Source of the DNA: an uncultured Bacteroidota bacterium | GTDB taxonomy: Bacteria; Bacteroidota; Bacteroidia; Chitinophagales; LD1 | Direction: 5' to 3' | Length of the DNA: 45,641 nucleotides | Assembly (NCBI GenBank): GCA_903927935.1 | Contig: CAIYOV010000128.1 | Span: forward strand, 1-45,641 | Shown: in pieces, positions 1-45,641 of the stretch | Layout of the letters: each line of letters opens with the position of its first letter | Numbering within the stretch: the stretch's first letter is position 1 | The notes under the pieces: generated by a model | The model's database searches: none | Told to the model about the DNA's origin: nothing | Seen by the model: only the letters and a program-made list of their open reading frames with translations | Made by a program: the position numbers and the translations under genes

Positions 1-99
1 ATAAAGGCGAGGGTTGGCTTGATATTGCCGACAACAGTTTTATTTTATTGCTTTTTTCAAAATAAGTTGATAGCCGGATGCGATAAACCGGAAAGTCAA

Positions 100-1161
100 T
101 TAATTCAAAAGGTTTTTCAATTTATTTTCATCAATCACCAGAATCTTTCCGTCCGAAACTTCAATCAGTTTTTCGTTCTTAAAATCGCTGAGGGTACGAA
201 TCAAACTTTCTGTAGCTGTTCCCACAACCTGTGCTAAATCTTCGCGCGGAATTTCCAACTTAGGTTTATCGCCTGGATTTTTTTTGTATTTATCGTAAAC
301 ATGCAGCAAGCCATTGGCTACCCGTTTACGTAATGAGTTATAGGCAAGATTCAGTAATTGCTCTTCGCGTTCAACAAGATTATGTGACAGTAATTTTATA
401 AAACGCTTTGACACCTGCGCATCACTGTTCAGCAACGCATAAAAATCCGACTTCGGTATCATCATTACTTCGCTGTCTTCTAAAGCTTGGGCATTATCCT
501 CATAGGGTGTTTCTTCAAGCAAAGCGGTGTACCCCATAAAGTCGCCATCTTTATAAATGGCAGTAATCAACTCTTTTCCGTCTTCATTCATGCGGAACGA
601 TTTTACCTTGCCTTTTACAATAAAAAATAGATATGAAGGTCGATGTCCGTGGGTATACACCATCTGCTTTTTCTTGAAGTTCTCCAATTCGCGGTCACCT
701 TTCGTTAAATCAATTTTCCCGCTTGTTCTTGCCTGATTCAAGAAATCATTTACCCCTTCTGCGTTAGAGGCAAATTCGGTTTTTAGCAATTCATTTTTCT
801 TCAGTCTTATTTCAACGGCATTCAGCAATTCAATGTCATCAAACGGTTTAGTGATATAATCATCGGCACCCATTTCCATTCCTTTGCGGAAATCTGTTCT
901 GTCGGCTTTGGCGGTCAGAAAAATAAAAGGAATAGAAGATGTCTTAGAATTTTTGCTGAGCATATGTAATACACCATAACCATCCAGTTCGGGCATCATA
1001 ATGTCGCAGATAATGAGATCGGGAGTTTCCTTCAGCACTAGGTCTACACCTTTTTTGCCATTGGGTGCAGCATAAACTTCATAATTAGCGAGTTCAAGAA
1101 TCTCTTCAATATTTTCTCGCACTGCTTTGTTGTCTTCAATTAGTACAATTTTCTTACTCAT
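100..1161 (-). CDS. Hybrid response regulator: REC receiver + cNMP-binding (Crp/Fnr effector) domain + Crp-type HTH
   Basis: 353-aa ORF. Receiver motifs LIEDN, DLIICDIMMPELDG (phospho-acceptor Asp), FLTAK and GADDYITKPF. These are followed by a Crp-like beta-roll (YLFFIVKGKVKSFRMNEDGKELI) and a C-terminal HTH (REDLAQVVGTATESLIRTLSDF). The gene starts 6 nt after the kinase stop. Confidence 0.85.
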   Translation of the reverse strand: MSKKIVLIEDNKAVRENIEEILELANYEVYAAPNGKKGVDLVLKETPDLIICDIMMPELDGYGVLHMLSKNSKTSSIPFIFLTAKADRTDFRKGMEMGADDYITKPFDDIELLNAVEIRLKKNELLKTEFASNAEGVNDFLNQARTSGKIDLTKGDRELENFKKKQMVYTHGHRPSYLFFIVKGKVKSFRMNEDGKELITAIYKDGDFMGYTALLEETPYEDNAQALEDSEVMMIPKSDFYALLNSDAQVSKRFIKLLSHNLVEREEQLLNLAYNSLRKRVANGLLHVYDKYKKNPGDKPKLEIPREDLAQVVGTATESLIRTLSDFKNEKLIEVSDGKILVIDENKLKNLLN

Positions 1162-1167
1162 GTTTTA

Positions 1168-2427
1168 CTATGGTTTTGATGGTATGATGATTGTAAATGT
1201 AGTTCCTTTATCTTCTTTGCTGTGCAAATTAATTTTTCCGTTTAGTAGTTCAATATACTTTGAAATAATGTGAAGTCCTAAACCGGTGCCCTGAATATTC
1301 TGTGCATTTCTCGCCCGGAAAAAACGTTCAAATAAATGTTGCTGGTCTTCTTCTGAAATTCCGATGCCGCTGTCTTTCACAGAAAGTGTAATTTGTTCTT
1401 GCTCATTCTCACAAAAAATTTCAATAACTGAATCTTCCGGTGAAAATTTGATTGCATTCGAAACCAGGTTAAGTAAAATATTTTTGAGCAAACGTTTGTC
1501 GGTGTAAACCTCATTAATGCCAGTTTGTGTAAATTTAATCTGTTGCCCCGGTTTTACAATTTCTTTCATATCGCTGATAAAATCATTCATAAAATCTTCA
1601 CAGTGCAAAACATCTTTTTTGGTTTCAATTAACCCTTCTTCCAGTTTTCCGAGCGAAAGTAAATCGCCCAACATGTCGTTCAAGTGTTCTACGCCTTCCT
1701 TAATACGTGTAATGTGGCGGTTGCGTTTTTCCTGCTCATTTTCCTTGGTATACTTTGAAAGAAGAGAAGCGGAGGAGAGCACGGCTGCGAGGGGAGTTCT
1801 GAATTCGTGTGATACGGTTGAAACGAACCTTGTTTTTAAATCACTCAACTCCTTTTCTTTTTCCAACGCCTGCTCTAATTCCTCTTTCGAGTTTTCGAGT
1901 TGTGCAAGTGTTTCGCGCAACATCATAGTTCTGTCCGCTACTTTCTGCTCAAGGTCGCTATTGAGTTTTTTTATTTCATTGCTTACGCGCTGTAATTCTT
2001 CACGCTGCATGCGTTGTATTTCTTCGTTGTGTTTACGAATAGTAATATCAATGATAAAGGCAATTACAAAAGCTTCGCCATTCATATTAAAATGGCTTAA
2101 ACTGATTTCTACCGGAAAAACATTTCCATCTTTTCTTCTGGCAAACAAATCTCTGCCACCACCCATAGTACGATTAACAGGATTCTGATTAAATACTTCA
2201 CGTTGGTGGATGTGTTTACTGTGAACATCAGTGGGCAATAAAATTTCAATCTTTTCGCCAACCATTTCCTCCTGATTATACCCAAACATTTTTTCAGCAC
2301 AAGGATTTGCTAACACAATTTCACCTGCACGGTTAGTCAGTATAATTCCCTCGGTAGCGTTCGCAAAAAGCGAAGCCATCATTGTATCACTTTTAATGTT
2401 GTTTTTCACTTTTGGCTGTTCAAACAT
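1168..2427 (-). CDS. PAS-domain sensor histidine kinase
   Basis: 419-aa ORF. PAS-like N-terminus (GIILTNRAGEIVLANPCAEKMFGY), coiled-coil linker, H-box SHEFRTPL, N-box LVSNAIKFS, G-boxes DSGIGI and GTGLGLHI. No obvious TM segment, so probably cytoplasmic. Confidence 0.85.
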   Translation of the reverse strand: MFEQPKVKNNIKSDTMMASLFANATEGIILTNRAGEIVLANPCAEKMFGYNQEEMVGEKIEILLPTDVHSKHIHQREVFNQNPVNRTMGGGRDLFARRKDGNVFPVEISLSHFNMNGEAFVIAFIIDITIRKHNEEIQRMQREELQRVSNEIKKLNSDLEQKVADRTMMLRETLAQLENSKEELEQALEKEKELSDLKTRFVSTVSHEFRTPLAAVLSSASLLSKYTKENEQEKRNRHITRIKEGVEHLNDMLGDLLSLGKLEEGLIETKKDVLHCEDFMNDFISDMKEIVKPGQQIKFTQTGINEVYTDKRLLKNILLNLVSNAIKFSPEDSVIEIFCENEQEQITLSVKDSGIGISEEDQQHLFERFFRARNAQNIQGTGLGLHIISKYIELLNGKINLHSKEDKGTTFTIIIPSKP

Positions 2428-2444
2428 AAGTGCTGTTAGGTTAT

Positions 2445-2478
2445 AAAAAAAACTGAAGCCTCGTTTCCGAAGCTTCAG
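2445..2478 (-). terminator. Rho-independent terminator after the fasciclin gene
   Basis: Minus-strand stem CTGAAGC (2472-2478) pairs with GCTTCAG (2453-2459) and is followed by a T-tract (A-run 2445-2452 on +). It lies 21 nt after the fasciclin stop and only about 17 nt before the kinase ATG. Confidence 0.7.
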
Positions 2479-2499
2479 CAGGGTTTAATCAAGTTCAAT

Positions 2500-3057
2500 T
2501 TATTTTGCTGGAGGTAACAACACCCCATCTATTACGTACACCATTCCATTAGAGGCAGGGACAGCGGCCAACACGTTTGCATCGTTTATCTTTATTTTAC
2601 CATCAGCACTTTTCGTTACTGTAACTTTGCCTCCGTTCACCATACCAATAGTCATTCCGTCTTTCAACCACTCCTCTCTCAGTGCACTTGTGGTTACATG
2701 GTATTCTAAAATATTTCTTAATGCATTTTTATTTTCTGGTTTTACCAATCCTTCAACGGTTCCCGCAGGAAGTTTGCCGAAAGCATCATTGGTTGGAGCA
2801 AATACTGTAAAAGGTCCTGCATTAGAAAGCACGTCTACATATTCTGCGGCTTTTAATGCGGCAACTAAAGTGGTATGGTCTTTCGAACCTACAGCAACCT
2901 TTACGACATCTTTTTGCGATTGATCATCCTGCACGGCACTTTGACCAGCAGCCTGGGTTGAAGATTCATCAGAGCCTGATGCCTGTTCTGAACTTTGTTT
3001 GTTGTTGCAGGAAGTAAATGCTGCTGCAATCATCAGCATAAAGAATACTTTTTTCAT
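2500..3057 (-). CDS. Fasciclin (FAS1) domain lipoprotein
   Basis: 185 aa. Lipoprotein signal MKKVFFMLMIAAAFTSC, low-complexity linker, and FAS1 motifs TVFAPTNDAF, LEYHV and VYVIDGVLLP. Confidence 0.8.
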   Translation of the reverse strand: MKKVFFMLMIAAAFTSCNNKQSSEQASGSDESSTQAAGQSAVQDDQSQKDVVKVAVGSKDHTTLVAALKAAEYVDVLSNAGPFTVFAPTNDAFGKLPAGTVEGLVKPENKNALRNILEYHVTTSALREEWLKDGMTIGMVNGGKVTVTKSADGKIKINDANVLAAVPASNGMVYVIDGVLLPPAK

Positions 3058-3111
3058 AATTTTTAGCTTTTTTATTTAAGACAAACTTATCCGCTATTCT
3101 ATTTTGGTGAT

Positions 3112-3125
3112 ATGATAAAACTCAT
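3112..3125 (-). promoter_or_regulatory. Type-a FNR-like box ATGAG-TTTT-ATCAT (minus-strand reading), fasciclin promoter
   Basis: 14-bp 5-4-5 near-palindrome. Exactly 22 nt upstream of a perfect Bacteroidota -7 element TAAGTTTG (3082-3089, minus), which is 24 nt before the ATG at 3057. Confidence 0.5.
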
Positions 3126-3188
3126 ATTGCTTACTTTTTTTAATCATATGGCTACGGTAGCTAAAAAAGGATACTTGCATCTTTTATT

Positions 3189-3641
3189 ATGAGAAACCTA
3201 ATCACATTATTTTTGCTTAGCTGTACTTTGCTTAGTTGCAATAACAGTCAGAATCAACCAAATCCTCAATCAGAGGGTGAAGAAAATTTCATTTCAGTAT
3301 TTAAAGAGGGTAAATACACAACCGACTTCGCCACAGCTCAGGAATTAAAAAGCATGCACTACACCATTGAAAATTTCACGCTGCTTAGTAATAAAAAGAA
3401 ACTTGAAAATCTGAAAGCCTATCAAGAATTTGGAGATTTGATGCAAATGCATGCAGACCGCATTACTACTTTTTGCCGCTTAGATGCGGATACCAAAAAT
3501 CTTCTCTGTAAGAAGGTAGATAAAATAAAAACTGAAGTTCAAACCCTGCATGGAGATGATATGGAGAAATCGAAAGCGGCTTTAAAAGCGATCAATTTAC
3601 ATCTTGCCGAAATCGATTCTTCGTTCAGCTATATGAATTAA
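3189..3641 (+). CDS. Hypothetical lipoprotein
   Basis: 150 aa. Lipobox LLSCNN. No motif I recognise. Its stop is 1 nt before the tryptophanase-family ATG, so the two are probably co-transcribed. Confidence 0.55.
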   Translation: MRNLITLFLLSCTLLSCNNSQNQPNPQSEGEENFISVFKEGKYTTDFATAQELKSMHYTIENFTLLSNKKKLENLKAYQEFGDLMQMHADRITTFCRLDADTKNLLCKKVDKIKTEVQTLHGDDMEKSKAALKAINLHLAEIDSSFSYMN

Positions 3642-3642
3642 G

Positions 3643-5022
3643 ATGAAGAAAGAACGAACCTTAGCGGAACCCTTTCGCATAAAAATGGTGGAGCCGCTAC
3701 GAATGACTACGGTAGAATACCGTAAGGATGTTTTACAGAAAGCTGGCTACAATCCTTTCCTTCTGAGTAGCGATGATGTATATATTGATCTGTTGACCGA
3801 TAGCGGTACCAGTGCAATGAGCGATCATCAATGGAGCGCCATGATGCTGGGCGATGAAAGTTATGCGGGCGCACACAGCTGGGAAAAGCTGGAGCGCGAA
3901 GTGAAAGATTTAACCGGTATGAATTATGTGCTGCCAACACATCAAGGAAGAGCTGCGGAAAGAATTTTGTATGGTATTCTTGGAGGAAAGGATAAAGTAT
4001 TTATAAGTAATACTCACTTTGATACTACCCGTGCCAATATTGAATTTACCGGTGCAACAGCTATTGACTGCATGAGTGAAGAATCTCAGGATCCTGATGC
4101 AGACCTTCCTTTCAAAGGGAACATGGATATAGAACAGGCCCGAGAAAGTATTTTGAAATACGGGAAAGAGAACATTGGTGCTGTTATTCTAACGGTCACC
4201 AATAATTCTTCGGGAGGGCAACCGGTGAGTATGGAAAACACAAAACAGGTTCGAGAGCTTTGCGATGAATTTGGAATTCTGTTTGTGTTGGATGGTTGCC
4301 GCATTGCAGAGAACAGCTACTTCATTAAACATCGGGAAGCAAATTTTGACGGGAAAACCTATCGGCAAATTGCGCAACAAATGCTTTCGTTATGCGATGC
4401 ATTTATTATGAGCGCGAAGAAAGATGCGCTTGTGAACATGGGAGGGTTGTTAGTATTGCGCAATGAATTACTTGCTCAAAAATCTACTAACCTTCTTATT
4501 ATATCAGAAGGCTTTGCAACTTATGGAGGATTGAGTGGGCGAGATATGGAAGCAATGGCTGTTGGTCTTCAGGAAGTTTTTGATGCCGGTTATTTACATT
4601 ACCGAATCAAAAGTACAGAATATCTCGGCAAACATTTGCACGAAAAAGGTGTGCCTTTGATTCGACCGTATGGAGGTCATGCCATTTATATTGATGCCAA
4701 AAAATTTTACAGCCACATTCCGGCCCATCAATTCCCAGGTCAGGCATTAGTGTGTGATCTATACGAGCAAGGAGGTATTCGCTGTGTAGAAGTCGGTTCT
4801 GTAATGTTCGGCAAATATGATGAGCATGGAAATCATGTGGCACCCAAGAACGAATTAGTTCGTTTGGCAATTCCGCGCAGGGTTTATACGCAAAGCCATA
4901 TTGATTACGTAATTGATGTTTTTGATGATATCGTTGAAATGAAAAATCAAGCACGCGGATTGGAAATAGTTTATGAGCCACCTTTTTTGCGACACTTTAC
5001 TGCAAGATTTAAAAGATTGTAA
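3643..5022 (+). CDS. Tryptophanase / tyrosine phenol-lyase family beta-eliminating lyase (PLP-dependent)
   Basis: 459 aa, collinear with the TnaA/TPL family as I remember it: EPFRIKMVEP, YIDLLTDSGT, PTHQGRAAE, PLP-lysine region MSAKKDALVNMGG, AIPRRVYTQSHIDYV and YEPPFLRHFTARF. TnaA and TPL cannot be separated by eye. Confidence 0.85.
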   Translation: MKKERTLAEPFRIKMVEPLRMTTVEYRKDVLQKAGYNPFLLSSDDVYIDLLTDSGTSAMSDHQWSAMMLGDESYAGAHSWEKLEREVKDLTGMNYVLPTHQGRAAERILYGILGGKDKVFISNTHFDTTRANIEFTGATAIDCMSEESQDPDADLPFKGNMDIEQARESILKYGKENIGAVILTVTNNSSGGQPVSMENTKQVRELCDEFGILFVLDGCRIAENSYFIKHREANFDGKTYRQIAQQMLSLCDAFIMSAKKDALVNMGGLLVLRNELLAQKSTNLLIISEGFATYGGLSGRDMEAMAVGLQEVFDAGYLHYRIKSTEYLGKHLHEKGVPLIRPYGGHAIYIDAKKFYSHIPAHQFPGQALVCDLYEQGGIRCVEVGSVMFGKYDEHGNHVAPKNELVRLAIPRRVYTQSHIDYVIDVFDDIVEMKNQARGLEIVYEPPFLRHFTARFKRL

Positions 5023-5055
5023 TTCGCAAAAGCGGTCAATTCATCTACATAGAAG

Positions 5056-5069
5056 CTGAGTAAAATCAT
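5056..5069 (+). promoter_or_regulatory. Type-a FNR-like box CTGAG-TAAA-ATCAT, ric-rrf2 promoter
   Basis: 23 nt upstream of the -7 element TAGCTTTG (5093-5100), which is 19 nt before the ric ATG. Confidence 0.5.
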
Positions 5070-5119
5070 ATTTAAGACAACCAAGTCCGAAATAGCTTTG
5101 CATCGACAAAAAATGAAAC

Positions 5120-5875
5120 ATGGAAATAGAAACACTTAATAGCAAAACGGTTGCTGAATTGGTAGCCAACGATTATCGCACTGCAGAAATATTTAAAAAA
5201 CATGGCATTGATTTTTGCTGTGGTGGTAAGAAGAGTATTGCAAAAGTATGCAGCGAGAAAAATATAATTGCCGAAGAAATTGAAAAGGAAATTCTTGCAT
5301 TACAACATCAACCGAAGGATAGTGACCACAACTTTAACGAATGGTCACTCATTTTTTTGACAGACTACATTTTAAATGTACATCACACCTACGTAAGTAA
5401 CAATCTAGGACTGATTTCGGAATTTGCAGAAAAAGTCGCACGAGTTCATGGAGATCATAGTCCCGAAACAAAAGACATAGCTAAGCTTTGGGGTGAGATT
5501 GTGAGTGAACTTACTATGCACATGAAGAAAGAGGAACTGTTGTTATTTCCTTACATTAAGAATGTAGAACGGTACAGTAAAGGAAGTTTGAAAGAATTTC
5601 CTTCTACACATTTCGGCACAATAAAAAGTCCTATCAGAATGATGGAACAGGAACACGATTTGGTGGGAAGTCTGATGAAACAAATTCAGGTGTTAAGCAA
5701 CGACTTTATTGTACCTGATTATGCCTGCAATACTTATCGGGTCTTATATGCCAAATTGGAGGAATTTCAGAACGATTTGTTTCAGCATATTCATTTAGAA
5801 AATAACATTCTTTTTCCGAAAGCCATTTTGCTGGAAGAAAATTTGACTCCAGCAGATAATAGTAACTCTATATGA
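5120..5875 (+). CDS. ric: Iron-sulfur cluster repair di-iron protein (RIC/ScdA/YtfE family)
   Basis: 251 aa. ScdA_N-type N-terminus (HGIDFCCGG) followed by hemerythrin-like His/Glu motifs (HHTYV, HMKKEE, EQEHD, HIHLENNILFP). Confidence 0.85.
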   Translation: MEIETLNSKTVAELVANDYRTAEIFKKHGIDFCCGGKKSIAKVCSEKNIIAEEIEKEILALQHQPKDSDHNFNEWSLIFLTDYILNVHHTYVSNNLGLISEFAEKVARVHGDHSPETKDIAKLWGEIVSELTMHMKKEELLLFPYIKNVERYSKGSLKEFPSTHFGTIKSPIRMMEQEHDLVGSLMKQIQVLSNDFIVPDYACNTYRVLYAKLEEFQNDLFQHIHLENNILFPKAILLEENLTPADNSNSI

Positions 5876-6309
5876 TGTTCTCCAAAAGTTGCGAGTATGC
5901 TTTAAAGGCGGTGATTCATCTTTGTATAAAAGCAAAAGGGGAATCACGATTGAACATTTCTGAAATTTCTCGGGCCATTGATTCGCCAGAACCTTTTACC
6001 GCTAAAATTTTACAAACACTTTCACGGCATGGAATTATTTCTTCTATTAAAGGACCCGGAGGTGGCTTTTATATTGATAAAAAAGCAGCGCCAATCCGTG
6101 TGATAGAGATTATTGATTTAATAGACGGCAAACATGCGTTCGATCGCTGCGGTTTAGGTTTAAAAGATTGTAATGAAGACAGGCCCTGTCCAATTCACAA
6201 GGAATTTAAAAGCTACTCCGTCCAGTTAAAACACTTGCTTGAAACAAAAACTATTCAGGAATTTGCGAAAGAAATTTCTCGGGGTAACGCGTTCTTAATA
6301 AACACATAA
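5872..6309 (+). CDS. Rrf2-family transcriptional regulator with Cys3(His) cluster ligands (NsrR/IscR-like)
   Basis: 145 aa. Rrf2 winged-helix N-terminus (SKSCEYALKAVIHL, ISEISRAIDSPEPFTAKILQTL) and CGLGLKDCNEDRPCPIH. ATGA start/stop overlap with ric. Confidence 0.85.
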   Translation: MMFSKSCEYALKAVIHLCIKAKGESRLNISEISRAIDSPEPFTAKILQTLSRHGIISSIKGPGGGFYIDKKAAPIRVIEIIDLIDGKHAFDRCGLGLKDCNEDRPCPIHKEFKSYSVQLKHLLETKTIQEFAKEISRGNAFLINT

Positions 6310-6347
6310 ATCAATAGAAAAAGACAAAGGGGTCTTTTTCTATTGAT
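6310..6347 (+). terminator. Perfect 16-bp-stem hairpin immediately after the rrf2 stop (terminator-like)
   Basis: ATCAATAGAAAAAGAC (6310-6325), loop AAAGGG, GTCTTTTTCTATTGAT (6332-6347), then TTTAAAT. It separates ric-rrf2 from the nos operon. Confidence 0.6.
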
Positions 6348-6356
6348 TTAAATCAT
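6343..6356 (+). promoter_or_regulatory. Type-a FNR-like box TTGAT-TTAA-ATCAT, cytochrome c/nosZ promoter
   Basis: Closest match in the window to TTGAT-N4-ATCAA. 44 nt upstream of the -7 element TATTTTTG (6401-6408), which is 31 nt before the cytochrome c ATG. The left half lies inside the right arm of the preceding hairpin. Confidence 0.5.
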
Positions 6357-6439
6357 ATAATAGCTTGACCGATCTCATAAGCGGGATCAGTCATTAAACA
6401 TATTTTTGTCACCGAAAATTTAAAAACAAACAAAAAAGC

Positions 6440-6928
6440 ATGAAAAGAAAACTTCTCTCACTTGCAACAGTAGCAGCGCTGTTCTTTATTAGTAGCTGTG
6501 GCAACCATGAAAAATCAGAAAACGAAAGTTCCGAAGCACCGCAAAGCATGGTGCAGGACGCCCCTAAAGATGATGGGCAAGGCATTGGTAAATTCAAAAA
6601 TATAACACTTGCTGCGCTAGATGAAAAATTAGCAGAGCAGGGCAAAGTGGTTTTTGAAGCTAAGTGTTCTGCATGCCATAATGCTACGGATGTTAGAAAA
6701 GTTGGCCCTGGTTTGAAGGGAGTTACAGAAAGAAGACAACCGGCTTGGATTCTTAATCAAATTACAAATCCTACAGAAATGCTACAAAAAGACCCGACAT
6801 CAAAAGAGTTGTTAGCTGTATACTTAACACAAATGACTTTTCAGGACGTGAGTGATGATCAGGCAAAACAGATTCTGGAATATTTCAGACAGAATGATAA
6901 GGGCGGAGCAGAGCAAGCGAAGAAGTAG
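6440..6928 (+). CDS. Monoheme c-type cytochrome lipoprotein (nos-associated electron donor candidate)
   Basis: 162 aa. Lipobox FISSC and a single heme motif CSACH. 33 nt upstream of nosZ. Confidence 0.8.
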   Translation: MKRKLLSLATVAALFFISSCGNHEKSENESSEAPQSMVQDAPKDDGQGIGKFKNITLAALDEKLAEQGKVVFEAKCSACHNATDVRKVGPGLKGVTERRQPAWILNQITNPTEMLQKDPTSKELLAVYLTQMTFQDVSDDQAKQILEYFRQNDKGGAEQAKK

Positions 6929-6961
6929 TCACTAATCACTAACCATAAAAAACAATAAACA

Positions 6962-8926
6962 ATGAAAAACGTTTCAATTAAAAATCTAATGCTACTGGTA
7001 GCAGGATTTTTCGCAGCTGGCTTTTTCAGCAGTTGCAAACCACCAAAAGTTGATTCAGCCCTCTCAGGCGATGCAGCTAAAAAAGTTTACGTAGCACCAG
7101 GCAAGAAAGATGAACTCTATCTGTTCACTTCCGGTGGCTTTAGCGGGCAAGTGGGAGTTTACGGTTTGCCTTCAGGAAGATTGCTGAAGCAGGTTCCCGT
7201 ATTTTCTCAGGATGCTGAAACCGGTTACGGTTACAGCGAAGAAACAAAACCGATGCTGATGACTTCACACGGATATACTCCGTGGGATGACTCGCATCAC
7301 CCCCAACTTTCGCGCACTGATGGCCAGGATGATGGTCGTTGGTTATTCATCAACGCGAATAATACTCCGCGGATTGCACGTATGGATTTGGGCATTTTTA
7401 AAACCACAGAAATTATTGAGTTACCGAATTGCGGTGGTAATCATGCATCGCCTTTTACCACTCAAAATACCGAGTATGTAGTTGGGGCTTCGCGCTTCTC
7501 TGTTCCTTATGACAAAGATGGTGATGCCGCTATTGCAGATTATAAAGACAAATTCAAAGGCACTATTTCTTACATAAAAGTTGACCCGCAAACAGGAAAT
7601 ATGAAATTGAATTTTCAGTTGTTGGTTCCGGGCGTTGATTACGATTTATCGAGAGCAGGTAAAGGGGTTTCACATGGCTGGAATTTCTTTAGTTGCTACA
7701 ACAGCGAAAAAGCGCATACACTTTTGGAAGTGAATGCTTCACAACGCGATAAAGATTTTATCATGGCGGTGAACTGGAAAAAGGCTGAAGAATATTTAGC
7801 ACAAGGCAAAGGTATGAAATGGGCTGCAAACTATGCACATAACGTGATGGATGAGAAAACTCATACTGCAACCTCTACTATGGAAAAAGAAGTTACAGTG
7901 ATGGACGTAAAAGACCTCCCAGGTGTTTGTTACTTCATTCCATGTCCAAAATCTCCGCATGGTTGCGATGTTGACCCAACAGGTGAATACATCTGTGCTT
8001 CAGGAAAATTAGCGGCTGTAATTCCGGTATATTCATTTAGCAAAATGCTTAAAGCAATTGAAGCAAAAAATTTCGATGGCGATTTTGATGGTGTTCCGGT
8101 AATTAAATACGAAGCAGCATTAGATGGCGAAGTTGAAAAACCAGGTCTTGGTCCTTTGCATACAGAGTTTGATAATGAAGGTCACGGTTACACTTCATTC
8201 TTCGTTTCATCTGAAATTGTGAAATGGGATGTAAAAACAAAACAGATTCTTGATCGCGTTCCAACTTACTATTCAATTGGCCACTTGTGTGTACCAATGG
8301 GCGACAACATTCATCCTTATGGTAAGTATGTAATTGCTTTGAATAAAATTACCAAAGACCGTTACCTGCCAACCGGTCCTGAGTTAGCTCAGTCGGCACA
8401 GTTGTATTCTATTGACGGAGCTAAAATGCAGCTGTTGCTTGACTTCCCAACTATTGGTGAGCCGCACTATGCACAAGCTTGTCCTGCCGAATTAATTACT
8501 AAACACGAAGTGAAGTTTTTCAAACTCGACAGCAACAATCATAAGTATGTAACAAAGAATGAAAAAGAAGCAAAGGTAGTTCGCAACGGAAACGATGTTC
8601 ATGTTTACATGACTGCGATACGTTCGCACTTTACACCGGATAATATTGAAGGTGTAAAAGTGGGTGATAATGTTTACTTCCATGTAACTAATCTTGAACA
8701 GGATTGGGATGTTCCTCATGGATTTGCTGTGAAGGGCGCGAATAATTCAGAGTTGTTGGTATTGCCAGGTGAAACTTCAACTTTAAAATGGACTCCTGAC
8801 CATTCCGGTGTATTCCCAATGTATTGCACCGATTTTTGTTCAGCACTCCATCAGGAAATGCAAGGCTATGTGCGCGTATCGCCTGCGGGTACAAATACCG
8901 CTCTCAAGTTTTCTACAGGCGAATAG
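6962..8926 (+). CDS. nosZ: Nitrous-oxide reductase, Sec-dependent (clade II) type
   Basis: 654 aa. Propeller His motifs (DDSHHP, GGNHASP, SPHGCD, EPHYAQ) and C-terminal CuA cupredoxin motif CTDFCSALHQEMQG. The N-terminus MKNVSIKNLMLLVAGFFAAGFFSSC lacks a twin-arginine motif and ends in a lipobox-like SSC. Confidence 0.95.
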   Translation: MKNVSIKNLMLLVAGFFAAGFFSSCKPPKVDSALSGDAAKKVYVAPGKKDELYLFTSGGFSGQVGVYGLPSGRLLKQVPVFSQDAETGYGYSEETKPMLMTSHGYTPWDDSHHPQLSRTDGQDDGRWLFINANNTPRIARMDLGIFKTTEIIELPNCGGNHASPFTTQNTEYVVGASRFSVPYDKDGDAAIADYKDKFKGTISYIKVDPQTGNMKLNFQLLVPGVDYDLSRAGKGVSHGWNFFSCYNSEKAHTLLEVNASQRDKDFIMAVNWKKAEEYLAQGKGMKWAANYAHNVMDEKTHTATSTMEKEVTVMDVKDLPGVCYFIPCPKSPHGCDVDPTGEYICASGKLAAVIPVYSFSKMLKAIEAKNFDGDFDGVPVIKYEAALDGEVEKPGLGPLHTEFDNEGHGYTSFFVSSEIVKWDVKTKQILDRVPTYYSIGHLCVPMGDNIHPYGKYVIALNKITKDRYLPTGPELAQSAQLYSIDGAKMQLLLDFPTIGEPHYAQACPAELITKHEVKFFKLDSNNHKYVTKNEKEAKVVRNGNDVHVYMTAIRSHFTPDNIEGVKVGDNVYFHVTNLEQDWDVPHGFAVKGANNSELLVLPGETSTLKWTPDHSGVFPMYCTDFCSALHQEMQGYVRVSPAGTNTALKFSTGE

Positions 8927-8941
8927 GTTAATGATTGACAT

Positions 8942-8971
8942 GAAGGGAGCCATTCGGCTCCCTTCTTTTTC
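8942..8971 (+). terminator. Intra-cluster rho-independent terminator/attenuator after nosZ
   Basis: Perfect 10-bp stem GAAGGGAGCC (8942-8951), loop ATTC, GGCTCCCTTC (8956-8965), then TTTTTCTT. Located 16 nt after the nosZ stop. Confidence 0.75.
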
Positions 8972-9018
8972 TTACAGAATTTCTGATAGGTTTTGGACTG
9001 ACGGTTCAATCAAAAAAA

Positions 9019-9591
9019 ATGAAGAAGTTAAAGATATTTACGCGAATTATTATTGCTGTTTGTGCGCTTGCTATGGTTCCCTCAAACTTCGTTTCGGTAT
9101 GGCAAATTCAATTAGAAGCACCGCAATATCCGGAAGGAATGAAAATGGAAATCTGGAGTCATAAAATTGCCGGTGACATTGACAAAATCAATAATTTGAA
9201 TCACTATATTGGAATGGCACAGATTAAGGAAGAAAATTTTCCGGAGTTTAAAATTATGCCGTGGATGATTTGGGGTTTCGTTCTGTTAGGGCTAGCTACT
9301 GCAATAGTTGGAAGAAGATTTATGCTCTGGATTTTTACTTCGGTTTTAGTAGCCAGCGGGGCCTGGGGTATTTATGATTTCTGGAAATGGGAATATGAAT
9401 ATGGACATAATCTCAATCCACACGCTGCCATCAAACTACCGGGCATGAGTTATCAGCCTCCTTTGTTTGGTTGGAAACAGTTACTGAATTTTCTTGCGGG
9501 TTCATTTCCCGATATTGGCGGATGGCTCATTATTGCTCCTGCAGTAGTCGTAGTCGCTTTATTGATGTATGAAATGTTTAGAAAAAAATGA
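9019..9591 (+). CDS. nos-cluster integral membrane protein (NosB-like position, function unknown)
   Basis: 190 aa with about 4 hydrophobic segments. It sits between nosZ and nosL. ATGA overlap with nosL. Confidence 0.6.
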   Translation: MKKLKIFTRIIIAVCALAMVPSNFVSVWQIQLEAPQYPEGMKMEIWSHKIAGDIDKINNLNHYIGMAQIKEENFPEFKIMPWMIWGFVLLGLATAIVGRRFMLWIFTSVLVASGAWGIYDFWKWEYEYGHNLNPHAAIKLPGMSYQPPLFGWKQLLNFLAGSFPDIGGWLIIAPAVVVVALLMYEMFRKK

Positions 9592-10016
9592 AGAAGATTT
9601 TCTTCTTCGTGTCTCTTATTGTTTTCCTCTCTTCTTGCAACAACGAGCCACAGGCAATTGTCTACGGTATTGATTTATGCCAGCATTGCAAGATGACCAT
9701 CATGGATAAAAAGTTTGGAGCCGAGTTAATTAACAAAAAAGGTAAGGCGCTGAAATTTGATTCCGGTGAGTGTATGGTAGCTTATATGAAAGCGGACAAG
9801 AATTTCACGGTTGATAAAACTCTTATAATCAATTACGCTAATCCCGAAGAGCTGATTGATGCAGATAAATCATTTTTCCTTCATGGAGGAAACGTAAACA
9901 GCCCTATGGGCGGACAACTTGCTGCCTTTAAAACAAGAGAAGACGCAGAAAAATTACAGAAAGAGTTGCAAGGTGAGTTATTATTGTGGGACAAAGTTGT
10001 AGGACTCAGCTTCTAA
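9588..10016 (+). CDS. nosL: NosL copper-chaperone lipoprotein
   Basis: 142 aa. Lipobox LSSC and Cys/Met motifs CQHCKM, SGECM and SPMGG. Position is upstream of nosD. Confidence 0.8.
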   Translation: MKKIFFFVSLIVFLSSCNNEPQAIVYGIDLCQHCKMTIMDKKFGAELINKKGKALKFDSGECMVAYMKADKNFTVDKTLIINYANPEELIDADKSFFLHGGNVNSPMGGQLAAFKTREDAEKLQKELQGELLLWDKVVGLSF

Positions 10017-10019
10017 TTC

Positions 10020-11255
10020 ATGCGTTACATTCTATTTATTTCCTTTTTGGCGGCATCTCTTTTTCCCAAAGCGGAGGTGATTACACTCTGTAATCAATGT
10101 GAAATAAAAGAACTGAAGCAGGCAATCACTGTTTCAAAGCCCTTCGATACACTTCTCATAAAGTCTGGCATCTATACTTGTATTAACGAAACCATCAACA
10201 AGCCACTCACCATCATTGGCGAAAATTTGCCTGCATTAGACGGACAATCTAAAGATGAAGTCCTCGTAGTGATGAGCGACAATGTAAACATCACCGGTAT
10301 TGAAGTGCGCAACAGCAAATGCGGAAGCATGAAAGATTTTGCAGGGCTTCGTGTTTTTAAATCCCGGTATGTGAAGATTGAAAACTGCGTTCTCAACAAC
10401 ACTTATTTCGGAATCTATCTCAGCGATTCAAAACATATTCTTGTCAAAAACTGCAAAAGCAAAGGCGCCAACTACGGCAAGAGTGACACGGGCAACGGCA
10501 TTCATCTCTGGAAATGCGACAGCGTGACGATTGAAGACAATCATTTGGAAGGTCACCGGGATGGAATTTATCTGGAGTTTGCGAAACACTGCTACATTCA
10601 AAATAATTATTGCGAAAAGAATTTTCGATATGGTGTCCATTTCATGTTTTCCGATAACGATACTTATGAAAACAACACTTTCACTAACAATGGCACCGGT
10701 GTGGCAGTGATGTACAGCAAGGGGGTTCACATGTTCAATAATAAATTCGAAAACAACTGGGGCGATGCTTCTTATGGCCTTTTACTCAAAGACATGACTA
10801 ATGGAATTATCCGCGGAAATATTTTTGAGAGTAACACAGTAGGAGTAACAATGGAAGGCGGAACGAACATGCGGTTTGAGAAAAATAATTTTATAAAAAA
10901 CGGATACGCTATGAAAGTAATGGCGAACTGTCGCCTCGACACTTTTATACGCAATAATTTTTCGGGCAATACATTCGATGCATCTACCAATGGCGAGTTG
11001 AAGGAAAATCTTTTCGAAAACAATTACTGGGATAAATACGAGGGGTACGATTTGAATCACGATAAAGTAGGTGATATTCCTTACCGACCGGTAAGTTTAT
11101 ATTCGGTTTTGGTAGAGCAAATGCCCTATGCAGTGATGCTGATGCGAAGTTTTACGATTGACATACTGAACCGTGCAGAAAAAAATATTCCGAGTATTGT
11201 GCCCGAAACTTTTGTGGACGATAAACCTCTCATGAAAATGATTTCGAAGAAATGA
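10020..11255 (+). CDS. nosD: NosD periplasmic parallel beta-helix protein
   Basis: 411 aa. Signal peptide and repeated N/G-rich beta-helix turns (NN.F..N..G). 4-nt overlap with nosF. Confidence 0.9.
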   Translation: MRYILFISFLAASLFPKAEVITLCNQCEIKELKQAITVSKPFDTLLIKSGIYTCINETINKPLTIIGENLPALDGQSKDEVLVVMSDNVNITGIEVRNSKCGSMKDFAGLRVFKSRYVKIENCVLNNTYFGIYLSDSKHILVKNCKSKGANYGKSDTGNGIHLWKCDSVTIEDNHLEGHRDGIYLEFAKHCYIQNNYCEKNFRYGVHFMFSDNDTYENNTFTNNGTGVAVMYSKGVHMFNNKFENNWGDASYGLLLKDMTNGIIRGNIFESNTVGVTMEGGTNMRFEKNNFIKNGYAMKVMANCRLDTFIRNNFSGNTFDASTNGELKENLFENNYWDKYEGYDLNHDKVGDIPYRPVSLYSVLVEQMPYAVMLMRSFTIDILNRAEKNIPSIVPETFVDDKPLMKMISKK

Positions 11256-11965
11256 TAAGAACAGAAAATTTAGAAAAACATTTCGGCAAACTTCATGTGC
11301 TCAAGGGGGTTAATACTTCTTTTAGTGGCGGTGAAGTAATAAGCGTGATTGGCCCCAATGGTTCGGGCAAAACTACGCTTATCAAAAGCATACTGGGAAT
11401 GGTAGTGGCTGATAAGGGCAAAATTTATTTCGACAATAAAGATGTGGCCAACGATTTTACCTATCGCCATCACATCGGTTACATGCCGCAGATTGGACGT
11501 TACCCCGAGAATATGAAAATGGGCCAACTCTTCGCCATGATGAAAGACCTGCGCAAATCAACATCGGCTTTAGATGAAGAACTGCTCAACGAGTTTCATC
11601 TAACGGCAATGTTTGATAAACCCATGCGCACACTTTCGGGTGGAACTACCCAGAAGGTAAGTGCGGCTCTCGCTTTTCTTTTCAATCCAAAAGTTTTAAT
11701 TCTCGATGAACCAACGGCTGGACTTGACCCGGTGGCTTCCGAAATTCTGAAAGCAAAAATTCTGAAAGCTAAGGGCGAGGGCAAATTAGTCATCGTCACT
11801 TCGCATATCATGAGCGAGGTGGAAGAGATGGCTGATAAAATTATGTATCTGTTCGAAGGCAAAATCAATTTCTTTAAAACCATTGCCGACCTGAAAGCCG
11901 AAACCGGTGAAGAAAAACTCGGAAAGGCCATTGCTAAAATTATGAAGCGCGAAGCCAATGTTTAA
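11252..11965 (+). CDS. nosF: NosF ABC transporter ATPase
   Basis: 237 aa. Walker A GPNGSGKTT, signature LSGGTTQKV, Walker B LILDEPTAGLD. Confidence 0.85.
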   Translation: MIRTENLEKHFGKLHVLKGVNTSFSGGEVISVIGPNGSGKTTLIKSILGMVVADKGKIYFDNKDVANDFTYRHHIGYMPQIGRYPENMKMGQLFAMMKDLRKSTSALDEELLNEFHLTAMFDKPMRTLSGGTTQKVSAALAFLFNPKVLILDEPTAGLDPVASEILKAKILKAKGEGKLVIVTSHIMSEVEEMADKIMYLFEGKINFFKTIADLKAETGEEKLGKAIAKIMKREANV

Positions 11966-12725
11966 AATAAGCAAATACGTTATCTACGATATTCTCCGCA
12001 GCAAGGTACTCATTGCATACACCCTGTTTCTGCTCGCGGTATCGTTCGCACTTTTCTCTCTCGAAACAGATGGCGCAAAAAGTGTAGTGAGTTTGTTGAG
12101 TATCGTGCTCATCATCGTTCCGCTCATCAGCGTTGTTTTTACTACTACCTATTTCTATAACGCCTACGAGTTTATTGAACTTCTCGTAGCGCAGCCACTC
12201 AGCCGTAACACCATTTTATTGGGCGAATTTTTAGGGGTGGCTGTTTCAATGACAGCCGCTTTCCTCATCGGCATTGGAATTCCGGTTCTCATTTACTCTC
12301 CAACTGCAACCGGTGGCGTGCTTCTTCTCTCAGGCGTAGTGCTCACACTATCGTTTGTTTCTATCGCGTTCTTCTCTTCCGTGGCTATGCGCGATAAAGC
12401 CAAAGGCATCGGCATGTCGCTGTTGCTCTGGTTTTATTTTGCAGTTATTTACGATGCTATCGTGCTGGGCATTCTCTTTTCGTTCAGCGATTATCCTTTA
12501 GATAAAGTAGTAATCGCCCTCGCTTCGCTCAATCCTATCGACATGGCGCGCATCATGGTGCTCATGAAACTCGACATCAGCGCACTAATGGGCTTTACCG
12601 GTGCCGTTTATAAACAGTTTTTTGGAAGCAGTTTCGGTTTGCTCTACACAATGGCAATAATGCTTGTCTGGATTATTCTTCCACTTATTGTAGCGGTCAG
12701 AATTTTTAAGAAGAAGAATTTATAA
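11958..12725 (+). CDS. nosY: NosY ABC-2 type permease
   Basis: 255 aa with about 6 TM segments. 8-nt overlap with nosF. Confidence 0.8.
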   Translation: MFKISKYVIYDILRSKVLIAYTLFLLAVSFALFSLETDGAKSVVSLLSIVLIIVPLISVVFTTTYFYNAYEFIELLVAQPLSRNTILLGEFLGVAVSMTAAFLIGIGIPVLIYSPTATGGVLLLSGVVLTLSFVSIAFFSSVAMRDKAKGIGMSLLLWFYFAVIYDAIVLGILFSFSDYPLDKVVIALASLNPIDMARIMVLMKLDISALMGFTGAVYKQFFGSSFGLLYTMAIMLVWIILPLIVAVRIFKKKNL

Positions 12726-12732
12726 TCAGAGC

Positions 12733-14010
12733 CTACCAGCTCTTCCCGTACAATTTATAAGCTTCTCTTTCTAAGGCTTCGCGGTGACTGGGGTGTGCAA
12801 TGCCTATCAGTGCGTTGGCGCGTTGCACAATATTTTTACCATACAAATCCACCGTTCCGTATTCGGTAACAACATACTGCACATGCGCGCGGGTACTTAC
12901 TACACCGGCTCCGCTTTTAAGCACCGGAACAATTTTCGAAACACCTTTACCGGTCATAGAGCCGAGCGCAATAATCGGTTTGCCTTCTTCGCTCAAAGCC
13001 GCTCCCCGCATAAAATCCATCTGCCCGCCTACCCCGCTGAAAATTTCCGTGCCTATCGAATCCGCACATACCTGTCCGGTCAAATCAATTTCAATTGCGC
13101 TGTTTACAGAGGTCACCCGTTTGTTTTTTCGTATCACCGAAGTATCGTTTACATAAGCCACATCCAGCATCGCCACTTCGGGGTTGTCATGAATAAAATC
13201 GTAAAGCGCACGGGTGCCCATGGCAAAAGCCGAAACAATTTTTCCCGGATGTTTGGTTTTCAGTTTTCCGTTAATTGCACCGTTTTTTACTAAAGGCAGA
13301 ATGCCATCCGAAAACATTTCTGTGTGTACGCCCAGGTTTTTGTGGTTACTCAAAAACTGCAACACCGCATTCGGTATTCCTCCTATGCCCATTTGCAGGC
13401 AGGCACCATCTTCCACCAAGGCCGCCACATTTTTTCCAATAGCTGTTTCGGTTTCACTTATAACCGGTATGCTGCATTCCAGAATGGCATCTTCGGCATA
13501 AACGGCAGCCGTTATTTTTGAATAATGAATAAAACCATCGCCCTGAGAGCGTGGCATGTTCGGGTTCACCAGCGCAATAATTTTACGCGCCACTTCGCAG
13601 GCGGCTTTGGCTATATCAACCGAAATACCCAGTGAACAAAACCCGTGCGCATCGGGCGGACTTACCTGAATAATGGCCACATCAATCGGAAATTTCTTCG
13701 CCCGGATGAACAAAGGAATTTCGCTCAAAAACATCGGGATATACTGCACATTAATTTCATTCACATGTGGCCTTACATTTTTGCCTATAAAAAACGCATT
13801 AACCCTGAAAGCATTAGCATAAGCCGGATTCGCATAAGGTGCTTCGCCTTCCGTATGCAGGTGAGTAATTTCAACACCATTTAATTCTTCGTGGCGGTTC
13901 GTAAGCGCATTAATCAGACGTTGTGGCGCGGCCGCCCCGCCATGTATAAATACCCGTTCCTTGTCTTTTACAATCGATACAGCCTCTTCAGCAGAAATAA
14001 AATTCATCAT
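12733..14010 (-). CDS. Acetyl-CoA hydrolase/transferase family protein (4-hydroxybutyrate/succinyl-CoA:acetate CoA-transferase-like)
   Basis: 425 aa. Family motifs LQMGIGGIPNAV and FSGVGGQMDFMRGA. Confidence 0.85.
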   Translation of the reverse strand: MMNFISAEEAVSIVKDKERVFIHGGAAAPQRLINALTNRHEELNGVEITHLHTEGEAPYANPAYANAFRVNAFFIGKNVRPHVNEINVQYIPMFLSEIPLFIRAKKFPIDVAIIQVSPPDAHGFCSLGISVDIAKAACEVARKIIALVNPNMPRSQGDGFIHYSKITAAVYAEDAILECSIPVISETETAIGKNVAALVEDGACLQMGIGGIPNAVLQFLSNHKNLGVHTEMFSDGILPLVKNGAINGKLKTKHPGKIVSAFAMGTRALYDFIHDNPEVAMLDVAYVNDTSVIRKNKRVTSVNSAIEIDLTGQVCADSIGTEIFSGVGGQMDFMRGAALSEEGKPIIALGSMTGKGVSKIVPVLKSGAGVVSTRAHVQYVVTEYGTVDLYGKNIVQRANALIGIAHPSHREALEREAYKLYGKSW

Positions 14011-14071
14011 AAATTTTTACGGGGCGAACATAACGCAAATTGAAGAGTGCCTAATGAAGATGAGAGATAAA

Positions 14072-14836
14072 TTAATTGACTGCAAAAGAAGAATTTTCAT
14101 GACTCAAAACCCCTTCGGCAATTAAATACTCGGCAATTACATAAGTGCTCATAATGCTGAACCCCGCATAAAAGCCGGGTTGCGGCAAAGCCAGAAAGTT
14201 AAGAGCAATCAGCGAATCCGAAATCACAAAAATGCAGGCTCCCGCAAACGTCAACCAAAAGCTCTGGCTGTTGGTTTTGCCCCTGCGGCTAAAGGCCGTT
14301 GCCGCCATACTTATCAGCACAGCCGCGTAAACAATTACAGGAACGGTAACTATCTGCTTCTCGGCATTATGTTGCAGTGGAGGCAGCACTATGCAAAGTA
14401 TACTTACCCAGTAAATCAAAAAAGGCACATAGTAAAGCTTGCTGAACAAAATTCCCGACCCGCCCGAAACGCTGACCGCCCTTCTAAAGGCACTGATAAA
14501 AAGAATCTGGGTAACAAGAAAAGAACCCAGCCCAGCCAAAAAACAATAAGGGCTTTTAGGAATCCCCATCAGCGATGTATCGGCAGGGGTTTCAGGAGTA
14601 AGCATCAGCGATACATCACCAAACCACGAAAACAAAAACGCAAACATCATCAGCTTGTGCAGCTTGCTCCACGTACCGTTCACCGATAAAAAATAATACA
14701 CAGCAATAAGTGGAAGCACAAACGGCTTGGTAAAAAACATCAACCCCCGGTCGTGAACAAACTCGGCATACAACTCAACTATTACCAACAGCAATAAAAT
14801 ATACCTAACGATTTTTGCTTTACTGTTTTCCATCAT
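14072..14836 (-). CDS. YhhN-family (lysoplasmalogenase-like) membrane protein
   Basis: Multi-pass membrane protein. I chose the Met at 14836 (MMENSK) rather than the tracked 14887 start, which would overlap the upstream SDR gene by 68 nt. The family call rests on overall pattern only. Confidence 0.6.
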   Translation of the reverse strand: MMENSKAKIVRYILLLLVIVELYAEFVHDRGLMFFTKPFVLPLIAVYYFLSVNGTWSKLHKLMMFAFLFSWFGDVSLMLTPETPADTSLMGIPKSPYCFLAGLGSFLVTQILFISAFRRAVSVSGGSGILFSKLYYVPFLIYWVSILCIVLPPLQHNAEKQIVTVPVIVYAAVLISMAATAFSRRGKTNSQSFWLTFAGACIFVISDSLIALNFLALPQPGFYAGFSIMSTYVIAEYLIAEGVLSHENSSFAVN

Positions 14837-15833
14837 TTTGTTTTTGTAGTTGATACCATTCAACCGTGCGCTTAATGCCTTCTTCAAAACCCACTACCTG
14901 ATTGTAGTTGATTTCACGCCTGGCTTTTTCAGAACTAAAATGCAAATCGTGAGTAGAAGTATTGACAATATAAGTGCTGATAAGCGGCATTTTTTTCCGG
15001 AGGAAAAGAAAATGAAACACATCCATAAAAAAACCAACCGGCATAAAAACGAAAGAAGGAACAGCACTTAACTTGGGCTGTATCTTCAGCTCCTTACTAA
15101 ATAACTCCAACAGATTTTTGAGATGAAGATAAGGCGGCTCTGCATCGGCAATGATGTAAGTATTGCCCGCAGCATTTTCACTAACACCGGCACACAACAA
15201 ACCAAAAGCAAGATTCTCGGCATACACATAACCGAGTTTCGTTTTCCCTTCATTCACATAACCAATCAATCTTCCTTGCTCTAAACGCCCCAGCATTTCT
15301 TTACTCGTCATCCTGTCATTTGGACCATAAATATTAAACCCCGGGCGAATGATGACCGTTTCAATTTTGTTTTTGTAAGAAACCAGCAACTCTTCGCATT
15401 TAATTTTTGATGCAATGTAGGGTCGCGTAAAAATACCGGGATTCAACAAGGGTGTGGTTTCATCGGCATCATGATAATCAGAAAACCCATGCACCACCAG
15501 CGAACTCATAAACACAAACCTGCGCACTTTCCTTTTTACGGCTTCGAGCAAAAGATTTTCTGTGCCGTTGTAATTCACTTTAAAAACATGACTGCTCCAT
15601 GCTAATGAAGGAACGGCAGCTAAATGGAATATAACTTCTACTCCATTCAGCAAACCATCAAGCATTTCGTGCTTGGTAACGTCTGCATAAACAATCTCGC
15701 AATCTAGTCCGTCCAGATTCGACAAATCGGTTCCGGGTAAAACCATCGCTTTAACCCGGTGGCCTTCGCGAACTAAAAGTTGAGTGAGATTGCTTCCTAT
15801 AAAACCATTGGCACCGGTAACTAAAACGTTCAT
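14820..15833 (-). CDS. NAD-dependent epimerase/dehydratase (extended SDR, 3-beta-HSD-like)
   Basis: 337 aa. Rossmann motif VTGANGFIGSNL and catalytic YIASK. Confidence 0.8.
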   Translation of the reverse strand: MNVLVTGANGFIGSNLTQLLVREGHRVKAMVLPGTDLSNLDGLDCEIVYADVTKHEMLDGLLNGVEVIFHLAAVPSLAWSSHVFKVNYNGTENLLLEAVKRKVRRFVFMSSLVVHGFSDYHDADETTPLLNPGIFTRPYIASKIKCEELLVSYKNKIETVIIRPGFNIYGPNDRMTSKEMLGRLEQGRLIGYVNEGKTKLGYVYAENLAFGLLCAGVSENAAGNTYIIADAEPPYLHLKNLLELFSKELKIQPKLSAVPSFVFMPVGFFMDVFHFLFLRKKMPLISTYIVNTSTHDLHFSSEKARREINYNQVVGFEEGIKRTVEWYQLQKQNDGKQ

Positions 15834-15839
15834 GGTTTA

Positions 15840-16598
15840 TCAGATAAATTTTTGCGGCAACAAATGCAGCCAGTGAAGAGAGAACACGTCAAGAAAAACA
15901 TTCATCACAAAATGAATCACCATACCATACCAAATAGAATTGTAGCGAAACGCAACATAACCAAACACCGGTCCGAAAGCAGCCGCAGCAATAATTTCAG
16001 GAGTGGGTTTCCCGATATGAAACAAAGTTGTCAGGATAGTTTGAATCAGAATGATGAGAATGATTTCTTTCGTACCGGCATTGTCGCCCTTTAAACCAAA
16101 CTGCAAATAACCACGATAAAAAATCTCGTAAGCAAGAAAATAAAACAGGTAAACAGACTGATATGAAATGAAAACCATCCAACTGATTCCAATCAATTTA
16201 CTCAGAGGATATTCAGATTGAATCAAAGGGTCTTGCGAAGAAAAATAAGTAGAGGCAATAACAACACTATAAGCAACTGCACAAATCGCTAGCGCCTGTT
16301 TATTGTATGTAAGTCCTAAACCAAGTTTCGAAAAATCTTCTTTCAGATAATATTTCGTAATCAAAAACGGCAAACACCAAAACAACAACACAGTTGCCGC
16401 AAACTGATAAACGTATTGCCATAGATCAAACCATTTATCACCGATGCCAAATAGTTGATGAAACACCACTAGATCTTTTGAATAAGCCGTTTTGTTCGTA
16501 TACCATAACGCAACAAACCAATAAACCATCGTAATGAGCACAGAAGAAATGAGAACAATCGTTCGTCTTTTTCGAAGAGATATGTAGGTTTGTTGCAC
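15840..16598 (-). CDS. CPBP-family intramembrane metalloprotease
   Basis: 252 aa, polytopic. Motifs YEIFYRGYL, LFHIGK and HFVMN. Confidence 0.7.
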   Translation of the reverse strand: MQQTYISLRKRRTIVLISSVLITMVYWFVALWYTNKTAYSKDLVVFHQLFGIGDKWFDLWQYVYQFAATVLLFWCLPFLITKYYLKEDFSKLGLGLTYNKQALAICAVAYSVVIASTYFSSQDPLIQSEYPLSKLIGISWMVFISYQSVYLFYFLAYEIFYRGYLQFGLKGDNAGTKEIILIILIQTILTTLFHIGKPTPEIIAAAAFGPVFGYVAFRYNSIWYGMVIHFVMNVFLDVFSLHWLHLLPQKFI

Positions 16599-16626
16599 GC
16601 GCTAAAAGTAGATTAAATACAACTAT

Positions 16627-18060
16627 ATGACCAGAGAAAATTATTTAAAAATAATGGCTGCCTTGGGTGCGGGAGCCTTGCTTCCGCAGAATTTATTGGC
16701 AGAACTTCTTACCGGAGAAGAAATTAAGCGCAGCGATTTCGGAAAGGATTTTGTGTGGGGAACTGCCACCGCTGCTTATCAGATTGAAGGAGGCTGGAAC
16801 GAAGATGGCAAGAGCGAAAGTAACTGGGATTATTTCACCCATCACAAACATAAAGTTAAGAACCACGAGACAGGTGATGTGGCGGATGATTTCTACCGCC
16901 GGTATGAGAGCGATATAGAATTAATGCGCAAAATGAATATTCCTGCGTATCGTTTTTCTACGGCATGGTCACGCATTTTACCAAATGGAACCGGCATAGT
17001 GAATCAGAAAGGAATTGATTTTTACCACCGCGTAATCGATAAATGTTTGAAAGAAAATATCGAGCCATGGCTTACCTGTTATCACTGGGATATGCCGCAG
17101 GTGCTCGAAGCCAAAGGCGGCTGGACAAACCGCGAAATGCTGAAGTGGTTTGAAGAATATGTAACTGTGCTTGCAAAAAATTATGGCGACAAAGTAAAAA
17201 ACTGGATGGTGATTAATGAACCGCTTTCCTTTACACTTGCCGGCTATCTCGGAGGTGTGAATGCTCCCGGTACAGTGAGTTTCAAGAATTTTTATTCTTC
17301 CATTCATCATGCCACTATGGGGCAAAGTATTGGAGGAAGGGCCATTCGCGCTAACGTAAAGAATGCCAACATCGGCACCACGTTTGTCGCTATGCCGTTT
17401 GACGGTTGGAAAAATAAGCCCATTAATAACGAAGTGGCAAAGCGTGCGGATGTGATAATTAATCGGATGTTTATTGAACCCGTTTTAGGAATGGGCTATC
17501 CGGTAAAAGATTTGCCTGCATTAAAACACGTAGTAAAGCACATGAAAGAAGATGATGAGCAGAAAATAAAATTCGATTTCGATTTTATCGGTATCCAGAA
17601 CTACACCCGAATGGTGATGAAAAGTTTAGCACTTATTCCGCTTATACATGGATTGCCTGTAAATCCAAAGAAGGTAACGACCCAGGACATAACACAAATG
17701 GGCTGGGAGGTCTACCCCGAAGGTATTTACCGAAGCATAAAACAGTTTGCGGCTTATCCGGGTGTCAAAAAAATCATCATCACCGAAAACGGAGCAGGCT
17801 TTGATGATGTAGTGATAAACGGTGAAGTGCACGACAGTAAACGAACACAATACATCAAGGATTATCTGAAACAGATTTTACTGGCTAAACGAGAGGGCAT
17901 TGATATAGGCGGATATTTCATCTGGAGTTTCATGGATAATTTTGAATGGGCAGAAGGTTATCGTCCGCAGTTGGGAATTGTCCGCGTTGATTATAAAACT
18001 CAAGAGCGAATTATTAAGGATAGCGGGAAGTGGTATAGTGAGTTTTTGAGTGGTAAATGA
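16627..18060 (+). CDS. Glycoside hydrolase family 1 beta-glucosidase
   Basis: 477 aa. TAAYQIEGGWNEDGK, acid/base VINEPL, nucleophile ITENGAG, FIWSFMDNFEW. Confidence 0.9.
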   Translation: MTRENYLKIMAALGAGALLPQNLLAELLTGEEIKRSDFGKDFVWGTATAAYQIEGGWNEDGKSESNWDYFTHHKHKVKNHETGDVADDFYRRYESDIELMRKMNIPAYRFSTAWSRILPNGTGIVNQKGIDFYHRVIDKCLKENIEPWLTCYHWDMPQVLEAKGGWTNREMLKWFEEYVTVLAKNYGDKVKNWMVINEPLSFTLAGYLGGVNAPGTVSFKNFYSSIHHATMGQSIGGRAIRANVKNANIGTTFVAMPFDGWKNKPINNEVAKRADVIINRMFIEPVLGMGYPVKDLPALKHVVKHMKEDDEQKIKFDFDFIGIQNYTRMVMKSLALIPLIHGLPVNPKKVTTQDITQMGWEVYPEGIYRSIKQFAAYPGVKKIIITENGAGFDDVVINGEVHDSKRTQYIKDYLKQILLAKREGIDIGGYFIWSFMDNFEWAEGYRPQLGIVRVDYKTQERIIKDSGKWYSEFLSGK

Positions 18061-18105
18061 TTTCAATCATTTCTCGATTTCTCTGCAGTGGTACACTTTT
18101 GCAAT

Positions 18106-18801
18106 GTGAAAAAGACCTTTCTGTTTTTATTTTTTGCATTATGGTTCTCCAAAATATTTTGTATTCCGTACTTTTCAATTCATCCGGTTGATTTTTCGTT
18201 ACACTCATTTAATTTCAATAAGCATTTTCCTCCATATTACGACTCGCTAAGTCATCGCTTTATACTTAGAAACGAGAAGGCAACGTTTGGAAGAAAATTT
18301 TTAAGAGGAAGTTTAGAAGTAGTCGGATATAATATTCTAAGCACAGCACTATTGTTTGTTCTTCCTGAGCATGTAACTAATTGGCATCAGCCTTACCTTG
18401 GTAAGGTAAATGAACAATACAGGAAGACTTTTTCGCATGCACCTGTGGTTGATGCAGATGTCTGGTATATCAATTACTTAGGTCATCCGTATCAGGGGGC
18501 TTGTTACTATAATGCAGTTCGTTCGCAGGGTGCAAAATTCTGGCAGGCAGGATTATTTTGTTTGGGTCATAGTTTAGTTTGGGAATATATAGCTGAAGGT
18601 GGATTGGAGCAACCGAGCATTCAGGATATTGTAGTTACACCGGTGGTCGGTTCTTTGCTTGGAGAGCTTATTCACTATGGAACCGTAAAGATGAGCCGCA
18701 ATGGTTTTACCTGGTATGAGAAAACTTTCGTGTGCATTTTCAATCCGATGTTTGCTATTAACAACGGGTTTAAATATGCGAGGAAAACTCCTGCGTTTTA
18801 A
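18106..18801 (+). CDS. Hypothetical secreted/membrane protein (possibly DUF3943-like; GHP and EY motifs)
   Basis: I prefer the GTG start at 18106, which gives a signal-like MKKTFLFLFFALWFSKIFC. Contains YLGHPYQG and VWEYIAEGG. The family assignment is from memory only. Confidence 0.5.
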   Translation: MKKTFLFLFFALWFSKIFCIPYFSIHPVDFSLHSFNFNKHFPPYYDSLSHRFILRNEKATFGRKFLRGSLEVVGYNILSTALLFVLPEHVTNWHQPYLGKVNEQYRKTFSHAPVVDADVWYINYLGHPYQGACYYNAVRSQGAKFWQAGLFCLGHSLVWEYIAEGGLEQPSIQDIVVTPVVGSLLGELIHYGTVKMSRNGFTWYEKTFVCIFNPMFAINNGFKYARKTPAF

Positions 18802-20198
18802 ATTTTGTATTCGCTGTGTAATTCAGGAATGTCAATTTCTGTAAAACCTTTCTTCAACAATTTACTTCTGAAAGTTTGCTGCACATCGTATTCTCCGTGA
18901 ACGAGAAATAATTTCTTCACTGCTTTTGGGTTTTGGCAAGCAATGAACTGACATAAATCTTCATAATCTCCATGCGCACTCATGCTGCGCATAACCTGAA
19001 TCTCTGCTTTTACTTCATACGGTTCACCGAAGAGAGTTACATCTTTATAGTTGCGCATCAGCTTTCCTCCAAGCGAACGCGGCTCGCAATAACCCACGAT
19101 AAGAATGGTGTTGCGGCTATCGCTGATTACATTTTTGATGTGATGTTTTACGCGCCCCGCATCTGCCATGCCCGATGCAGAAATAATTACGCATGGTTCT
19201 TTACGCAGGTTTAAAGCTTTAGATTCTTCTACGTTTTGGATGTAATGCAGTCCCTTAAAATCAAACGGCTCGCTGTCACGTTTTAGAAATTCCTGAAATT
19301 TATCGTTGAGTTCCCTCTGATGATTTTTCATCACCTGAGTGGCTTCAACAGAAAGAGGAGAGTCAACAAAAAAATCAATTGGGGGTAATGCTTTTGAAAT
19401 TTCAAGGCGATTTAAAGCGTAAACAATTTCCTGTGTTCTGCCTACACTGAATGCCGGTATCACCAATTTGCCGCGCTTCTTTAAACAGGTATTTATAATG
19501 GTGTCTAAAAGTTTTCGGTCTTTCACTTCAATATCTTCATGCAACGAATCGCCATAAGTTGATTCAAGAAGTATATAATCTGCCTGCGGAAAAACATCGG
19601 GTGAGCGCAACAGTTCATCGTTGTATCTTCCCACATCGCCACTGAAAGTAATTTTGGTTTCCTGCTTGCCATCGTTGATTTTCAAATGTATCGCTGCACT
19701 TCCGATGATATGTCCAACATCGGTAAAGCAAAACGAAACGCCTTCTTTCAAGACTTTCTCTTCGTTGTATTTCACCAACTCAAAATGCTTAAGCGCATTA
19801 TTTACATCGTCTTCCGTGTAGAGCCCTTCCACTGGTGGTTCACCGCGCTTTGCTCGTTTTTTGTTGTGATAAAAAATATCCTGCTTTTGAATGTGGGCAG
19901 AGTCTAGCAAAAGAATTTTTGTAAGGTCGAGTGTAGCCGGTGTGCAGAACACTTTGCCTTTGTAACCATCTTTAATAAGTTTTGGAATAAGTCCGCAATG
20001 GTCAATATGCGCATGCGAGAGAATTAGAAAATCAACTTCACCGGGAACAAATCCCCAGTCGCGGTTGAGTGCATCTGCCTCTTTCGGGTTGCCCTGAAAC
20101 ATTCCGCAATCGAGTAGAATTTTTGTGCCATCATTTAATTCGAGAAGGTGTTTGCTGCCGGTAACCATTCGTGCAGCACCATGGAAAGAAAGTTTCAT
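18798..20198 (-). CDS. MBL-fold beta-CASP (RNA-metabolising type) hydrolase
   Basis: 466 aa. HAHIDHCG motif and a beta-CASP-like middle region. Its stop overlaps the convergent neighbour's stop (TTAA). Confidence 0.85.
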   Translation of the reverse strand: MKLSFHGAARMVTGSKHLLELNDGTKILLDCGMFQGNPKEADALNRDWGFVPGEVDFLILSHAHIDHCGLIPKLIKDGYKGKVFCTPATLDLTKILLLDSAHIQKQDIFYHNKKRAKRGEPPVEGLYTEDDVNNALKHFELVKYNEEKVLKEGVSFCFTDVGHIIGSAAIHLKINDGKQETKITFSGDVGRYNDELLRSPDVFPQADYILLESTYGDSLHEDIEVKDRKLLDTIINTCLKKRGKLVIPAFSVGRTQEIVYALNRLEISKALPPIDFFVDSPLSVEATQVMKNHQRELNDKFQEFLKRDSEPFDFKGLHYIQNVEESKALNLRKEPCVIISASGMADAGRVKHHIKNVISDSRNTILIVGYCEPRSLGGKLMRNYKDVTLFGEPYEVKAEIQVMRSMSAHGDYEDLCQFIACQNPKAVKKLFLVHGEYDVQQTFRSKLLKKGFTEIDIPELHSEYKI

Positions 20199-20255
20199 CT
20201 ATCTGTTTTATGATTGCAATATACGAGCAGATAAATTTTAATTGGGTGTTTTAGG

Positions 20256-20286
20256 AAAAAATAAAGCCCCCGACTTTGCGGGGGCT
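20256..20286 (-). terminator. Rho-independent terminator downstream of the OsmC remnant
   Basis: Stem GCCCCCG (20266-20272) pairs with CGGGGGC (20279-20285). The T-tract on the minus strand is the A-run 20256-20265 on +. Confidence 0.7.
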
Positions 20287-20318
20287 ACACACACCAACAT
20301 ACACACACTATTTATTTC

Positions 20319-20771
20319 TTAAGCAATCACTGCTAATACTTCAACAATTGCTTTCATTTCAATTGTTGCTTTCACTGAGTTTGAAATCAAACAAGCTGCT
20401 TCCGATTTTTGAAGAATGCGCTCTGTACGCTCTTTATCTTTTTCCTCTCGGATAATCACTGCCGGATAAAGTTCTACACGTGTCATTAAAAATTTCCCTT
20501 CGACCTGTTCTAAAATTCCTTTGCTCTCCACCTTAAACGAAACAAAATCAAGTTTCGAGTTTTCGGCAATTGAAAGAAAGGTTGTCATTAAGCAACTGCT
20601 TACGGCTGCTGTAAACTAATGTTCCGGTGACCATATTCCTTCCATCCCTTTCGGAAATTGGGGAGGTGTTGCCACCTCAATACTGTTGTTTAATTCAGCG
20701 GAACTCATCGTTCCTTTTCTGTCACTGTTCCATTCAACGGTTACATTATATTCATGTGGTTCTATATCGAT
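20319..20771 (-). pseudogene. OsmC/Ohr-family protein gene, disrupted (in-frame TAG and no canonical start)
   Basis: Continuous frame reads IDIEPHEYNVTVEWNSDRKGTMSSAELNNSIEVATPPQFPKGMEGIWSPEH*FTAAVSSCLMTTFLSIAENSKL... The TAG is at 20616-20618 (minus). The frame opens after a TAA at 20772-20774, with ATA where homologues would have ATG. The tracked 89-aa ORF is only the C-terminal part. Confidence 0.6.
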
Positions 20772-20807
20772 TTATTTTTTGTATGATTTTTCTTTCTCTC
20801 GCCAAAA

Positions 20808-21269
20808 CTACGGTGCTACCGGATAACCCTTATCTACCCAGTCTACTTTAAAGTTTTCTTTCAGGTTTAAAAGTTTGTGATTGGTAAATCCCATATCGTT
20901 CATCACTTTAAAAGCAGGGCGCACATTCGGACAATGCTCAAACGGGCAGCACCCGCAGTAAATAACTACCGGTTTGTCTTTTGGTAATTTGCTGAGTGCT
21001 GCTTTAAATATTTCGATGTTCACTTCATCTTTCGCTGCGCCCATTTCAATACCACCTGGAATACCTCCGCCAAATCCGATACTATAAATAACCGGCTTTT
21101 CTGCGCTTTCATCATTTAGAATTTTATTCAAGTCAGAAGGTTCCATTAATTGTTTCGCGGTCCACGGTTCGCCTGATACGGAAGAACCCGAACCGGTATT
21201 GTTGCAGGAGAATAGCGTAACAGCAATTATCATTATGATCGTAGAAAAAAATGGCTTCGAGTTTTTCAC
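20808..21269 (-). CDS. Rhodanese-like domain lipoprotein
   Basis: 153 aa. Lipobox LFSCNN. The active-site region VIYCGCCPFEHCPN is Cys-rich. Confidence 0.7.
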   Translation of the reverse strand: MKNSKPFFSTIIMIIAVTLFSCNNTGSGSSVSGEPWTAKQLMEPSDLNKILNDESAEKPVIYSIGFGGGIPGGIEMGAAKDEVNIEIFKAALSKLPKDKPVVIYCGCCPFEHCPNVRPAFKVMNDMGFTNHKLLNLKENFKVDWVDKGYPVAP

Positions 21270-21279
21270 TTGCTATGGT

Positions 21280-21603
21280 TTAAGAGTGTTGTTCAATAAT
21301 CTTTTTCAAAAAATCTGCCGGTACAACCCCGCTTTGACGCCACTTTATCTGCCCGTTTTTAAACAGAATGAGTGTAGGTACTCCCTGAATCTGATAAGCA
21401 GAAGATACCTGCGGGTTTTTATCTACATCAATTTTTATGATACGCGCAGTATCACCTATTTTACCTGCTAGCTCCTTTAAGATAGGCGCCATCATTTTAC
21501 ACGGTCCGCACCATTCAGCCGAAAAATCTACGAGCACCGGAATGTCTGATTTTATCAACTCCGAAAAGGAGTTTGCTTTTTCTGTTGTTTCCATATTAAT
21601 CAT
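21280..21603 (-). CDS. trxA: Thioredoxin
   Basis: 107 aa with WCGPCK. An alternative start at METTEK would remove the 8-nt overlap with the upstream gene. Confidence 0.9.
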
Positions 21604-21850
21604 TTTTTATTTCTTCAAATTTTACCTCTTCAATTTTGTCCGAATTCTTTTTTGCTATTGGCGCAGCGCAACTTTGTGTTCCGCAGCAACCGGTGTTGGT
21701 TACTGCCTGAATGAAAAAGAAAGCGCCAAAAAATCCGAGCATTGAATCGTGTAACATTACCGCCTGCATAATTACATACACTCCAATAGCTAAACGCAGC
21801 AAGCGCATAAAGTGCCAGTTTATAAATAAGTTCTGCTTAAGAGTTTCCAT
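21596..21850 (-). CDS. Small two-TM membrane protein with Cys-rich tail (CCGTQSC)
   Basis: 84 aa. First gene after the type-b box at 21901-21914. Confidence 0.5.
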
Positions 21851-21900
21851 CTGTTGTTATTTTGCTATTGCGAAGTTCGCTTATTTCCTGTTACCGGTTC

Positions 21901-21914
21901 GGAACATTTGTTAC
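21901..21914 (-). promoter_or_regulatory. Type-b box GTAAC-AAAT-GTTCC, promoter of the membrane protein/trxA/rhodanese-lipoprotein unit
   Basis: Exactly 22 nt upstream of the -7-like GAACTTCG (21871-21878), which is 20 nt before the ATG at 21850. Confidence 0.5.
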
Positions 21915-21922
21915 AGAGATGA

Positions 21923-22237
21923 TTAATTTATTCTGTTATTCAGACTTGACCAACCACCGCCATTGTGTACTTCCGGAAAACCGTTTGCTTTTAAAATACT
22001 TTTTGCCTGCGCACTGCGAGCACCTGATGCACAACAGGTAATGATGGGTTTGCTTTTATTCAGTTTAGAATAATGATTAGAAAGATTGTTAAGTGGGATA
22101 TTTACTGATCCTTTGATGTGCCCCTGTTGATATTCTGCTTTTGTGCGAACGTCAATGATAGTGGCTCCGTTATTCAATAATTCTTTGTAATCTACTTTTG
22201 GACCAATGCCGAAAAGCTGTTTGATTGTTTCTATCAT
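21923..22237 (-). CDS. Single-domain rhodanese sulfurtransferase
   Basis: 104 aa. Active-site loop ITCCASGARS. Confidence 0.85.
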   Translation of the reverse strand: MIETIKQLFGIGPKVDYKELLNNGATIIDVRTKAEYQQGHIKGSVNIPLNNLSNHYSKLNKSKPIITCCASGARSAQAKSILKANGFPEVHNGGGWSSLNNRIN

Positions 22238-22249
22238 GTTGTTTTGTTT

Positions 22250-23101
22250 TTAGAATTTAGTTTCGTTAAGGTGATATTTCGAATCGCTTGCAATTGCCTC
22301 CCGAAGTTTTTTCAATGCTACCGGTTGACTGCTCACCACCATTACTTCGGTAAAGTCGCTGTTGATGGAGACCATTTCTATATTTTCAATTTTCATCAAA
22401 TTGCCGGTGATGGTTTTCTTACAACCACTGCATGTTATGCCTGAGACGGCATATAGTTTCACCAAATCTGTGCTGATGTTTTTCTTTTCCATTTCAATAA
22501 ACAATTCATTTCCTTGCCTGGGTTTTATTGAATTATGACAAGTGTCAAATTGTTTGAGGGTAAAGAGAAGTTCGAAGAGTTTTACATATTCTTCTTTGGT
22601 TCCTCCAAATGGTGGGCCTTCCTTTTCGAAGATGATGTTAAACAGCAAACCGGCAATTCTTCCTCCGGTGTTCAGCAGATTAAAACTTTTCACCGCATAT
22701 CTTTCTCGAAGAGAAGGATTAAGTGCACAAAAAAATGTTTGCTCCAGAATCAAATCATACTTCTCGTTGTGGTCGAAAAAATCTGCATGAAGAATTTGTA
22801 TCGGCCTGCCGGTAAATTTTTCTTTCAGTCGATTGACAAGTGTGGAAGAAATATCAATAAGCGTAACACCGGTAAAACCATTGTCCAATAAATACTCGGC
22901 CTCATAAGCGTTGCCGCAACCAGGTATAAGTATGCGCACGTTTTTATCAGTAAGCGTATCAATGAACAACTTGAGTGGAGGAGAAACCTGATGGAGGTCC
23001 CAACCCGTTTCGTTGTTTTGATACTGATTATCCCAGTAGTTTGCGTTCAACGGCAATCCACAGGTGACAACACAACATTCTAATTCTTCTTTCTTTTCCA
23101 T
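22250..23101 (-). CDS. TPMT-family SAM-dependent methyltransferase fused to a C-terminal heavy-metal-associated (HMA) domain
   Basis: Start moved to MEKKEELECC (23101), 8 nt after the upstream rhodanese stop. TPMT-like YWDNQYQNNETGWD, SAM motif RILIPGCGNAYEA, hallmark EKEGPPFGG. The C-terminal ferredoxin-like HMA carries GITCSGC. Confidence 0.75.
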   Translation of the reverse strand: MEKKEELECCVVTCGLPLNANYWDNQYQNNETGWDLHQVSPPLKLFIDTLTDKNVRILIPGCGNAYEAEYLLDNGFTGVTLIDISSTLVNRLKEKFTGRPIQILHADFFDHNEKYDLILEQTFFCALNPSLRERYAVKSFNLLNTGGRIAGLLFNIIFEKEGPPFGGTKEEYVKLFELLFTLKQFDTCHNSIKPRQGNELFIEMEKKNISTDLVKLYAVSGITCSGCKKTITGNLMKIENIEMVSINSDFTEVMVVSSQPVALKKLREAIASDSKYHLNETKF

Positions 23102-23109
23102 TTCGTTTT

Positions 23110-23361
23110 TTAGCAAGTACAATTTACATCTAACCAACTGCCACCATTCGAGCAATCAATTCCAAGGCTCTTTAAAAAGGAAGTGGCTTGTCCGCTGCGG
23201 TTACCGCTGGCGCAACACAAAATAATTGGTTGTGGCAAGGCTTTGATTTCATCAATACGTTGCTGGATTTCCTGCAATGGAATGTTGATGCTTCCGGCCA
23301 CATGTCCACCCATAAATTCTCCTGGTGTTCTTACATCTACGATAGTTTGTTTGTTACTCAT
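23110..23361 (-). CDS. Single-domain rhodanese sulfurtransferase
   Basis: 83 aa. Active-site loop ILCCASGNRS. Confidence 0.8.
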   Translation of the reverse strand: MSNKQTIVDVRTPGEFMGGHVAGSINIPLQEIQQRIDEIKALPQPIILCCASGNRSGQATSFLKSLGIDCSNGGSWLDVNCTC

Positions 23362-23581
23362 GATTGTTGTTTTGATTGTTGTTATTAATTGTTTGGTCTT
23401 TTTGAAATGTGTTAAGGAGAAGTGCGCCCATCATGGCTCCATACAAAGTGCTGTTAAGTGGTTTGGAAGTAATGGCGCATGTTTCGCTTGCGCATCCTAC
23501 AAAATAATAATAGAGATAGCCGCCAATTGCCCCAACTAATATACCTATGATAGTCAGCTTATGTTTTTTAATGAATTCCAT
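23354..23581 (-). CDS. Small two-TM membrane protein with CxxxxC motif (GCASETCAITS)
   Basis: Start moved to MEFIKKHKL (23581), because the tracked start overlaps the upstream gene. Possibly a DUF6132-type protein (from memory). Confidence 0.5.
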   Translation of the reverse strand: MEFIKKHKLTIIGILVGAIGGYLYYYFVGCASETCAITSKPLNSTLYGAMMGALLLNTFQKDQTINNNNQNNNHE

Positions 23582-23591
23582 TTTTTGGGTT

Positions 23592-25007
23592 TTATAATAA
23601 GGTAGTTGGGCACACATAATTGGTTTTAGGCACATTGGTTTTTGCAATCTCTGTAAACCCGCCAACTACATCTGTAAAATTATCGAAGCCCCTTTGCTTA
23701 AGTAGCGATGCTGCAATCATGCTTCTATAGCCGCCTGCACAATTAAGAATAAAAGCTTTGTTCTTCGGAAACTCAGCCAGATGATTGTTGATTTGATTGA
23801 GCGGAATGTTCAGCGCATCAACTACATGTTGCGAATCAAACTCGCTTTTCTTTCTCACATCAATTACCACAGGTTTTTCCAATGAATACTTCCGGACAAA
23901 TTCTTTTGCTGTAATTCTGTTCACGGTTTCAATTTCTTTTCCCGAATTTTTCCAAACATCAAAACCACCTTTTAAATAACCCATTGCGTTATCATATCCT
24001 ACGCGCGATAACCTGATGATGGCTTCTTCTTCTTTGCCTTCATATGTTACCAGCAATATTTCCTGTTTAATGTCAGCAATCATTTCACCCACCCACATAG
24101 CAAAGCTACCATCGAGTGCAATGTTGATGCTGTTGGGAATATATCCTTTTGCAAAGTCATCGGCATTTCTGGTGTCTAATACTAAGGCCTGGGTTTCGGT
24201 TGCTACAACTTCAAACTCTTCAACTGATAAAGGTTTCTTTCCTCTCTCCATAATTTTATCCAGACTTTCATATCCTTTAATGTTCATAAGAACATTTTTT
24301 GGAAAATAACCAGGTGGCGTTGTCAAACCGGTGAGCAGAGATTTAATGAATTCTTCTTTGCTCATATCAGCACGCAACGCGTAATTGAATTTCTTCTGGT
24401 TGCCGAGCGTGTCAGTAGTTTCCTTACTCATCATTTTTCCACAGGCACTTCCCGCCCCGTGATTCGGGTACACAATTAGATTATCGCTTAATGGCATAAT
24501 CTTGTTGCGGAGTGAATCGAAAAGATGTGCCGCCAATTTTTCTTCAGTAAGGTCTGCTATTACATGCTGTGCTAAATCGGGCCTTCCCACATCTCCAATA
24601 AATAAAGTATCCCCCGTAATAATTCCGTGTTCTTTTCCGGTTTCGTCTATTAAAAGATAGGTAGTGCTTTCCATCGTATGTCCCGGAGTGTGAATTACTT
24701 TCACCGAGTAGTCCCCGATTTTAAAAAGCTGATTGTCTTCGGCAACTATAGCTTCAAAACCGGGTTTAGCTGTTGGACCATAAACTATTTGTGCACCGGT
24801 CTTCTTTGCTAAATCTAAGTGACCACTTACAAAGTCGGCATGAAAGTGGGTTTCAAACACATACTTGATTTTCGCGTTATCTTTTGTTGCGCGGTCAACA
24901 TACGGCTGCACTTCTCTTAGCGGGTCAAAAATGGCGGCTTCGCCATTGCTTTCTAAGTAGTAAGCTGCATGAGCAATACAACCGGTATAAATCTGTTCAA
25001 CTTTCAT
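23592..25007 (-). CDS. MBL-fold persulfide-dioxygenase-like domain fused to two rhodanese domains (CstB/Blh-like architecture)
   Basis: 471 aa. ETHFHADFVSGH, HTPGHTMES and GDTLFIGDVGRPD. These are followed by two rhodanese repeats, the last with the catalytic loop LNCAGGYRS. Confidence 0.85.
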   Translation of the reverse strand: MKVEQIYTGCIAHAAYYLESNGEAAIFDPLREVQPYVDRATKDNAKIKYVFETHFHADFVSGHLDLAKKTGAQIVYGPTAKPGFEAIVAEDNQLFKIGDYSVKVIHTPGHTMESTTYLLIDETGKEHGIITGDTLFIGDVGRPDLAQHVIADLTEEKLAAHLFDSLRNKIMPLSDNLIVYPNHGAGSACGKMMSKETTDTLGNQKKFNYALRADMSKEEFIKSLLTGLTTPPGYFPKNVLMNIKGYESLDKIMERGKKPLSVEEFEVVATETQALVLDTRNADDFAKGYIPNSINIALDGSFAMWVGEMIADIKQEILLVTYEGKEEEAIIRLSRVGYDNAMGYLKGGFDVWKNSGKEIETVNRITAKEFVRKYSLEKPVVIDVRKKSEFDSQHVVDALNIPLNQINNHLAEFPKNKAFILNCAGGYRSMIAASLLKQRGFDNFTDVVGGFTEIAKTNVPKTNYVCPTTLL

Positions 25008-25062
25008 TATTCTTGTAATTTGTTTTACGATGCAAAAATGCAGTACCGAAAAATTGTAGTTG

Positions 25063-25076
25063 GGAACATTTGTTGC
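25063..25076 (-). promoter_or_regulatory. Type-b box GCAAC-AAAT-GTTCC, promoter of the MBL-rhodanese ... rhodanese unit
   Basis: Exactly 22 nt upstream of the -7-like CATTTTTG (25033-25040), which is 25 nt before the ATG at 25007. Confidence 0.55.
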
Positions 25077-25088
25077 ATAAGGCTTAAT

Positions 25089-25460
25089 TCACTTTGTATT
25101 GAACCAGATTTTTGCAGCTATTAACACCAACACAACAGCGAATCCTTTTTTCAAACTCTCCTGTGGAATATGCGTGGCAAACTTTGCTCCAAAGTATCCA
25201 CCAATGAAAAACATTGCCGCCAGAATAAGCGCAGTTTTAATTTCTACAAAGCCCTGCTGATAATATTGCCAAGCGGCTAAAGCCCCTACAGGCAATACCA
25301 TCATCACCAACGCAGTACCCTGAGCCATTTGCTGAGAGAAGCCGAGCAGCATAACCAATGCTGGAATGATGACAATGGCGCCACCTAATCCCAGCAATCC
25401 GCTCAATACTCCACCAACCAGACCAATAAGTCCTTTAAAAATTATTTGTGATGGATTCAT
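25089..25460 (-). CDS. TauE/SafE-family (sulfite exporter-like) membrane protein, half-size
   Basis: 123 aa with about 4 TM segments. GLLGLGGAIVIIP motif. Confidence 0.7.
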   Translation of the reverse strand: MNPSQIIFKGLIGLVGGVLSGLLGLGGAIVIIPALVMLLGFSQQMAQGTALVMMVLPVGALAAWQYYQQGFVEIKTALILAAMFFIGGYFGAKFATHIPQESLKKGFAVVLVLIAAKIWFNTK

Positions 25461-25461
25461 T

Positions 25462-25656
25462 TTATTTTTTCTCCTGTTTGGTAGAAAATCTGAAAGACAA
25501 ATACAGCGGACAGAAACTTAGAGCAGATGTAAGCAGAAGAATTCCTGCAAAAACTAAAAGGATAATGGCAACAGTTCCACTAATGATATTCGTAAAATAA
25601 AGGATTACAACAATTGATGCTGCGATAATTCGTGCAACGCGATCAAGGGTTCCCAT
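25462..25656 (-). CDS. DUF2892 (YgaP-like transmembrane domain) protein
   Basis: Start moved to MGTLDRVARI (25656), because the tracked longer ORF would contain its own promoter and box. The C-terminal motif SFCPLY is shared with the 26346-26552 paralogue. Confidence 0.7.
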   Translation of the reverse strand: MGTLDRVARIIAASIVVILYFTNIISGTVAIILLVFAGILLLTSALSFCPLYLSFRFSTKQEKK

Positions 25657-25718
25657 ATTTGGTTTCAAATTGTTTGCTTTTTGTAGTGCAAAGATCCGGC
25701 ACCATAAAAACATGATTA

Positions 25719-25732
25719 GGAACATTTGTTAC
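25719..25732 (-). promoter_or_regulatory. Type-b box GTAAC-AAAT-GTTCC, promoter of the DUF2892/TauE unit
   Basis: Exactly 22 nt upstream of the -7-like GATCTTTG (25689-25696), which is 32 nt before the ATG at 25656. Confidence 0.55.
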
Positions 25733-25739
25733 AGAATGG

Positions 25740-26336
25740 CTAATTAATTCTGTTCATGTATACCGAAACTAAAGGCAAATGAAATTCCATGCTTTCAATT
25801 TTGCCGTTATTAAGATGATAAACATTCCGGTGTCCGTCTGAACTATTAAATTCTAATGTTTTTGAATCAATATGCTTTATTTCATAAAAACTTGCATCCG
25901 GTAAATAAAAAATGCGCTTCACGTTTTTATAATCACAGAAATAAATATTTGCATCAGAACAAATTGGTGCCTCTGAAAAATAACGTGTTGTCTGATTGTT
26001 TGATTCAACCTGATATTGTCTGCCATCATATTTAACCTTAGCCCAACGCTTGGTCTTTCCATTTTCAATCTCAGCATGCGAAGAGGAAATCAATCTGCTA
26101 TTTTTATAAACCGCTTCAAATTTTGAAAGCCCTTCTCTTACAATCCACAAAAATTTTGCTTTCGATTTTGATTCTAACCGGTAAACATCACTGCTGTCTT
26201 TATCAAGCGTATGAACTACATCCATGCGCCCGATGCTATCGCCCCACAGCATAATTTTGAATGATACTGTTTGAGCAGAAAGCACACCAAACGAAACACT
26301 AAATAAAAAGGCCAACCAAAATTCTCTTGCCCGCAA
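25740..26336 (-). CDS. Hypothetical secreted protein
   Basis: 198 aa. Signal peptide ...FGVLSAQT. The mature part looks beta-rich. No recognisable catalytic motif. Confidence 0.5.
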   Translation of the reverse strand: MRAREFWLAFLFSVSFGVLSAQTVSFKIMLWGDSIGRMDVVHTLDKDSSDVYRLESKSKAKFLWIVREGLSKFEAVYKNSRLISSSHAEIENGKTKRWAKVKYDGRQYQVESNNQTTRYFSEAPICSDANIYFCDYKNVKRIFYLPDASFYEIKHIDSKTLEFNSSDGHRNVYHLNNGKIESMEFHLPLVSVYMNRIN

Positions 26337-26345
26337 TTGTGTTAT

Positions 26346-26552
26346 TTATTTTTTCTTGCCCAAAGTGGAAATACCAAAAGGCAAATATAACGGGCAGAAA
26401 CTGATGAGTGATGTGAGAATGAAAATTCCCGCAAACACCAATAACACAATGGCTAAAGTTCCGCTAATTAAGTTCATAAAATAAAGTAGAATGACTACTG
26501 CAGCGGCAAGTAATCTTATTACTCTATCAATGGTTCCTATGTTTGATTTCAT
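26346..26552 (-). CDS. DUF2892 (YgaP-like transmembrane domain) protein
   Basis: 68 aa. IGTIDRVIRLLAA ... SFCPLYLPFG. A clear paralogue of 25462-25656. Confidence 0.7.
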   Translation of the reverse strand: MKSNIGTIDRVIRLLAAAVVILLYFMNLISGTLAIVLLVFAGIFILTSLISFCPLYLPFGISTLGKKK

Positions 26553-26601
26553 ATTATTTGATTTTATAGTGCAAAGATGTTGTATTGTAAAATCGCAGTT
26601 G

Positions 26602-26615
26602 GGAACATTTGTTAC
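26602..26615 (-). promoter_or_regulatory. Type-b box GTAAC-AAAT-GTTCC, promoter of the DUF2892/secreted-protein unit
   Basis: Exactly 22 nt upstream of the -7-like CATCTTTG (26572-26579), which is 19 nt before the ATG at 26552. Confidence 0.55.
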
Positions 26616-26623
26616 TTACCAGA

Positions 26624-26637
26624 ATGATTTTAATCAA
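26624..26637 (-). promoter_or_regulatory. Type-a FNR-like box TTGAT-TAAA-ATCAT, 8 nt upstream of the type-b box
   Basis: 44 nt from the same -7 element (26572-26579), matching the spacing at the nos promoter. It overlaps the stop codon of the Crp/Fnr gene. Confidence 0.45.
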
Positions 26638-27245
26638 TCTAATAACTCGATCACATTTCTGCCCAACCGCACTAAATTTTTCTGTTCCATTTGGCGTAGT
26701 AATCTGCTAATTGCTTCACGGTGTGTGTGCAGTTCATCTGCAATTTGCTGGTGAGTAATGTGAAGTGCTTTTGTATTTAACGCCTGTGCACGCCTTTGCA
26801 AATAATTCAATAACTGAGCATCCATATTGCTGAAAGCAATCAGGTCAATTACATTCATCAGTTCCGCATAACGAATGGCGTATGTGTTGTTGACGAACTC
26901 TTTCCACTCACGAAATCGAAACCATTCATCTACCAGTTCAGCTGGTACCATATACACTTCGGTTTCATCTTCAGTAACCGCTTTTATCATACTTATTTGG
27001 TTCGCGCGGCAACAATTGAGCGACATGGCACAAGTTTGTCCGGGGTAGATATGATAAAGAAAAATTTCACGTCCATCATCGTTTGCTCGAATTACACGAA
27101 TGCTTCCTTTCATTACAATAGGAACAAACAAAATTTTATCTCCGGGATACATCAACACTTCCTCTGCAGCAAAATGTTTTACACGTGCGTGTTTGTTGAA
27201 CTCGGCTAATAGCTGCGGGTCTTTAAAAAAAATATTGGCTGGCAT
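26634..27245 (-). CDS. Crp/Fnr-family transcriptional regulator
   Basis: 203 aa. cNMP-binding-like beta-roll and HTH ITHQQIADELHTHREAISRLLRQMEQ, which has an R-E-x-x-S-R recognition helix. No N-terminal Cys cluster of the E. coli FNR type. Confidence 0.85.
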   Translation of the reverse strand: MPANIFFKDPQLLAEFNKHARVKHFAAEEVLMYPGDKILFVPIVMKGSIRVIRANDDGREIFLYHIYPGQTCAMSLNCCRANQISMIKAVTEDETEVYMVPAELVDEWFRFREWKEFVNNTYAIRYAELMNVIDLIAFSNMDAQLLNYLQRRAQALNTKALHITHQQIADELHTHREAISRLLRQMEQKNLVRLGRNVIELLD

Positions 27246-27284
27246 TATTCGATTTAGCGCGAAACTATTTCTATTGCTTGTATT

Positions 27285-29720
27285 TTATAAACCATTTTTT
27301 CTACCCGCCCAAGTTGATGCGATTGTAGTAAACAAAATAATCGTCACCGAACTTATGGGCATGAGCACCGCAGCAATAAGAGGGCTCATTGTTCCTTTTA
27401 TAGCAAACGAAATTCCTAACAGATTGTAACAGAGCGAAATCACAAAACTAGCTTTGATAATGTTTACTCCTGTTTTAGAATAATTCAATAGGGTATCAAT
27501 TTTATCAAATTGACTTGAATCTATAATGCCGTCACAAGCAGGTGAAAAATTATTTACATCATCGCTGATGGCAATTCCAACTTCTGCCTGTTTTAAAGCC
27601 CCTGCATCATTTAGTCCATCGCCAATCATCATCACTTTTTTGTTGTCAGATTGAATCTGCTTAATCACACATAATTTTTCTGCAGGTTGCTGATGAAATA
27701 CAAGATTCTTCTCGTTTACGTATTGTTTCAGGAAATTCTTCTCCGCATCATTATCGCCACTTACTACATATATTTCAAAATACTTTCGAAGTTTATTCAT
27801 CATCGCACCGAAACCATTCCGGTATTCATTTTTTACCAGGAAGAATCCCCGCACTTTTCCGTTGATACTTACATATACCTTTGAAGCGTGGCGAAAATCG
27901 GAAACATGTGAACCGTCAGCATTCACTTCACCGACCAAAAATTTCTTAGAACCGATACGAACACTATTTTCATCCACCCAACCTTCAACGCCTTTTCCTT
28001 CCTCTTCTTTAAAATCTTCTGTTGGAATAATTTTTACTCCTTTCAAATACTCATAAACTTTTTTGCTGAGAGGATGTGAAGAATGATAGACCAGTGATTT
28101 TATAAGTTGAAGTTCATACTCAGTGATTGATTCGTTGGAATTTTCTTCTGCCTTTACAAACTCAATTTTCGAATTCTTAGTATTTGTAAGGGTTCCGGTT
28201 TTATCAAACACAATTGAATTGATTTGTGCTAATTTCTCAATTGTTAGCGCGTTCTTTAAATAAATTTTATTCCGTCCGAGTATTCGTAGAATATTTCCGA
28301 GTGTAAACGGAGAAGATAAAGCTAACGCGCATGGACAAGTAATGATGAGCACCGAGGTAAAAGCGTTGAGCGCTTTATGTAAATCTTTGTTCCACCAGTA
28401 AGCTGAAGCCAGAAATGCAATGCTAATTACAACCGGAGTAAACCAATTGCTCACCATTGTAGCGAGCGATGTGATATTTTCTTTTTGTTCTTTATTGAAT
28501 GCAGAATCATTCCAAAGCTGTGTGAGGTAACTGTGCGAAACATCTTTCATCACTTCCACTTCAATAGCGCCACCCATTTGTTTTCCTCCTGCATAAATCA
28601 AATCGCCACTGTTTTTTGAAATGGGAGTCGCTTCACCGGTCACGAAACTGTAATCAATATTTCCTTTACCTTTTATTAAAACCGAATCTGCCGGAATCAG
28701 TTCCATGTTGCGCACTAACATTCTGTCGTGCAGACGAAGATTGGTGAGTGGAATGGTAGTTTCATTTCCATTGTTGACAGTGGTAACCGCAACTGGGAAA
28801 TACGATTTGTAATCACGCTCAAAGGAAAGTGTATCGTACGTTTTGTTTTGAAACAATCTTCCAATCAGCATTAAGAGCATCAAACTTGCCATGGTATCGA
28901 AATAACCGCCACCGGTATGCGAGAATACTTCGTAAGTGCTGCGAATGAACATGGCAAGAACGCCAAGCACAATCGGAAAGTCCATGTTCAGTGCTTTTTG
29001 TTTCAGTGCACCCCATGCCGAAACAAAAAATTCTTCAGAGCAATAAAACAAAACCGGAAGTGAGAGAGCAAAATTTAAGTAACCGAAAAATTTTCTAAGC
29101 GGAGATTCTGTAAGTGCATTTATTCCTAAATACTCTGGAAAAGTAAGCAGCATAATGTTTCCAAAACAGAAAAACGCTACTCCAATTTTCAGATAATATC
29201 TCCTCAGGTGATGTTCCTTTTCTTTCCGAGTTAAATCATTGAGGTTGATGTGCGGCTCATAACCTAAAGAAGCAAGTGTTTCAACCACCTGACGGAGATT
29301 CAACTTTGAATTGTCAAATGCGATATGCACTTCACGTTTCATGAAATTGACATTGCTTCGTTTTATTCCGTTCTTTATTTTAAATAGATTCTCCAATAAA
29401 AAGATGCACGAACTGCAATGAATTTGCGGCATGTAAAAAATAACAGTAGAAATATTTCCATCTTTAAACTGAATTAATTGTCTGGCCACCTGTACATCTT
29501 CAAGGTAGGCGTATTTTTTTGCGTTTACTTCTTTTTTGAATGAGGTGCCGGGGGCATTATTCATGTCGTAGTAACTGCACAGATTGTTCCCATCAAGAAT
29601 TTCAAAAACAGTTTTGCAACCGGTGCAGCAGAATTGATGCTGATTAAAAACAATGCTACCATCACAGTTTTCACCGCAATGGTAGCACGTTAAAGATTCC
29701 TCTTCCTTTACTGCATTCAT
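27285..29720 (-). CDS. Heavy-metal (copper-type) P1B ATPase with CcoI/FixI-like N-terminal Cys-rich metal-binding domain
   Basis: 811 aa. N-terminal CYHCGENC...CCTGCKTVF, then TGEA, CPC, DKTGTLT, GDGLNDAGAL and C-terminal MPISS. Confidence 0.9.
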   Translation of the reverse strand: MNAVKEEESLTCYHCGENCDGSIVFNQHQFCCTGCKTVFEILDGNNLCSYYDMNNAPGTSFKKEVNAKKYAYLEDVQVARQLIQFKDGNISTVIFYMPQIHCSSCIFLLENLFKIKNGIKRSNVNFMKREVHIAFDNSKLNLRQVVETLASLGYEPHINLNDLTRKEKEHHLRRYYLKIGVAFFCFGNIMLLTFPEYLGINALTESPLRKFFGYLNFALSLPVLFYCSEEFFVSAWGALKQKALNMDFPIVLGVLAMFIRSTYEVFSHTGGGYFDTMASLMLLMLIGRLFQNKTYDTLSFERDYKSYFPVAVTTVNNGNETTIPLTNLRLHDRMLVRNMELIPADSVLIKGKGNIDYSFVTGEATPISKNSGDLIYAGGKQMGGAIEVEVMKDVSHSYLTQLWNDSAFNKEQKENITSLATMVSNWFTPVVISIAFLASAYWWNKDLHKALNAFTSVLIITCPCALALSSPFTLGNILRILGRNKIYLKNALTIEKLAQINSIVFDKTGTLTNTKNSKIEFVKAEENSNESITEYELQLIKSLVYHSSHPLSKKVYEYLKGVKIIPTEDFKEEEGKGVEGWVDENSVRIGSKKFLVGEVNADGSHVSDFRHASKVYVSINGKVRGFFLVKNEYRNGFGAMMNKLRKYFEIYVVSGDNDAEKNFLKQYVNEKNLVFHQQPAEKLCVIKQIQSDNKKVMMIGDGLNDAGALKQAEVGIAISDDVNNFSPACDGIIDSSQFDKIDTLLNYSKTGVNIIKASFVISLCYNLLGISFAIKGTMSPLIAAVLMPISSVTIILFTTIASTWAGRKNGL

Positions 29721-29778
29721 ACCAGGATGGTTTAGGATTCAGCGATTTTAGAAGTACAGCGCTGGGAAGAGGATGATT

Positions 29779-29988
29779 TTATGAATGACTTTTTTCTTTT
29801 TCTTTTTCAGTATTTAGTCCCAGCATCTCATATATCGGGCACCAGCCAAGCACGGCAGTAACAAATAATATACCTGTTGGAATTATCCAAAGCCAACTGG
29901 TACCTCCAGCCATAATTGCGTAGCATATTGATACAATAAAGAGAAGCGTTCTAAACCAGCCATCAAAACTGCTGAGATTTGTTTTCAT
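29779..29988 (-). CDS. DUF2892-like small membrane protein
   Basis: 69 aa with two TM segments. FDGWFRTLLF ... GWCPIYE resembles the other two DUF2892 proteins. First gene of the ATPase unit. Confidence 0.55.
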   Translation of the reverse strand: MKTNLSSFDGWFRTLLFIVSICYAIMAGGTSWLWIIPTGILFVTAVLGWCPIYEMLGLNTEKEKEKSHS

Positions 29989-30056
29989 AATAATTTGGTG
30001 TTTTGTGTTATTAATGTTAGTAGTGCAAATGTGCTTTACATTTCAATAAATGGTGT

Positions 30057-30070
30057 ATGATTTTCACCAA
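30057..30070 (-). promoter_or_regulatory. Type-a FNR-like box TTGGT-GAAA-ATCAT (proximal), DUF2892/ATPase promoter
   Basis: 23 nt upstream of the -7-like CACATTTG (30026-30033). Confidence 0.45.
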
Positions 30071-30078
30071 AATGGGAT

Positions 30079-30092
30079 ATGATTTTCGTCAG
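30079..30092 (-). promoter_or_regulatory. Type-a FNR-like box CTGAC-GAAA-ATCAT (distal), DUF2892/ATPase promoter
   Basis: 22 nt start-to-start from the proximal box, and 45 nt from the -7-like element. Confidence 0.45.
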
Positions 30093-30099
30093 GTATTTT

Positions 30100-30129
30100 T
30101 AATAAAAAGGAACGTATTCCGCTCCTTTT
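30100..30129 (-). terminator. Rho-independent terminator after the 125-aa hypothetical gene
   Basis: Minus-strand AAAAGGAGCG, loop GAATA, CGTTCCTTTT (one G-U pair), followed by TATTAAAAA. Confidence 0.6.
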
Positions 30130-30154
30130 AAACCATATGCCACATATTAGCAAA

Positions 30155-30532
30155 TTACATGGTTCTGCTTAGAAAACTATTGAATTCAAAGCGTAAATCT
30201 GCAAAGGCTGAATTAAAATTTTTCACACGCTCTTGCATTTTATAGTGCCGCACTACAAATTTTTCGTTTATGTGTTCAGGTGTTTGCTTTGCTTTTTCTT
30301 CTACCCCCAATTGTTCTTTGCTTAAATCGTGTTTAAGAATATCTAATTGTTCCTTGGTAATAATAAACTTGTTTTGAAAGTGCTCTACATGCGCTAAAAT
30401 TTCGTGCGAGTTGTTCTTAGAGGCAACTTCCTGTAAACGTTTCTCCAAAATAGAGATTTCATGTCTGTAAAAATCTGTCTCACGCTGCCAGTCTGTAATC
30501 TGGTGGTGTAAAAAGGCTAATGATGCTTTCAT
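30155..30532 (-). CDS. Hypothetical coiled-coil protein
   Basis: 125 aa, helical and charged. Located 41 nt downstream of the Usp gene, so probably co-transcribed. Confidence 0.45.
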   Translation of the reverse strand: MKASLAFLHHQITDWQRETDFYRHEISILEKRLQEVASKNNSHEILAHVEHFQNKFIITKEQLDILKHDLSKEQLGVEEKAKQTPEHINEKFVVRHYKMQERVKNFNSAFADLRFEFNSFLSRTM

Positions 30533-30573
30533 TTTGTGTTTGGTTTATGGTTAAATAATTGTTCTAAAGTCAT

Positions 30574-31410
30574 TCACTGATGCGTAATAAATACAGGCAC
30601 ATTCAGTTCTTTTATTATCCGGCTACTTAAACTTTGATGGAAAAATCTCGATAGTGCATTTCTGCCAAAAGATCCCATTACCACAATAGAATTATCGCCT
30701 TTTTGTTTTAATAGCTGCATCAACTTTTCTTCTGCGTCTCCGTGTAATAATTCATAATTAACGTCATCATAATGTTGTCTAATCATTTCCTTCAGGTGGC
30801 TGCCTTCTTTTAAATGATTACCCGAATGTTCGTTTACACTAACCACACTTGTTTCCATACCACTAAGCTCGGGGAACAGATAGGCGAACATTTTAATAGC
30901 ATACACACTCGAAGGACTGCCATCATAACAAAGTATTATTTTATCGAAATACGAGTAGTGATGCGGCACAATCATCACCGGACAATGAGCATCAACCATT
31001 AAATCTTTCAGAAACGGGCTTGGTGCGCCTTCGCTGAAGCTAAAAAAGCCGGTATGCGAATCAATAATCAGTACATCAGCAAATACACTTTCTTGAATTA
31101 CTTCCTGTAACGGAACACCTTTATCAAAGTGAACTTTATGATGAACCCCTTTTTCATCACACGCACGCTTGAAGAGTTTAATATTCAAATTAATCTTATC
31201 AAATTCTCCTTTCTGCGAGTTTTCCAGGGCAGTATAATCTACAAAAGGTTGGTCCCAAGCGTATGCATAGGTGAAATTGAGATAACGCAAATCTTGAATA
31301 AAGATGCCAACCAGCATCGAGCCAGTTGTCTTTGCCATTTCTATAGCATACTTCGAAGTCCCCTCTACATACTTTGTGCCGTCAAAAACTGCAAGTATTT
31401 TTTTCATCAC
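30574..31410 (-). CDS. Tandem universal stress protein (two UspA domains)
   Basis: 278 aa. Two Usp-like halves, with a C-terminal ATP-type motif VMGSFGRNALSRFFHQSLSSRI. Confidence 0.8.
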   Translation of the reverse strand: MMKKILAVFDGTKYVEGTSKYAIEMAKTTGSMLVGIFIQDLRYLNFTYAYAWDQPFVDYTALENSQKGEFDKINLNIKLFKRACDEKGVHHKVHFDKGVPLQEVIQESVFADVLIIDSHTGFFSFSEGAPSPFLKDLMVDAHCPVMIVPHHYSYFDKIILCYDGSPSSVYAIKMFAYLFPELSGMETSVVSVNEHSGNHLKEGSHLKEMIRQHYDDVNYELLHGDAEEKLMQLLKQKGDNSIVVMGSFGRNALSRFFHQSLSSRIIKELNVPVFITHQ

Positions 31411-31452
31411 TTCGAATTTTCACAAAGGTGTAATGTCTAAAGTTTTGAAGTA

Positions 31453-31466
31453 ATGATTAGCGTTAT
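31453..31466 (-). promoter_or_regulatory. Weak type-a box ATAAC-GCTA-ATCAT, usp promoter
   Basis: 22 nt upstream of the -7-like CACCTTTG (31423-31430). The distal half-site is degenerate. Confidence 0.35.
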
Positions 31467-31559
31467 GAGAGAATGTGAGATTTGTCAGTCACCTGGTTCA
31501 TTACATAATTATAGCACTCCGATTATAGTTTAGAAAATAAATTACTTGATTTGAAGAAT

Positions 31560-32549
31560 ATGTCGGATGTGAATAAAATTTTGGTGTGCGGAGGAGGAGG
31601 GTTTATAGGCAGCCATTTAATCAGACGTTTAAAGACGGAAGGTTTTTGGGTGCGCGGAGTAGATTTGAAATTGCCCGAACACGAAACTACGTGCGCTGAT
31701 GATTTTGTGATTGGTGATTTACGCGATCAAAAATTCTGTGAGCAGGTTTTTGATACTAAGTATTACCAGGTTTACCAGTTAGCCGCGGATATGGGTGGGG
31801 CTGGTTACATTTTTACTGGTGAAAATGATGCTGATGTGATGTATAATTCTGCACTTATCAATCTGAATATTCTTAATCTTTGTAGGGAAACTAAAGTCGA
31901 ACGTATTTTTTATTCTTCATCGGCTTGTATATATCCGGCACATAATCAGGAAGACCCAAGCAATCCGTTGTGCAGTGAGGAATCTGCATATCCTGCCAAC
32001 CCTGACAGTGAATATGGTTGGGAAAAACTATTCAGCGAACGATTGTATTTGTCCTTTATGCGTAATTATGGTTTGCAGGTAAGAATTGCGAGGTTCCATA
32101 ATGTTTTTGGAACGGAAAGCACCTGGCTGGGGGGTAAAGAAAAAGCACCTTCTGCTTTATGTCGAAAAGTTGCTGAAGCAAAGGACGGAGGAGAAATAGA
32201 AATTTGGGGTGATGGAAAACAAACCCGTTCATTTTTATTCATTGATGAATGCTTGGAAGGGGTAAGAAGATTAATGGAAAATAATTGGGAGGGTCCGGTG
32301 AATATAGGTTCGGAAGAAATGATTTCGATTAATGATTTGGCGAAAATGATTATTGAGATTTCGGGCAAGAAAATTTCTATAAAAAATATTCTGGGGCCAA
32401 CCGGAGTAAGGGGTAGAAATTCTGACAATAAACTCATTTCAGAAAAACTTGGATGGAAGCCCAATTACCCACTTAGAAAAGGTATTGAAAAAACGTATGA
32501 TTGGGTTTTGGAACAGGTCCGGCAAAATTCCACTTCTGCATTTATCTAA
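31560..32549 (+). CDS. GDP-mannose 3,5-epimerase-like extended SDR
   Basis: I prefer the ATG at 31560 over the tracked TTG. GGGGFIGSHL, AADMGG, SSACIYP, YGWEK, KAPSALCRK, GDGKQTRSFLFIDECLEG and GPTGVRGRNSDN closely parallel the plant GME sequence as I recall it. Confidence 0.75.
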   Translation: MSDVNKILVCGGGGFIGSHLIRRLKTEGFWVRGVDLKLPEHETTCADDFVIGDLRDQKFCEQVFDTKYYQVYQLAADMGGAGYIFTGENDADVMYNSALINLNILNLCRETKVERIFYSSSACIYPAHNQEDPSNPLCSEESAYPANPDSEYGWEKLFSERLYLSFMRNYGLQVRIARFHNVFGTESTWLGGKEKAPSALCRKVAEAKDGGEIEIWGDGKQTRSFLFIDECLEGVRRLMENNWEGPVNIGSEEMISINDLAKMIIEISGKKISIKNILGPTGVRGRNSDNKLISEKLGWKPNYPLRKGIEKTYDWVLEQVRQNSTSAFI

Positions 32550-32623
32550 TTTTACCAGGCTTTTTTCATTTCTACATTTCAATTATTTTTTCTCTACTTT
32601 TCGACTTACATAAAGCTTTACGT

Positions 32624-33883
32624 ATGAGAAACATTTACCCCATTCTCTGCCTCTCTGTTTTCACTTTCTTTTATTCAGATTTAAAGGCACAGTGCGGCAA
32701 CGGTCGCTATTATGATAAAATCTTTTCTCAAACATCATCAACCGTTACGTTCGGGACTGCGATGAAGTTTGACAGCACCTTCATTGATTTGAAGATGGAT
32801 ATCTATCAACCAACCGGTGATAACTTTGCTCATCGTCCGCTTCTTTTGTTTGCATTTCCGGGAAGTTTTACGGCCGGAAGCCGCTTAAGTCCCGACATAC
32901 TTCAACTTTGCGATAATTTTTCGAAAAGAGGTTATGTGTGTGCTTCCATCGACTATCGACTCGGCTTTGAAGGTGGAAGTGATTGTGACACCAATCAATT
33001 TAAAGCACTTATGCGCGGTGTGCAGGATATGAAAGCGGCTGTGCGCTATTTTTACAAAGACGCGCAAACCACCAATACTTTCCGCATTGATACCAATCAA
33101 ATTTTTATCGGAGGCACATCGGCCGGTGCGTTTATTGCATTAAATTATGCCTATGGTAAAGTAGATACGCTTTCACGATCTGAACCTGCATGGGCACGCC
33201 CCGCTTTAGATTCGTTGGGTGGGCCTGAAGGCAACAGCGGCAACCCGGGATATTCTAACAAAGTGAAAGGTGTAATTGATTTATGCGGAGCTATAGCCGA
33301 TACTGTTTGGATTATGCCTGGAGATCCTGTCCTGGTAGGTGTACATGGAACAGCTGACGCCACTGTTTCCTGTTGGTACGATAGTGTTTATGCGTCCACG
33401 CACCCCGAAAGTTTGTTGTTTGGAGGAGGAGATATTTTAAACCGATTAAATCACATCACCTTGAACCATTCACTCTATCTTTTTCAGGGAGCTGACCATG
33501 TTCCGTTTATTTTGCCTATTCCTTTTCTTCCCCCGGCTTCTGCATATATGGACTCTACCGTTTGGATTGTGCGGGATTTTCTTTATCAGAACGTAGTGTG
33601 CGATCCAACAACAACTTCAGGCGTTGAAAATATTAATGGTGAAATTCCGGTTTCCATATTTCCGAATCCCAGCGATGATGCGACTATCCTCTTTTCGCAT
33701 TGCCAAAATGATTTGATAGCGGAAGTATTTTCGATTGAAGGTAAATTACTGATGCGGAAAGTTATTCCTGCACAATCTTCGCAGACAATTTCGAAACAGG
33801 AATTTGGTGCCGGAACTTATCTGGTTCAGATTTCCGATTCAAAAAACGCTTTATATAAGGTTGAACGAATAGTTTTCTACTAA
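32624..33883 (+). CDS. Secreted alpha/beta-hydrolase (esterase/lipase-like) with T9SS C-terminal sorting domain
   Basis: Start moved to MRNIYPILCLSVF (signal peptide). Nucleophile elbow GGTSAGA, HGTADATV and GADHVPF. C-terminal FPNPSDD...YLVQISD...ERIVFY is Por_Secre_tail-like. Confidence 0.75.
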   Translation: MRNIYPILCLSVFTFFYSDLKAQCGNGRYYDKIFSQTSSTVTFGTAMKFDSTFIDLKMDIYQPTGDNFAHRPLLLFAFPGSFTAGSRLSPDILQLCDNFSKRGYVCASIDYRLGFEGGSDCDTNQFKALMRGVQDMKAAVRYFYKDAQTTNTFRIDTNQIFIGGTSAGAFIALNYAYGKVDTLSRSEPAWARPALDSLGGPEGNSGNPGYSNKVKGVIDLCGAIADTVWIMPGDPVLVGVHGTADATVSCWYDSVYASTHPESLLFGGGDILNRLNHITLNHSLYLFQGADHVPFILPIPFLPPASAYMDSTVWIVRDFLYQNVVCDPTTTSGVENINGEIPVSIFPNPSDDATILFSHCQNDLIAEVFSIEGKLLMRKVIPAQSSQTISKQEFGAGTYLVQISDSKNALYKVERIVFY

Positions 33884-33941
33884 GTGGTTTTTTCTATTTG
33901 AATTTCATTCCTTATCATCGCTTCAGAAGGATGAAACAATA

Positions 33942-36902
33942 ATGAAAAAATTTCTACTTGCCTTTTTTCAATTTTTGCTTTTTACCACTCTTATTTTTTC
34001 GCAAGAGGTTTCGGGAATCCTGCTGGATAAACAGAATGGAGAGGCACTGATTGGCGCTACCGTTTCGGTAAAAGGAACAGCTACCGGCACCGCTACAGAT
34101 GTTGACGGGAAGTTTCAGCTCAAGATAACGCAACAGCCCCCCTTCATCCTTTTGTTTTCGTACATCGGTTATACATCACAAGAAATAGAAATTAAAACCG
34201 TTGCCGATTTAAAGCGGTCGTTCAATATTAAGTTAGGTACGGAAGAGAAAATTCTGAAGGATGTAGAAATTGTTGATTCCCGTATTACGCAAAAACAAAA
34301 GGAAAGTCCGCTTACTGTGGAGAGTATGGGTTTGCAAGCCATAAAGCAAACCGCCTCTTCTACTTTTTATGAAGGGCTTGGTTCGCTGAAGGGAGTGGAT
34401 ATGACGGCCGCATCGTTGGGCTTTGTTATCATTAATACGAGGGGGTTCAATTCTACCTCACCGGTGCGGTCACTGCAATTATTAGATGGTGCCGATAACC
34501 AGGCACCAGGGTTGAATTTCAGTGTGGGTAATTTTGCCGGGGCTACCGAAATTGATATTCAGAAAGTGGATTTGATTGTTGGCGCTTCTTCTTCTATGTA
34601 TGGGCCGAATGCTTTCAACGGGGTAATTAATATGCAAACCAAAAATCCTTTTTACTACAACGGGCTTACTGTTTTTGTAAAAGGTGCAGAGCGCAATTTG
34701 TTTGAAGGTGCGCTGCGTTACGCCAAAGTTTTCAAGAATAAAAATAACACCGACAAGTTTGCCTTTAAAGTAAACTTCAGTTATCTGCGGGCAGATGACT
34801 GGGTGGCTGATAATATGTCCGCTTCTACAAAATCGTGGCAACCCACTACCAACCCCGGAGGGTATGATGCCGTGAACCGGTATGGCGATGAATTGCTGAC
34901 TAAAGAAGTCAACAACTATGATAACTCTTATTTCAACAGGGAGTCACCAGGGCTGAAACAATTTTTCAGAACAGGATATTTGGAAAAAGATTTGGTGAAT
35001 TATAATACGCGAAACATTAAAGCAAATGCTTCGTTGCATTACAAGCTTACCGATAAGATTGAAGTGAAAGCCGCTTACAATTTCGGAACCGGTACTACCG
35101 TTTACCAGGGCGATAACCGCTATAGTTTAAAAGGGCTTTTATTTCAGCAGGCTAAACTGGAAATTTCTCAGCCCGATAAATTTTTTATTCGCGCTTATAC
35201 CACCATGGAGAATTCGGGTAATTCGTACGATGCTGTTTTTACAGCTTTGAAATTGCAGGAGTTTGCCAAGACCGATGACCAATGGCGGAATTATTATTCA
35301 AGCTTTTGGAACAGCGGCAGTGCAGGAATTCCATCGCCCAAATCGCGTGTTCGAAACCTGCCCGGGTTTCCGGCCTACAATATTCTCTGGATAAGTAAAT
35401 ACGATTCTATTAATGCCGTAGCTAATTCGGTGCTGGCAACGTATCACGATTCACTAACGGTTTGGCATGAAATGGCGCGCAACTATGCCGATACCGCTAC
35501 CGGTCTTTTTGGCGGGCGTGCCATGCCAATGCCCGGAACACCTCTTTTCGATTCGGTTTTTAACGATATTATTTCCCGCACAGCATTCGAGCAATACGGA
35601 ACTTTGTTTTACGACCGCTCTAAATTAGTGCATGTACAGGGCGAGTATCATTTTACACCCAAACTGAAAGGGGCAGAGAAACCCTTTATGGATATAACTG
35701 CCGGTGCCAGTTTCAGAATGTATTTTCCCGATTCGCGCGGAACTATTTTCAGCGATACAATGGTAAGAACCTATGCGCTCGATTCTTCGGGAAACATTCT
35801 CAAAGATGTTTCGGGGAATTATATCGTGCTCAATTCATACCGCAAAAAAATAAGAAATTGGGAAGTAGGCGCCTACCTCAGTTTGTCAAAGAAATTTGAT
35901 TTCGGAAAAGACAATAAACATTCTTTCATTATTACAGCTACCTGCCGCGTAGATAAAAATCAAAACTTCCCTTTTATTGCCACTCCTGCAGCCTCGCTGG
36001 TTTATTCCTTTAATAATAAGCACACCATCCGGTTGTCGTTTGCATCGGCTATCCGGAACCCTACTTTGCAGGACCAGTACCTGTATTATAATGTGGGGCG
36101 GGCTCTATTGATTGGAAACTTACACGGGTTCGATTCGCTGGTTACCATAGAATCGTTGAGAGATTATCTGAACAGTCCAAGTCCTACCGATTCGATGCTG
36201 CATTATATTAACGTGCCCAAAGTGCGCCCCGAAAAAGTGCAGAGTTTAGAACTGGGTTATAAGGGGGTAATTGCCAACAAACTTTTTATAGATGGCAGTG
36301 CGTATGTAAGTTTCTATAAATATTTTTTGGGATATCAGATTGGCGCCACGGTGCAGCAGTATGGTGTTACCAAGCAGCCCAAGCAAGTGTACAGGGTAGC
36401 GGCTAACTCGCCCGACCTTATTATGACATACGGAGTTTCGGTGGGCTTTAATTATTTCTTTATCCGCAATTTTTCGCTGAACGGAAATTACAGCTGGAAC
36501 AAAATAAATCTGAGAGGCTCTGTTGACCCTATCATACCGGCTTACAACACACCGGAGCATAAATTTAATGTAGGTGTTAACGGCAGCAATTTAAAAATTG
36601 GAAAGGCGAAGGGCCTTGGCTTTAACCTTACTTATAAATGGATTAATGGTTTTGAGTTTGAAGGCTCTCCGCAGTTCACCGGTTCTATTCCTACCTACTC
36701 GCTGCTCGATGCGCAGATTAACTGGGACATAAAAAGTATTTACACCACTTTTAAATTAGGCGGCTCTAACTTGGTTTCGAAACGGAATTATCAGGCGTAT
36801 GGCGGACCGGGAATTGGCAGAATGATTTATGCTTCTATTCTTATTGATATTGATTCGGAAACCCTGAAAAAGGGTTACGATAAGGTGAAGACGAAGTGGT
36901 AA
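33942..36902 (+). CDS. TonB-dependent receptor with N-terminal carboxypeptidase-regulatory-like domain
   Basis: 986 aa. Signal peptide, CarbopepD_reg-like region GILLDKQNGEALIGATVSVKGT..TDVDGKF, plug, and a long beta-barrel. No SusD-like gene follows. Confidence 0.85.
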   Translation: MKKFLLAFFQFLLFTTLIFSQEVSGILLDKQNGEALIGATVSVKGTATGTATDVDGKFQLKITQQPPFILLFSYIGYTSQEIEIKTVADLKRSFNIKLGTEEKILKDVEIVDSRITQKQKESPLTVESMGLQAIKQTASSTFYEGLGSLKGVDMTAASLGFVIINTRGFNSTSPVRSLQLLDGADNQAPGLNFSVGNFAGATEIDIQKVDLIVGASSSMYGPNAFNGVINMQTKNPFYYNGLTVFVKGAERNLFEGALRYAKVFKNKNNTDKFAFKVNFSYLRADDWVADNMSASTKSWQPTTNPGGYDAVNRYGDELLTKEVNNYDNSYFNRESPGLKQFFRTGYLEKDLVNYNTRNIKANASLHYKLTDKIEVKAAYNFGTGTTVYQGDNRYSLKGLLFQQAKLEISQPDKFFIRAYTTMENSGNSYDAVFTALKLQEFAKTDDQWRNYYSSFWNSGSAGIPSPKSRVRNLPGFPAYNILWISKYDSINAVANSVLATYHDSLTVWHEMARNYADTATGLFGGRAMPMPGTPLFDSVFNDIISRTAFEQYGTLFYDRSKLVHVQGEYHFTPKLKGAEKPFMDITAGASFRMYFPDSRGTIFSDTMVRTYALDSSGNILKDVSGNYIVLNSYRKKIRNWEVGAYLSLSKKFDFGKDNKHSFIITATCRVDKNQNFPFIATPAASLVYSFNNKHTIRLSFASAIRNPTLQDQYLYYNVGRALLIGNLHGFDSLVTIESLRDYLNSPSPTDSMLHYINVPKVRPEKVQSLELGYKGVIANKLFIDGSAYVSFYKYFLGYQIGATVQQYGVTKQPKQVYRVAANSPDLIMTYGVSVGFNYFFIRNFSLNGNYSWNKINLRGSVDPIIPAYNTPEHKFNVGVNGSNLKIGKAKGLGFNLTYKWINGFEFEGSPQFTGSIPTYSLLDAQINWDIKSIYTTFKLGGSNLVSKRNYQAYGGPGIGRMIYASILIDIDSETLKKGYDKVKTKW

Positions 36903-37126
36903 AACCCATAAACTCCTAAACGGAACTACCCCCAAACCCCCTAAAGGGGGCTTAACAGCCAAAGGCAAGTCTGCCTGTTATTGAATAGTCATTGGCTGAC
37001 CATTCAAATTTACGATAATGTAATTTGATAAATGAGAGCTCTCACGAAGGCTTGACAGAGAAAATATTGTTTTTTTCTTTTGCCCGCAACACTAACAAAA
37101 GGTATGTCTTATCTATCATTCTTTGC

Positions 37127-37387
37127 ATGGCACATCGCCCTACACGGGTCGCGTATCGCCTGCCGCCAGTCATCGGTCGCCTTCCGCGGGTCACGCATCG
37201 CCTTCCGCCAGTCATTGGTCGCCCTCCGCGGGTCACGCATCGCCTTCCGCCAGTCATTGGTCGCCCTCCGCGGGTCACGCATCGCATTCCGCCAGCCATC
37301 GGTCGCCCTCCGCGGGTCACGCACCGCCTTCCGCCAGCCATCGGTCGCCATCCGGAGGTCACGCATCGCCTTCCGCCAGTTGGCGGG
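37127..37387. repeat. GC-rich tandem repeat: about 12 units of 21 bp arranged as about 6 units of 42 bp (alternating A/B subunits)
   Basis: Unit A is GTCACGCATCGCCTTCCGCCA and unit B is GTCATTGGTCGCCCTCCGCGG. Exact A-B-A-B copies span 37190-37273, with progressively diverged copies on both sides. Five of six frames are open across it. Confidence 0.9.
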
Positions 37388-37473
37388 AGAATGCTTTTTG
37401 GGGCGATTAGAGGCAAAAAACACGTTTTTTCATATTGGATATTTGCAACAAATTTAAAGACAGCATAAAATAA

Positions 37474-37497
37474 AATAAATGACTTCTGTCATTTATT
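37474..37497. repeat. Perfect 10-bp inverted repeat AATAAATGAC-TTCT-GTCATTTATT
   Basis: Read directly. It lies about 90 bp downstream of the tandem repeat. Confidence 0.7.
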
Positions 37498-37635
37498 GGC
37501 CGTACCATACTTTATTAGAAGGCAAGAAAGTTTCTCAATCATTATGTCCATTTGCCGACATCAGTGACACATGCCGCTAACATCGGGCTAAATGAAATGG
37601 CGCGGGAAGTCATAAGCGTTAAGTTTCCCTACGCT

Positions 37636-37677
37636 GTCCTGAGTCTGACGGAAAGCTTGAGCAAGGGGACTCAGGAC
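37636..37677. repeat. Perfect 10-bp inverted repeat GTCCTGAGTC-N22-GACTCAGGAC (REP-like palindromic element)
   Basis: Read directly. GC-rich arms within AT-rich intergenic DNA. Confidence 0.7.
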
Positions 37678-37774
37678 TTTGCGATAAAATAAAAACCAAG
37701 TGGTAAATAATTTTCCGGTTGGGAAAATTAATAGTTATTTCACATCTCATTTCTACTAACTAAAACTTATTGCT

Positions 37775-39256
37775 ATGAAAAATTTTTTACAAATTTCTGT
37801 AATTGCCGCCCTGCTTATGTCGGTTACAGCCACACAAGCACAGGTTCGCTACTTAGATGAAGTATTTACCAATGTGCAGGTAGATACCGGTATTACTTAT
37901 GGTCAGAATTATGAATTCTTTTCCGGCTTCCAGGCACTTAAGCCGCTCATCATGGATGTTTACCGACCGGTGGGCGATACAGCTACTAACCGTCCGGTAA
38001 TTTTACTCTCACACAATGGTTCTTTTCTTCCCGAAATTCTGACCCACGCATTAATTGGTTTATGCTTTAGCGGAAGACAGGATTCATCAACGGTTGAAAT
38101 GTGCAAGCGTTTTGCGCGCAGAGGTTATGTTGCTGTTTCTTTCGATTATCGGTTAGGATGGAGTGCAACATCAAATGAGCAGATTGCCCGTACTAAAACA
38201 ATTATTCAGGCGGTGTACCGTGCTATGCAGGACGCAAAAACATTGGTGCGTTATTTCAAAAATGATTATGCCAATAACAGCAACTCGTACGGTATCGATA
38301 CTTCTAAATTTGTTATTGGCGGAACTAATTCAGGCGCGTATGTGGCTTTGGCTTGCAGCGCGTTGAACGATACCAACGAACTTCACGCTTTAAAATTTGT
38401 AGACGTGAACGGCCCTTTTATTAAGCAGGATAGCATTGGTGACTTTGATGGTTTTGGCGGCATTCAGAACCATGATAATTATCCGGGCATCTCCTCAAAA
38501 TTCCAATGTGTTCTCTCATTGGGTGGAGCGGTAGGCGATACCTCATGGATTCAGGCAGGAGAAACTCCTATTCTCGCTTTTCACGGAGTACAGGAAACGA
38601 GCACAAAATATAACACCGGTATTGTAAATACCTCTACCGGTCAAGCAGTAATTGAAGTAAGTGGTTCCGGTGATTTTATGCCTTATGTTGATGCTTTAGG
38701 TAACAACAATGTATTTAAGCCAAATAATTTTTCTCAGGGACCGCCTAACAGAAATGGAGTTGGAACAATAACCACTCCTATCGAAGGTCTCTATCCTTTC
38801 TACGGAAAGAAATTTGAGCCATGGAATTGGTATGATACCGCTTGCTATAATAATTCGCCAAACATGTTAGGTCTGAATCCCGGTTCTTCGAAAGTGACCG
38901 GAAATCTTTACATAGATACTATCATGGGCTATGCAGCACCTCGATTATACAAATTGCTGATTAACCCAACTTTTGTAGGACCTTCAGGAATTAATGAGAT
39001 AGGTGAAAATACAGGTTTGCTATTATTCCCTAACCCTGCATCAACCGAGTTGAATGTATCGGTTAATTCAAATATGAAACCGATATCCAACATTTGCCTG
39101 TTCGATATTACCGGCAGATTAACGAAAGAAATTACACAGGTAAATTCGTTCACACAAAATATAGATGTAAGCGGAATGGGCAATGGCATTTACATTATTT
39201 CCATAAAGCTGACAGACGGATCATCCGGAACACGAAGAGTAGTTATTGAAAAATAA
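37775..39256 (+). CDS. T9SS-secreted alpha/beta-hydrolase-fold protein, catalytic triad apparently substituted (paralogue 1)
   Basis: 493 aa. Signal peptide. Collinear with 32624-33883 (MDVYRP.GD, RRGYVAVSFDYRLGW, VRYFKNDYA) but reads GGTNSGA, HGVQETS and GKKFEPW. T9SS CTD at the C-terminus (LFPNPAST...IYIISIKL...RRVVIEK). Confidence 0.7.
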   Translation: MKNFLQISVIAALLMSVTATQAQVRYLDEVFTNVQVDTGITYGQNYEFFSGFQALKPLIMDVYRPVGDTATNRPVILLSHNGSFLPEILTHALIGLCFSGRQDSSTVEMCKRFARRGYVAVSFDYRLGWSATSNEQIARTKTIIQAVYRAMQDAKTLVRYFKNDYANNSNSYGIDTSKFVIGGTNSGAYVALACSALNDTNELHALKFVDVNGPFIKQDSIGDFDGFGGIQNHDNYPGISSKFQCVLSLGGAVGDTSWIQAGETPILAFHGVQETSTKYNTGIVNTSTGQAVIEVSGSGDFMPYVDALGNNNVFKPNNFSQGPPNRNGVGTITTPIEGLYPFYGKKFEPWNWYDTACYNNSPNMLGLNPGSSKVTGNLYIDTIMGYAAPRLYKLLINPTFVGPSGINEIGENTGLLLFPNPASTELNVSVNSNMKPISNICLFDITGRLTKEITQVNSFTQNIDVSGMGNGIYIISIKLTDGSSGTRRVVIEK

Positions 39257-39280
39257 TAAAAGACTTTAAACGAGTTATAA

Positions 39281-39317
39281 AAACAGCGTAGAAGAGTTTC
39301 TGCGCTGTTTTTATTTT
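39281..39317 (+). terminator. Rho-independent terminator after paralogue 1
   Basis: Stem CAGCGTAGAA (39284-39293), loop GAGT, TTCTGCGCTG (39298-39307), then TTTTTATTTT. Confidence 0.75.
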
Positions 39318-39450
39318 AAGGGTTGTGTAATTGTTTTTAAGCTCGTTCATCAATATCATTAACGCATCAGTGTATTTTGATTTTCAACTTTTGCTGACAG
39401 CGCAAATAATGTTTACTTCACACTCACCTAAAAAATAAACGCCCATAAGT

Positions 39451-40941
39451 ATGAGAAAACTTTTACTCTTCGCAGCATTCATAGCTACAGCATTTAGAAC
39501 GCAGGCACAAACCCGCTACTTAGATGAAGTGTTCACCAACGTGCAGATAGACACCAGCATCACTTATGCTCAGAATTACGAATTCTTCTCGGGCTTCGGT
39601 TCCCTTCAACCTTTAATTATGGATGTTTACCGTCCCGCAGGCGATACAGGCACACATCGACCGGTTGTTTTGCTTTCTCACAACGGTTCTTTTCTTCCGG
39701 AAATACTTACAACCAACTTAGCAGGATTGTGTTTCAAGGGTCGTAAGGATTCTTCCACTGTAGAAATGTGTAAACGTTTTGCGCGCAGGGGTTATGTGGC
39801 GGTTTCATTTGATTATCGTTTAGGTTGGAGTGCAACATCTACTGACCAGATAACCCGGACAAAAACAATTATTCAGGCTGTTTACCGCGCCATGCAGGAT
39901 GCAAAATCATTGGTGCGTTATTTCAAAAATGATTATGCCACTAACAGTAATTCGTGGGGTATTGATACGGGTAAATTTGTAATAGGAGGAACTAATTCGG
40001 GAGCATACGTAGCATTAGCTTGCGGTGCGCTGAACGATACCGCAGAACTTTTCAATCTTAAATTCTTGGATAGCAACGGTTCGTTTATTAAACAGGATAC
40101 ACTTGGAAATTTTGACGGCTTTGGCGGTGTGCAGAATCATGATAACTATCCGGGCATTTCTTCGCGCTTCGAATGTGTGCTCTCACTTGGTGGCGCTGTA
40201 GGCGATACATCGTGGATTCAGGTTGGCGAGCCACCGGTAATTGCTTTTCAGGGATTGAATGAAATCGGCACACCATATAACACCGCTATCGTTACCACCA
40301 CTACCGGTCAACCGGTAATTGAAGTAAGCGGCTCAGGAGATTTTATGCCTATTGTAGAAGCCAAAGGAAACAACAATGTATTTAAGCCAAACAGTTTCCA
40401 GCAAGGGCCTCCTAATAAAAATGCACTCGGTGTTCAAACTACTTCTATCGAAGGGCTTTATCCTTTTTATGGACAATATTTTGAGCCTTGGAACTGGTAT
40501 GATCCTAACTGCTTTAGCCTTTCCCAACAAATGCAAACTCTAAGTGACCCGAGTAACTCTGCAAACTGGGCAAGCCCAAGTAAAGCATCGCGCTACATTG
40601 ATACCGTAATGGGTTATACGCTTCCACGGCTGTACAAATTATTAATTGACCCATTGTTTACCAACTGGAACGGCATTCAGGAAATAAATGAAAATCTGCA
40701 GGTGAGTTTGTTCCCGAATCCCGCATCTTCTGAATTGAACGTATCTATCAGCACCGAGCATAAACCAATTTCAACAATTCGCCTGTTTGATGTAACCGGA
40801 AGAACTGCGAAAGAAATAACGCAGGTAAACGCATTCACAAAAACGATAGATGTAAGCGGATTGAATAACGATATCTACATTCTTTTTATTACACTTACAG
40901 ACGGAACAATCACTACGCGAAGAGTTGTGATTGAAAAGTAA
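39451..40941 (+). CDS. T9SS-secreted alpha/beta-hydrolase-fold protein, catalytic triad apparently substituted (paralogue 2)
   Basis: 496 aa. Long identical runs with 37775-39256 (CKRFARRGYVAVSFDYRLGWSATS, TKTIIQAVYRAMQDAK, KFVIGGTNSGAYVALAC). Carries a T9SS CTD. Confidence 0.7.
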   Translation: MRKLLLFAAFIATAFRTQAQTRYLDEVFTNVQIDTSITYAQNYEFFSGFGSLQPLIMDVYRPAGDTGTHRPVVLLSHNGSFLPEILTTNLAGLCFKGRKDSSTVEMCKRFARRGYVAVSFDYRLGWSATSTDQITRTKTIIQAVYRAMQDAKSLVRYFKNDYATNSNSWGIDTGKFVIGGTNSGAYVALACGALNDTAELFNLKFLDSNGSFIKQDTLGNFDGFGGVQNHDNYPGISSRFECVLSLGGAVGDTSWIQVGEPPVIAFQGLNEIGTPYNTAIVTTTTGQPVIEVSGSGDFMPIVEAKGNNNVFKPNSFQQGPPNKNALGVQTTSIEGLYPFYGQYFEPWNWYDPNCFSLSQQMQTLSDPSNSANWASPSKASRYIDTVMGYTLPRLYKLLIDPLFTNWNGIQEINENLQVSLFPNPASSELNVSISTEHKPISTIRLFDVTGRTAKEITQVNAFTKTIDVSGLNNDIYILFITLTDGTITTRRVVIEK

Positions 40942-40991
40942 GCTAAACCGAAACAATTATTTTCATTACCATAAAACAATCGCTCAACATT

Positions 40992-42629
40992 ATGAAAAGA
41001 ATAACTCTATTCCTTTTACTCTTGACTTTTTCGTTCGGAAAAACATTTGCGCAATGCACCGAAGTCAACCAACCCAAAGTTCTTTTGGTGGGCGATAGCT
41101 GGGCATGGTTCATGAATACCGATGGAACCATCAATAATGTTTTTAAAACATGGGGCTTTTCTAACTACAAATTTGTTTGCAACGCTACGCTCGCTGTAAA
41201 CGGAGCCGACACCAAAGATTTTATTATGCCCGGTGCCGAAGCAGAAATTTTAAACCAGCTAACCTTAAACCCAACTATTGAAGTAGTGCATTTGAGCATT
41301 GGCGGAAACGATTTCTTGGGCGACTGGAATGTAAACATGACACAAGCCCAAACCGATTCATTAACCGATAATGTTTTTGTACGCCTCGATTCAATTATCC
41401 GATTTATAAAAATTTGCAAACCAGGTATTAAAATATTATGGAGCGGCTATTGCTATACCGATTTTAAAGAGGTAATCACCAATTTCATTGCTCCTACTTC
41501 GCATCCCTTTTACAGCACATGGCATGGCATGGGCGACCCGGATTTTATCCAAATCAATACCCTGCAAAATAGTATCTCCGATAAAATTACTGCGTATTGC
41601 GCAGCAACCACCGATGTATATTTTGTAAATGCAACCGGACTTATGCAATATGAATATGGACAGGCAAGTCCTTTACAAGGCGGTATGTCTCCTACCGGTA
41701 CGTATGCTGCACATACGGCTCCACTTCCGTTGGGCTATCCTAACTATCCTTCTCCTTCCGTTTCCATGCGCGATTACGGCATTACCAAAGATTGCTTTCA
41801 CCTTTCAGCCGAAGCTTACCGTTATTTAGTTGGCTATCACACACAAAAATTCTATCATAAATTGTTGATGGATGATTTGTATTTGCTGTCTGATAGCAAT
41901 CAAACAGGCACCGTTTCTTCGCAAGGCAATACTTCCACTTCACTTTATCTGGGTGAATCTGGTGGAGAACAATTTGCTACGGTGCTCGCGTTCAACACAA
42001 CGGCTATGGCCGATACTACCTTAAAAAGAGCAAGCATATTCTTAAGAAGAAACAGTTTAACGGGAACCAATCCGGTAAGCGGAGCAATTGAAGTGAAAAT
42101 GAAAAGCGGAAACTTTGGAACAACTGTGAATGTGGAAGCAGCAGATTTTGTAGCCACCGGTGATGCTACCGGCAATCCGTGTCCGTTCGGTTCTTATGCA
42201 GCGGATGGCGATTGGGTTCGGTTAGATTTACCTGCATCTATTTTATCGCATATAAATCATACTGCCGCCACACAGTTTATTATTTCAGCGCCAGGTTTTA
42301 CAGGTGGCAAAGTAAATTACAATAATTCAGCTGATCCAGATTTTGCACCGGTACTTAACCTGGCTTATGGTGCAACTCCAAATGGAATTAAGGAAACTAC
42401 CATTAAAGACTTTAATGTGTATCCGAACCCAACTACCGGTTTACTGACCATCGAAAATGGTACAGAAGTTATTACACATGTAGAAGTAACAAATCTGCTT
42501 GGCGAAGTTGTTCTTCAACCGCAAATACAGCAGAGCACGATCAACATTTCTTCACTCTCCACAGGAATGTATTTGCTGAACATTACAACTAAGAATTGCA
42601 AGAGTTCGCAAAGAATATTTAAAGACTAA
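40992..42629 (+). CDS. T9SS-secreted SGNH/GDSL hydrolase
   Basis: 545 aa. Signal peptide, block I LLVGDSWAWF, block III SIGGNDFLGD, block V KDCFHLS. T9SS CTD (YPNPTTG...MYLLNITT). Confidence 0.75.
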   Translation: MKRITLFLLLLTFSFGKTFAQCTEVNQPKVLLVGDSWAWFMNTDGTINNVFKTWGFSNYKFVCNATLAVNGADTKDFIMPGAEAEILNQLTLNPTIEVVHLSIGGNDFLGDWNVNMTQAQTDSLTDNVFVRLDSIIRFIKICKPGIKILWSGYCYTDFKEVITNFIAPTSHPFYSTWHGMGDPDFIQINTLQNSISDKITAYCAATTDVYFVNATGLMQYEYGQASPLQGGMSPTGTYAAHTAPLPLGYPNYPSPSVSMRDYGITKDCFHLSAEAYRYLVGYHTQKFYHKLLMDDLYLLSDSNQTGTVSSQGNTSTSLYLGESGGEQFATVLAFNTTAMADTTLKRASIFLRRNSLTGTNPVSGAIEVKMKSGNFGTTVNVEAADFVATGDATGNPCPFGSYAADGDWVRLDLPASILSHINHTAATQFIISAPGFTGGKVNYNNSADPDFAPVLNLAYGATPNGIKETTIKDFNVYPNPTTGLLTIENGTEVITHVEVTNLLGEVVLQPQIQQSTINISSLSTGMYLLNITTKNCKSSQRIFKD

Positions 42630-42656
42630 ACCCTAAATCCCCTAAATGGGACTTTG

Positions 42657-42695
42657 AAAAGCCGTTTCATGAATTTGGAACGGCTTTTCTTTTTG
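42657..42695 (+). terminator. Rho-independent terminator after the SGNH hydrolase gene
   Basis: AAAAGCCGTT (42657-42666), 12-nt loop, AACGGCTTTT (42679-42688), then CTTTTTG. Confidence 0.8.
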
Positions 42696-42742
42696 TATTT
42701 CATTTTCGAATTATCACATTCGCACATTCTCAAATTTGAATT

Positions 42743-43816
42743 ATGTCTCCACTCGCACGTAAAGTTGTCGGCACTTGGTTGTTCCTTGGTTGTTGCATGG
42801 TTTTTTTTCAGGTGCTGGTTGGTGGTGTAACGCGGCTAACAGAATCTGGATTATCCATCACGCAATGGAAGCCGCTGAAAGGAATTGTTCCTCCGCTCAA
42901 CGAGCAGGAATGGAATGCCGATTTTGAACTCTACAAACAGAAAGTGCAGTACAAAACCATCAACGAGGGAATGACGTTGGGTGAATTCAAATGGATTTTC
43001 TTTTGGGAATACTTTCACCGCTTCTGGGCGCGCTTTATGGGTTTTGTTTTCATCATTCCATTTGCATTTTTTGTTTTAAAAGGATGGCTCGACAAAAATT
43101 TTTTCCGGAAAATAGGAGTGCTCTTTTTATGGGGTGGATTGATTGGTATTTACGGATGGATAATGGTGAAAAGCGGATTGACCGGCATGTTTGTTCCACC
43201 GGTTCATTTGAGTATTCACTTAGTGCTTGCTCTTAGCTTATTCGCTTATCTGGTTTACATGACGCTTTCTGTTTACCGAGGGCACGACAGTTGGCAGTTG
43301 GCAGTTGACGGTTCGCAGTTAATACAACTCAGAAGATTGTCGGTAGCAATTTTGATTGTGTTATTTCTTCAAATTTTCCTCGGGGGAATTGTTTCGGGAA
43401 TGAAAGCCGGTTTAGCTTATCCTACCTGGCCCGATATGAACGGACAAATAATTCCATCAGCACTTTATCAATTGCAGCCAAGCACAGTTGGCTTCACGCA
43501 ATACAATGCACAGGATTTTTGGGGAAGAACTTTTATTCAGTTTACTCACCGATTTTCTGCTTACACGCTTGTAGTGCTTGTGGTAGTTTTCTTTTTCAAA
43601 AGCAGAAATATTACTGCGGATAAGTTTTTCAAACTTGGTTTAAATCTGTTTCCTGTAATTGTTTTGTTGCAGGCTGCTATCGGAATAATTACTGTGCTGA
43701 AATGCGTAGGTAAGATTCCGGTATTCTATGGTGTGCTTCATCAGGCTGGAGCAATGCTTTTAATCGCAGCAACCGTTTTTGTTATTTTCCACCTTACAAA
43801 ACCCGAAACAAAATAA
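42743..43816 (+). CDS. ctaA: Heme A synthase (COX15/CtaA family)
   Basis: 357 aa, polytopic. GGVTRLTESGLSITQWKP near the N-terminus, and conserved His in TM helices (YFHRF, FTHRFSAY, VLHQAGA). Confidence 0.85.
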   Translation: MSPLARKVVGTWLFLGCCMVFFQVLVGGVTRLTESGLSITQWKPLKGIVPPLNEQEWNADFELYKQKVQYKTINEGMTLGEFKWIFFWEYFHRFWARFMGFVFIIPFAFFVLKGWLDKNFFRKIGVLFLWGGLIGIYGWIMVKSGLTGMFVPPVHLSIHLVLALSLFAYLVYMTLSVYRGHDSWQLAVDGSQLIQLRRLSVAILIVLFLQIFLGGIVSGMKAGLAYPTWPDMNGQIIPSALYQLQPSTVGFTQYNAQDFWGRTFIQFTHRFSAYTLVVLVVVFFFKSRNITADKFFKLGLNLFPVIVLLQAAIGIITVLKCVGKIPVFYGVLHQAGAMLLIAATVFVIFHLTKPETK

Positions 43817-43819
43817 GGC

Positions 43820-45109
43820 ATGACTGATTCCAACAAACAAAATCTCTGGCTTCGTTACGGAATTATCATTGTTGCATCCCTTGGTTATTTTGTCGATATC
43901 TACGACCTCATTCTTTTTAATGTAGTAAAGAAGGAAAGTCTGATGGCGGTGATGCAAAACGCCACGGCAGAAGAAATAAAGAACAATGGCTTGTTTCTTT
44001 TCAATATGCAGATGATAGGTATGTTGGCTGGCGGTTTGCTCTGGGGAATTCTGGGAGACAAACGTGGACGGCTTTCTGTTTTGTTTGGCTCTATTCTTCT
44101 TTATTCAGTTGCCAATATTGCGAATGCTTTTATTACTACAATCCCAATGTATGCGCTCGTTCGGGTAATTGCAGGTATAGGTTTAGCTGGTGAACTTGGC
44201 ACCGGAGTAACACTGGTTACCGAAACCATGCACCGCGAAAAGCGCGGTTACGGAACTATGATTATTGTTTCGTTTGGTGCGCTCGGTGCGGTGCTTGCGG
44301 CATTTGTTGGCGCATGGGGAGATTCATTGAGTATGTGGTTTGGAAGCCTTATTGGGCAACCGGTAGCTAAATGGCAGGCGGCTTATATAGTTGGTGGAAT
44401 TCTCGGCTTACTTTTATTGTTGCTCCGAATAGGAACTGTTGAATCGGGCATGTTTAAAACTGTCTTACAATCGGAAACAAAGCGAGGAGATTTCTTTCAT
44501 TTGTTCAAAAACAAAGAGCGGACAACAAAATATATTAAATGCATTTTGGTTGGTTTGCCCATTTGGTTTATTGTAGGAATTATTGTTGCCAATGCTGAAT
44601 TGATTTGGGGCAAAGAACTGGCCGTGCAGGGCACGGTAGAGAATGGGTTTGCGGTGATGTATTCATATATCGGGTTAAGCGTGGGTGATTTTTTTAGTGG
44701 GATTTTAAGCCAGATTTTGCGAAGCCGAAGAAAAGTGGTGATGCTTTATATCAGCTTTTGTGTGGCAGCGGTTATTTACTTTTTCTTTTTTGCGCACGGC
44801 ATTTCGCTTAACGGATTTTATTTTCTGTGCTTTTTGCTAGGTGCGGCCACCGGTTTCTGGGCTTTGTTTGTAACTATAGCGGCTGAACAATTCGGAACAA
44901 ATATCCGCTCCACCGTTACGAATACAGTGCCGAATTTTGTGCGCGGCTCGGTGCCGTTGATTACTTGGTCTTTTCAATCGTTAGTTGCATTGGCTTTCGG
45001 AAATATTATGAGTGCTTTTATAGTAGGTATGGTTTGTATGGCCCTTTCGTTTTGGGCAACGTATCATTCGCAGGAAACGTTTTCGAAAGATTTGGATTAT
45101 ACGGAATAG
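43820..45109 (+). CDS. MFS transporter
   Basis: 429 aa with about 12 TM segments. GDKRGR loop motif between TM2 and TM3. Confidence 0.8.
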   Translation: MTDSNKQNLWLRYGIIIVASLGYFVDIYDLILFNVVKKESLMAVMQNATAEEIKNNGLFLFNMQMIGMLAGGLLWGILGDKRGRLSVLFGSILLYSVANIANAFITTIPMYALVRVIAGIGLAGELGTGVTLVTETMHREKRGYGTMIIVSFGALGAVLAAFVGAWGDSLSMWFGSLIGQPVAKWQAAYIVGGILGLLLLLLRIGTVESGMFKTVLQSETKRGDFFHLFKNKERTTKYIKCILVGLPIWFIVGIIVANAELIWGKELAVQGTVENGFAVMYSYIGLSVGDFFSGILSQILRSRRKVVMLYISFCVAAVIYFFFFAHGISLNGFYFLCFLLGAATGFWALFVTIAAEQFGTNIRSTVTNTVPNFVRGSVPLITWSFQSLVALAFGNIMSAFIVGMVCMALSFWATYHSQETFSKDLDYTE

Positions 45110-45209
45110 CCTTAGGGTAAGCTAAAACACCATTTTTAACAGGCCAAACATTTTTTTGGCAAAGGGCGGGATGTTTTTACTTTCGCACCACATTTAAAAC
45201 CAAAAAGAC

Positions 45210-45449
45210 ATGTCAAACATTGCAGAAAGAGTAAAAAAAATTATCGTAGATAAGTTGGGTGTTGAAGAAAGCCAGGTTACCCCGGAGGCTAGCTTTACGA
45301 ACGACTTGGGCGCTGATTCGTTAGATACGGTTGAGCTGATTATGGAATTCGAAAAGGAATTCAACATCTCTATTCCAGACGAACAGGCAGAAACCATCGG
45401 TACGGTTGGGCAGGCCATCGAATATTTAGAGAAAACTGTAACTAAATAA
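45210..45449 (+). CDS. acpP: Acyl carrier protein
   Basis: 79 aa. Phosphopantetheine attachment motif [12 protein letters not shown]. Confidence 0.95.
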
Positions 45450-45641
45450 TAGTTTTTAAACAAACTAAATGTGTTTGAATTAATTGCTTGATGATCATTT
45501 GAGTTCTATAACTATAGATAACTAAAATTAGAGTGATAAAAGTTTTAATAATCAACAAATAATATAAGTATTAGATTATTAAATTTTAAAACATAAAAGC
45601 AATATAAACAATTTGATTAATCTTCAAAATTAACTGCAAAA

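Follow-up and report, generated by a model that had tools for sequence, protein, structure and literature searches.

The window, as we call the whole 45,641-nt stretch analysed here, comes from an uncultured freshwater Bacteroidota bacterium of the Chitinophagales and carries a clade II nos cluster. Pfam confirmed the genes for fasciclin, RIC and Rrf2, cytochrome c and NosZ, Usp, the small YgaP-like/DUF2892 ORFs and a P-type ATPase with a CcoI-type N-terminal domain. On the minus strand lie a hybrid regulator (100–1161; Pfam and helix alignment) composed of REC, cNMP-binding-like and Crp-type HTH domains with the helix TESLIR, a sensor histidine kinase (1168–2427; Pfam and PDB matches) with one FixL/DosP-like haem-PAS domain, and a plain Crp/Fnr regulator (26634–27245; Pfam) with the helix HREAISR and a CRP-like Arg-Glu-x-x-x-Arg triad, here called the REAISR protein.

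Boxes and promoter elements

An initial annotation had listed seven 14-mers with FNR-type half-sites at fixed distances from -7 elements. When the window was re-read, all seven were found with exact letters and coordinates, and the spacings held: 22 nt for fasciclin and usp, 23 nt for ric and the box at 30057, 44 nt for nos and the box at 26624, and 45 nt for the box at 30079. Three of the elements read CAnnTTTG, not TAnnTTTG. Boxes at 6365–6378, 31475–31488 and 18057–18070 and a half-site at 3134–3147 had been missed.

The fasciclin box ATGAGTTTTATCAT (3112–3125, minus strand) was the top matrix match in the window (15.4 bits) and lies 22 nt upstream of the -7 element TAAGTTTG (3082–3089, minus strand), with its centre at about -41.5. 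This element, aligned with TAnnTTTG in relatives, would serve a fasciclin, possibly a fasciclin-kinase-regulator, promoter. The half-site CTTTTTTTAATCAT (3134–3147, plus strand), a weak candidate proximal box, faces the divergent gene at 3189–3641 and has its start 22 nt beyond that of the 3112 box, which appears to double as the distal box for that gene; similar half-site proximal boxes were present in loci L014 and L080. The ric-rrf2 promoter has the box CTGAGTAAAATCAT (5056–5069, plus strand; 14.6 bits) 23 nt upstream of TAGCTTTG (5093–5100). Two boxes precede cytochrome c-nosZBLDFY, namely the distal TTGATTTAAATCAT (6343–6356, plus strand; 12.3 bits, centre about -63.5), 44 nt from TATTTTTG (6401–6408), and the proximal TTGACCGATCTCAT (6365–6378, plus strand; 11.4 bits, centre about -41.5), 22 nt upstream of the same element. 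The palindromic box ATGATTTCAATCAT (18057–18070, plus strand; 12.9 bits) lies before a DUF3943 gene, 23 nt upstream of CACTTTTG (18094–18101).

The distal FNR-type box TTGATTAAAATCAT (26624–26637, minus strand; 8.0 bits) overlaps the stop codon of the Crp/Fnr gene, 44 nt from CATCTTTG and upstream of the small DUF2892 ORF at 26346–26552 and a sulfur-gene cluster. Its partner at the proximal (-41.5) position is a different, GTAAC-type motif, GTAACAAATGTTCC (26602–26615, minus strand). At the DUF2892-ATPase(-Crp/Fnr) promoter, the distal box CTGACGAAAATCAT (30079–30092, minus strand; 12.6 bits) and the proximal box TTGGTGAAAATCAT (30057–30070, minus strand; 7.6 bits) lie 45 and 23 nt, respectively, from CACATTTG (30026–30033). 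The proximal usp box ATAACGCTAATCAT (31453–31466, minus strand; 6.8 bits, weak when taken alone) lies 22 nt upstream of CACCTTTG (31423–31430), and the distal usp box CTGACAAATCTCAC (31475–31488, minus strand), with a TGA-N6-TCA core, starts another 22 nt upstream of the proximal start. Because this core has a frequency of 5.5e-4 per position in the window, its occurrence at that fixed offset is unlikely by chance. Three of the seven annotated boxes (26624, 30057 and 31453) are weak by their letters, and position backs all three; the boxes at 26624 and 30057 are also backed by their conservation in L082–L085 and L001, respectively. The box at 31453, which no recovered close relative spans, is further backed by its tandem partner and by a boxed Usp promoter in L080 only; ATAAC...TCAT proximal boxes of its kind also occur at the L002 and L003 nos promoters.

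Enrichment, consensus and conservation

The boxes are real and occur above chance. Shuffled sequences predicted 2.5 matches to TGA-N5-ATCAT in the window and eight were found; they form seven distinct sites, six of them inside the non-coding 9% of the window, where intergenic base composition predicted about 0.3. Blind Gibbs sampling on 60 distant Bacteroidota nos upstream regions, with the window and its seven closest relatives left out, yielded a 16-bp palindrome of 14.7 bits, TATGAy-N4-rTCATA. The resulting matrix gave its highest scores within the window to the annotated boxes of fasciclin, ric, nos and the ATPase, and at 10 bits or more it gave 6–7 sites in 3.9 kb of intergenic DNA versus 4–5 in 41.7 kb of coding DNA. 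Among 80 related loci, the core with at most one mismatch was found in 60 of 72 nos-operon upstream regions versus 62 of 304 other intergenic regions, and the perfect core in 34/72 versus 10/304. Across 1.5 Mb, the density of the perfect core was 7-fold higher in intergenic DNA than in coding DNA.

The TGA-N6-TCA core bears out the expectation of a Crp/Fnr-type operator. The consensus put forward for it, TTGAT-N4-ATCAA, did not survive: the de novo motif is ATGAT/ATCAT-like instead, and matches to the canonical form with up to two mismatches were not enriched in the window (9 of 59 intergenic). The phylum-wide consensus is TATGAy-N4-rTCATA and that of this lineage nTGAs-N4-(A/C)TCAT.

Flanks diverge while boxes stay in L001–L007, L091 and L097. 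The 3112 box is kept in L002–L007, L091 and L097 between diverged flanks, the 6343 box is an invariant block in the alignment with L001–L007, and the proximal nos box is kept as yTGACnnnnCTCAT in L001–L007, L091 and L097. At the ATPase promoter, L001 has CTGACTAAAATCAT, with one spacer base different, for the 30079 box and TTGAGCGAGGTCAT at the 30057 position, and the -7 element is also kept. A ric box at 22–23 nt was found in at least eight other loci; the 5056 box is not kept in L004 or L007, in which ric comes straight after the gene upstream of it. The link that the annotation drew between nos, ric, fasciclin, the CcoI-type ATPase and usp holds, and across Bacteroidota the box recurs, at its usual spacing, ahead of clade II nos operons; in many other genomes boxes also precede RIC, fasciclin, regulator and ATPase genes.

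We regard as close to negligible the probability that the boxes arise by chance in AT-rich promoter DNA or are a side effect of promoter composition. In favour of such an origin are the looseness of the annotated pattern, the lack of intergenic enrichment of the canonical FNR consensus and the three boxes below 8.5 bits, and coding DNA can indeed mimic the box, as the NosB peptide Y-D/E-Y-G-H-N encodes TATGAnTAyGGnCATA. Against it stand the blind recovery of the same box from other genomes, the 7- to 19-fold enrichment, the conservation of boxes between diverged flanks and the sharp spacing peaks described below.

Spacing and activator geometry

Box-to-(-7) distances peaked sharply at 22–23 and 44–45 nt. 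In total, 76 of 111 pairs fell at 21–23 or 43–45 nt, compared with 3 of 13 in the upstream-direction control. TAnnTTTG spans -12 to -5 at mapped Flavobacterium starts (PMC9723704), and the spacing peaks therefore put box centres at -41.5 and -63.5. RNA runs gave no match to the sequence under study. Each regulated promoter has a box 22–23 nt before its Bacteroidota sigma-A -7 element, centred at about -41.5, where it takes the place of a -33 element, and four or five of the promoters carry another box, exactly 22 nt farther from the -7 element, at about -63.5. The 22–23-nt peak agrees with the class II position proposed earlier, and this position points to activation, not repression. The set at 44–45 nt, described as class I-like, kept its spacing but not its standing as isolated sites: two of the three are distal halves of tandem pairs. 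The tandem layout was seen again in many loci, and elsewhere nearly all 44-nt boxes were the distal half of a pair with a proximal box at the 22-nt position. A box at a fixed activator position precedes the nos genes and several stress and copper genes here and in most other Bacteroidota.

The geometry bears on whether the Rrf2-family (NsrR-like) protein, whose gene lies at 5872–6309, could bind the boxes as an NO-released repressor. Rrf2 genes are frequent beside clade II nos clusters (PMC6264515), and NsrR classically targets ric. The sites, however, occupy the activator position -41.5 and cover neither the -7 element nor the start, and an Rrf2 gene is absent from the vicinity of most nos loci that bear boxes. 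A 16-bp TGA-N6-TCA palindrome is a Crp/Fnr signature, unlike the longer Rrf2 repeats. We consider this repressor reading highly improbable.

Candidate regulators

The annotation had named two candidate binders, the hybrid and the REAISR protein, and had noted an FNR-type, TTGAT-reading helix pattern in the latter, but had assigned neither to a box. The hybrid keeps its place on this list, sharing a Glu-x-x-Ile-Arg helix with plain nos-linked regulators; the REAISR protein has a CRP-like triad and travels with a different box in a sulfur-gene module. Plain Crp/Fnr regulators with the helix VETVIR adjoin nos in 36 of 81 loci, and hybrids with TESLIR in 9; in both helices Glu and Arg stand in an FNR-like register, and the CRP Arg is absent. 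Hybrid and plain regulator were never found in one nos locus among the 81 (hypergeometric p ~0.003, kinship ignored), and the hybrid-kinase pair replaces the plain nos-linked regulators of other Bacteroidota. The FNR-type box is probably read by the hybrid, judging from its helix and gene neighbourhood.

The hybrid architecture occurs in at least 120 protein clusters, and the receiver here, read against CheY, keeps Glu9, Asp10, Asp53, Thr83 and Lys105. Further copies of the hybrid-kinase pair stand next to nos and cbb3-oxidase clusters; in a relative, ccoS-ccoNOQP is preceded by tandem boxes beside an 84%-identical hybrid regulator. The cbb3 oxidase operon is a classic low-oxygen target. In L094–L096 the hybrid is present with no strong box nearby.

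It is rather unlikely that a plain VETVIR-type Crp/Fnr protein encoded elsewhere reads the boxes while the hybrid controls something else or shares the sites. The sites of the VETVIR-type regulators yield the same motif, the visible part of the genome is 45.6 kb, so that such a gene could lie outside it, and the closest relatives (L002–L007) keep the boxes with neither regulator kind within 10 kb of nos, hence hybrid-nos adjacency is not universal. This reading is countered by the mutual exclusion of the two regulators, by the repeated adjacency of the hybrid to nos within this clade (window, L091 and L097) and by boxes upstream of hybrid-kinase operons (L008, L020, L043, L048 and L071), as well as by the hybrid and kinase genes behind the boxed fasciclin promoter in the window and likewise in L091.

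We also regard it as improbable that the REAISR protein reads the FNR-type boxes. It has Glu, Ser and Arg in FNR register, its gene lies within the operon driven by the 30057/30079 boxes, and the FNR-type box over its stop codon recurs, as yTGAnnnnnnTCAT, at the same place in every recovered orthologous locus with DUF2892b next (L082–L085). At the CRP Arg180 position, though, it likewise carries Arg, a residue that correlates with G as the first base of GTGA-type half-sites (PMC1274295), and it should therefore suit GTAAC/GTGAC, not A/TTGA. The GTAAC-type box has four copies in the protein's own sulfur-gene module (GTAACAAATGTTCC and those at 25719–25732, 25063–25076 (GCAAC...) and 21901–21914) and follows the regulator orthologues in 5/5 loci (L082–L086). 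None occurred at promoter positions beside nos-cluster genes in 80 NosZ loci, no REAISR-type protein was encoded in 80 nos loci, and L001 keeps both ATPase boxes without the REAISR gene at the locus. The REAISR protein thus more likely reads the GTAAC-type than the FNR-type box, as its helix and box distribution suggest.

The HcpR2 box of Bacteroides, Clostridium and others is GTAAC-N4-GTTAC (PMC1274295). GTAACAAATGTTCC agrees with it at 9 of 10 specified positions and also adjoins a Crp/Fnr gene. Unlike the HcpR2 box, it would control rhodanese, MBL-rhodanese, TauE, DUF2892 and thioredoxin genes, not hcp, and the regulator next to it carries Glu instead of Pro where CRP has Glu181. The Glu and Arg that read a TGA core are present in the hybrid and the REAISR protein alike, so that cross-recognition could occur.

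Proposed regulation and comparison with known systems

The hybrid regulator was always paired with a kinase whose PAS domain resembles FixL/DosP haem sensors. For the PAS domain of the kinase in the window, the 13 best PDB matches (E ~1e-13 to 1e-14), which make up all matches at E <= 1e-12, are FixL/DosP haem sensors; its proximal His aligns with haem-PAS sensors and is invariant in seven orthologues, and the Arg220 equivalent is kept in 7/8 hybrid-linked kinases. We propose that this kinase senses oxygen (or NO) for the hybrid regulator. Haem-PAS domains of this kind might respond to NO or CO instead of O2.

On balance, the initial annotation is partly supported, and we favour, with somewhat better than even confidence, boxes that are operators of a Crp/Fnr-family activator, read by the hybrid under the FixL-like kinase. 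At low oxygen, or possibly in response to NO, the adjacent kinase would phosphorylate the hybrid, in effect a FixL-FixJ-FixK chain collapsed into two proteins. The putative regulon would comprise cytochrome c-nosZBLDFY, ric-rrf2, the DUF2892-CcoI-type copper ATPase operon, usp, the DUF3943 gene and fasciclin, to which the kinase and regulator genes downstream of it probably belong as well; the sulfur-gene cluster would have the FNR-type box as a co-input.

Wolinella NssA/B/C are Crp/Fnr regulators proposed for clade II nosZ. Likewise, a Crp/Fnr regulator is proposed as clade II nosZ activator in the Campylobacterota member Nitrosophilus labii (PMC11539149). These systems differ from the present one in phylum, promoter type and regulator architecture, and no receiver fusion is reported for them.

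In proteobacterial denitrifiers, FNR/ANR and DNR/NnrR boxes read TTGAT-N4-ATCAA (PMC1274295). The boxes here share their core, 14-bp geometry, class II logic and kind of regulon (nos, NO-stress genes and high-affinity oxidase), but the canonical consensus is not the enriched one in the window and tandem -41.5/-63.5 pairs are the common layout. Neither candidate protein has the cysteine cluster of FNR, and the input would come through phosphorylation of a fused receiver.

The FixL-FixJ-FixK2 cascade has a haem-PAS kinase at the top and a Crp/Fnr module acting on TGA-N6-TCA at about -41.5. In Bradyrhizobium diazoefficiens, nosRZDFYLX and fixNOQP are reported to be under its control (PMC5582078). 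In contrast to that cascade, the receiver here is fused directly to the Crp-type module, so that both the FixJ LuxR-type output and a separate FixK are missing. The nos cluster belongs to the Sec-type clade II and lacks nosR, the promoters have the Bacteroidota -7 element (TAnnTTTG), and A and T are exchanged at the outer positions of the box (ATGAT...ATCAT). The two systems would share the kinase at the top, the palindrome at about -41.5 and, as targets, N2O reductase, cbb3 oxidase and the FixI/CcoI copper ATPase.

An FNR-type operator is shared by nos loci across Bacteroidota

Eighty NosZ loci were fetched from Bacteroidota genomes, and their genes were called and labelled. A Gibbs sampler, supplied with no motif and run on 60 cytochrome c-nosZ upstream regions without the window and its seven closest relatives, returned a 16-bp palindrome, TATGAy-N4-rTCATA (14.7 bits), usually located 48–64 nt from the start codon. 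The outer bases differ from the canonical FNR consensus (TTGAT...ATCAA), with A at position 1 in 80% of the nos sites, and A, T or C at this position in loci encoding a hybrid receiver-Crp/Fnr regulator. The core with at most one mismatch was present in 60 of 72 nos-operon upstream regions versus 62 of 304 intergenic regions between unlabelled genes; for the perfect core, these numbers were 34 of 72 and 10 of 304. Across 1.5 Mb, the density of perfect cores in intergenic DNA was sevenfold that in coding DNA, and the intergenic ones preceded the nos operon (36) and genes for Crp-type regulators (10), fasciclin (9), RIC (8) and the ATPase (3).

In alignments with close relatives (L001–L007), the boxes at the nos and fasciclin promoters formed conserved islands, as did those at the ATPase promoter in the L001 alignment; alignments of comparison loci L091 and L097 again showed boxes as conserved islands. 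Support for the ric box came from more distant loci, at least eight of which have RIC genes with a box at class II distance, and not from the nearest relatives: its conservation was not seen in L004 and L007, where the gene order differs. A lineage-specific variant, TATGAyTnnACGCATA, with the promoter-proximal half ACGCATA in place of ATCATA, was observed at the nos promoters of L014, L031, L049, L051–L053, L056, L059, L063, L064, L066, L077 and L080. High-scoring matrix matches inside the nosB-like gene were rejected as regulatory evidence, since all coincided with the codons for a conserved peptide, Y-D/E-Y-G-H-N (TAT GAn TAy GGn CAT A). Coding sequence imitates the operator in this way in L001, L010, L012, L016, L018, L023, L034, L037 and about 15 more loci, which is a warning for genome-wide box scans.

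In the window, all seven 14-mers listed in the initial annotation were present, and the distances it gave to TAnnTTTG-like elements were correct, three of these elements being CAnnTTTG. The canonical TTGAT-N4-ATCAA, which it had cited as the established FNR/DNR/NnrR consensus, gave no useful intergenic enrichment (intergenic DNA makes up 9% of the window and contained 9 of 59 matches with at most two mismatches) and was dropped in favor of the motif learned from other genomes. The half-anchored TGA-N5-ATCAT had 8 matches, versus 2.5 expected in shuffles, representing seven distinct sites, six of them non-coding. The core of the window boxes is a TGA-N6-TCA inverted repeat inside a 14–16 bp palindrome.

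Scored with the Gibbs-derived nos matrix, the boxes reached 15.4 bits for fasciclin (3111), 14.6 for ric (5055), 12.9 for a new site at DUF3943 (18056), 12.6 for the distal ATPase box (30078), 12.3 for the distal nos box (6342), 11.4 for a new proximal nos box (6364), 8.0 for the distal DUF2892b box (26623), 7.6 for the proximal ATPase box (30056) and 6.8 for the proximal usp box (31452). Based on these scores, four of the seven annotated boxes are strong on sequence alone; the remaining three need position as support, and those at 26624 and 30057 also draw on conservation in relatives. Sites of at least 10 bits numbered 6–7 in 3.9 kb of intergenic DNA versus 4–5 in 41.7 kb of coding DNA. Equal box frequency in promoter and non-promoter DNA, named beforehand as a counter-argument, was thus not found, boxes being enriched intergenically in the window and in other genomes. 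That these boxes function as Crp/Fnr-family activator sites, in the geometry described below, is highly probable.

Boxes occupy predicted class II positions at -7 promoters

In all loci, we measured how far each box lies from the next [T/C]AnnTTTG on the side of the gene. For perfect-core boxes this distance was exactly 22 nt in 13 of 37 cases and exactly 44 nt in 15 of 37. With at most one mismatch, 76 of 111 box-to-(-7) pairs fell at 21–23 or 43–45 nt, versus 3 of 13 in the upstream-direction control. At the mapped starts of Flavobacterium psychrophilum, positions -12 to -5 are taken up by the sigma-A motif TAnnTTTG (PMC9723704); accordingly, a 22-nt gap places the 14-mer at -48 to -35, centered at -41.5, and the 44-nt class is centered at -63.5. 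With starts predicted in this organism and mapped in Flavobacterium, a box centered at about -41.5 would lie over the upstream promoter element, as in class II activation. The initial annotation had regarded the 44–45-nt boxes as class I-like sites. Listing across loci identified them as distal members of tandem pairs and not as isolated class I sites, nearly all 44-nt cases having a second box after an 8-nt gap.

Tandem pairs in the window precede the nos operon (proximal 6365, distal 6343), which comprises genes for cytochrome c, Sec-type (clade II) nosZ (TIGR04246, 920 bits), nosB-like, nosL, nosD, nosF and nosY (6440–12725, +). They also precede a DUF2892 ORF (29779–29988, -) and a P-type ATPase gene with a CcoI/FixI-type N-terminal metal-binding domain (27285–29720, -; proximal 30057, distal 30079), as well as the tandem Usp gene (30574–31410, -; proximal 31453, distal 31475, CTGACAAATCTCAC). 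TGA-N6-TCA cores, such as that in the distal usp box, have a frequency of only 5.5e-4 per position in the window. The box at 3112 is the proximal and sole box of the fasciclin gene (2500–3057, -) and, with a half-site at 3134 as proximal element, probably the distal box for the gene at 3189, in a stretch encoding an unknown lipoprotein and then a beta-eliminating lyase (3189–5022, +). Single proximal boxes precede ric (ScdA/hemerythrin) and rrf2 (5056; genes 5120–6309, +) and DUF3943 (18057; gene 18088–18801, +).

In the stretch 18094–18108, only 4 nt separate the end of the predicted -7 element of DUF3943 from the likely GTG start (VKKTFLFLFF..., signal-peptide-like); either the start is mis-called or the gene would have a leaderless mRNA. 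A hairpin, AAAGAC-N5/6-GTCTTT followed by T's (6310–6342), abuts the distal nos box and is conserved in L001–L007. It is probably the rrf2 terminator, in which case nos would have its own activator-dependent promoter and not depend on ric-rrf2 read-through.

Candidate readers of the FNR-type box

A plain regulator of ~197 aa adjoins nos in 36 of 81 loci, and its recognition helix, R-V-E-T-V-I-R, is the V-E-T-I-S-R of FNR in which Ile replaces Ser. The neighbor in nine loci, among them the window, is a 350-aa hybrid with a receiver, a cNMP-binding-like domain and a Crp-type HTH (T-E-S-L-I-R; 100–1161, -), always beside a PAS histidine kinase (1168–2427, -). The two regulator types share no locus (hypergeometric p ~0.003, phylogeny ignored). 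Boxes were found upstream of hybrid operons, often RIC-kinase-regulator operons, in L008, L020, L043, L048 and L071. Kinase and hybrid genes immediately follow the boxed fasciclin gene in the window and L091, and are beside it on the opposite strand in L097. In L092, a hybrid with 84% identity is encoded beside ccoS-ccoNOQP-ccoGH and a CcoI-type ATPase, and tandem boxes precede ccoS.

This distribution points, with somewhat better than even probability, to the hybrid as the predicted reader of the FNR-type box. A VETVIR-type plain regulator encoded elsewhere in the genome, of which only 45.6 kb are visible, could conceivably read the boxes, its type being the more frequent neighbor of nos, although plain and hybrid genes do not occur together in the loci compared. 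Cross-recognition between the regulators is also possible. Rrf2 was rejected as box reader on position and distribution.

The hybrid belongs to a large family without a specific name: the best 120 clusters listed are at least 66% identical, have the same three domains and carry generic source names. No curated NCBIfam family reached its cut-off for the hybrid or for the plain Crp/Fnr protein of the window (REAISR protein), and no PDB chain spanning both halves of the hybrid was found.

A FixL-like kinase and a possible two-protein relay

The 13 best PDB matches of the kinase PAS domain were all FixL or DosP haem domains (E ~1e-13 to 1e-14). Its Lys-His aligns with the proximal His200 of FixL, and its Gly-Gly-Gly-Arg with Gly-Ile-Gly-Arg220; among seven orthologous kinases the proximal His does not vary, and the Arg is kept in nearly all. 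With both the proximal His and the FG-loop Arg in place, the PAS domain is predicted to bind haem. Read against CheY, the hybrid receiver keeps the acidic pocket, Asp53, Thr83 and Lys105, and the cNMP-like domain lacks the CRP cAMP contacts.

In the simplest mechanism, the deoxy (or NO-bound) kinase would phosphorylate the hybrid receiver, and the Crp module dimer of the phosphorylated hybrid would then bind at -41.5 and recruit RNA polymerase, overall a shortened FixL-FixJ-FixK chain. We infer the active kinase state and the choice between O2 and NO as signal; the chances that the signal is oxygen appear about even. Our tentative proposal, which we rate slightly below an even chance, is that N2O reduction in a large part of Bacteroidota (Chitinophagales and relatives) may be switched on by a two-protein oxygen relay, in which a FixL-like haem kinase phosphorylates a response regulator with a complete Crp/Fnr output module, a class II activator on the unusual -33/-7 sigma-A promoters of the phylum. 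If true, this relay would be a lineage-specific replacement for the plain Crp/Fnr regulators found by clade II nos elsewhere in the phylum. In the literature, we found no published description of a response-regulator output class combining a receiver with a Crp/Fnr module.

Comparison with known regulatory systems

The window system works like FNR, FixK and DNR regulons, and shares FixL-type input and FixK-type targets with the Fix cascade (PMC5582078, PMC1274295). The Fix targets fixNOQP, fixGHIS and nos are matched by the tandem boxes before ccoS-ccoNOQP in L092 and by the window boxes before the CcoI-type ATPase and nos. In the FixLJ-FixK cascade, however, a FixJ-type regulator (receiver and LuxR-type HTH) induces a separate fixK, whereas REC, cNMP_binding and HTH_Crp_2 are in one chain here; lacking a FixJ-type output and a separate FixK, the system is not a member of that cascade. 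It is not FNR proper either, since the N-terminal Cys-x2-Cys-x5-Cys and central Cys of FNR have no counterpart in the hybrid, nor in the REAISR protein. Nor is it CRP, since cAMP contacts are absent: of Glu72, Arg82 and Ser83 in CRP, the Arg82/Ser83 positions are occupied by Glu/Asp in the hybrid and by Pro/Ser in a plain nos-linked regulator, and they fall in a gap of the REAISR protein.

Literature searches yielded no description of a regulator or operator that acts on nos genes of Bacteroidota. In the CRP/FNR meta-regulon paper, which does not mention nosZ in its text, the Bacteroidota homologues are considered MalR-like; a metagenomic study (PMC6264515) went no further than noting Rrf2 genes, and occasionally NnrR-like ones, in the neighborhood of clade II nos clusters.

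In lakes, soils and wastewater plants, Bacteroidota with clade II NosZ figure prominently among the candidate sinks of N2O, a greenhouse gas. The analysis gives a phylum-wide operator and its exact geometry in the promoter, a regulon in which nos is joined by cbb3 oxidase, a CcoI-type copper pump, repair of NO damage (RIC) and stress proteins, and two candidate regulators with separable predicted targets; what turns on N2O reduction is therefore directly testable. Cultured carriers are Flavisolibacter nicotianae X7X (L048) for the hybrid system, and Flavobacterium cucumis (L045) and Chitinophaga eiseniae (L060) for the plain regulator. The boxes also serve as a case study of class II-type activation on the -7 promoters of this phylum.

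A GTAAC-type box accompanies the plain Crp/Fnr protein

The proximal position of the DUF2892b promoter, whose distal box is at 26624, is filled by a different box, GTAACAAATGTTCC (26602–26615, -). Identical copies lie at 21901–21914 and 25719–25732, and a GCAAC variant with one change at 25063–25076 (all -). Every copy has a weak -7-like element at a distance of 22 nt, and all are upstream of sulfur-related genes, in a block encoding an OsmC fragment, thioredoxin, three rhodaneses, TPMT-HMA, MBL-rhodanese, TauE, three small YgaP-like/DUF2892 ORFs and DUF6134 (20319–26552, -).

The initial annotation had also named the REAISR protein (26634–27245, -) as a candidate reader of the FNR-type box, which is now disfavored, as this protein co-travels with the GTAAC-type box and has a CRP-like triad. 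Metagenome loci with orthologues 73–86% identical usually have a DUF2892 ORF and sulfur genes immediately downstream, and all five scanned (L082–L086) contain the GTAAC-type box. In the 80 NosZ loci, no copy of this box occupies a promoter position beside nos-cluster genes; the only two intergenic copies precede an MBL-rhodanese gene (L067) and an unlabelled gene (L027). The nearest relative, L001, lacks block 20199–27284 including the REAISR regulator, so that the beta-CASP gene directly abuts the ATPase gene, and keeps both ATPase boxes; the block and its regulator look like an inserted or deleted module. In alignment with CRP, the recognition helix H-R-E-A-I-S-R has the Arg180-Glu181...Arg185 triad. 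Arg180 correlates with the G starting GTGA-type half-sites (Rodionov et al, PMC1274295), and would fit GTAAC/GTGAC better than A/TTGA. We assigned the REAISR protein to the GTAAC-type box because of the co-occurrence, the absence of this box by nos, the ATPase boxes of L001 and the Arg180 triad. On this assignment, the DUF2892b promoter appears to integrate two regulators.

The GTAAC-type box matches HcpR2 GTAAC-N4-GTTAC at 9 of 10 positions. The HcpR2 regulator has Pro at the CRP Glu181 position, whereas the REAISR protein has Glu, which sets it apart from that regulon; no hcp gene is present, and the targets are sulfur-related genes. In a check for autoregulation, neither box type was found upstream of REAISR orthologues with their own promoters. 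Of an FNR-type cysteine cluster, the REAISR protein has no more than a TCAMSLNCC stretch midway along the sensor domain.

Host and further features of the window

The window map was assembled from the ORF listing with Pfam and NCBIfam scans; besides the features described, it includes an unknown gene at 30155–30532 (-), and the remainder is unrelated. The host is a freshwater Chitinophagales bacterium, its nearest GTDB NosZ being 94% identical. DNA runs containing the window sequence were exclusively lake-water and freshwater metagenomes, and no RNA runs containing it, sought for transcription-start mapping, were found. The beta-CASP MBL-fold hydrolase gene (18798–20198), upstream of which no box was found in the window, recurs beside the kinase-hybrid pair in L020 and L094–L096. 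Within an 870-nt gene-poor stretch, a 42-bp tandem repeat at 37135–37380 (5.9 copies, 91% matches) translates as a repetitive ORF (HRLPPVIGRPPRVT...) and is probably no gene. Just past it is a palindrome resembling the box, AATGACTTCTGTCATT (37478–37493; 10.2 bits), with the next start codon 283 nt away.

What the first reader, a model, noticed from the sequence alone, without database searches (positions are those of the whole stretch)
20808..27245. Sulfur-trafficking island of four transcription units, each preceded by the same GTAAC-N4-GTTCC box exactly 22 nt from its -7 element
Seen in sequence: the 14-mer GTAACAAATGTTCC (once GCAACAAATGTTCC) occurs four times on the minus strand, at 26602-26615, 25719-25732, 25063-25076 and 21901-21914. 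Each copy is in an intergenic gap. Each lies exactly 22 nt upstream of a -7-like element (CATCTTTG, GATCTTTG, CATTTTTG, GAACTTCG) that is 19-32 nt before a start codon. A 5-4-5 palindrome centred near -41 is the classical class II Crp/Fnr activator geometry, and a Crp/Fnr gene (26634-27245) abuts the island. The genes behind the four boxes are these. Unit 1: DUF2892 plus a secreted protein. Unit 2: DUF2892 plus a half-size TauE. Unit 3: MBL-rhodanese-rhodanese (persulfide-dioxygenase-like), a CxxxxC membrane protein, a rhodanese, TPMT-HMA and a rhodanese. Unit 4: a Cys-tailed membrane protein, thioredoxin and a rhodanese lipoprotein. Pieces of this resemble the CstR/cst and BigR/blh sulfide-detoxification operons, which have a PDO-rhodanese fusion and TauE-like exporters. 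Here there is no ArsR/CsoR-type persulfide sensor and no sulfide:quinone reductase in view. Control appears to pass to a Crp/Fnr protein, and a methyltransferase-HMA fusion and three small Cys-containing membrane protein families are added. From memory (must be verified), GTAAC-N4-GTTAC was predicted as the HcpR (NO-responsive Crp/Fnr) motif in Bacteroidetes and Clostridia. If so, it would tie reactive-sulfur handling to nitrosative stress next to a nos/ric locus. I consider this the best candidate for an undescribed system in the window.
Basis: partly seen in the sequence, partly recalled or inferred. Interest (0 to 1): 0.8.

Follow-up and report, generated by a model that had tools for sequence, protein, structure and literature searches.

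The report
Cysteine-pocket Crp regulator's sulfur-transfer regulon
Four promoters in a rhodanese/thioredoxin/persulfide-dioxygenase gene cluster carry the same 14-bp box, which comparative genomics ties to the neighbouring, uncharacterised Crp/Fnr-type regulator that has a conserved cysteine where CRP binds cAMP. This makes it a candidate new type of sulfur or thiol-stress sensor found across Bacteroidota.

Summary
GYAAC-N4-GTTCC occurs four times in 45.6 kb (expected 0.10), always on the minus strand and always intergenic. Each copy lies exactly 22 nt before an 8-mer ending TTTG or TTCG.

In about 40 related loci from Chitinophagales, Prolixibacteraceae and other Bacteroidota, an orthologue of the 26634-27245 regulator usually sits just upstream of a conserved cluster. 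The core is DUF2892 or DUF6132, two rhodaneses, a Cys-tail membrane protein, thioredoxin and OsmC. The CstB-like dioxygenase, half-TauE and TPMT are lineage-specific additions.

The box survives while its flanks drift, and it changes with the regulator clade: GTAACAwwTGTTCC, TGTGAC-N4-GTCAC, or GTAAC-N4-GTAkC. The 22-nt distance to the -7 element stays fixed.

The regulator family has an almost invariant Cys72 (137 of 139 representatives) in the cAMP phosphate-binding cassette, and this clade adds Cys78 and Cys79.

The HcpR/NO idea fails. The motif resembles HcpR2, but the protein keeps Glu at CRP-181, lacks an hcp partner, and matches P. gingivalis HcpR only weakly.

Best reading: a dedicated class-II-type activator with a thiol-based sensor, most likely for sulfane sulfur. 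The signal and the binding are inferred, not shown.

The parts
26634..27245 (-). Crp/Fnr-family regulator (203 aa). It has a Cys triad (C72, C78, C79; motif GQTCAMSLNCC) in the position of CRP's cAMP phosphate-binding cassette. Its recognition helix is HTHREAISRLLR.
   Evidence: Pfam cNMP_binding + HTH_Crp_2. AlphaFold model pLDDT 88.5, with Foldseek probability 1.0 to CRP, NtcA and 3dv8. C72 is conserved in 137 of 139 family representatives. Alignments A1 and A2.
26602..26615 (-). Box 1, GTAACAAATGTTCC, 18 nt after the regulator's stop codon.
   Evidence: An orthologous box lies directly after the regulator in 15 of 18 genome loci.
26572..26579 (-). -7-like element CATCTTTG, 22 nt after box 1 and 19 nt before the ATG at 26552.
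   Evidence: consensus gCAnCTTTGCA at fixed spacing.
26346..26552 (-). Unit 1, gene 1: DUF2892 (YgaP-like TM), 68 aa, with conserved motif sfCPlY.
   Evidence: Pfam E 7e-21; motif conservation.
25740..26336 (-). Unit 1, gene 2: secreted DUF6134 protein, 198 aa, TTG start.
   Evidence: Pfam PF19630, E 1e-10. Accessory: found only in L003 and L006 among related loci.
25719..25732 (-). Box 2, GTAACAAATGTTCC.
25689..25696 (-). -7-like element GATCTTTG, 22 nt after box 2.
25462..25665 (-). Unit 2, gene 1: second DUF2892 paralogue, 67 aa.
   Evidence: Pfam E 7e-19.
25089..25460 (-). Unit 2, gene 2: half-size TauE/SafE-family membrane protein, 123 aa.
   Evidence: Pfam PF01925, matching profile positions 126-236 of 237.
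25063..25076 (-). Box 3, GCAACAAATGTTCC. The GC variant is specific to this unit across genomes.
   Evidence: tatGCAACAAATGTTCC precedes the PDO or DUF6132 unit in L001, L002, L004, L005, L006, L011, L015 and L017.
25033..25040 (-). -7-like element CATTTTTG, 22 nt after box 3.
23592..25007 (-). Unit 3: CstB-type persulfide-dioxygenase-like MBL domain, then a Cys-less rhodanese domain, then a catalytic rhodanese domain (471 aa).
   Evidence: Pfam. PDB 3tp9 E 4e-66 and S. aureus 3r2u E 2e-54, both full length.
23354..23581 (-). Unit 3: DUF6132 membrane protein with motif VGCaSGtC.
   Evidence: Pfam; motif. It is the first gene after the regulator in Prolixibacteraceae and in L150.
23110..23361 (-). 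Unit 3: single-domain rhodanese, 83 aa, with CCASGxRS loop.
22250..23101 (-). Unit 3: TPMT-family methyltransferase fused to an HMA domain.
   Evidence: Pfam TPMT 7e-27 and HMA 5e-8. In L001-type loci HMA is a separate 99-aa gene.
21923..22237 (-). Unit 3: single-domain rhodanese, 104 aa, PspE/CstB-C-terminal type.
21901..21914 (-). Box 4, GTAACAAATGTTCC.
   Evidence: The same box and flank (GTAACAAATGTTCCgcaccg...GAACTTTGCAGC) precede the orthologous unit in L002, L004 and L005.
21871..21878 (-). -7-like element GAACTTCG, 22 nt after box 4.
21596..21850 (-). Unit 4: Cys-tail membrane protein, 84 aa, motif n.GCCg...c.
   Evidence: Weak YgaP-like_TM match. Conserved in 25 of 40 loci.
21280..21603 (-). 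Unit 4: thioredoxin (WCGPC).
   Evidence: Pfam 4e-29. Present in 33 of 40 loci.
20808..21269 (-). Unit 4: lipoprotein with an atypical rhodanese-like loop, IYCGCCPFEHC.
   Evidence: No Pfam hit; weak NCBIfam rhodanese_LYCAU match, 9e-5. No homologue in L001-L018, the only loci searched with this protein; several related loci carry a secreted rhodanese-thioredoxin fusion in the cluster.
20319..20768 (-). Decayed OsmC-like gene at the end of unit 4. The start codon has changed from ATG to ATA, and there is an in-frame TAG at 20616-20618 where orthologues have Leu.
20265..20286 (-). Intrinsic-terminator-like hairpin (8 bp, 7 GC) plus a T-run. It is the only terminator-like hit on the coding (minus) strand in 20200-27400; the four other hits there are on the plus strand.

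Best explanation
The island is the local regulon of the adjacent Crp/Fnr-family protein (26634-27245).

Inferred from comparative genomics: a dimer of this protein binds the 14-bp imperfect palindrome GTAACA-N2-TGTTCC. The box ends 22 nt before a Bacteroidota-type -7 element (nAnnTTTG). On the usual numbering this centres the box near -41.5, where a -33 element would otherwise be.

Inferred from geometry and from the missing -33 TTG: the protein acts as a class-II-type activator of four promoters that would otherwise be weak. The four units are:
- (1) DUF2892 and DUF6134;
- (2) DUF2892 and half-TauE;
- (3) CstB-like persulfide dioxygenase/rhodanese, DUF6132, rhodanese, TPMT-HMA and rhodanese;
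- (4) Cys-tail membrane protein, thioredoxin, a rhodanese-like lipoprotein and a now-decayed OsmC.

Inferred from conservation only: the sensor is the cysteine pocket that replaces the cAMP phosphate-binding cassette. Cys72 is invariant in the family, and Cys78 and Cys79 lie on the adjoining helix.

Most likely signal, about 45%: sulfane sulfur (persulfide or polysulfide) modifying or bridging these thiols. The regulon would then move, oxidise, export or methylate excess reactive sulfur and re-reduce damaged thiols. The conserved core across the phylum is DUF2892/DUF6132, two rhodaneses, the Cys-tail protein, thioredoxin and OsmC. The dioxygenase, TauE and TPMT modules were recruited in this lineage.
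For: - Non-random boxes with exact spacing.
- Phylogenetic footprint. In regulator-anchored loci L001-L024 the box and the -7 element are conserved while the flanks and the 22-nt spacer drift. 31 relaxed-pattern sites fall in the 102 kb downstream of the regulators, against 3 independent sites elsewhere in about 187 kb.
- Box and regulator change together at constant geometry. The window clade (helix HTHREAISR) has GTAACAwwTGTTCC. Prolixibacteraceae at 38% identity (NSSREVVSR) have TGTGAC-N4-GTCAC. R-V clades at about 40% identity have GTAACAAAAGTAkC or GTAACTAACGTTGC. Each is followed by 22 nt and then xxxxTTTG (one is TAATTTAG).
- Synteny. The regulator is immediately followed by the cluster in all but one distinct regulator-anchored place examined (the exception is the orphan regulator in Flexibacter flexilis, held as L019 and L020). 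40 cluster-bearing loci are held.
- Unbiased metagenome pattern scan. 83 of the 121 exact hits lie inside long open reading frames and look like chance. Of all 121, 21 directly precede cluster genes, 12 of them with the regulator adjacent, and no other TF appears beside the remainder.
- Cys72 is invariant in 137 of 139 representatives. S85 corresponds to CRP S83. The model places C72 at the N-cap of helix 73-81, which carries C78 and C79.
- Sulfur signal. The recruited genes are persulfide-specific (CstB-like PDO; TauE). In E. coli, the rhodanese+DUF2892 protein YgaP is controlled by the sulfide-responsive regulator YgaV (PMC9774250). A DUF2892 gene rises about 10-fold under H2S in Azospira (PMC5358917).
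- No canonical CRP box (TGTGA-N6-TCACA, up to 1 mismatch) occurs anywhere in the window, and the single FNR-type match (TTGAYNNNNRTCAA at 33087-33100) lies inside an ORF and is within chance expectation.
Against: - No binding, transcription start site or induction data exist.
- The regulator keeps Glu at CRP-181, which on the CRP paradigm favours GTGA rather than GTAA. His175 may compensate, but that is speculation.
- The phylum-wide core (thioredoxin, OsmC, rhodaneses) fits a general thiol or oxidant stress response as well as a sulfur-specific one. PDO and TauE occur in only 7 of 40 loci.
- About half of the family members have only one or two of the three cysteines, so a bridging polysulfide cannot be the universal mechanism.
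- A single pocket Cys could also ligate haem or a metal.
- Some clusters carry the box with no regulator nearby, and F. flexilis has an orphan regulator, so assignment by adjacency is not absolute.
- A site overlapping -35 could also act as an operator.
Confidence: 0.55

Rival explanations
1. Same regulator and same class-II architecture, but the signal is general thiol, disulfide, electrophile or oxidant stress (diamide, HOCl, organic peroxides) rather than reactive sulfur. Cys72 would be oxidised to a sulfenate or a disulfide, as in 1-Cys/2-Cys redox switches.
For: The conserved core is thioredoxin (33 of 40 loci), OsmC-type peroxidase (20 of 40) and secreted Trx-like proteins. The persulfide-specific enzymes are minority additions. 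In Prolixibacteraceae the neighbours include rubrerythrin and SOD, and the target can be Trx alone.
Against: Rhodaneses are universal in the cluster (40 of 40) and usually duplicated. Every lineage-specific recruit seen is sulfur-related (PDO, TauE, YeiH-like, TPMT, DUF302). No catalase, AhpC or methionine-sulfoxide reductase was seen. In this window OsmC has decayed while the sulfur genes are intact.
Confidence: 0.25
2. One reading: the box is an HcpR-type (NO-responsive, haem-based) site. This would tie the island to nitrosative stress and to the nearby nos/ric genes.
For: The HcpR2 consensus GTAACnnnnGTTAC differs from the boxes by one base (PMC1274295). P. gingivalis HcpR is the second-best solved relative by sequence (9day, E 3e-8). 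A nos cluster plus ScdA/Rrf2 lies 12-20 kb away.
Against: The regulator has Glu, not Pro or Gln, at CRP-181. HcpR lacks the family's invariant Cys72 (alignment). No hcp gene is in the window or in the Pfam-annotated related loci (L019-L024, L145-L150). There is no box upstream of ric, nsrR-like or nos genes. The nos neighbourhood is absent from related loci.
Confidence: 0.06
3. The cluster handles selenium, tellurium or a soft metal(loid). The regulator would sense selenide, tellurite or metal through its thiols; TPMT would methylate the substrate; HMA, rhodaneses and Trx would traffic and reduce it.
For: TPMT-family enzymes are annotated as Se/Te methyltransferases (NCBIfam TIGR03840 hit). 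An HMA domain recurs, either fused or free. There are weak matches to the 'rhodanese-related (seleno)protein' family. A CcoI-type Cu-ATPase gene abuts the regulator in 6 of the 18 genome loci, all Chitinophagales or unclassified Bacteroidota MAGs (L002, L006, L007, L008, L016, L017).
Against: TPMT occurs in only 9 of 40 loci and HMA in fewer. The core has no metal transporter. Mammalian TPMT also methylates reactive sulfur species (PMC13089183), so TPMT fits the sulfur model too.
Confidence: 0.07
4. The boxes are bound by a different protein (for example the REC-Crp hybrid at 100-1161, or an ECF sigma factor reading GTAAC as a -35 element). Alternatively, the adjacent regulator is a repressor whose operator overlaps the promoter.
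For: No binding data exist. The box overlaps the -35 region, where repressors also bind. Some box-bearing clusters lack an adjacent regulator.
Against: The REC-Crp helix is FNR-type (GTATESLIR, with Thr at CRP-180), which would not select a leading G. It is also absent from related loci. No conserved ECF-type -10 motif appears 16-17 nt after GTAAC; the spacer is unconserved. The box is dyad-symmetric and co-varies with the adjacent Crp clade. The promoters lack a -33 TTG and have a sub-consensus -7 element, which is the signature of activator dependence.
Confidence: 0.07

Closest known systems
CRP/FNR class II activation (E. coli CRP, FNR; cyanobacterial NtcA with GTA-N8-TAC)
   Same: Same protein fold and domain order. 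A 14-bp dyad of two 5-6 bp half-sites. The site sits at a fixed distance that would centre it near -41.5. The target promoters lack an upstream hexamer. CRP R180, E181 and R185 are retained. The Prolixibacteraceae version of the box, TGTGAC-N4-GTCAC, is essentially a CRP core site.
   Different: There are no cAMP-binding residues: the phosphate-binding cassette carries Cys72, Cys78 and Cys79 instead. There is no N-terminal FNR Cys cluster. The promoter is the Bacteroidota -7 type. The regulon is small, local and dedicated rather than global.
HcpR2 (Rodionov et al. 2005, PMC1274295) and P. gingivalis HcpR (PDB 9day, 5v30)
   Same: Crp/Fnr family, present in Bacteroidota, with a nearly identical consensus (GTAACnnnnGTTAC) and a small local regulon.
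   Different: Glu rather than Pro or Gln at CRP-181. No hcp target. Only about 21% identity to P. gingivalis HcpR, which has no cysteine at the Cys72 position. The targets are sulfur-transfer and thiol-redox genes.
Dedicated persulfide sensors and their operons: CstR-cstAB-sqr-tauE (S. aureus), BigR/SqrR/YgaV (ArsR type), FisR (sigma-54 activator)
   Same: Target repertoire: a CstB-type PDO-Rhd-Rhd protein, a TauE-like exporter, several rhodaneses, and a YgaP-like rhodanese plus DUF2892 TM module. The sensor is cysteine-based (here inferred). Like FisR it would be an activator.
   Different: A different regulator superfamily: a 2026 review lists only the CsoR, ArsR and Fis classes as dedicated RSS sensors (PMC13467558). 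No SQR and no CstA are present. TauE is half-size. YgaP is split into separate genes. Three small Cys-bearing membrane protein families, thioredoxin and OsmC are added.
PDB 3dv8 (Eubacterium rectale Crp/Fnr protein, structural genomics, no assigned function)
   Same: The closest solved relative (E 4e-22). It shares the H-R-E-x-I-x-R recognition helix and two of the three cysteines.
   Different: It comes from a Firmicute, and its regulon and ligand are unknown, so it offers no functional precedent.

Membership tests
Crp/Fnr transcription factor family | An N-terminal cNMP-binding-type beta-roll, a long dimerisation helix and a C-terminal winged HTH. | tested here: met
   Pfam PF00027 + PF13545. 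AlphaFold model pLDDT 88.5, with helix 112-156 and HTH 165-188. Foldseek probability 1.0 to CRP, NtcA and T. thermophilus CAP.
Crp/Fnr transcription factor family | Base-contacting residues of the recognition helix (CRP R180, E181, R185). | tested here: met
   R176, E177 and R181 in HTHREAISR. R176 is conserved in 138 of 139 family representatives and R181 in 137 of 139.
Class II Crp/Fnr-dependent promoter | Dyad site centred at about -41.5 relative to the transcription start. | tested here: inconclusive
   The start sites are not mapped. The box ends exactly 22 nt before the -7 element at all four promoters, and almost always in three regulator clades. That gives about -41.5 only if TAnnTTTG spans roughly -12 to -5, which rests on my memory of the Bacteroides/Flavobacterium promoter literature.
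Class II Crp/Fnr-dependent promoter | Binding by the regulator and activator dependence. | not testable with these tools
   Only indirect support: no -33 TTG in the 3 nt after the box, a sub-consensus -7 element, and co-variation of the box with the regulator clade.
HcpR2 regulon (PMC1274295) | DNA motif GTAACnnnnGTTAC. | tested here: met
   Three boxes differ by 1 base and one by 2. The promoter-proximal half is consistently GTTCC rather than GTTAC.
HcpR2 regulon (PMC1274295) | Pro (or Ser/Gln in variants) replacing Glu at CRP position 181. | tested here: not met
   Glu177 is retained. Across the family the position is E in 101, V in 35 and P in 1 of 139.
HcpR2 regulon (PMC1274295) | Co-localisation with, and a site upstream of, hcp (hybrid-cluster protein). 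| tested here: not met
   No prismane/hcp domain appears in any window ORF scanned, nor in the Pfam-annotated related loci.
CstR/cst-type sulfide detoxification operon | A CsoR-family persulfide-sensing repressor. | tested here: not met
   No such gene is present in the window. The regulator is of the Crp/Fnr type.
CstR/cst-type sulfide detoxification operon | A CstB-type three-domain PDO-rhodanese-rhodanese protein. | tested here: met
   Full-length match to S. aureus 3r2u (E 2e-54) and to 3tp9 (E 4e-66). The HxHxD motif, the GAGSACGK Cys and the C-terminal CAGGYRS loop are all present. That 3r2u is CstB is from memory.
CstR/cst-type sulfide detoxification operon | SQR and the CstA multidomain sulfurtransferase. 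| tested here: not met
   Both are absent from the window. Single-domain rhodaneses are present instead.
ygaVP-type module (E. coli) | A rhodanese domain plus a DUF2892 two-helix membrane domain, under a sulfide-responsive regulator. | tested here: inconclusive
   Both domains are present, but as separate adjacent genes (Pfam). The DUF2892 protein gives no direct phmmer hit to any PDB chain. The regulator is non-homologous, and its response to sulfide is untested.

The most novel reading that the evidence does not exclude
The 26634-27245 protein would be the founding member of a fourth structural class of dedicated reactive-sulfur sensors. It has a Crp/Fnr fold whose cyclic-nucleotide pocket has been converted into a cysteine trap (an invariant Cys72 with or without Cys78/79), and it works as a class II activator across Bacteroidota. 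Its core regulon would be a previously unrecognised sulfur or thiol relay spanning the membrane. That relay would be built from three families of tiny Cys-bearing membrane proteins (DUF2892, DUF6132 and the Cys-tail protein), working with cytoplasmic rhodaneses and thioredoxin and with secreted rhodanese-thioredoxin proteins.
Probability: 0.3. Interest if true: 0.8.

Novelty: new variant of a known kind. Interest (0 to 1): 0.62.

Why it matters
I found no experimentally described sensor for sulfide or sulfane sulfur in Bacteroidota. The known dedicated sensors belong to the CsoR, ArsR and sigma-54/Fis families and come mainly from Firmicutes and Proteobacteria. This work identifies a large, conserved Crp/Fnr subfamily (138 clusters at 50% identity with E<=1e-30) that has three useful properties: a clear candidate sensory residue, a well-defined operator at fixed promoter geometry, and a compact regulon. 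Together these give a directly testable system.

It also assigns a regulatory and functional context to several domains of unknown function (DUF2892, DUF6132, DUF6134 and the Cys-tail protein). Finally, it offers a ready-made inducible promoter and regulator pair for Bacteroidota genetics. If the signal proves to be general thiol stress instead, this would still be a previously unreported thiol-based Crp/Fnr switch with phylum-wide distribution.

Tried and rejected
- HcpR membership was tested and rejected.
- The REC-Crp protein at 100-1161 as the binder was rejected: its helix is FNR-type and it pairs with a PAS histidine kinase.
- An ECF-sigma -35 reading of GTAAC was rejected: there is no conserved -10 motif at 16-17 nt, and the box is a dyad that co-varies with the Crp clade.
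- A recent promoter duplication or repeat as the origin of the four boxes was rejected: the flanks and spacers are unrelated, and orthologous sites are conserved across genomes.
- My recollection that the H2S methyltransferase MddH is a TPMT was wrong; it belongs to the UbiE family.
- Canonical CRP and FNR consensus sites in the window: none of significance.
- Rfam scan of the whole window: no hits.
- phmmer of the DUF2892 protein against the PDB (looking for YgaP): no hit.
- Ten literature searches found no paper on this regulator family, on DUF6132 or DUF6134, or on a Crp/Fnr-type persulfide sensor. The library is incomplete, so this is not proof of absence.
- A genome-wide motif scan was not possible, because only 45.6 kb plus loci of 20 kb or less are available.

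Full report
**Observation.** The pattern GYAACNNNNGTTCC matches exactly four times in the 45,641-bp window, at 21901-21914, 25063-25076, 25719-25732 and 26602-26615. All four are on the minus strand. Dinucleotide-preserving shuffles give a mean of 0.10 matches, and none of 100 shuffles reached four. Reading the minus strand shows that each box lies in a short intergenic gap. Each is followed by exactly 22 nt and then an 8-mer: CATCTTTG, GATCTTTG, CATTTTTG or GAACTTCG. The start codons follow 19, 32, 25 and 20 nt later. A perfect GTAACACTGGTTAC at 44207-44220 lies inside an MFS transporter gene, so I treat it as chance. No canonical CRP site occurs anywhere in the window. The only FNR-type match is intragenic and within chance expectation.

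**Gene content.**
- 26634-27245 is a Crp/Fnr protein.
- Unit 1 is DUF2892 (YgaP-like TM) plus a secreted DUF6134 protein.
- Unit 2 is a second DUF2892 plus the C-terminal half of a TauE/SafE protein.
- Unit 3 is an MBL-rhodanese-rhodanese protein, DUF6132, a rhodanese, TPMT-HMA and another rhodanese. The first of these aligns full-length to PDB 3tp9 (E 4e-66) and to S. aureus 3r2u (E 2e-54), which is the CstB architecture.
- Unit 4 is a Cys-tail membrane protein, thioredoxin and a lipoprotein with an odd rhodanese-like loop.

In this window the OsmC-like gene has decayed. Its start codon is ATA where orthologues have ATG, and a TAG replaces a conserved Leu codon. The rest of the window holds a clade-II-type nos cluster, ScdA/RIC plus an Rrf2 regulator, a PAS kinase with a REC-Crp hybrid regulator, a CcoI-like P-type ATPase directly upstream of the island's regulator, and T9SS esterases. 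It holds no SQR, no hcp, and no ArsR or CsoR regulator.

**Comparative genomics.** A scan of one genome per species with the regulator returned 18 loci, mostly Chitinophagales MAGs. In 15 of them a strict box lies within about 25-50 nt after the regulator's stop codon. Further boxes precede the orthologous PDO/DUF6132 unit and the Cys-tail/Trx unit.

The flanks and the 22-nt spacer are not conserved, whereas the box and the 8-mer (consensus gCAnCTTTGCA) are. Even the box variant is specific to its unit: tatGCAACAAATGTTCC precedes the PDO or DUF6132 unit in eight genomes. With a relaxed pattern, 31 sites fall on the coding strand within 6.5 kb after the regulators, against three independent sites elsewhere in about 187 kb.

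More distant regulators show the same arrangement. In Prolixibacteraceae (38% identity; helix NSSREVVSR) the box is TGTGAC-N4-GTCAC. In clades with Arg-Val in the helix it is GTAACAAAAGTATC, GTAACAAAAGTAGC or GTAACTAACGTTGC, and two of these overlap the regulator's stop codon. In every case 22 nt separate the box from an 8-mer ending TTTG (one is TAATTTAG). A box sequence that changes with the regulator's recognition helix while the geometry stays fixed is the strongest available evidence on two points. It indicates that the adjacent protein is the cognate factor, and that it works from a position fixed relative to RNA polymerase.

**Regulon census.** I ran an exact-pattern scan of metagenome contigs (box plus N26 plus TTTG). 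Of these, 83 sites lie inside long open frames and look like chance. Across all 121 sites, 21 directly precede DUF2892, DUF6132 or rhodanese genes of the same cluster, and 12 of those have the regulator immediately upstream. Where the regulator is not adjacent, the upstream genes are unrelated housekeeping genes and not another regulator. Flexibacter flexilis shows the converse case, an orphan regulator.

Across the 40 cluster-bearing loci I hold, the frequencies are:

| Component | Loci (of 40) |
|---|---|
| Rhodaneses | 40 |
| Thioredoxin | 33 |
| DUF2892 | 30 |
| DUF6132 | 26 |
| Cys-tail protein | 25 |
| OsmC | 20 |
| TPMT | 9 |
| TauE-half | 7 |
| PDO | 7 |

Occasional extras are a free HMA protein, a DUF983-like protein, a YeiH-like membrane protein and DUF302. 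So the conserved core is a sulfur-transfer and thiol-redox set. The sulfide-detoxification look of this window comes from lineage-specific recruits.

**The regulator.** It is a typical Crp/Fnr fold: AlphaFold pLDDT 88.5, with Foldseek probability 1.0 to CRP, NtcA and T. thermophilus CAP. The closest solved relative by sequence is 3dv8, an uncharacterised E. rectale protein (E 4e-22). P. gingivalis HcpR (9day) comes next at only E 3e-8.

The family is large: 1474 clusters at 50% identity with E<=1e-10, and 138 with E<=1e-30. In 139 representatives Cys72 is present in 137, Ser85 (equivalent to CRP Ser83) in 123, Arg176 in 138 and Arg181 in 137. Cys78 and Cys79 are each present in about half, and the full triad in 50.

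Aligned to CRP, Cys72 sits at Gly71/Glu72 and Cys78/79 sit in the short helix of the phosphate-binding cassette. The model puts Cys72 at the N-cap of helix 73-81, which carries the other two. The cAMP-binding arginine is gone. I infer that the pocket has become a thiol-based sensor. This is not demonstrated.

**Mechanism proposed.** The usual Bacteroidota promoter has TAnnTTTG at -7 and TTG at -33 with a spacer of about 19 bp. That description is from my memory of the B. fragilis and F. johnsoniae literature and was not checked here. On that basis the box would span about -48 to -35, centred near -41.5. The three bases where the -33 TTG should be are caa, taa, caa and gaa. Weak promoters with an activator site in place of the upstream element are the class II pattern, so I read the protein as an activator.

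For the signal I favour sulfane sulfur, at about 45%, for these reasons:
- Rhodaneses are universal in the cluster.
- Every recruited accessory gene is sulfur-related, and CstB-type dioxygenases act on persulfides.
- In E. coli the rhodanese+DUF2892 protein YgaP is co-transcribed with, and controlled by, the sulfide-responsive SqrR/BigR homologue YgaV (PMC9774250).
- A DUF2892 gene is induced about 10-fold by H2S in Azospira (PMC5358917).
- Mammalian TPMT methylates reactive sulfur species (PMC13089183).

The main rival, at about 25%, is a general thiol or oxidant stress signal. It is favoured by the thioredoxin/OsmC core and by the Prolixibacteraceae loci where the target is just DUF6132 and/or thioredoxin.

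**Comparison with known systems.** Membership nevertheless fails on the protein (Glu177; no orthology to HcpR; HcpR lacks Cys72) and on the target (no hcp in the window or the Pfam-annotated loci). The nos/ric neighbourhood is not conserved. Functionally the island overlaps the cst, blh and ygaVP modules, but its regulator comes from a different superfamily. A 2026 review lists only the CsoR, ArsR and Fis/sigma-54 classes as dedicated RSS sensors (PMC13467558). Ten literature searches found nothing on this regulator family or on DUF6132/DUF6134.

**Verdict.** The Crp/Fnr-control interpretation is strongly supported by footprinting and by co-variation. The HcpR/NO link is not supported. The system is a new variant of a known kind: a Crp/Fnr class-II-type activator with an undescribed cysteine-pocket sensor and an undescribed regulon conserved across the phylum. 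Binding, start sites and the inducing signal all remain to be shown.

Noticed in passing
window 20319-20768 (minus strand): The OsmC-like gene that ends the cluster is decayed here. Its start codon is ATA where eight orthologues have ATG (MEPH...). An in-frame TAG at 20616-20618 replaces the Leu of the conserved SPEHLFTAAV motif. The gene is intact in the related loci.
   Followed up: yes
window 20808-21269 (minus strand): A lipoprotein with an unusual Cys-rich loop (IYCGCCPFEHC). It has no Pfam hit and only a weak match to NCBIfam 'rhodanese-related (seleno)protein' NF041203. No homologue was found in L001-L018, the only loci searched with it; several related loci carry a secreted rhodanese-thioredoxin fusion in the cluster instead.
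   Followed up: partly
window 100-2427 (minus strand): A PAS histidine kinase followed by a hybrid response regulator with REC + cNMP-binding + Crp-type HTH (353 aa). Its recognition helix is FNR-like (T-E..R). No significant FNR box was found in the window, so its targets are unknown.
   Followed up: partly
window 37135-37380: A 42-bp tandem repeat with 5.9 copies and 91% matches, lying between the TonB-dependent receptor gene and a T9SS esterase gene. The region is open in several frames on both strands. Its nature is unknown.
   Followed up: partly
window 44207-44220: A perfect HcpR2-consensus palindrome, GTAACACTGGTTAC. It lies inside the MFS transporter ORF 43820-45109 and has no -7 element at the right distance, so it is probably chance.
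   Followed up: partly
window 27285-29720 and loci L002, L006, L007, L008, L016, L017: A CcoI/FixI-type P-type ATPase (with ATPase-cat_bd and HMA domains) ends 39 nt before the regulator's start codon. It is the conserved upstream neighbour in these six loci (Chitinophagales or unclassified Bacteroidota MAGs) but not in other orders. Co-transcription with the regulator is possible.
   Followed up: partly
L001 3105-3404 and equivalent positions in L002 and L005: A free-standing 99-aa HMA-domain gene sits between DUF6132 and the 83-aa rhodanese. In the window that gene is absent and an HMA domain is fused to the C-terminus of TPMT instead, which suggests a gene fusion or rearrangement.
   Followed up: partly
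L149 about 5605-5625 and L150 about 5610-5630: In two remote clades the predicted operator (GTAACTAACGTTGC and GTAACAAAAGTAGC) overlaps the regulator's own stop codon. The end of the regulator gene and the target promoter are therefore physically interlocked.
   Followed up: partly
window 3643-6309: A beta-eliminating lyase (tryptophanase or Cys-desulfhydrase-type, 459 aa) lies next to ScdA/RIC and an Rrf2-family regulator, just upstream of the cytochrome c and nosZ-L-D-F-Y cluster. It could be a local source of sulfide or a sink for it. Not examined.
   Followed up: no
window 32501-42629: Three paralogous BD-FAE esterases and a GDSL lipase, each with a Por_Secre_tail (T9SS) sorting domain, flank a TonB-dependent receptor gene.
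   Followed up: no
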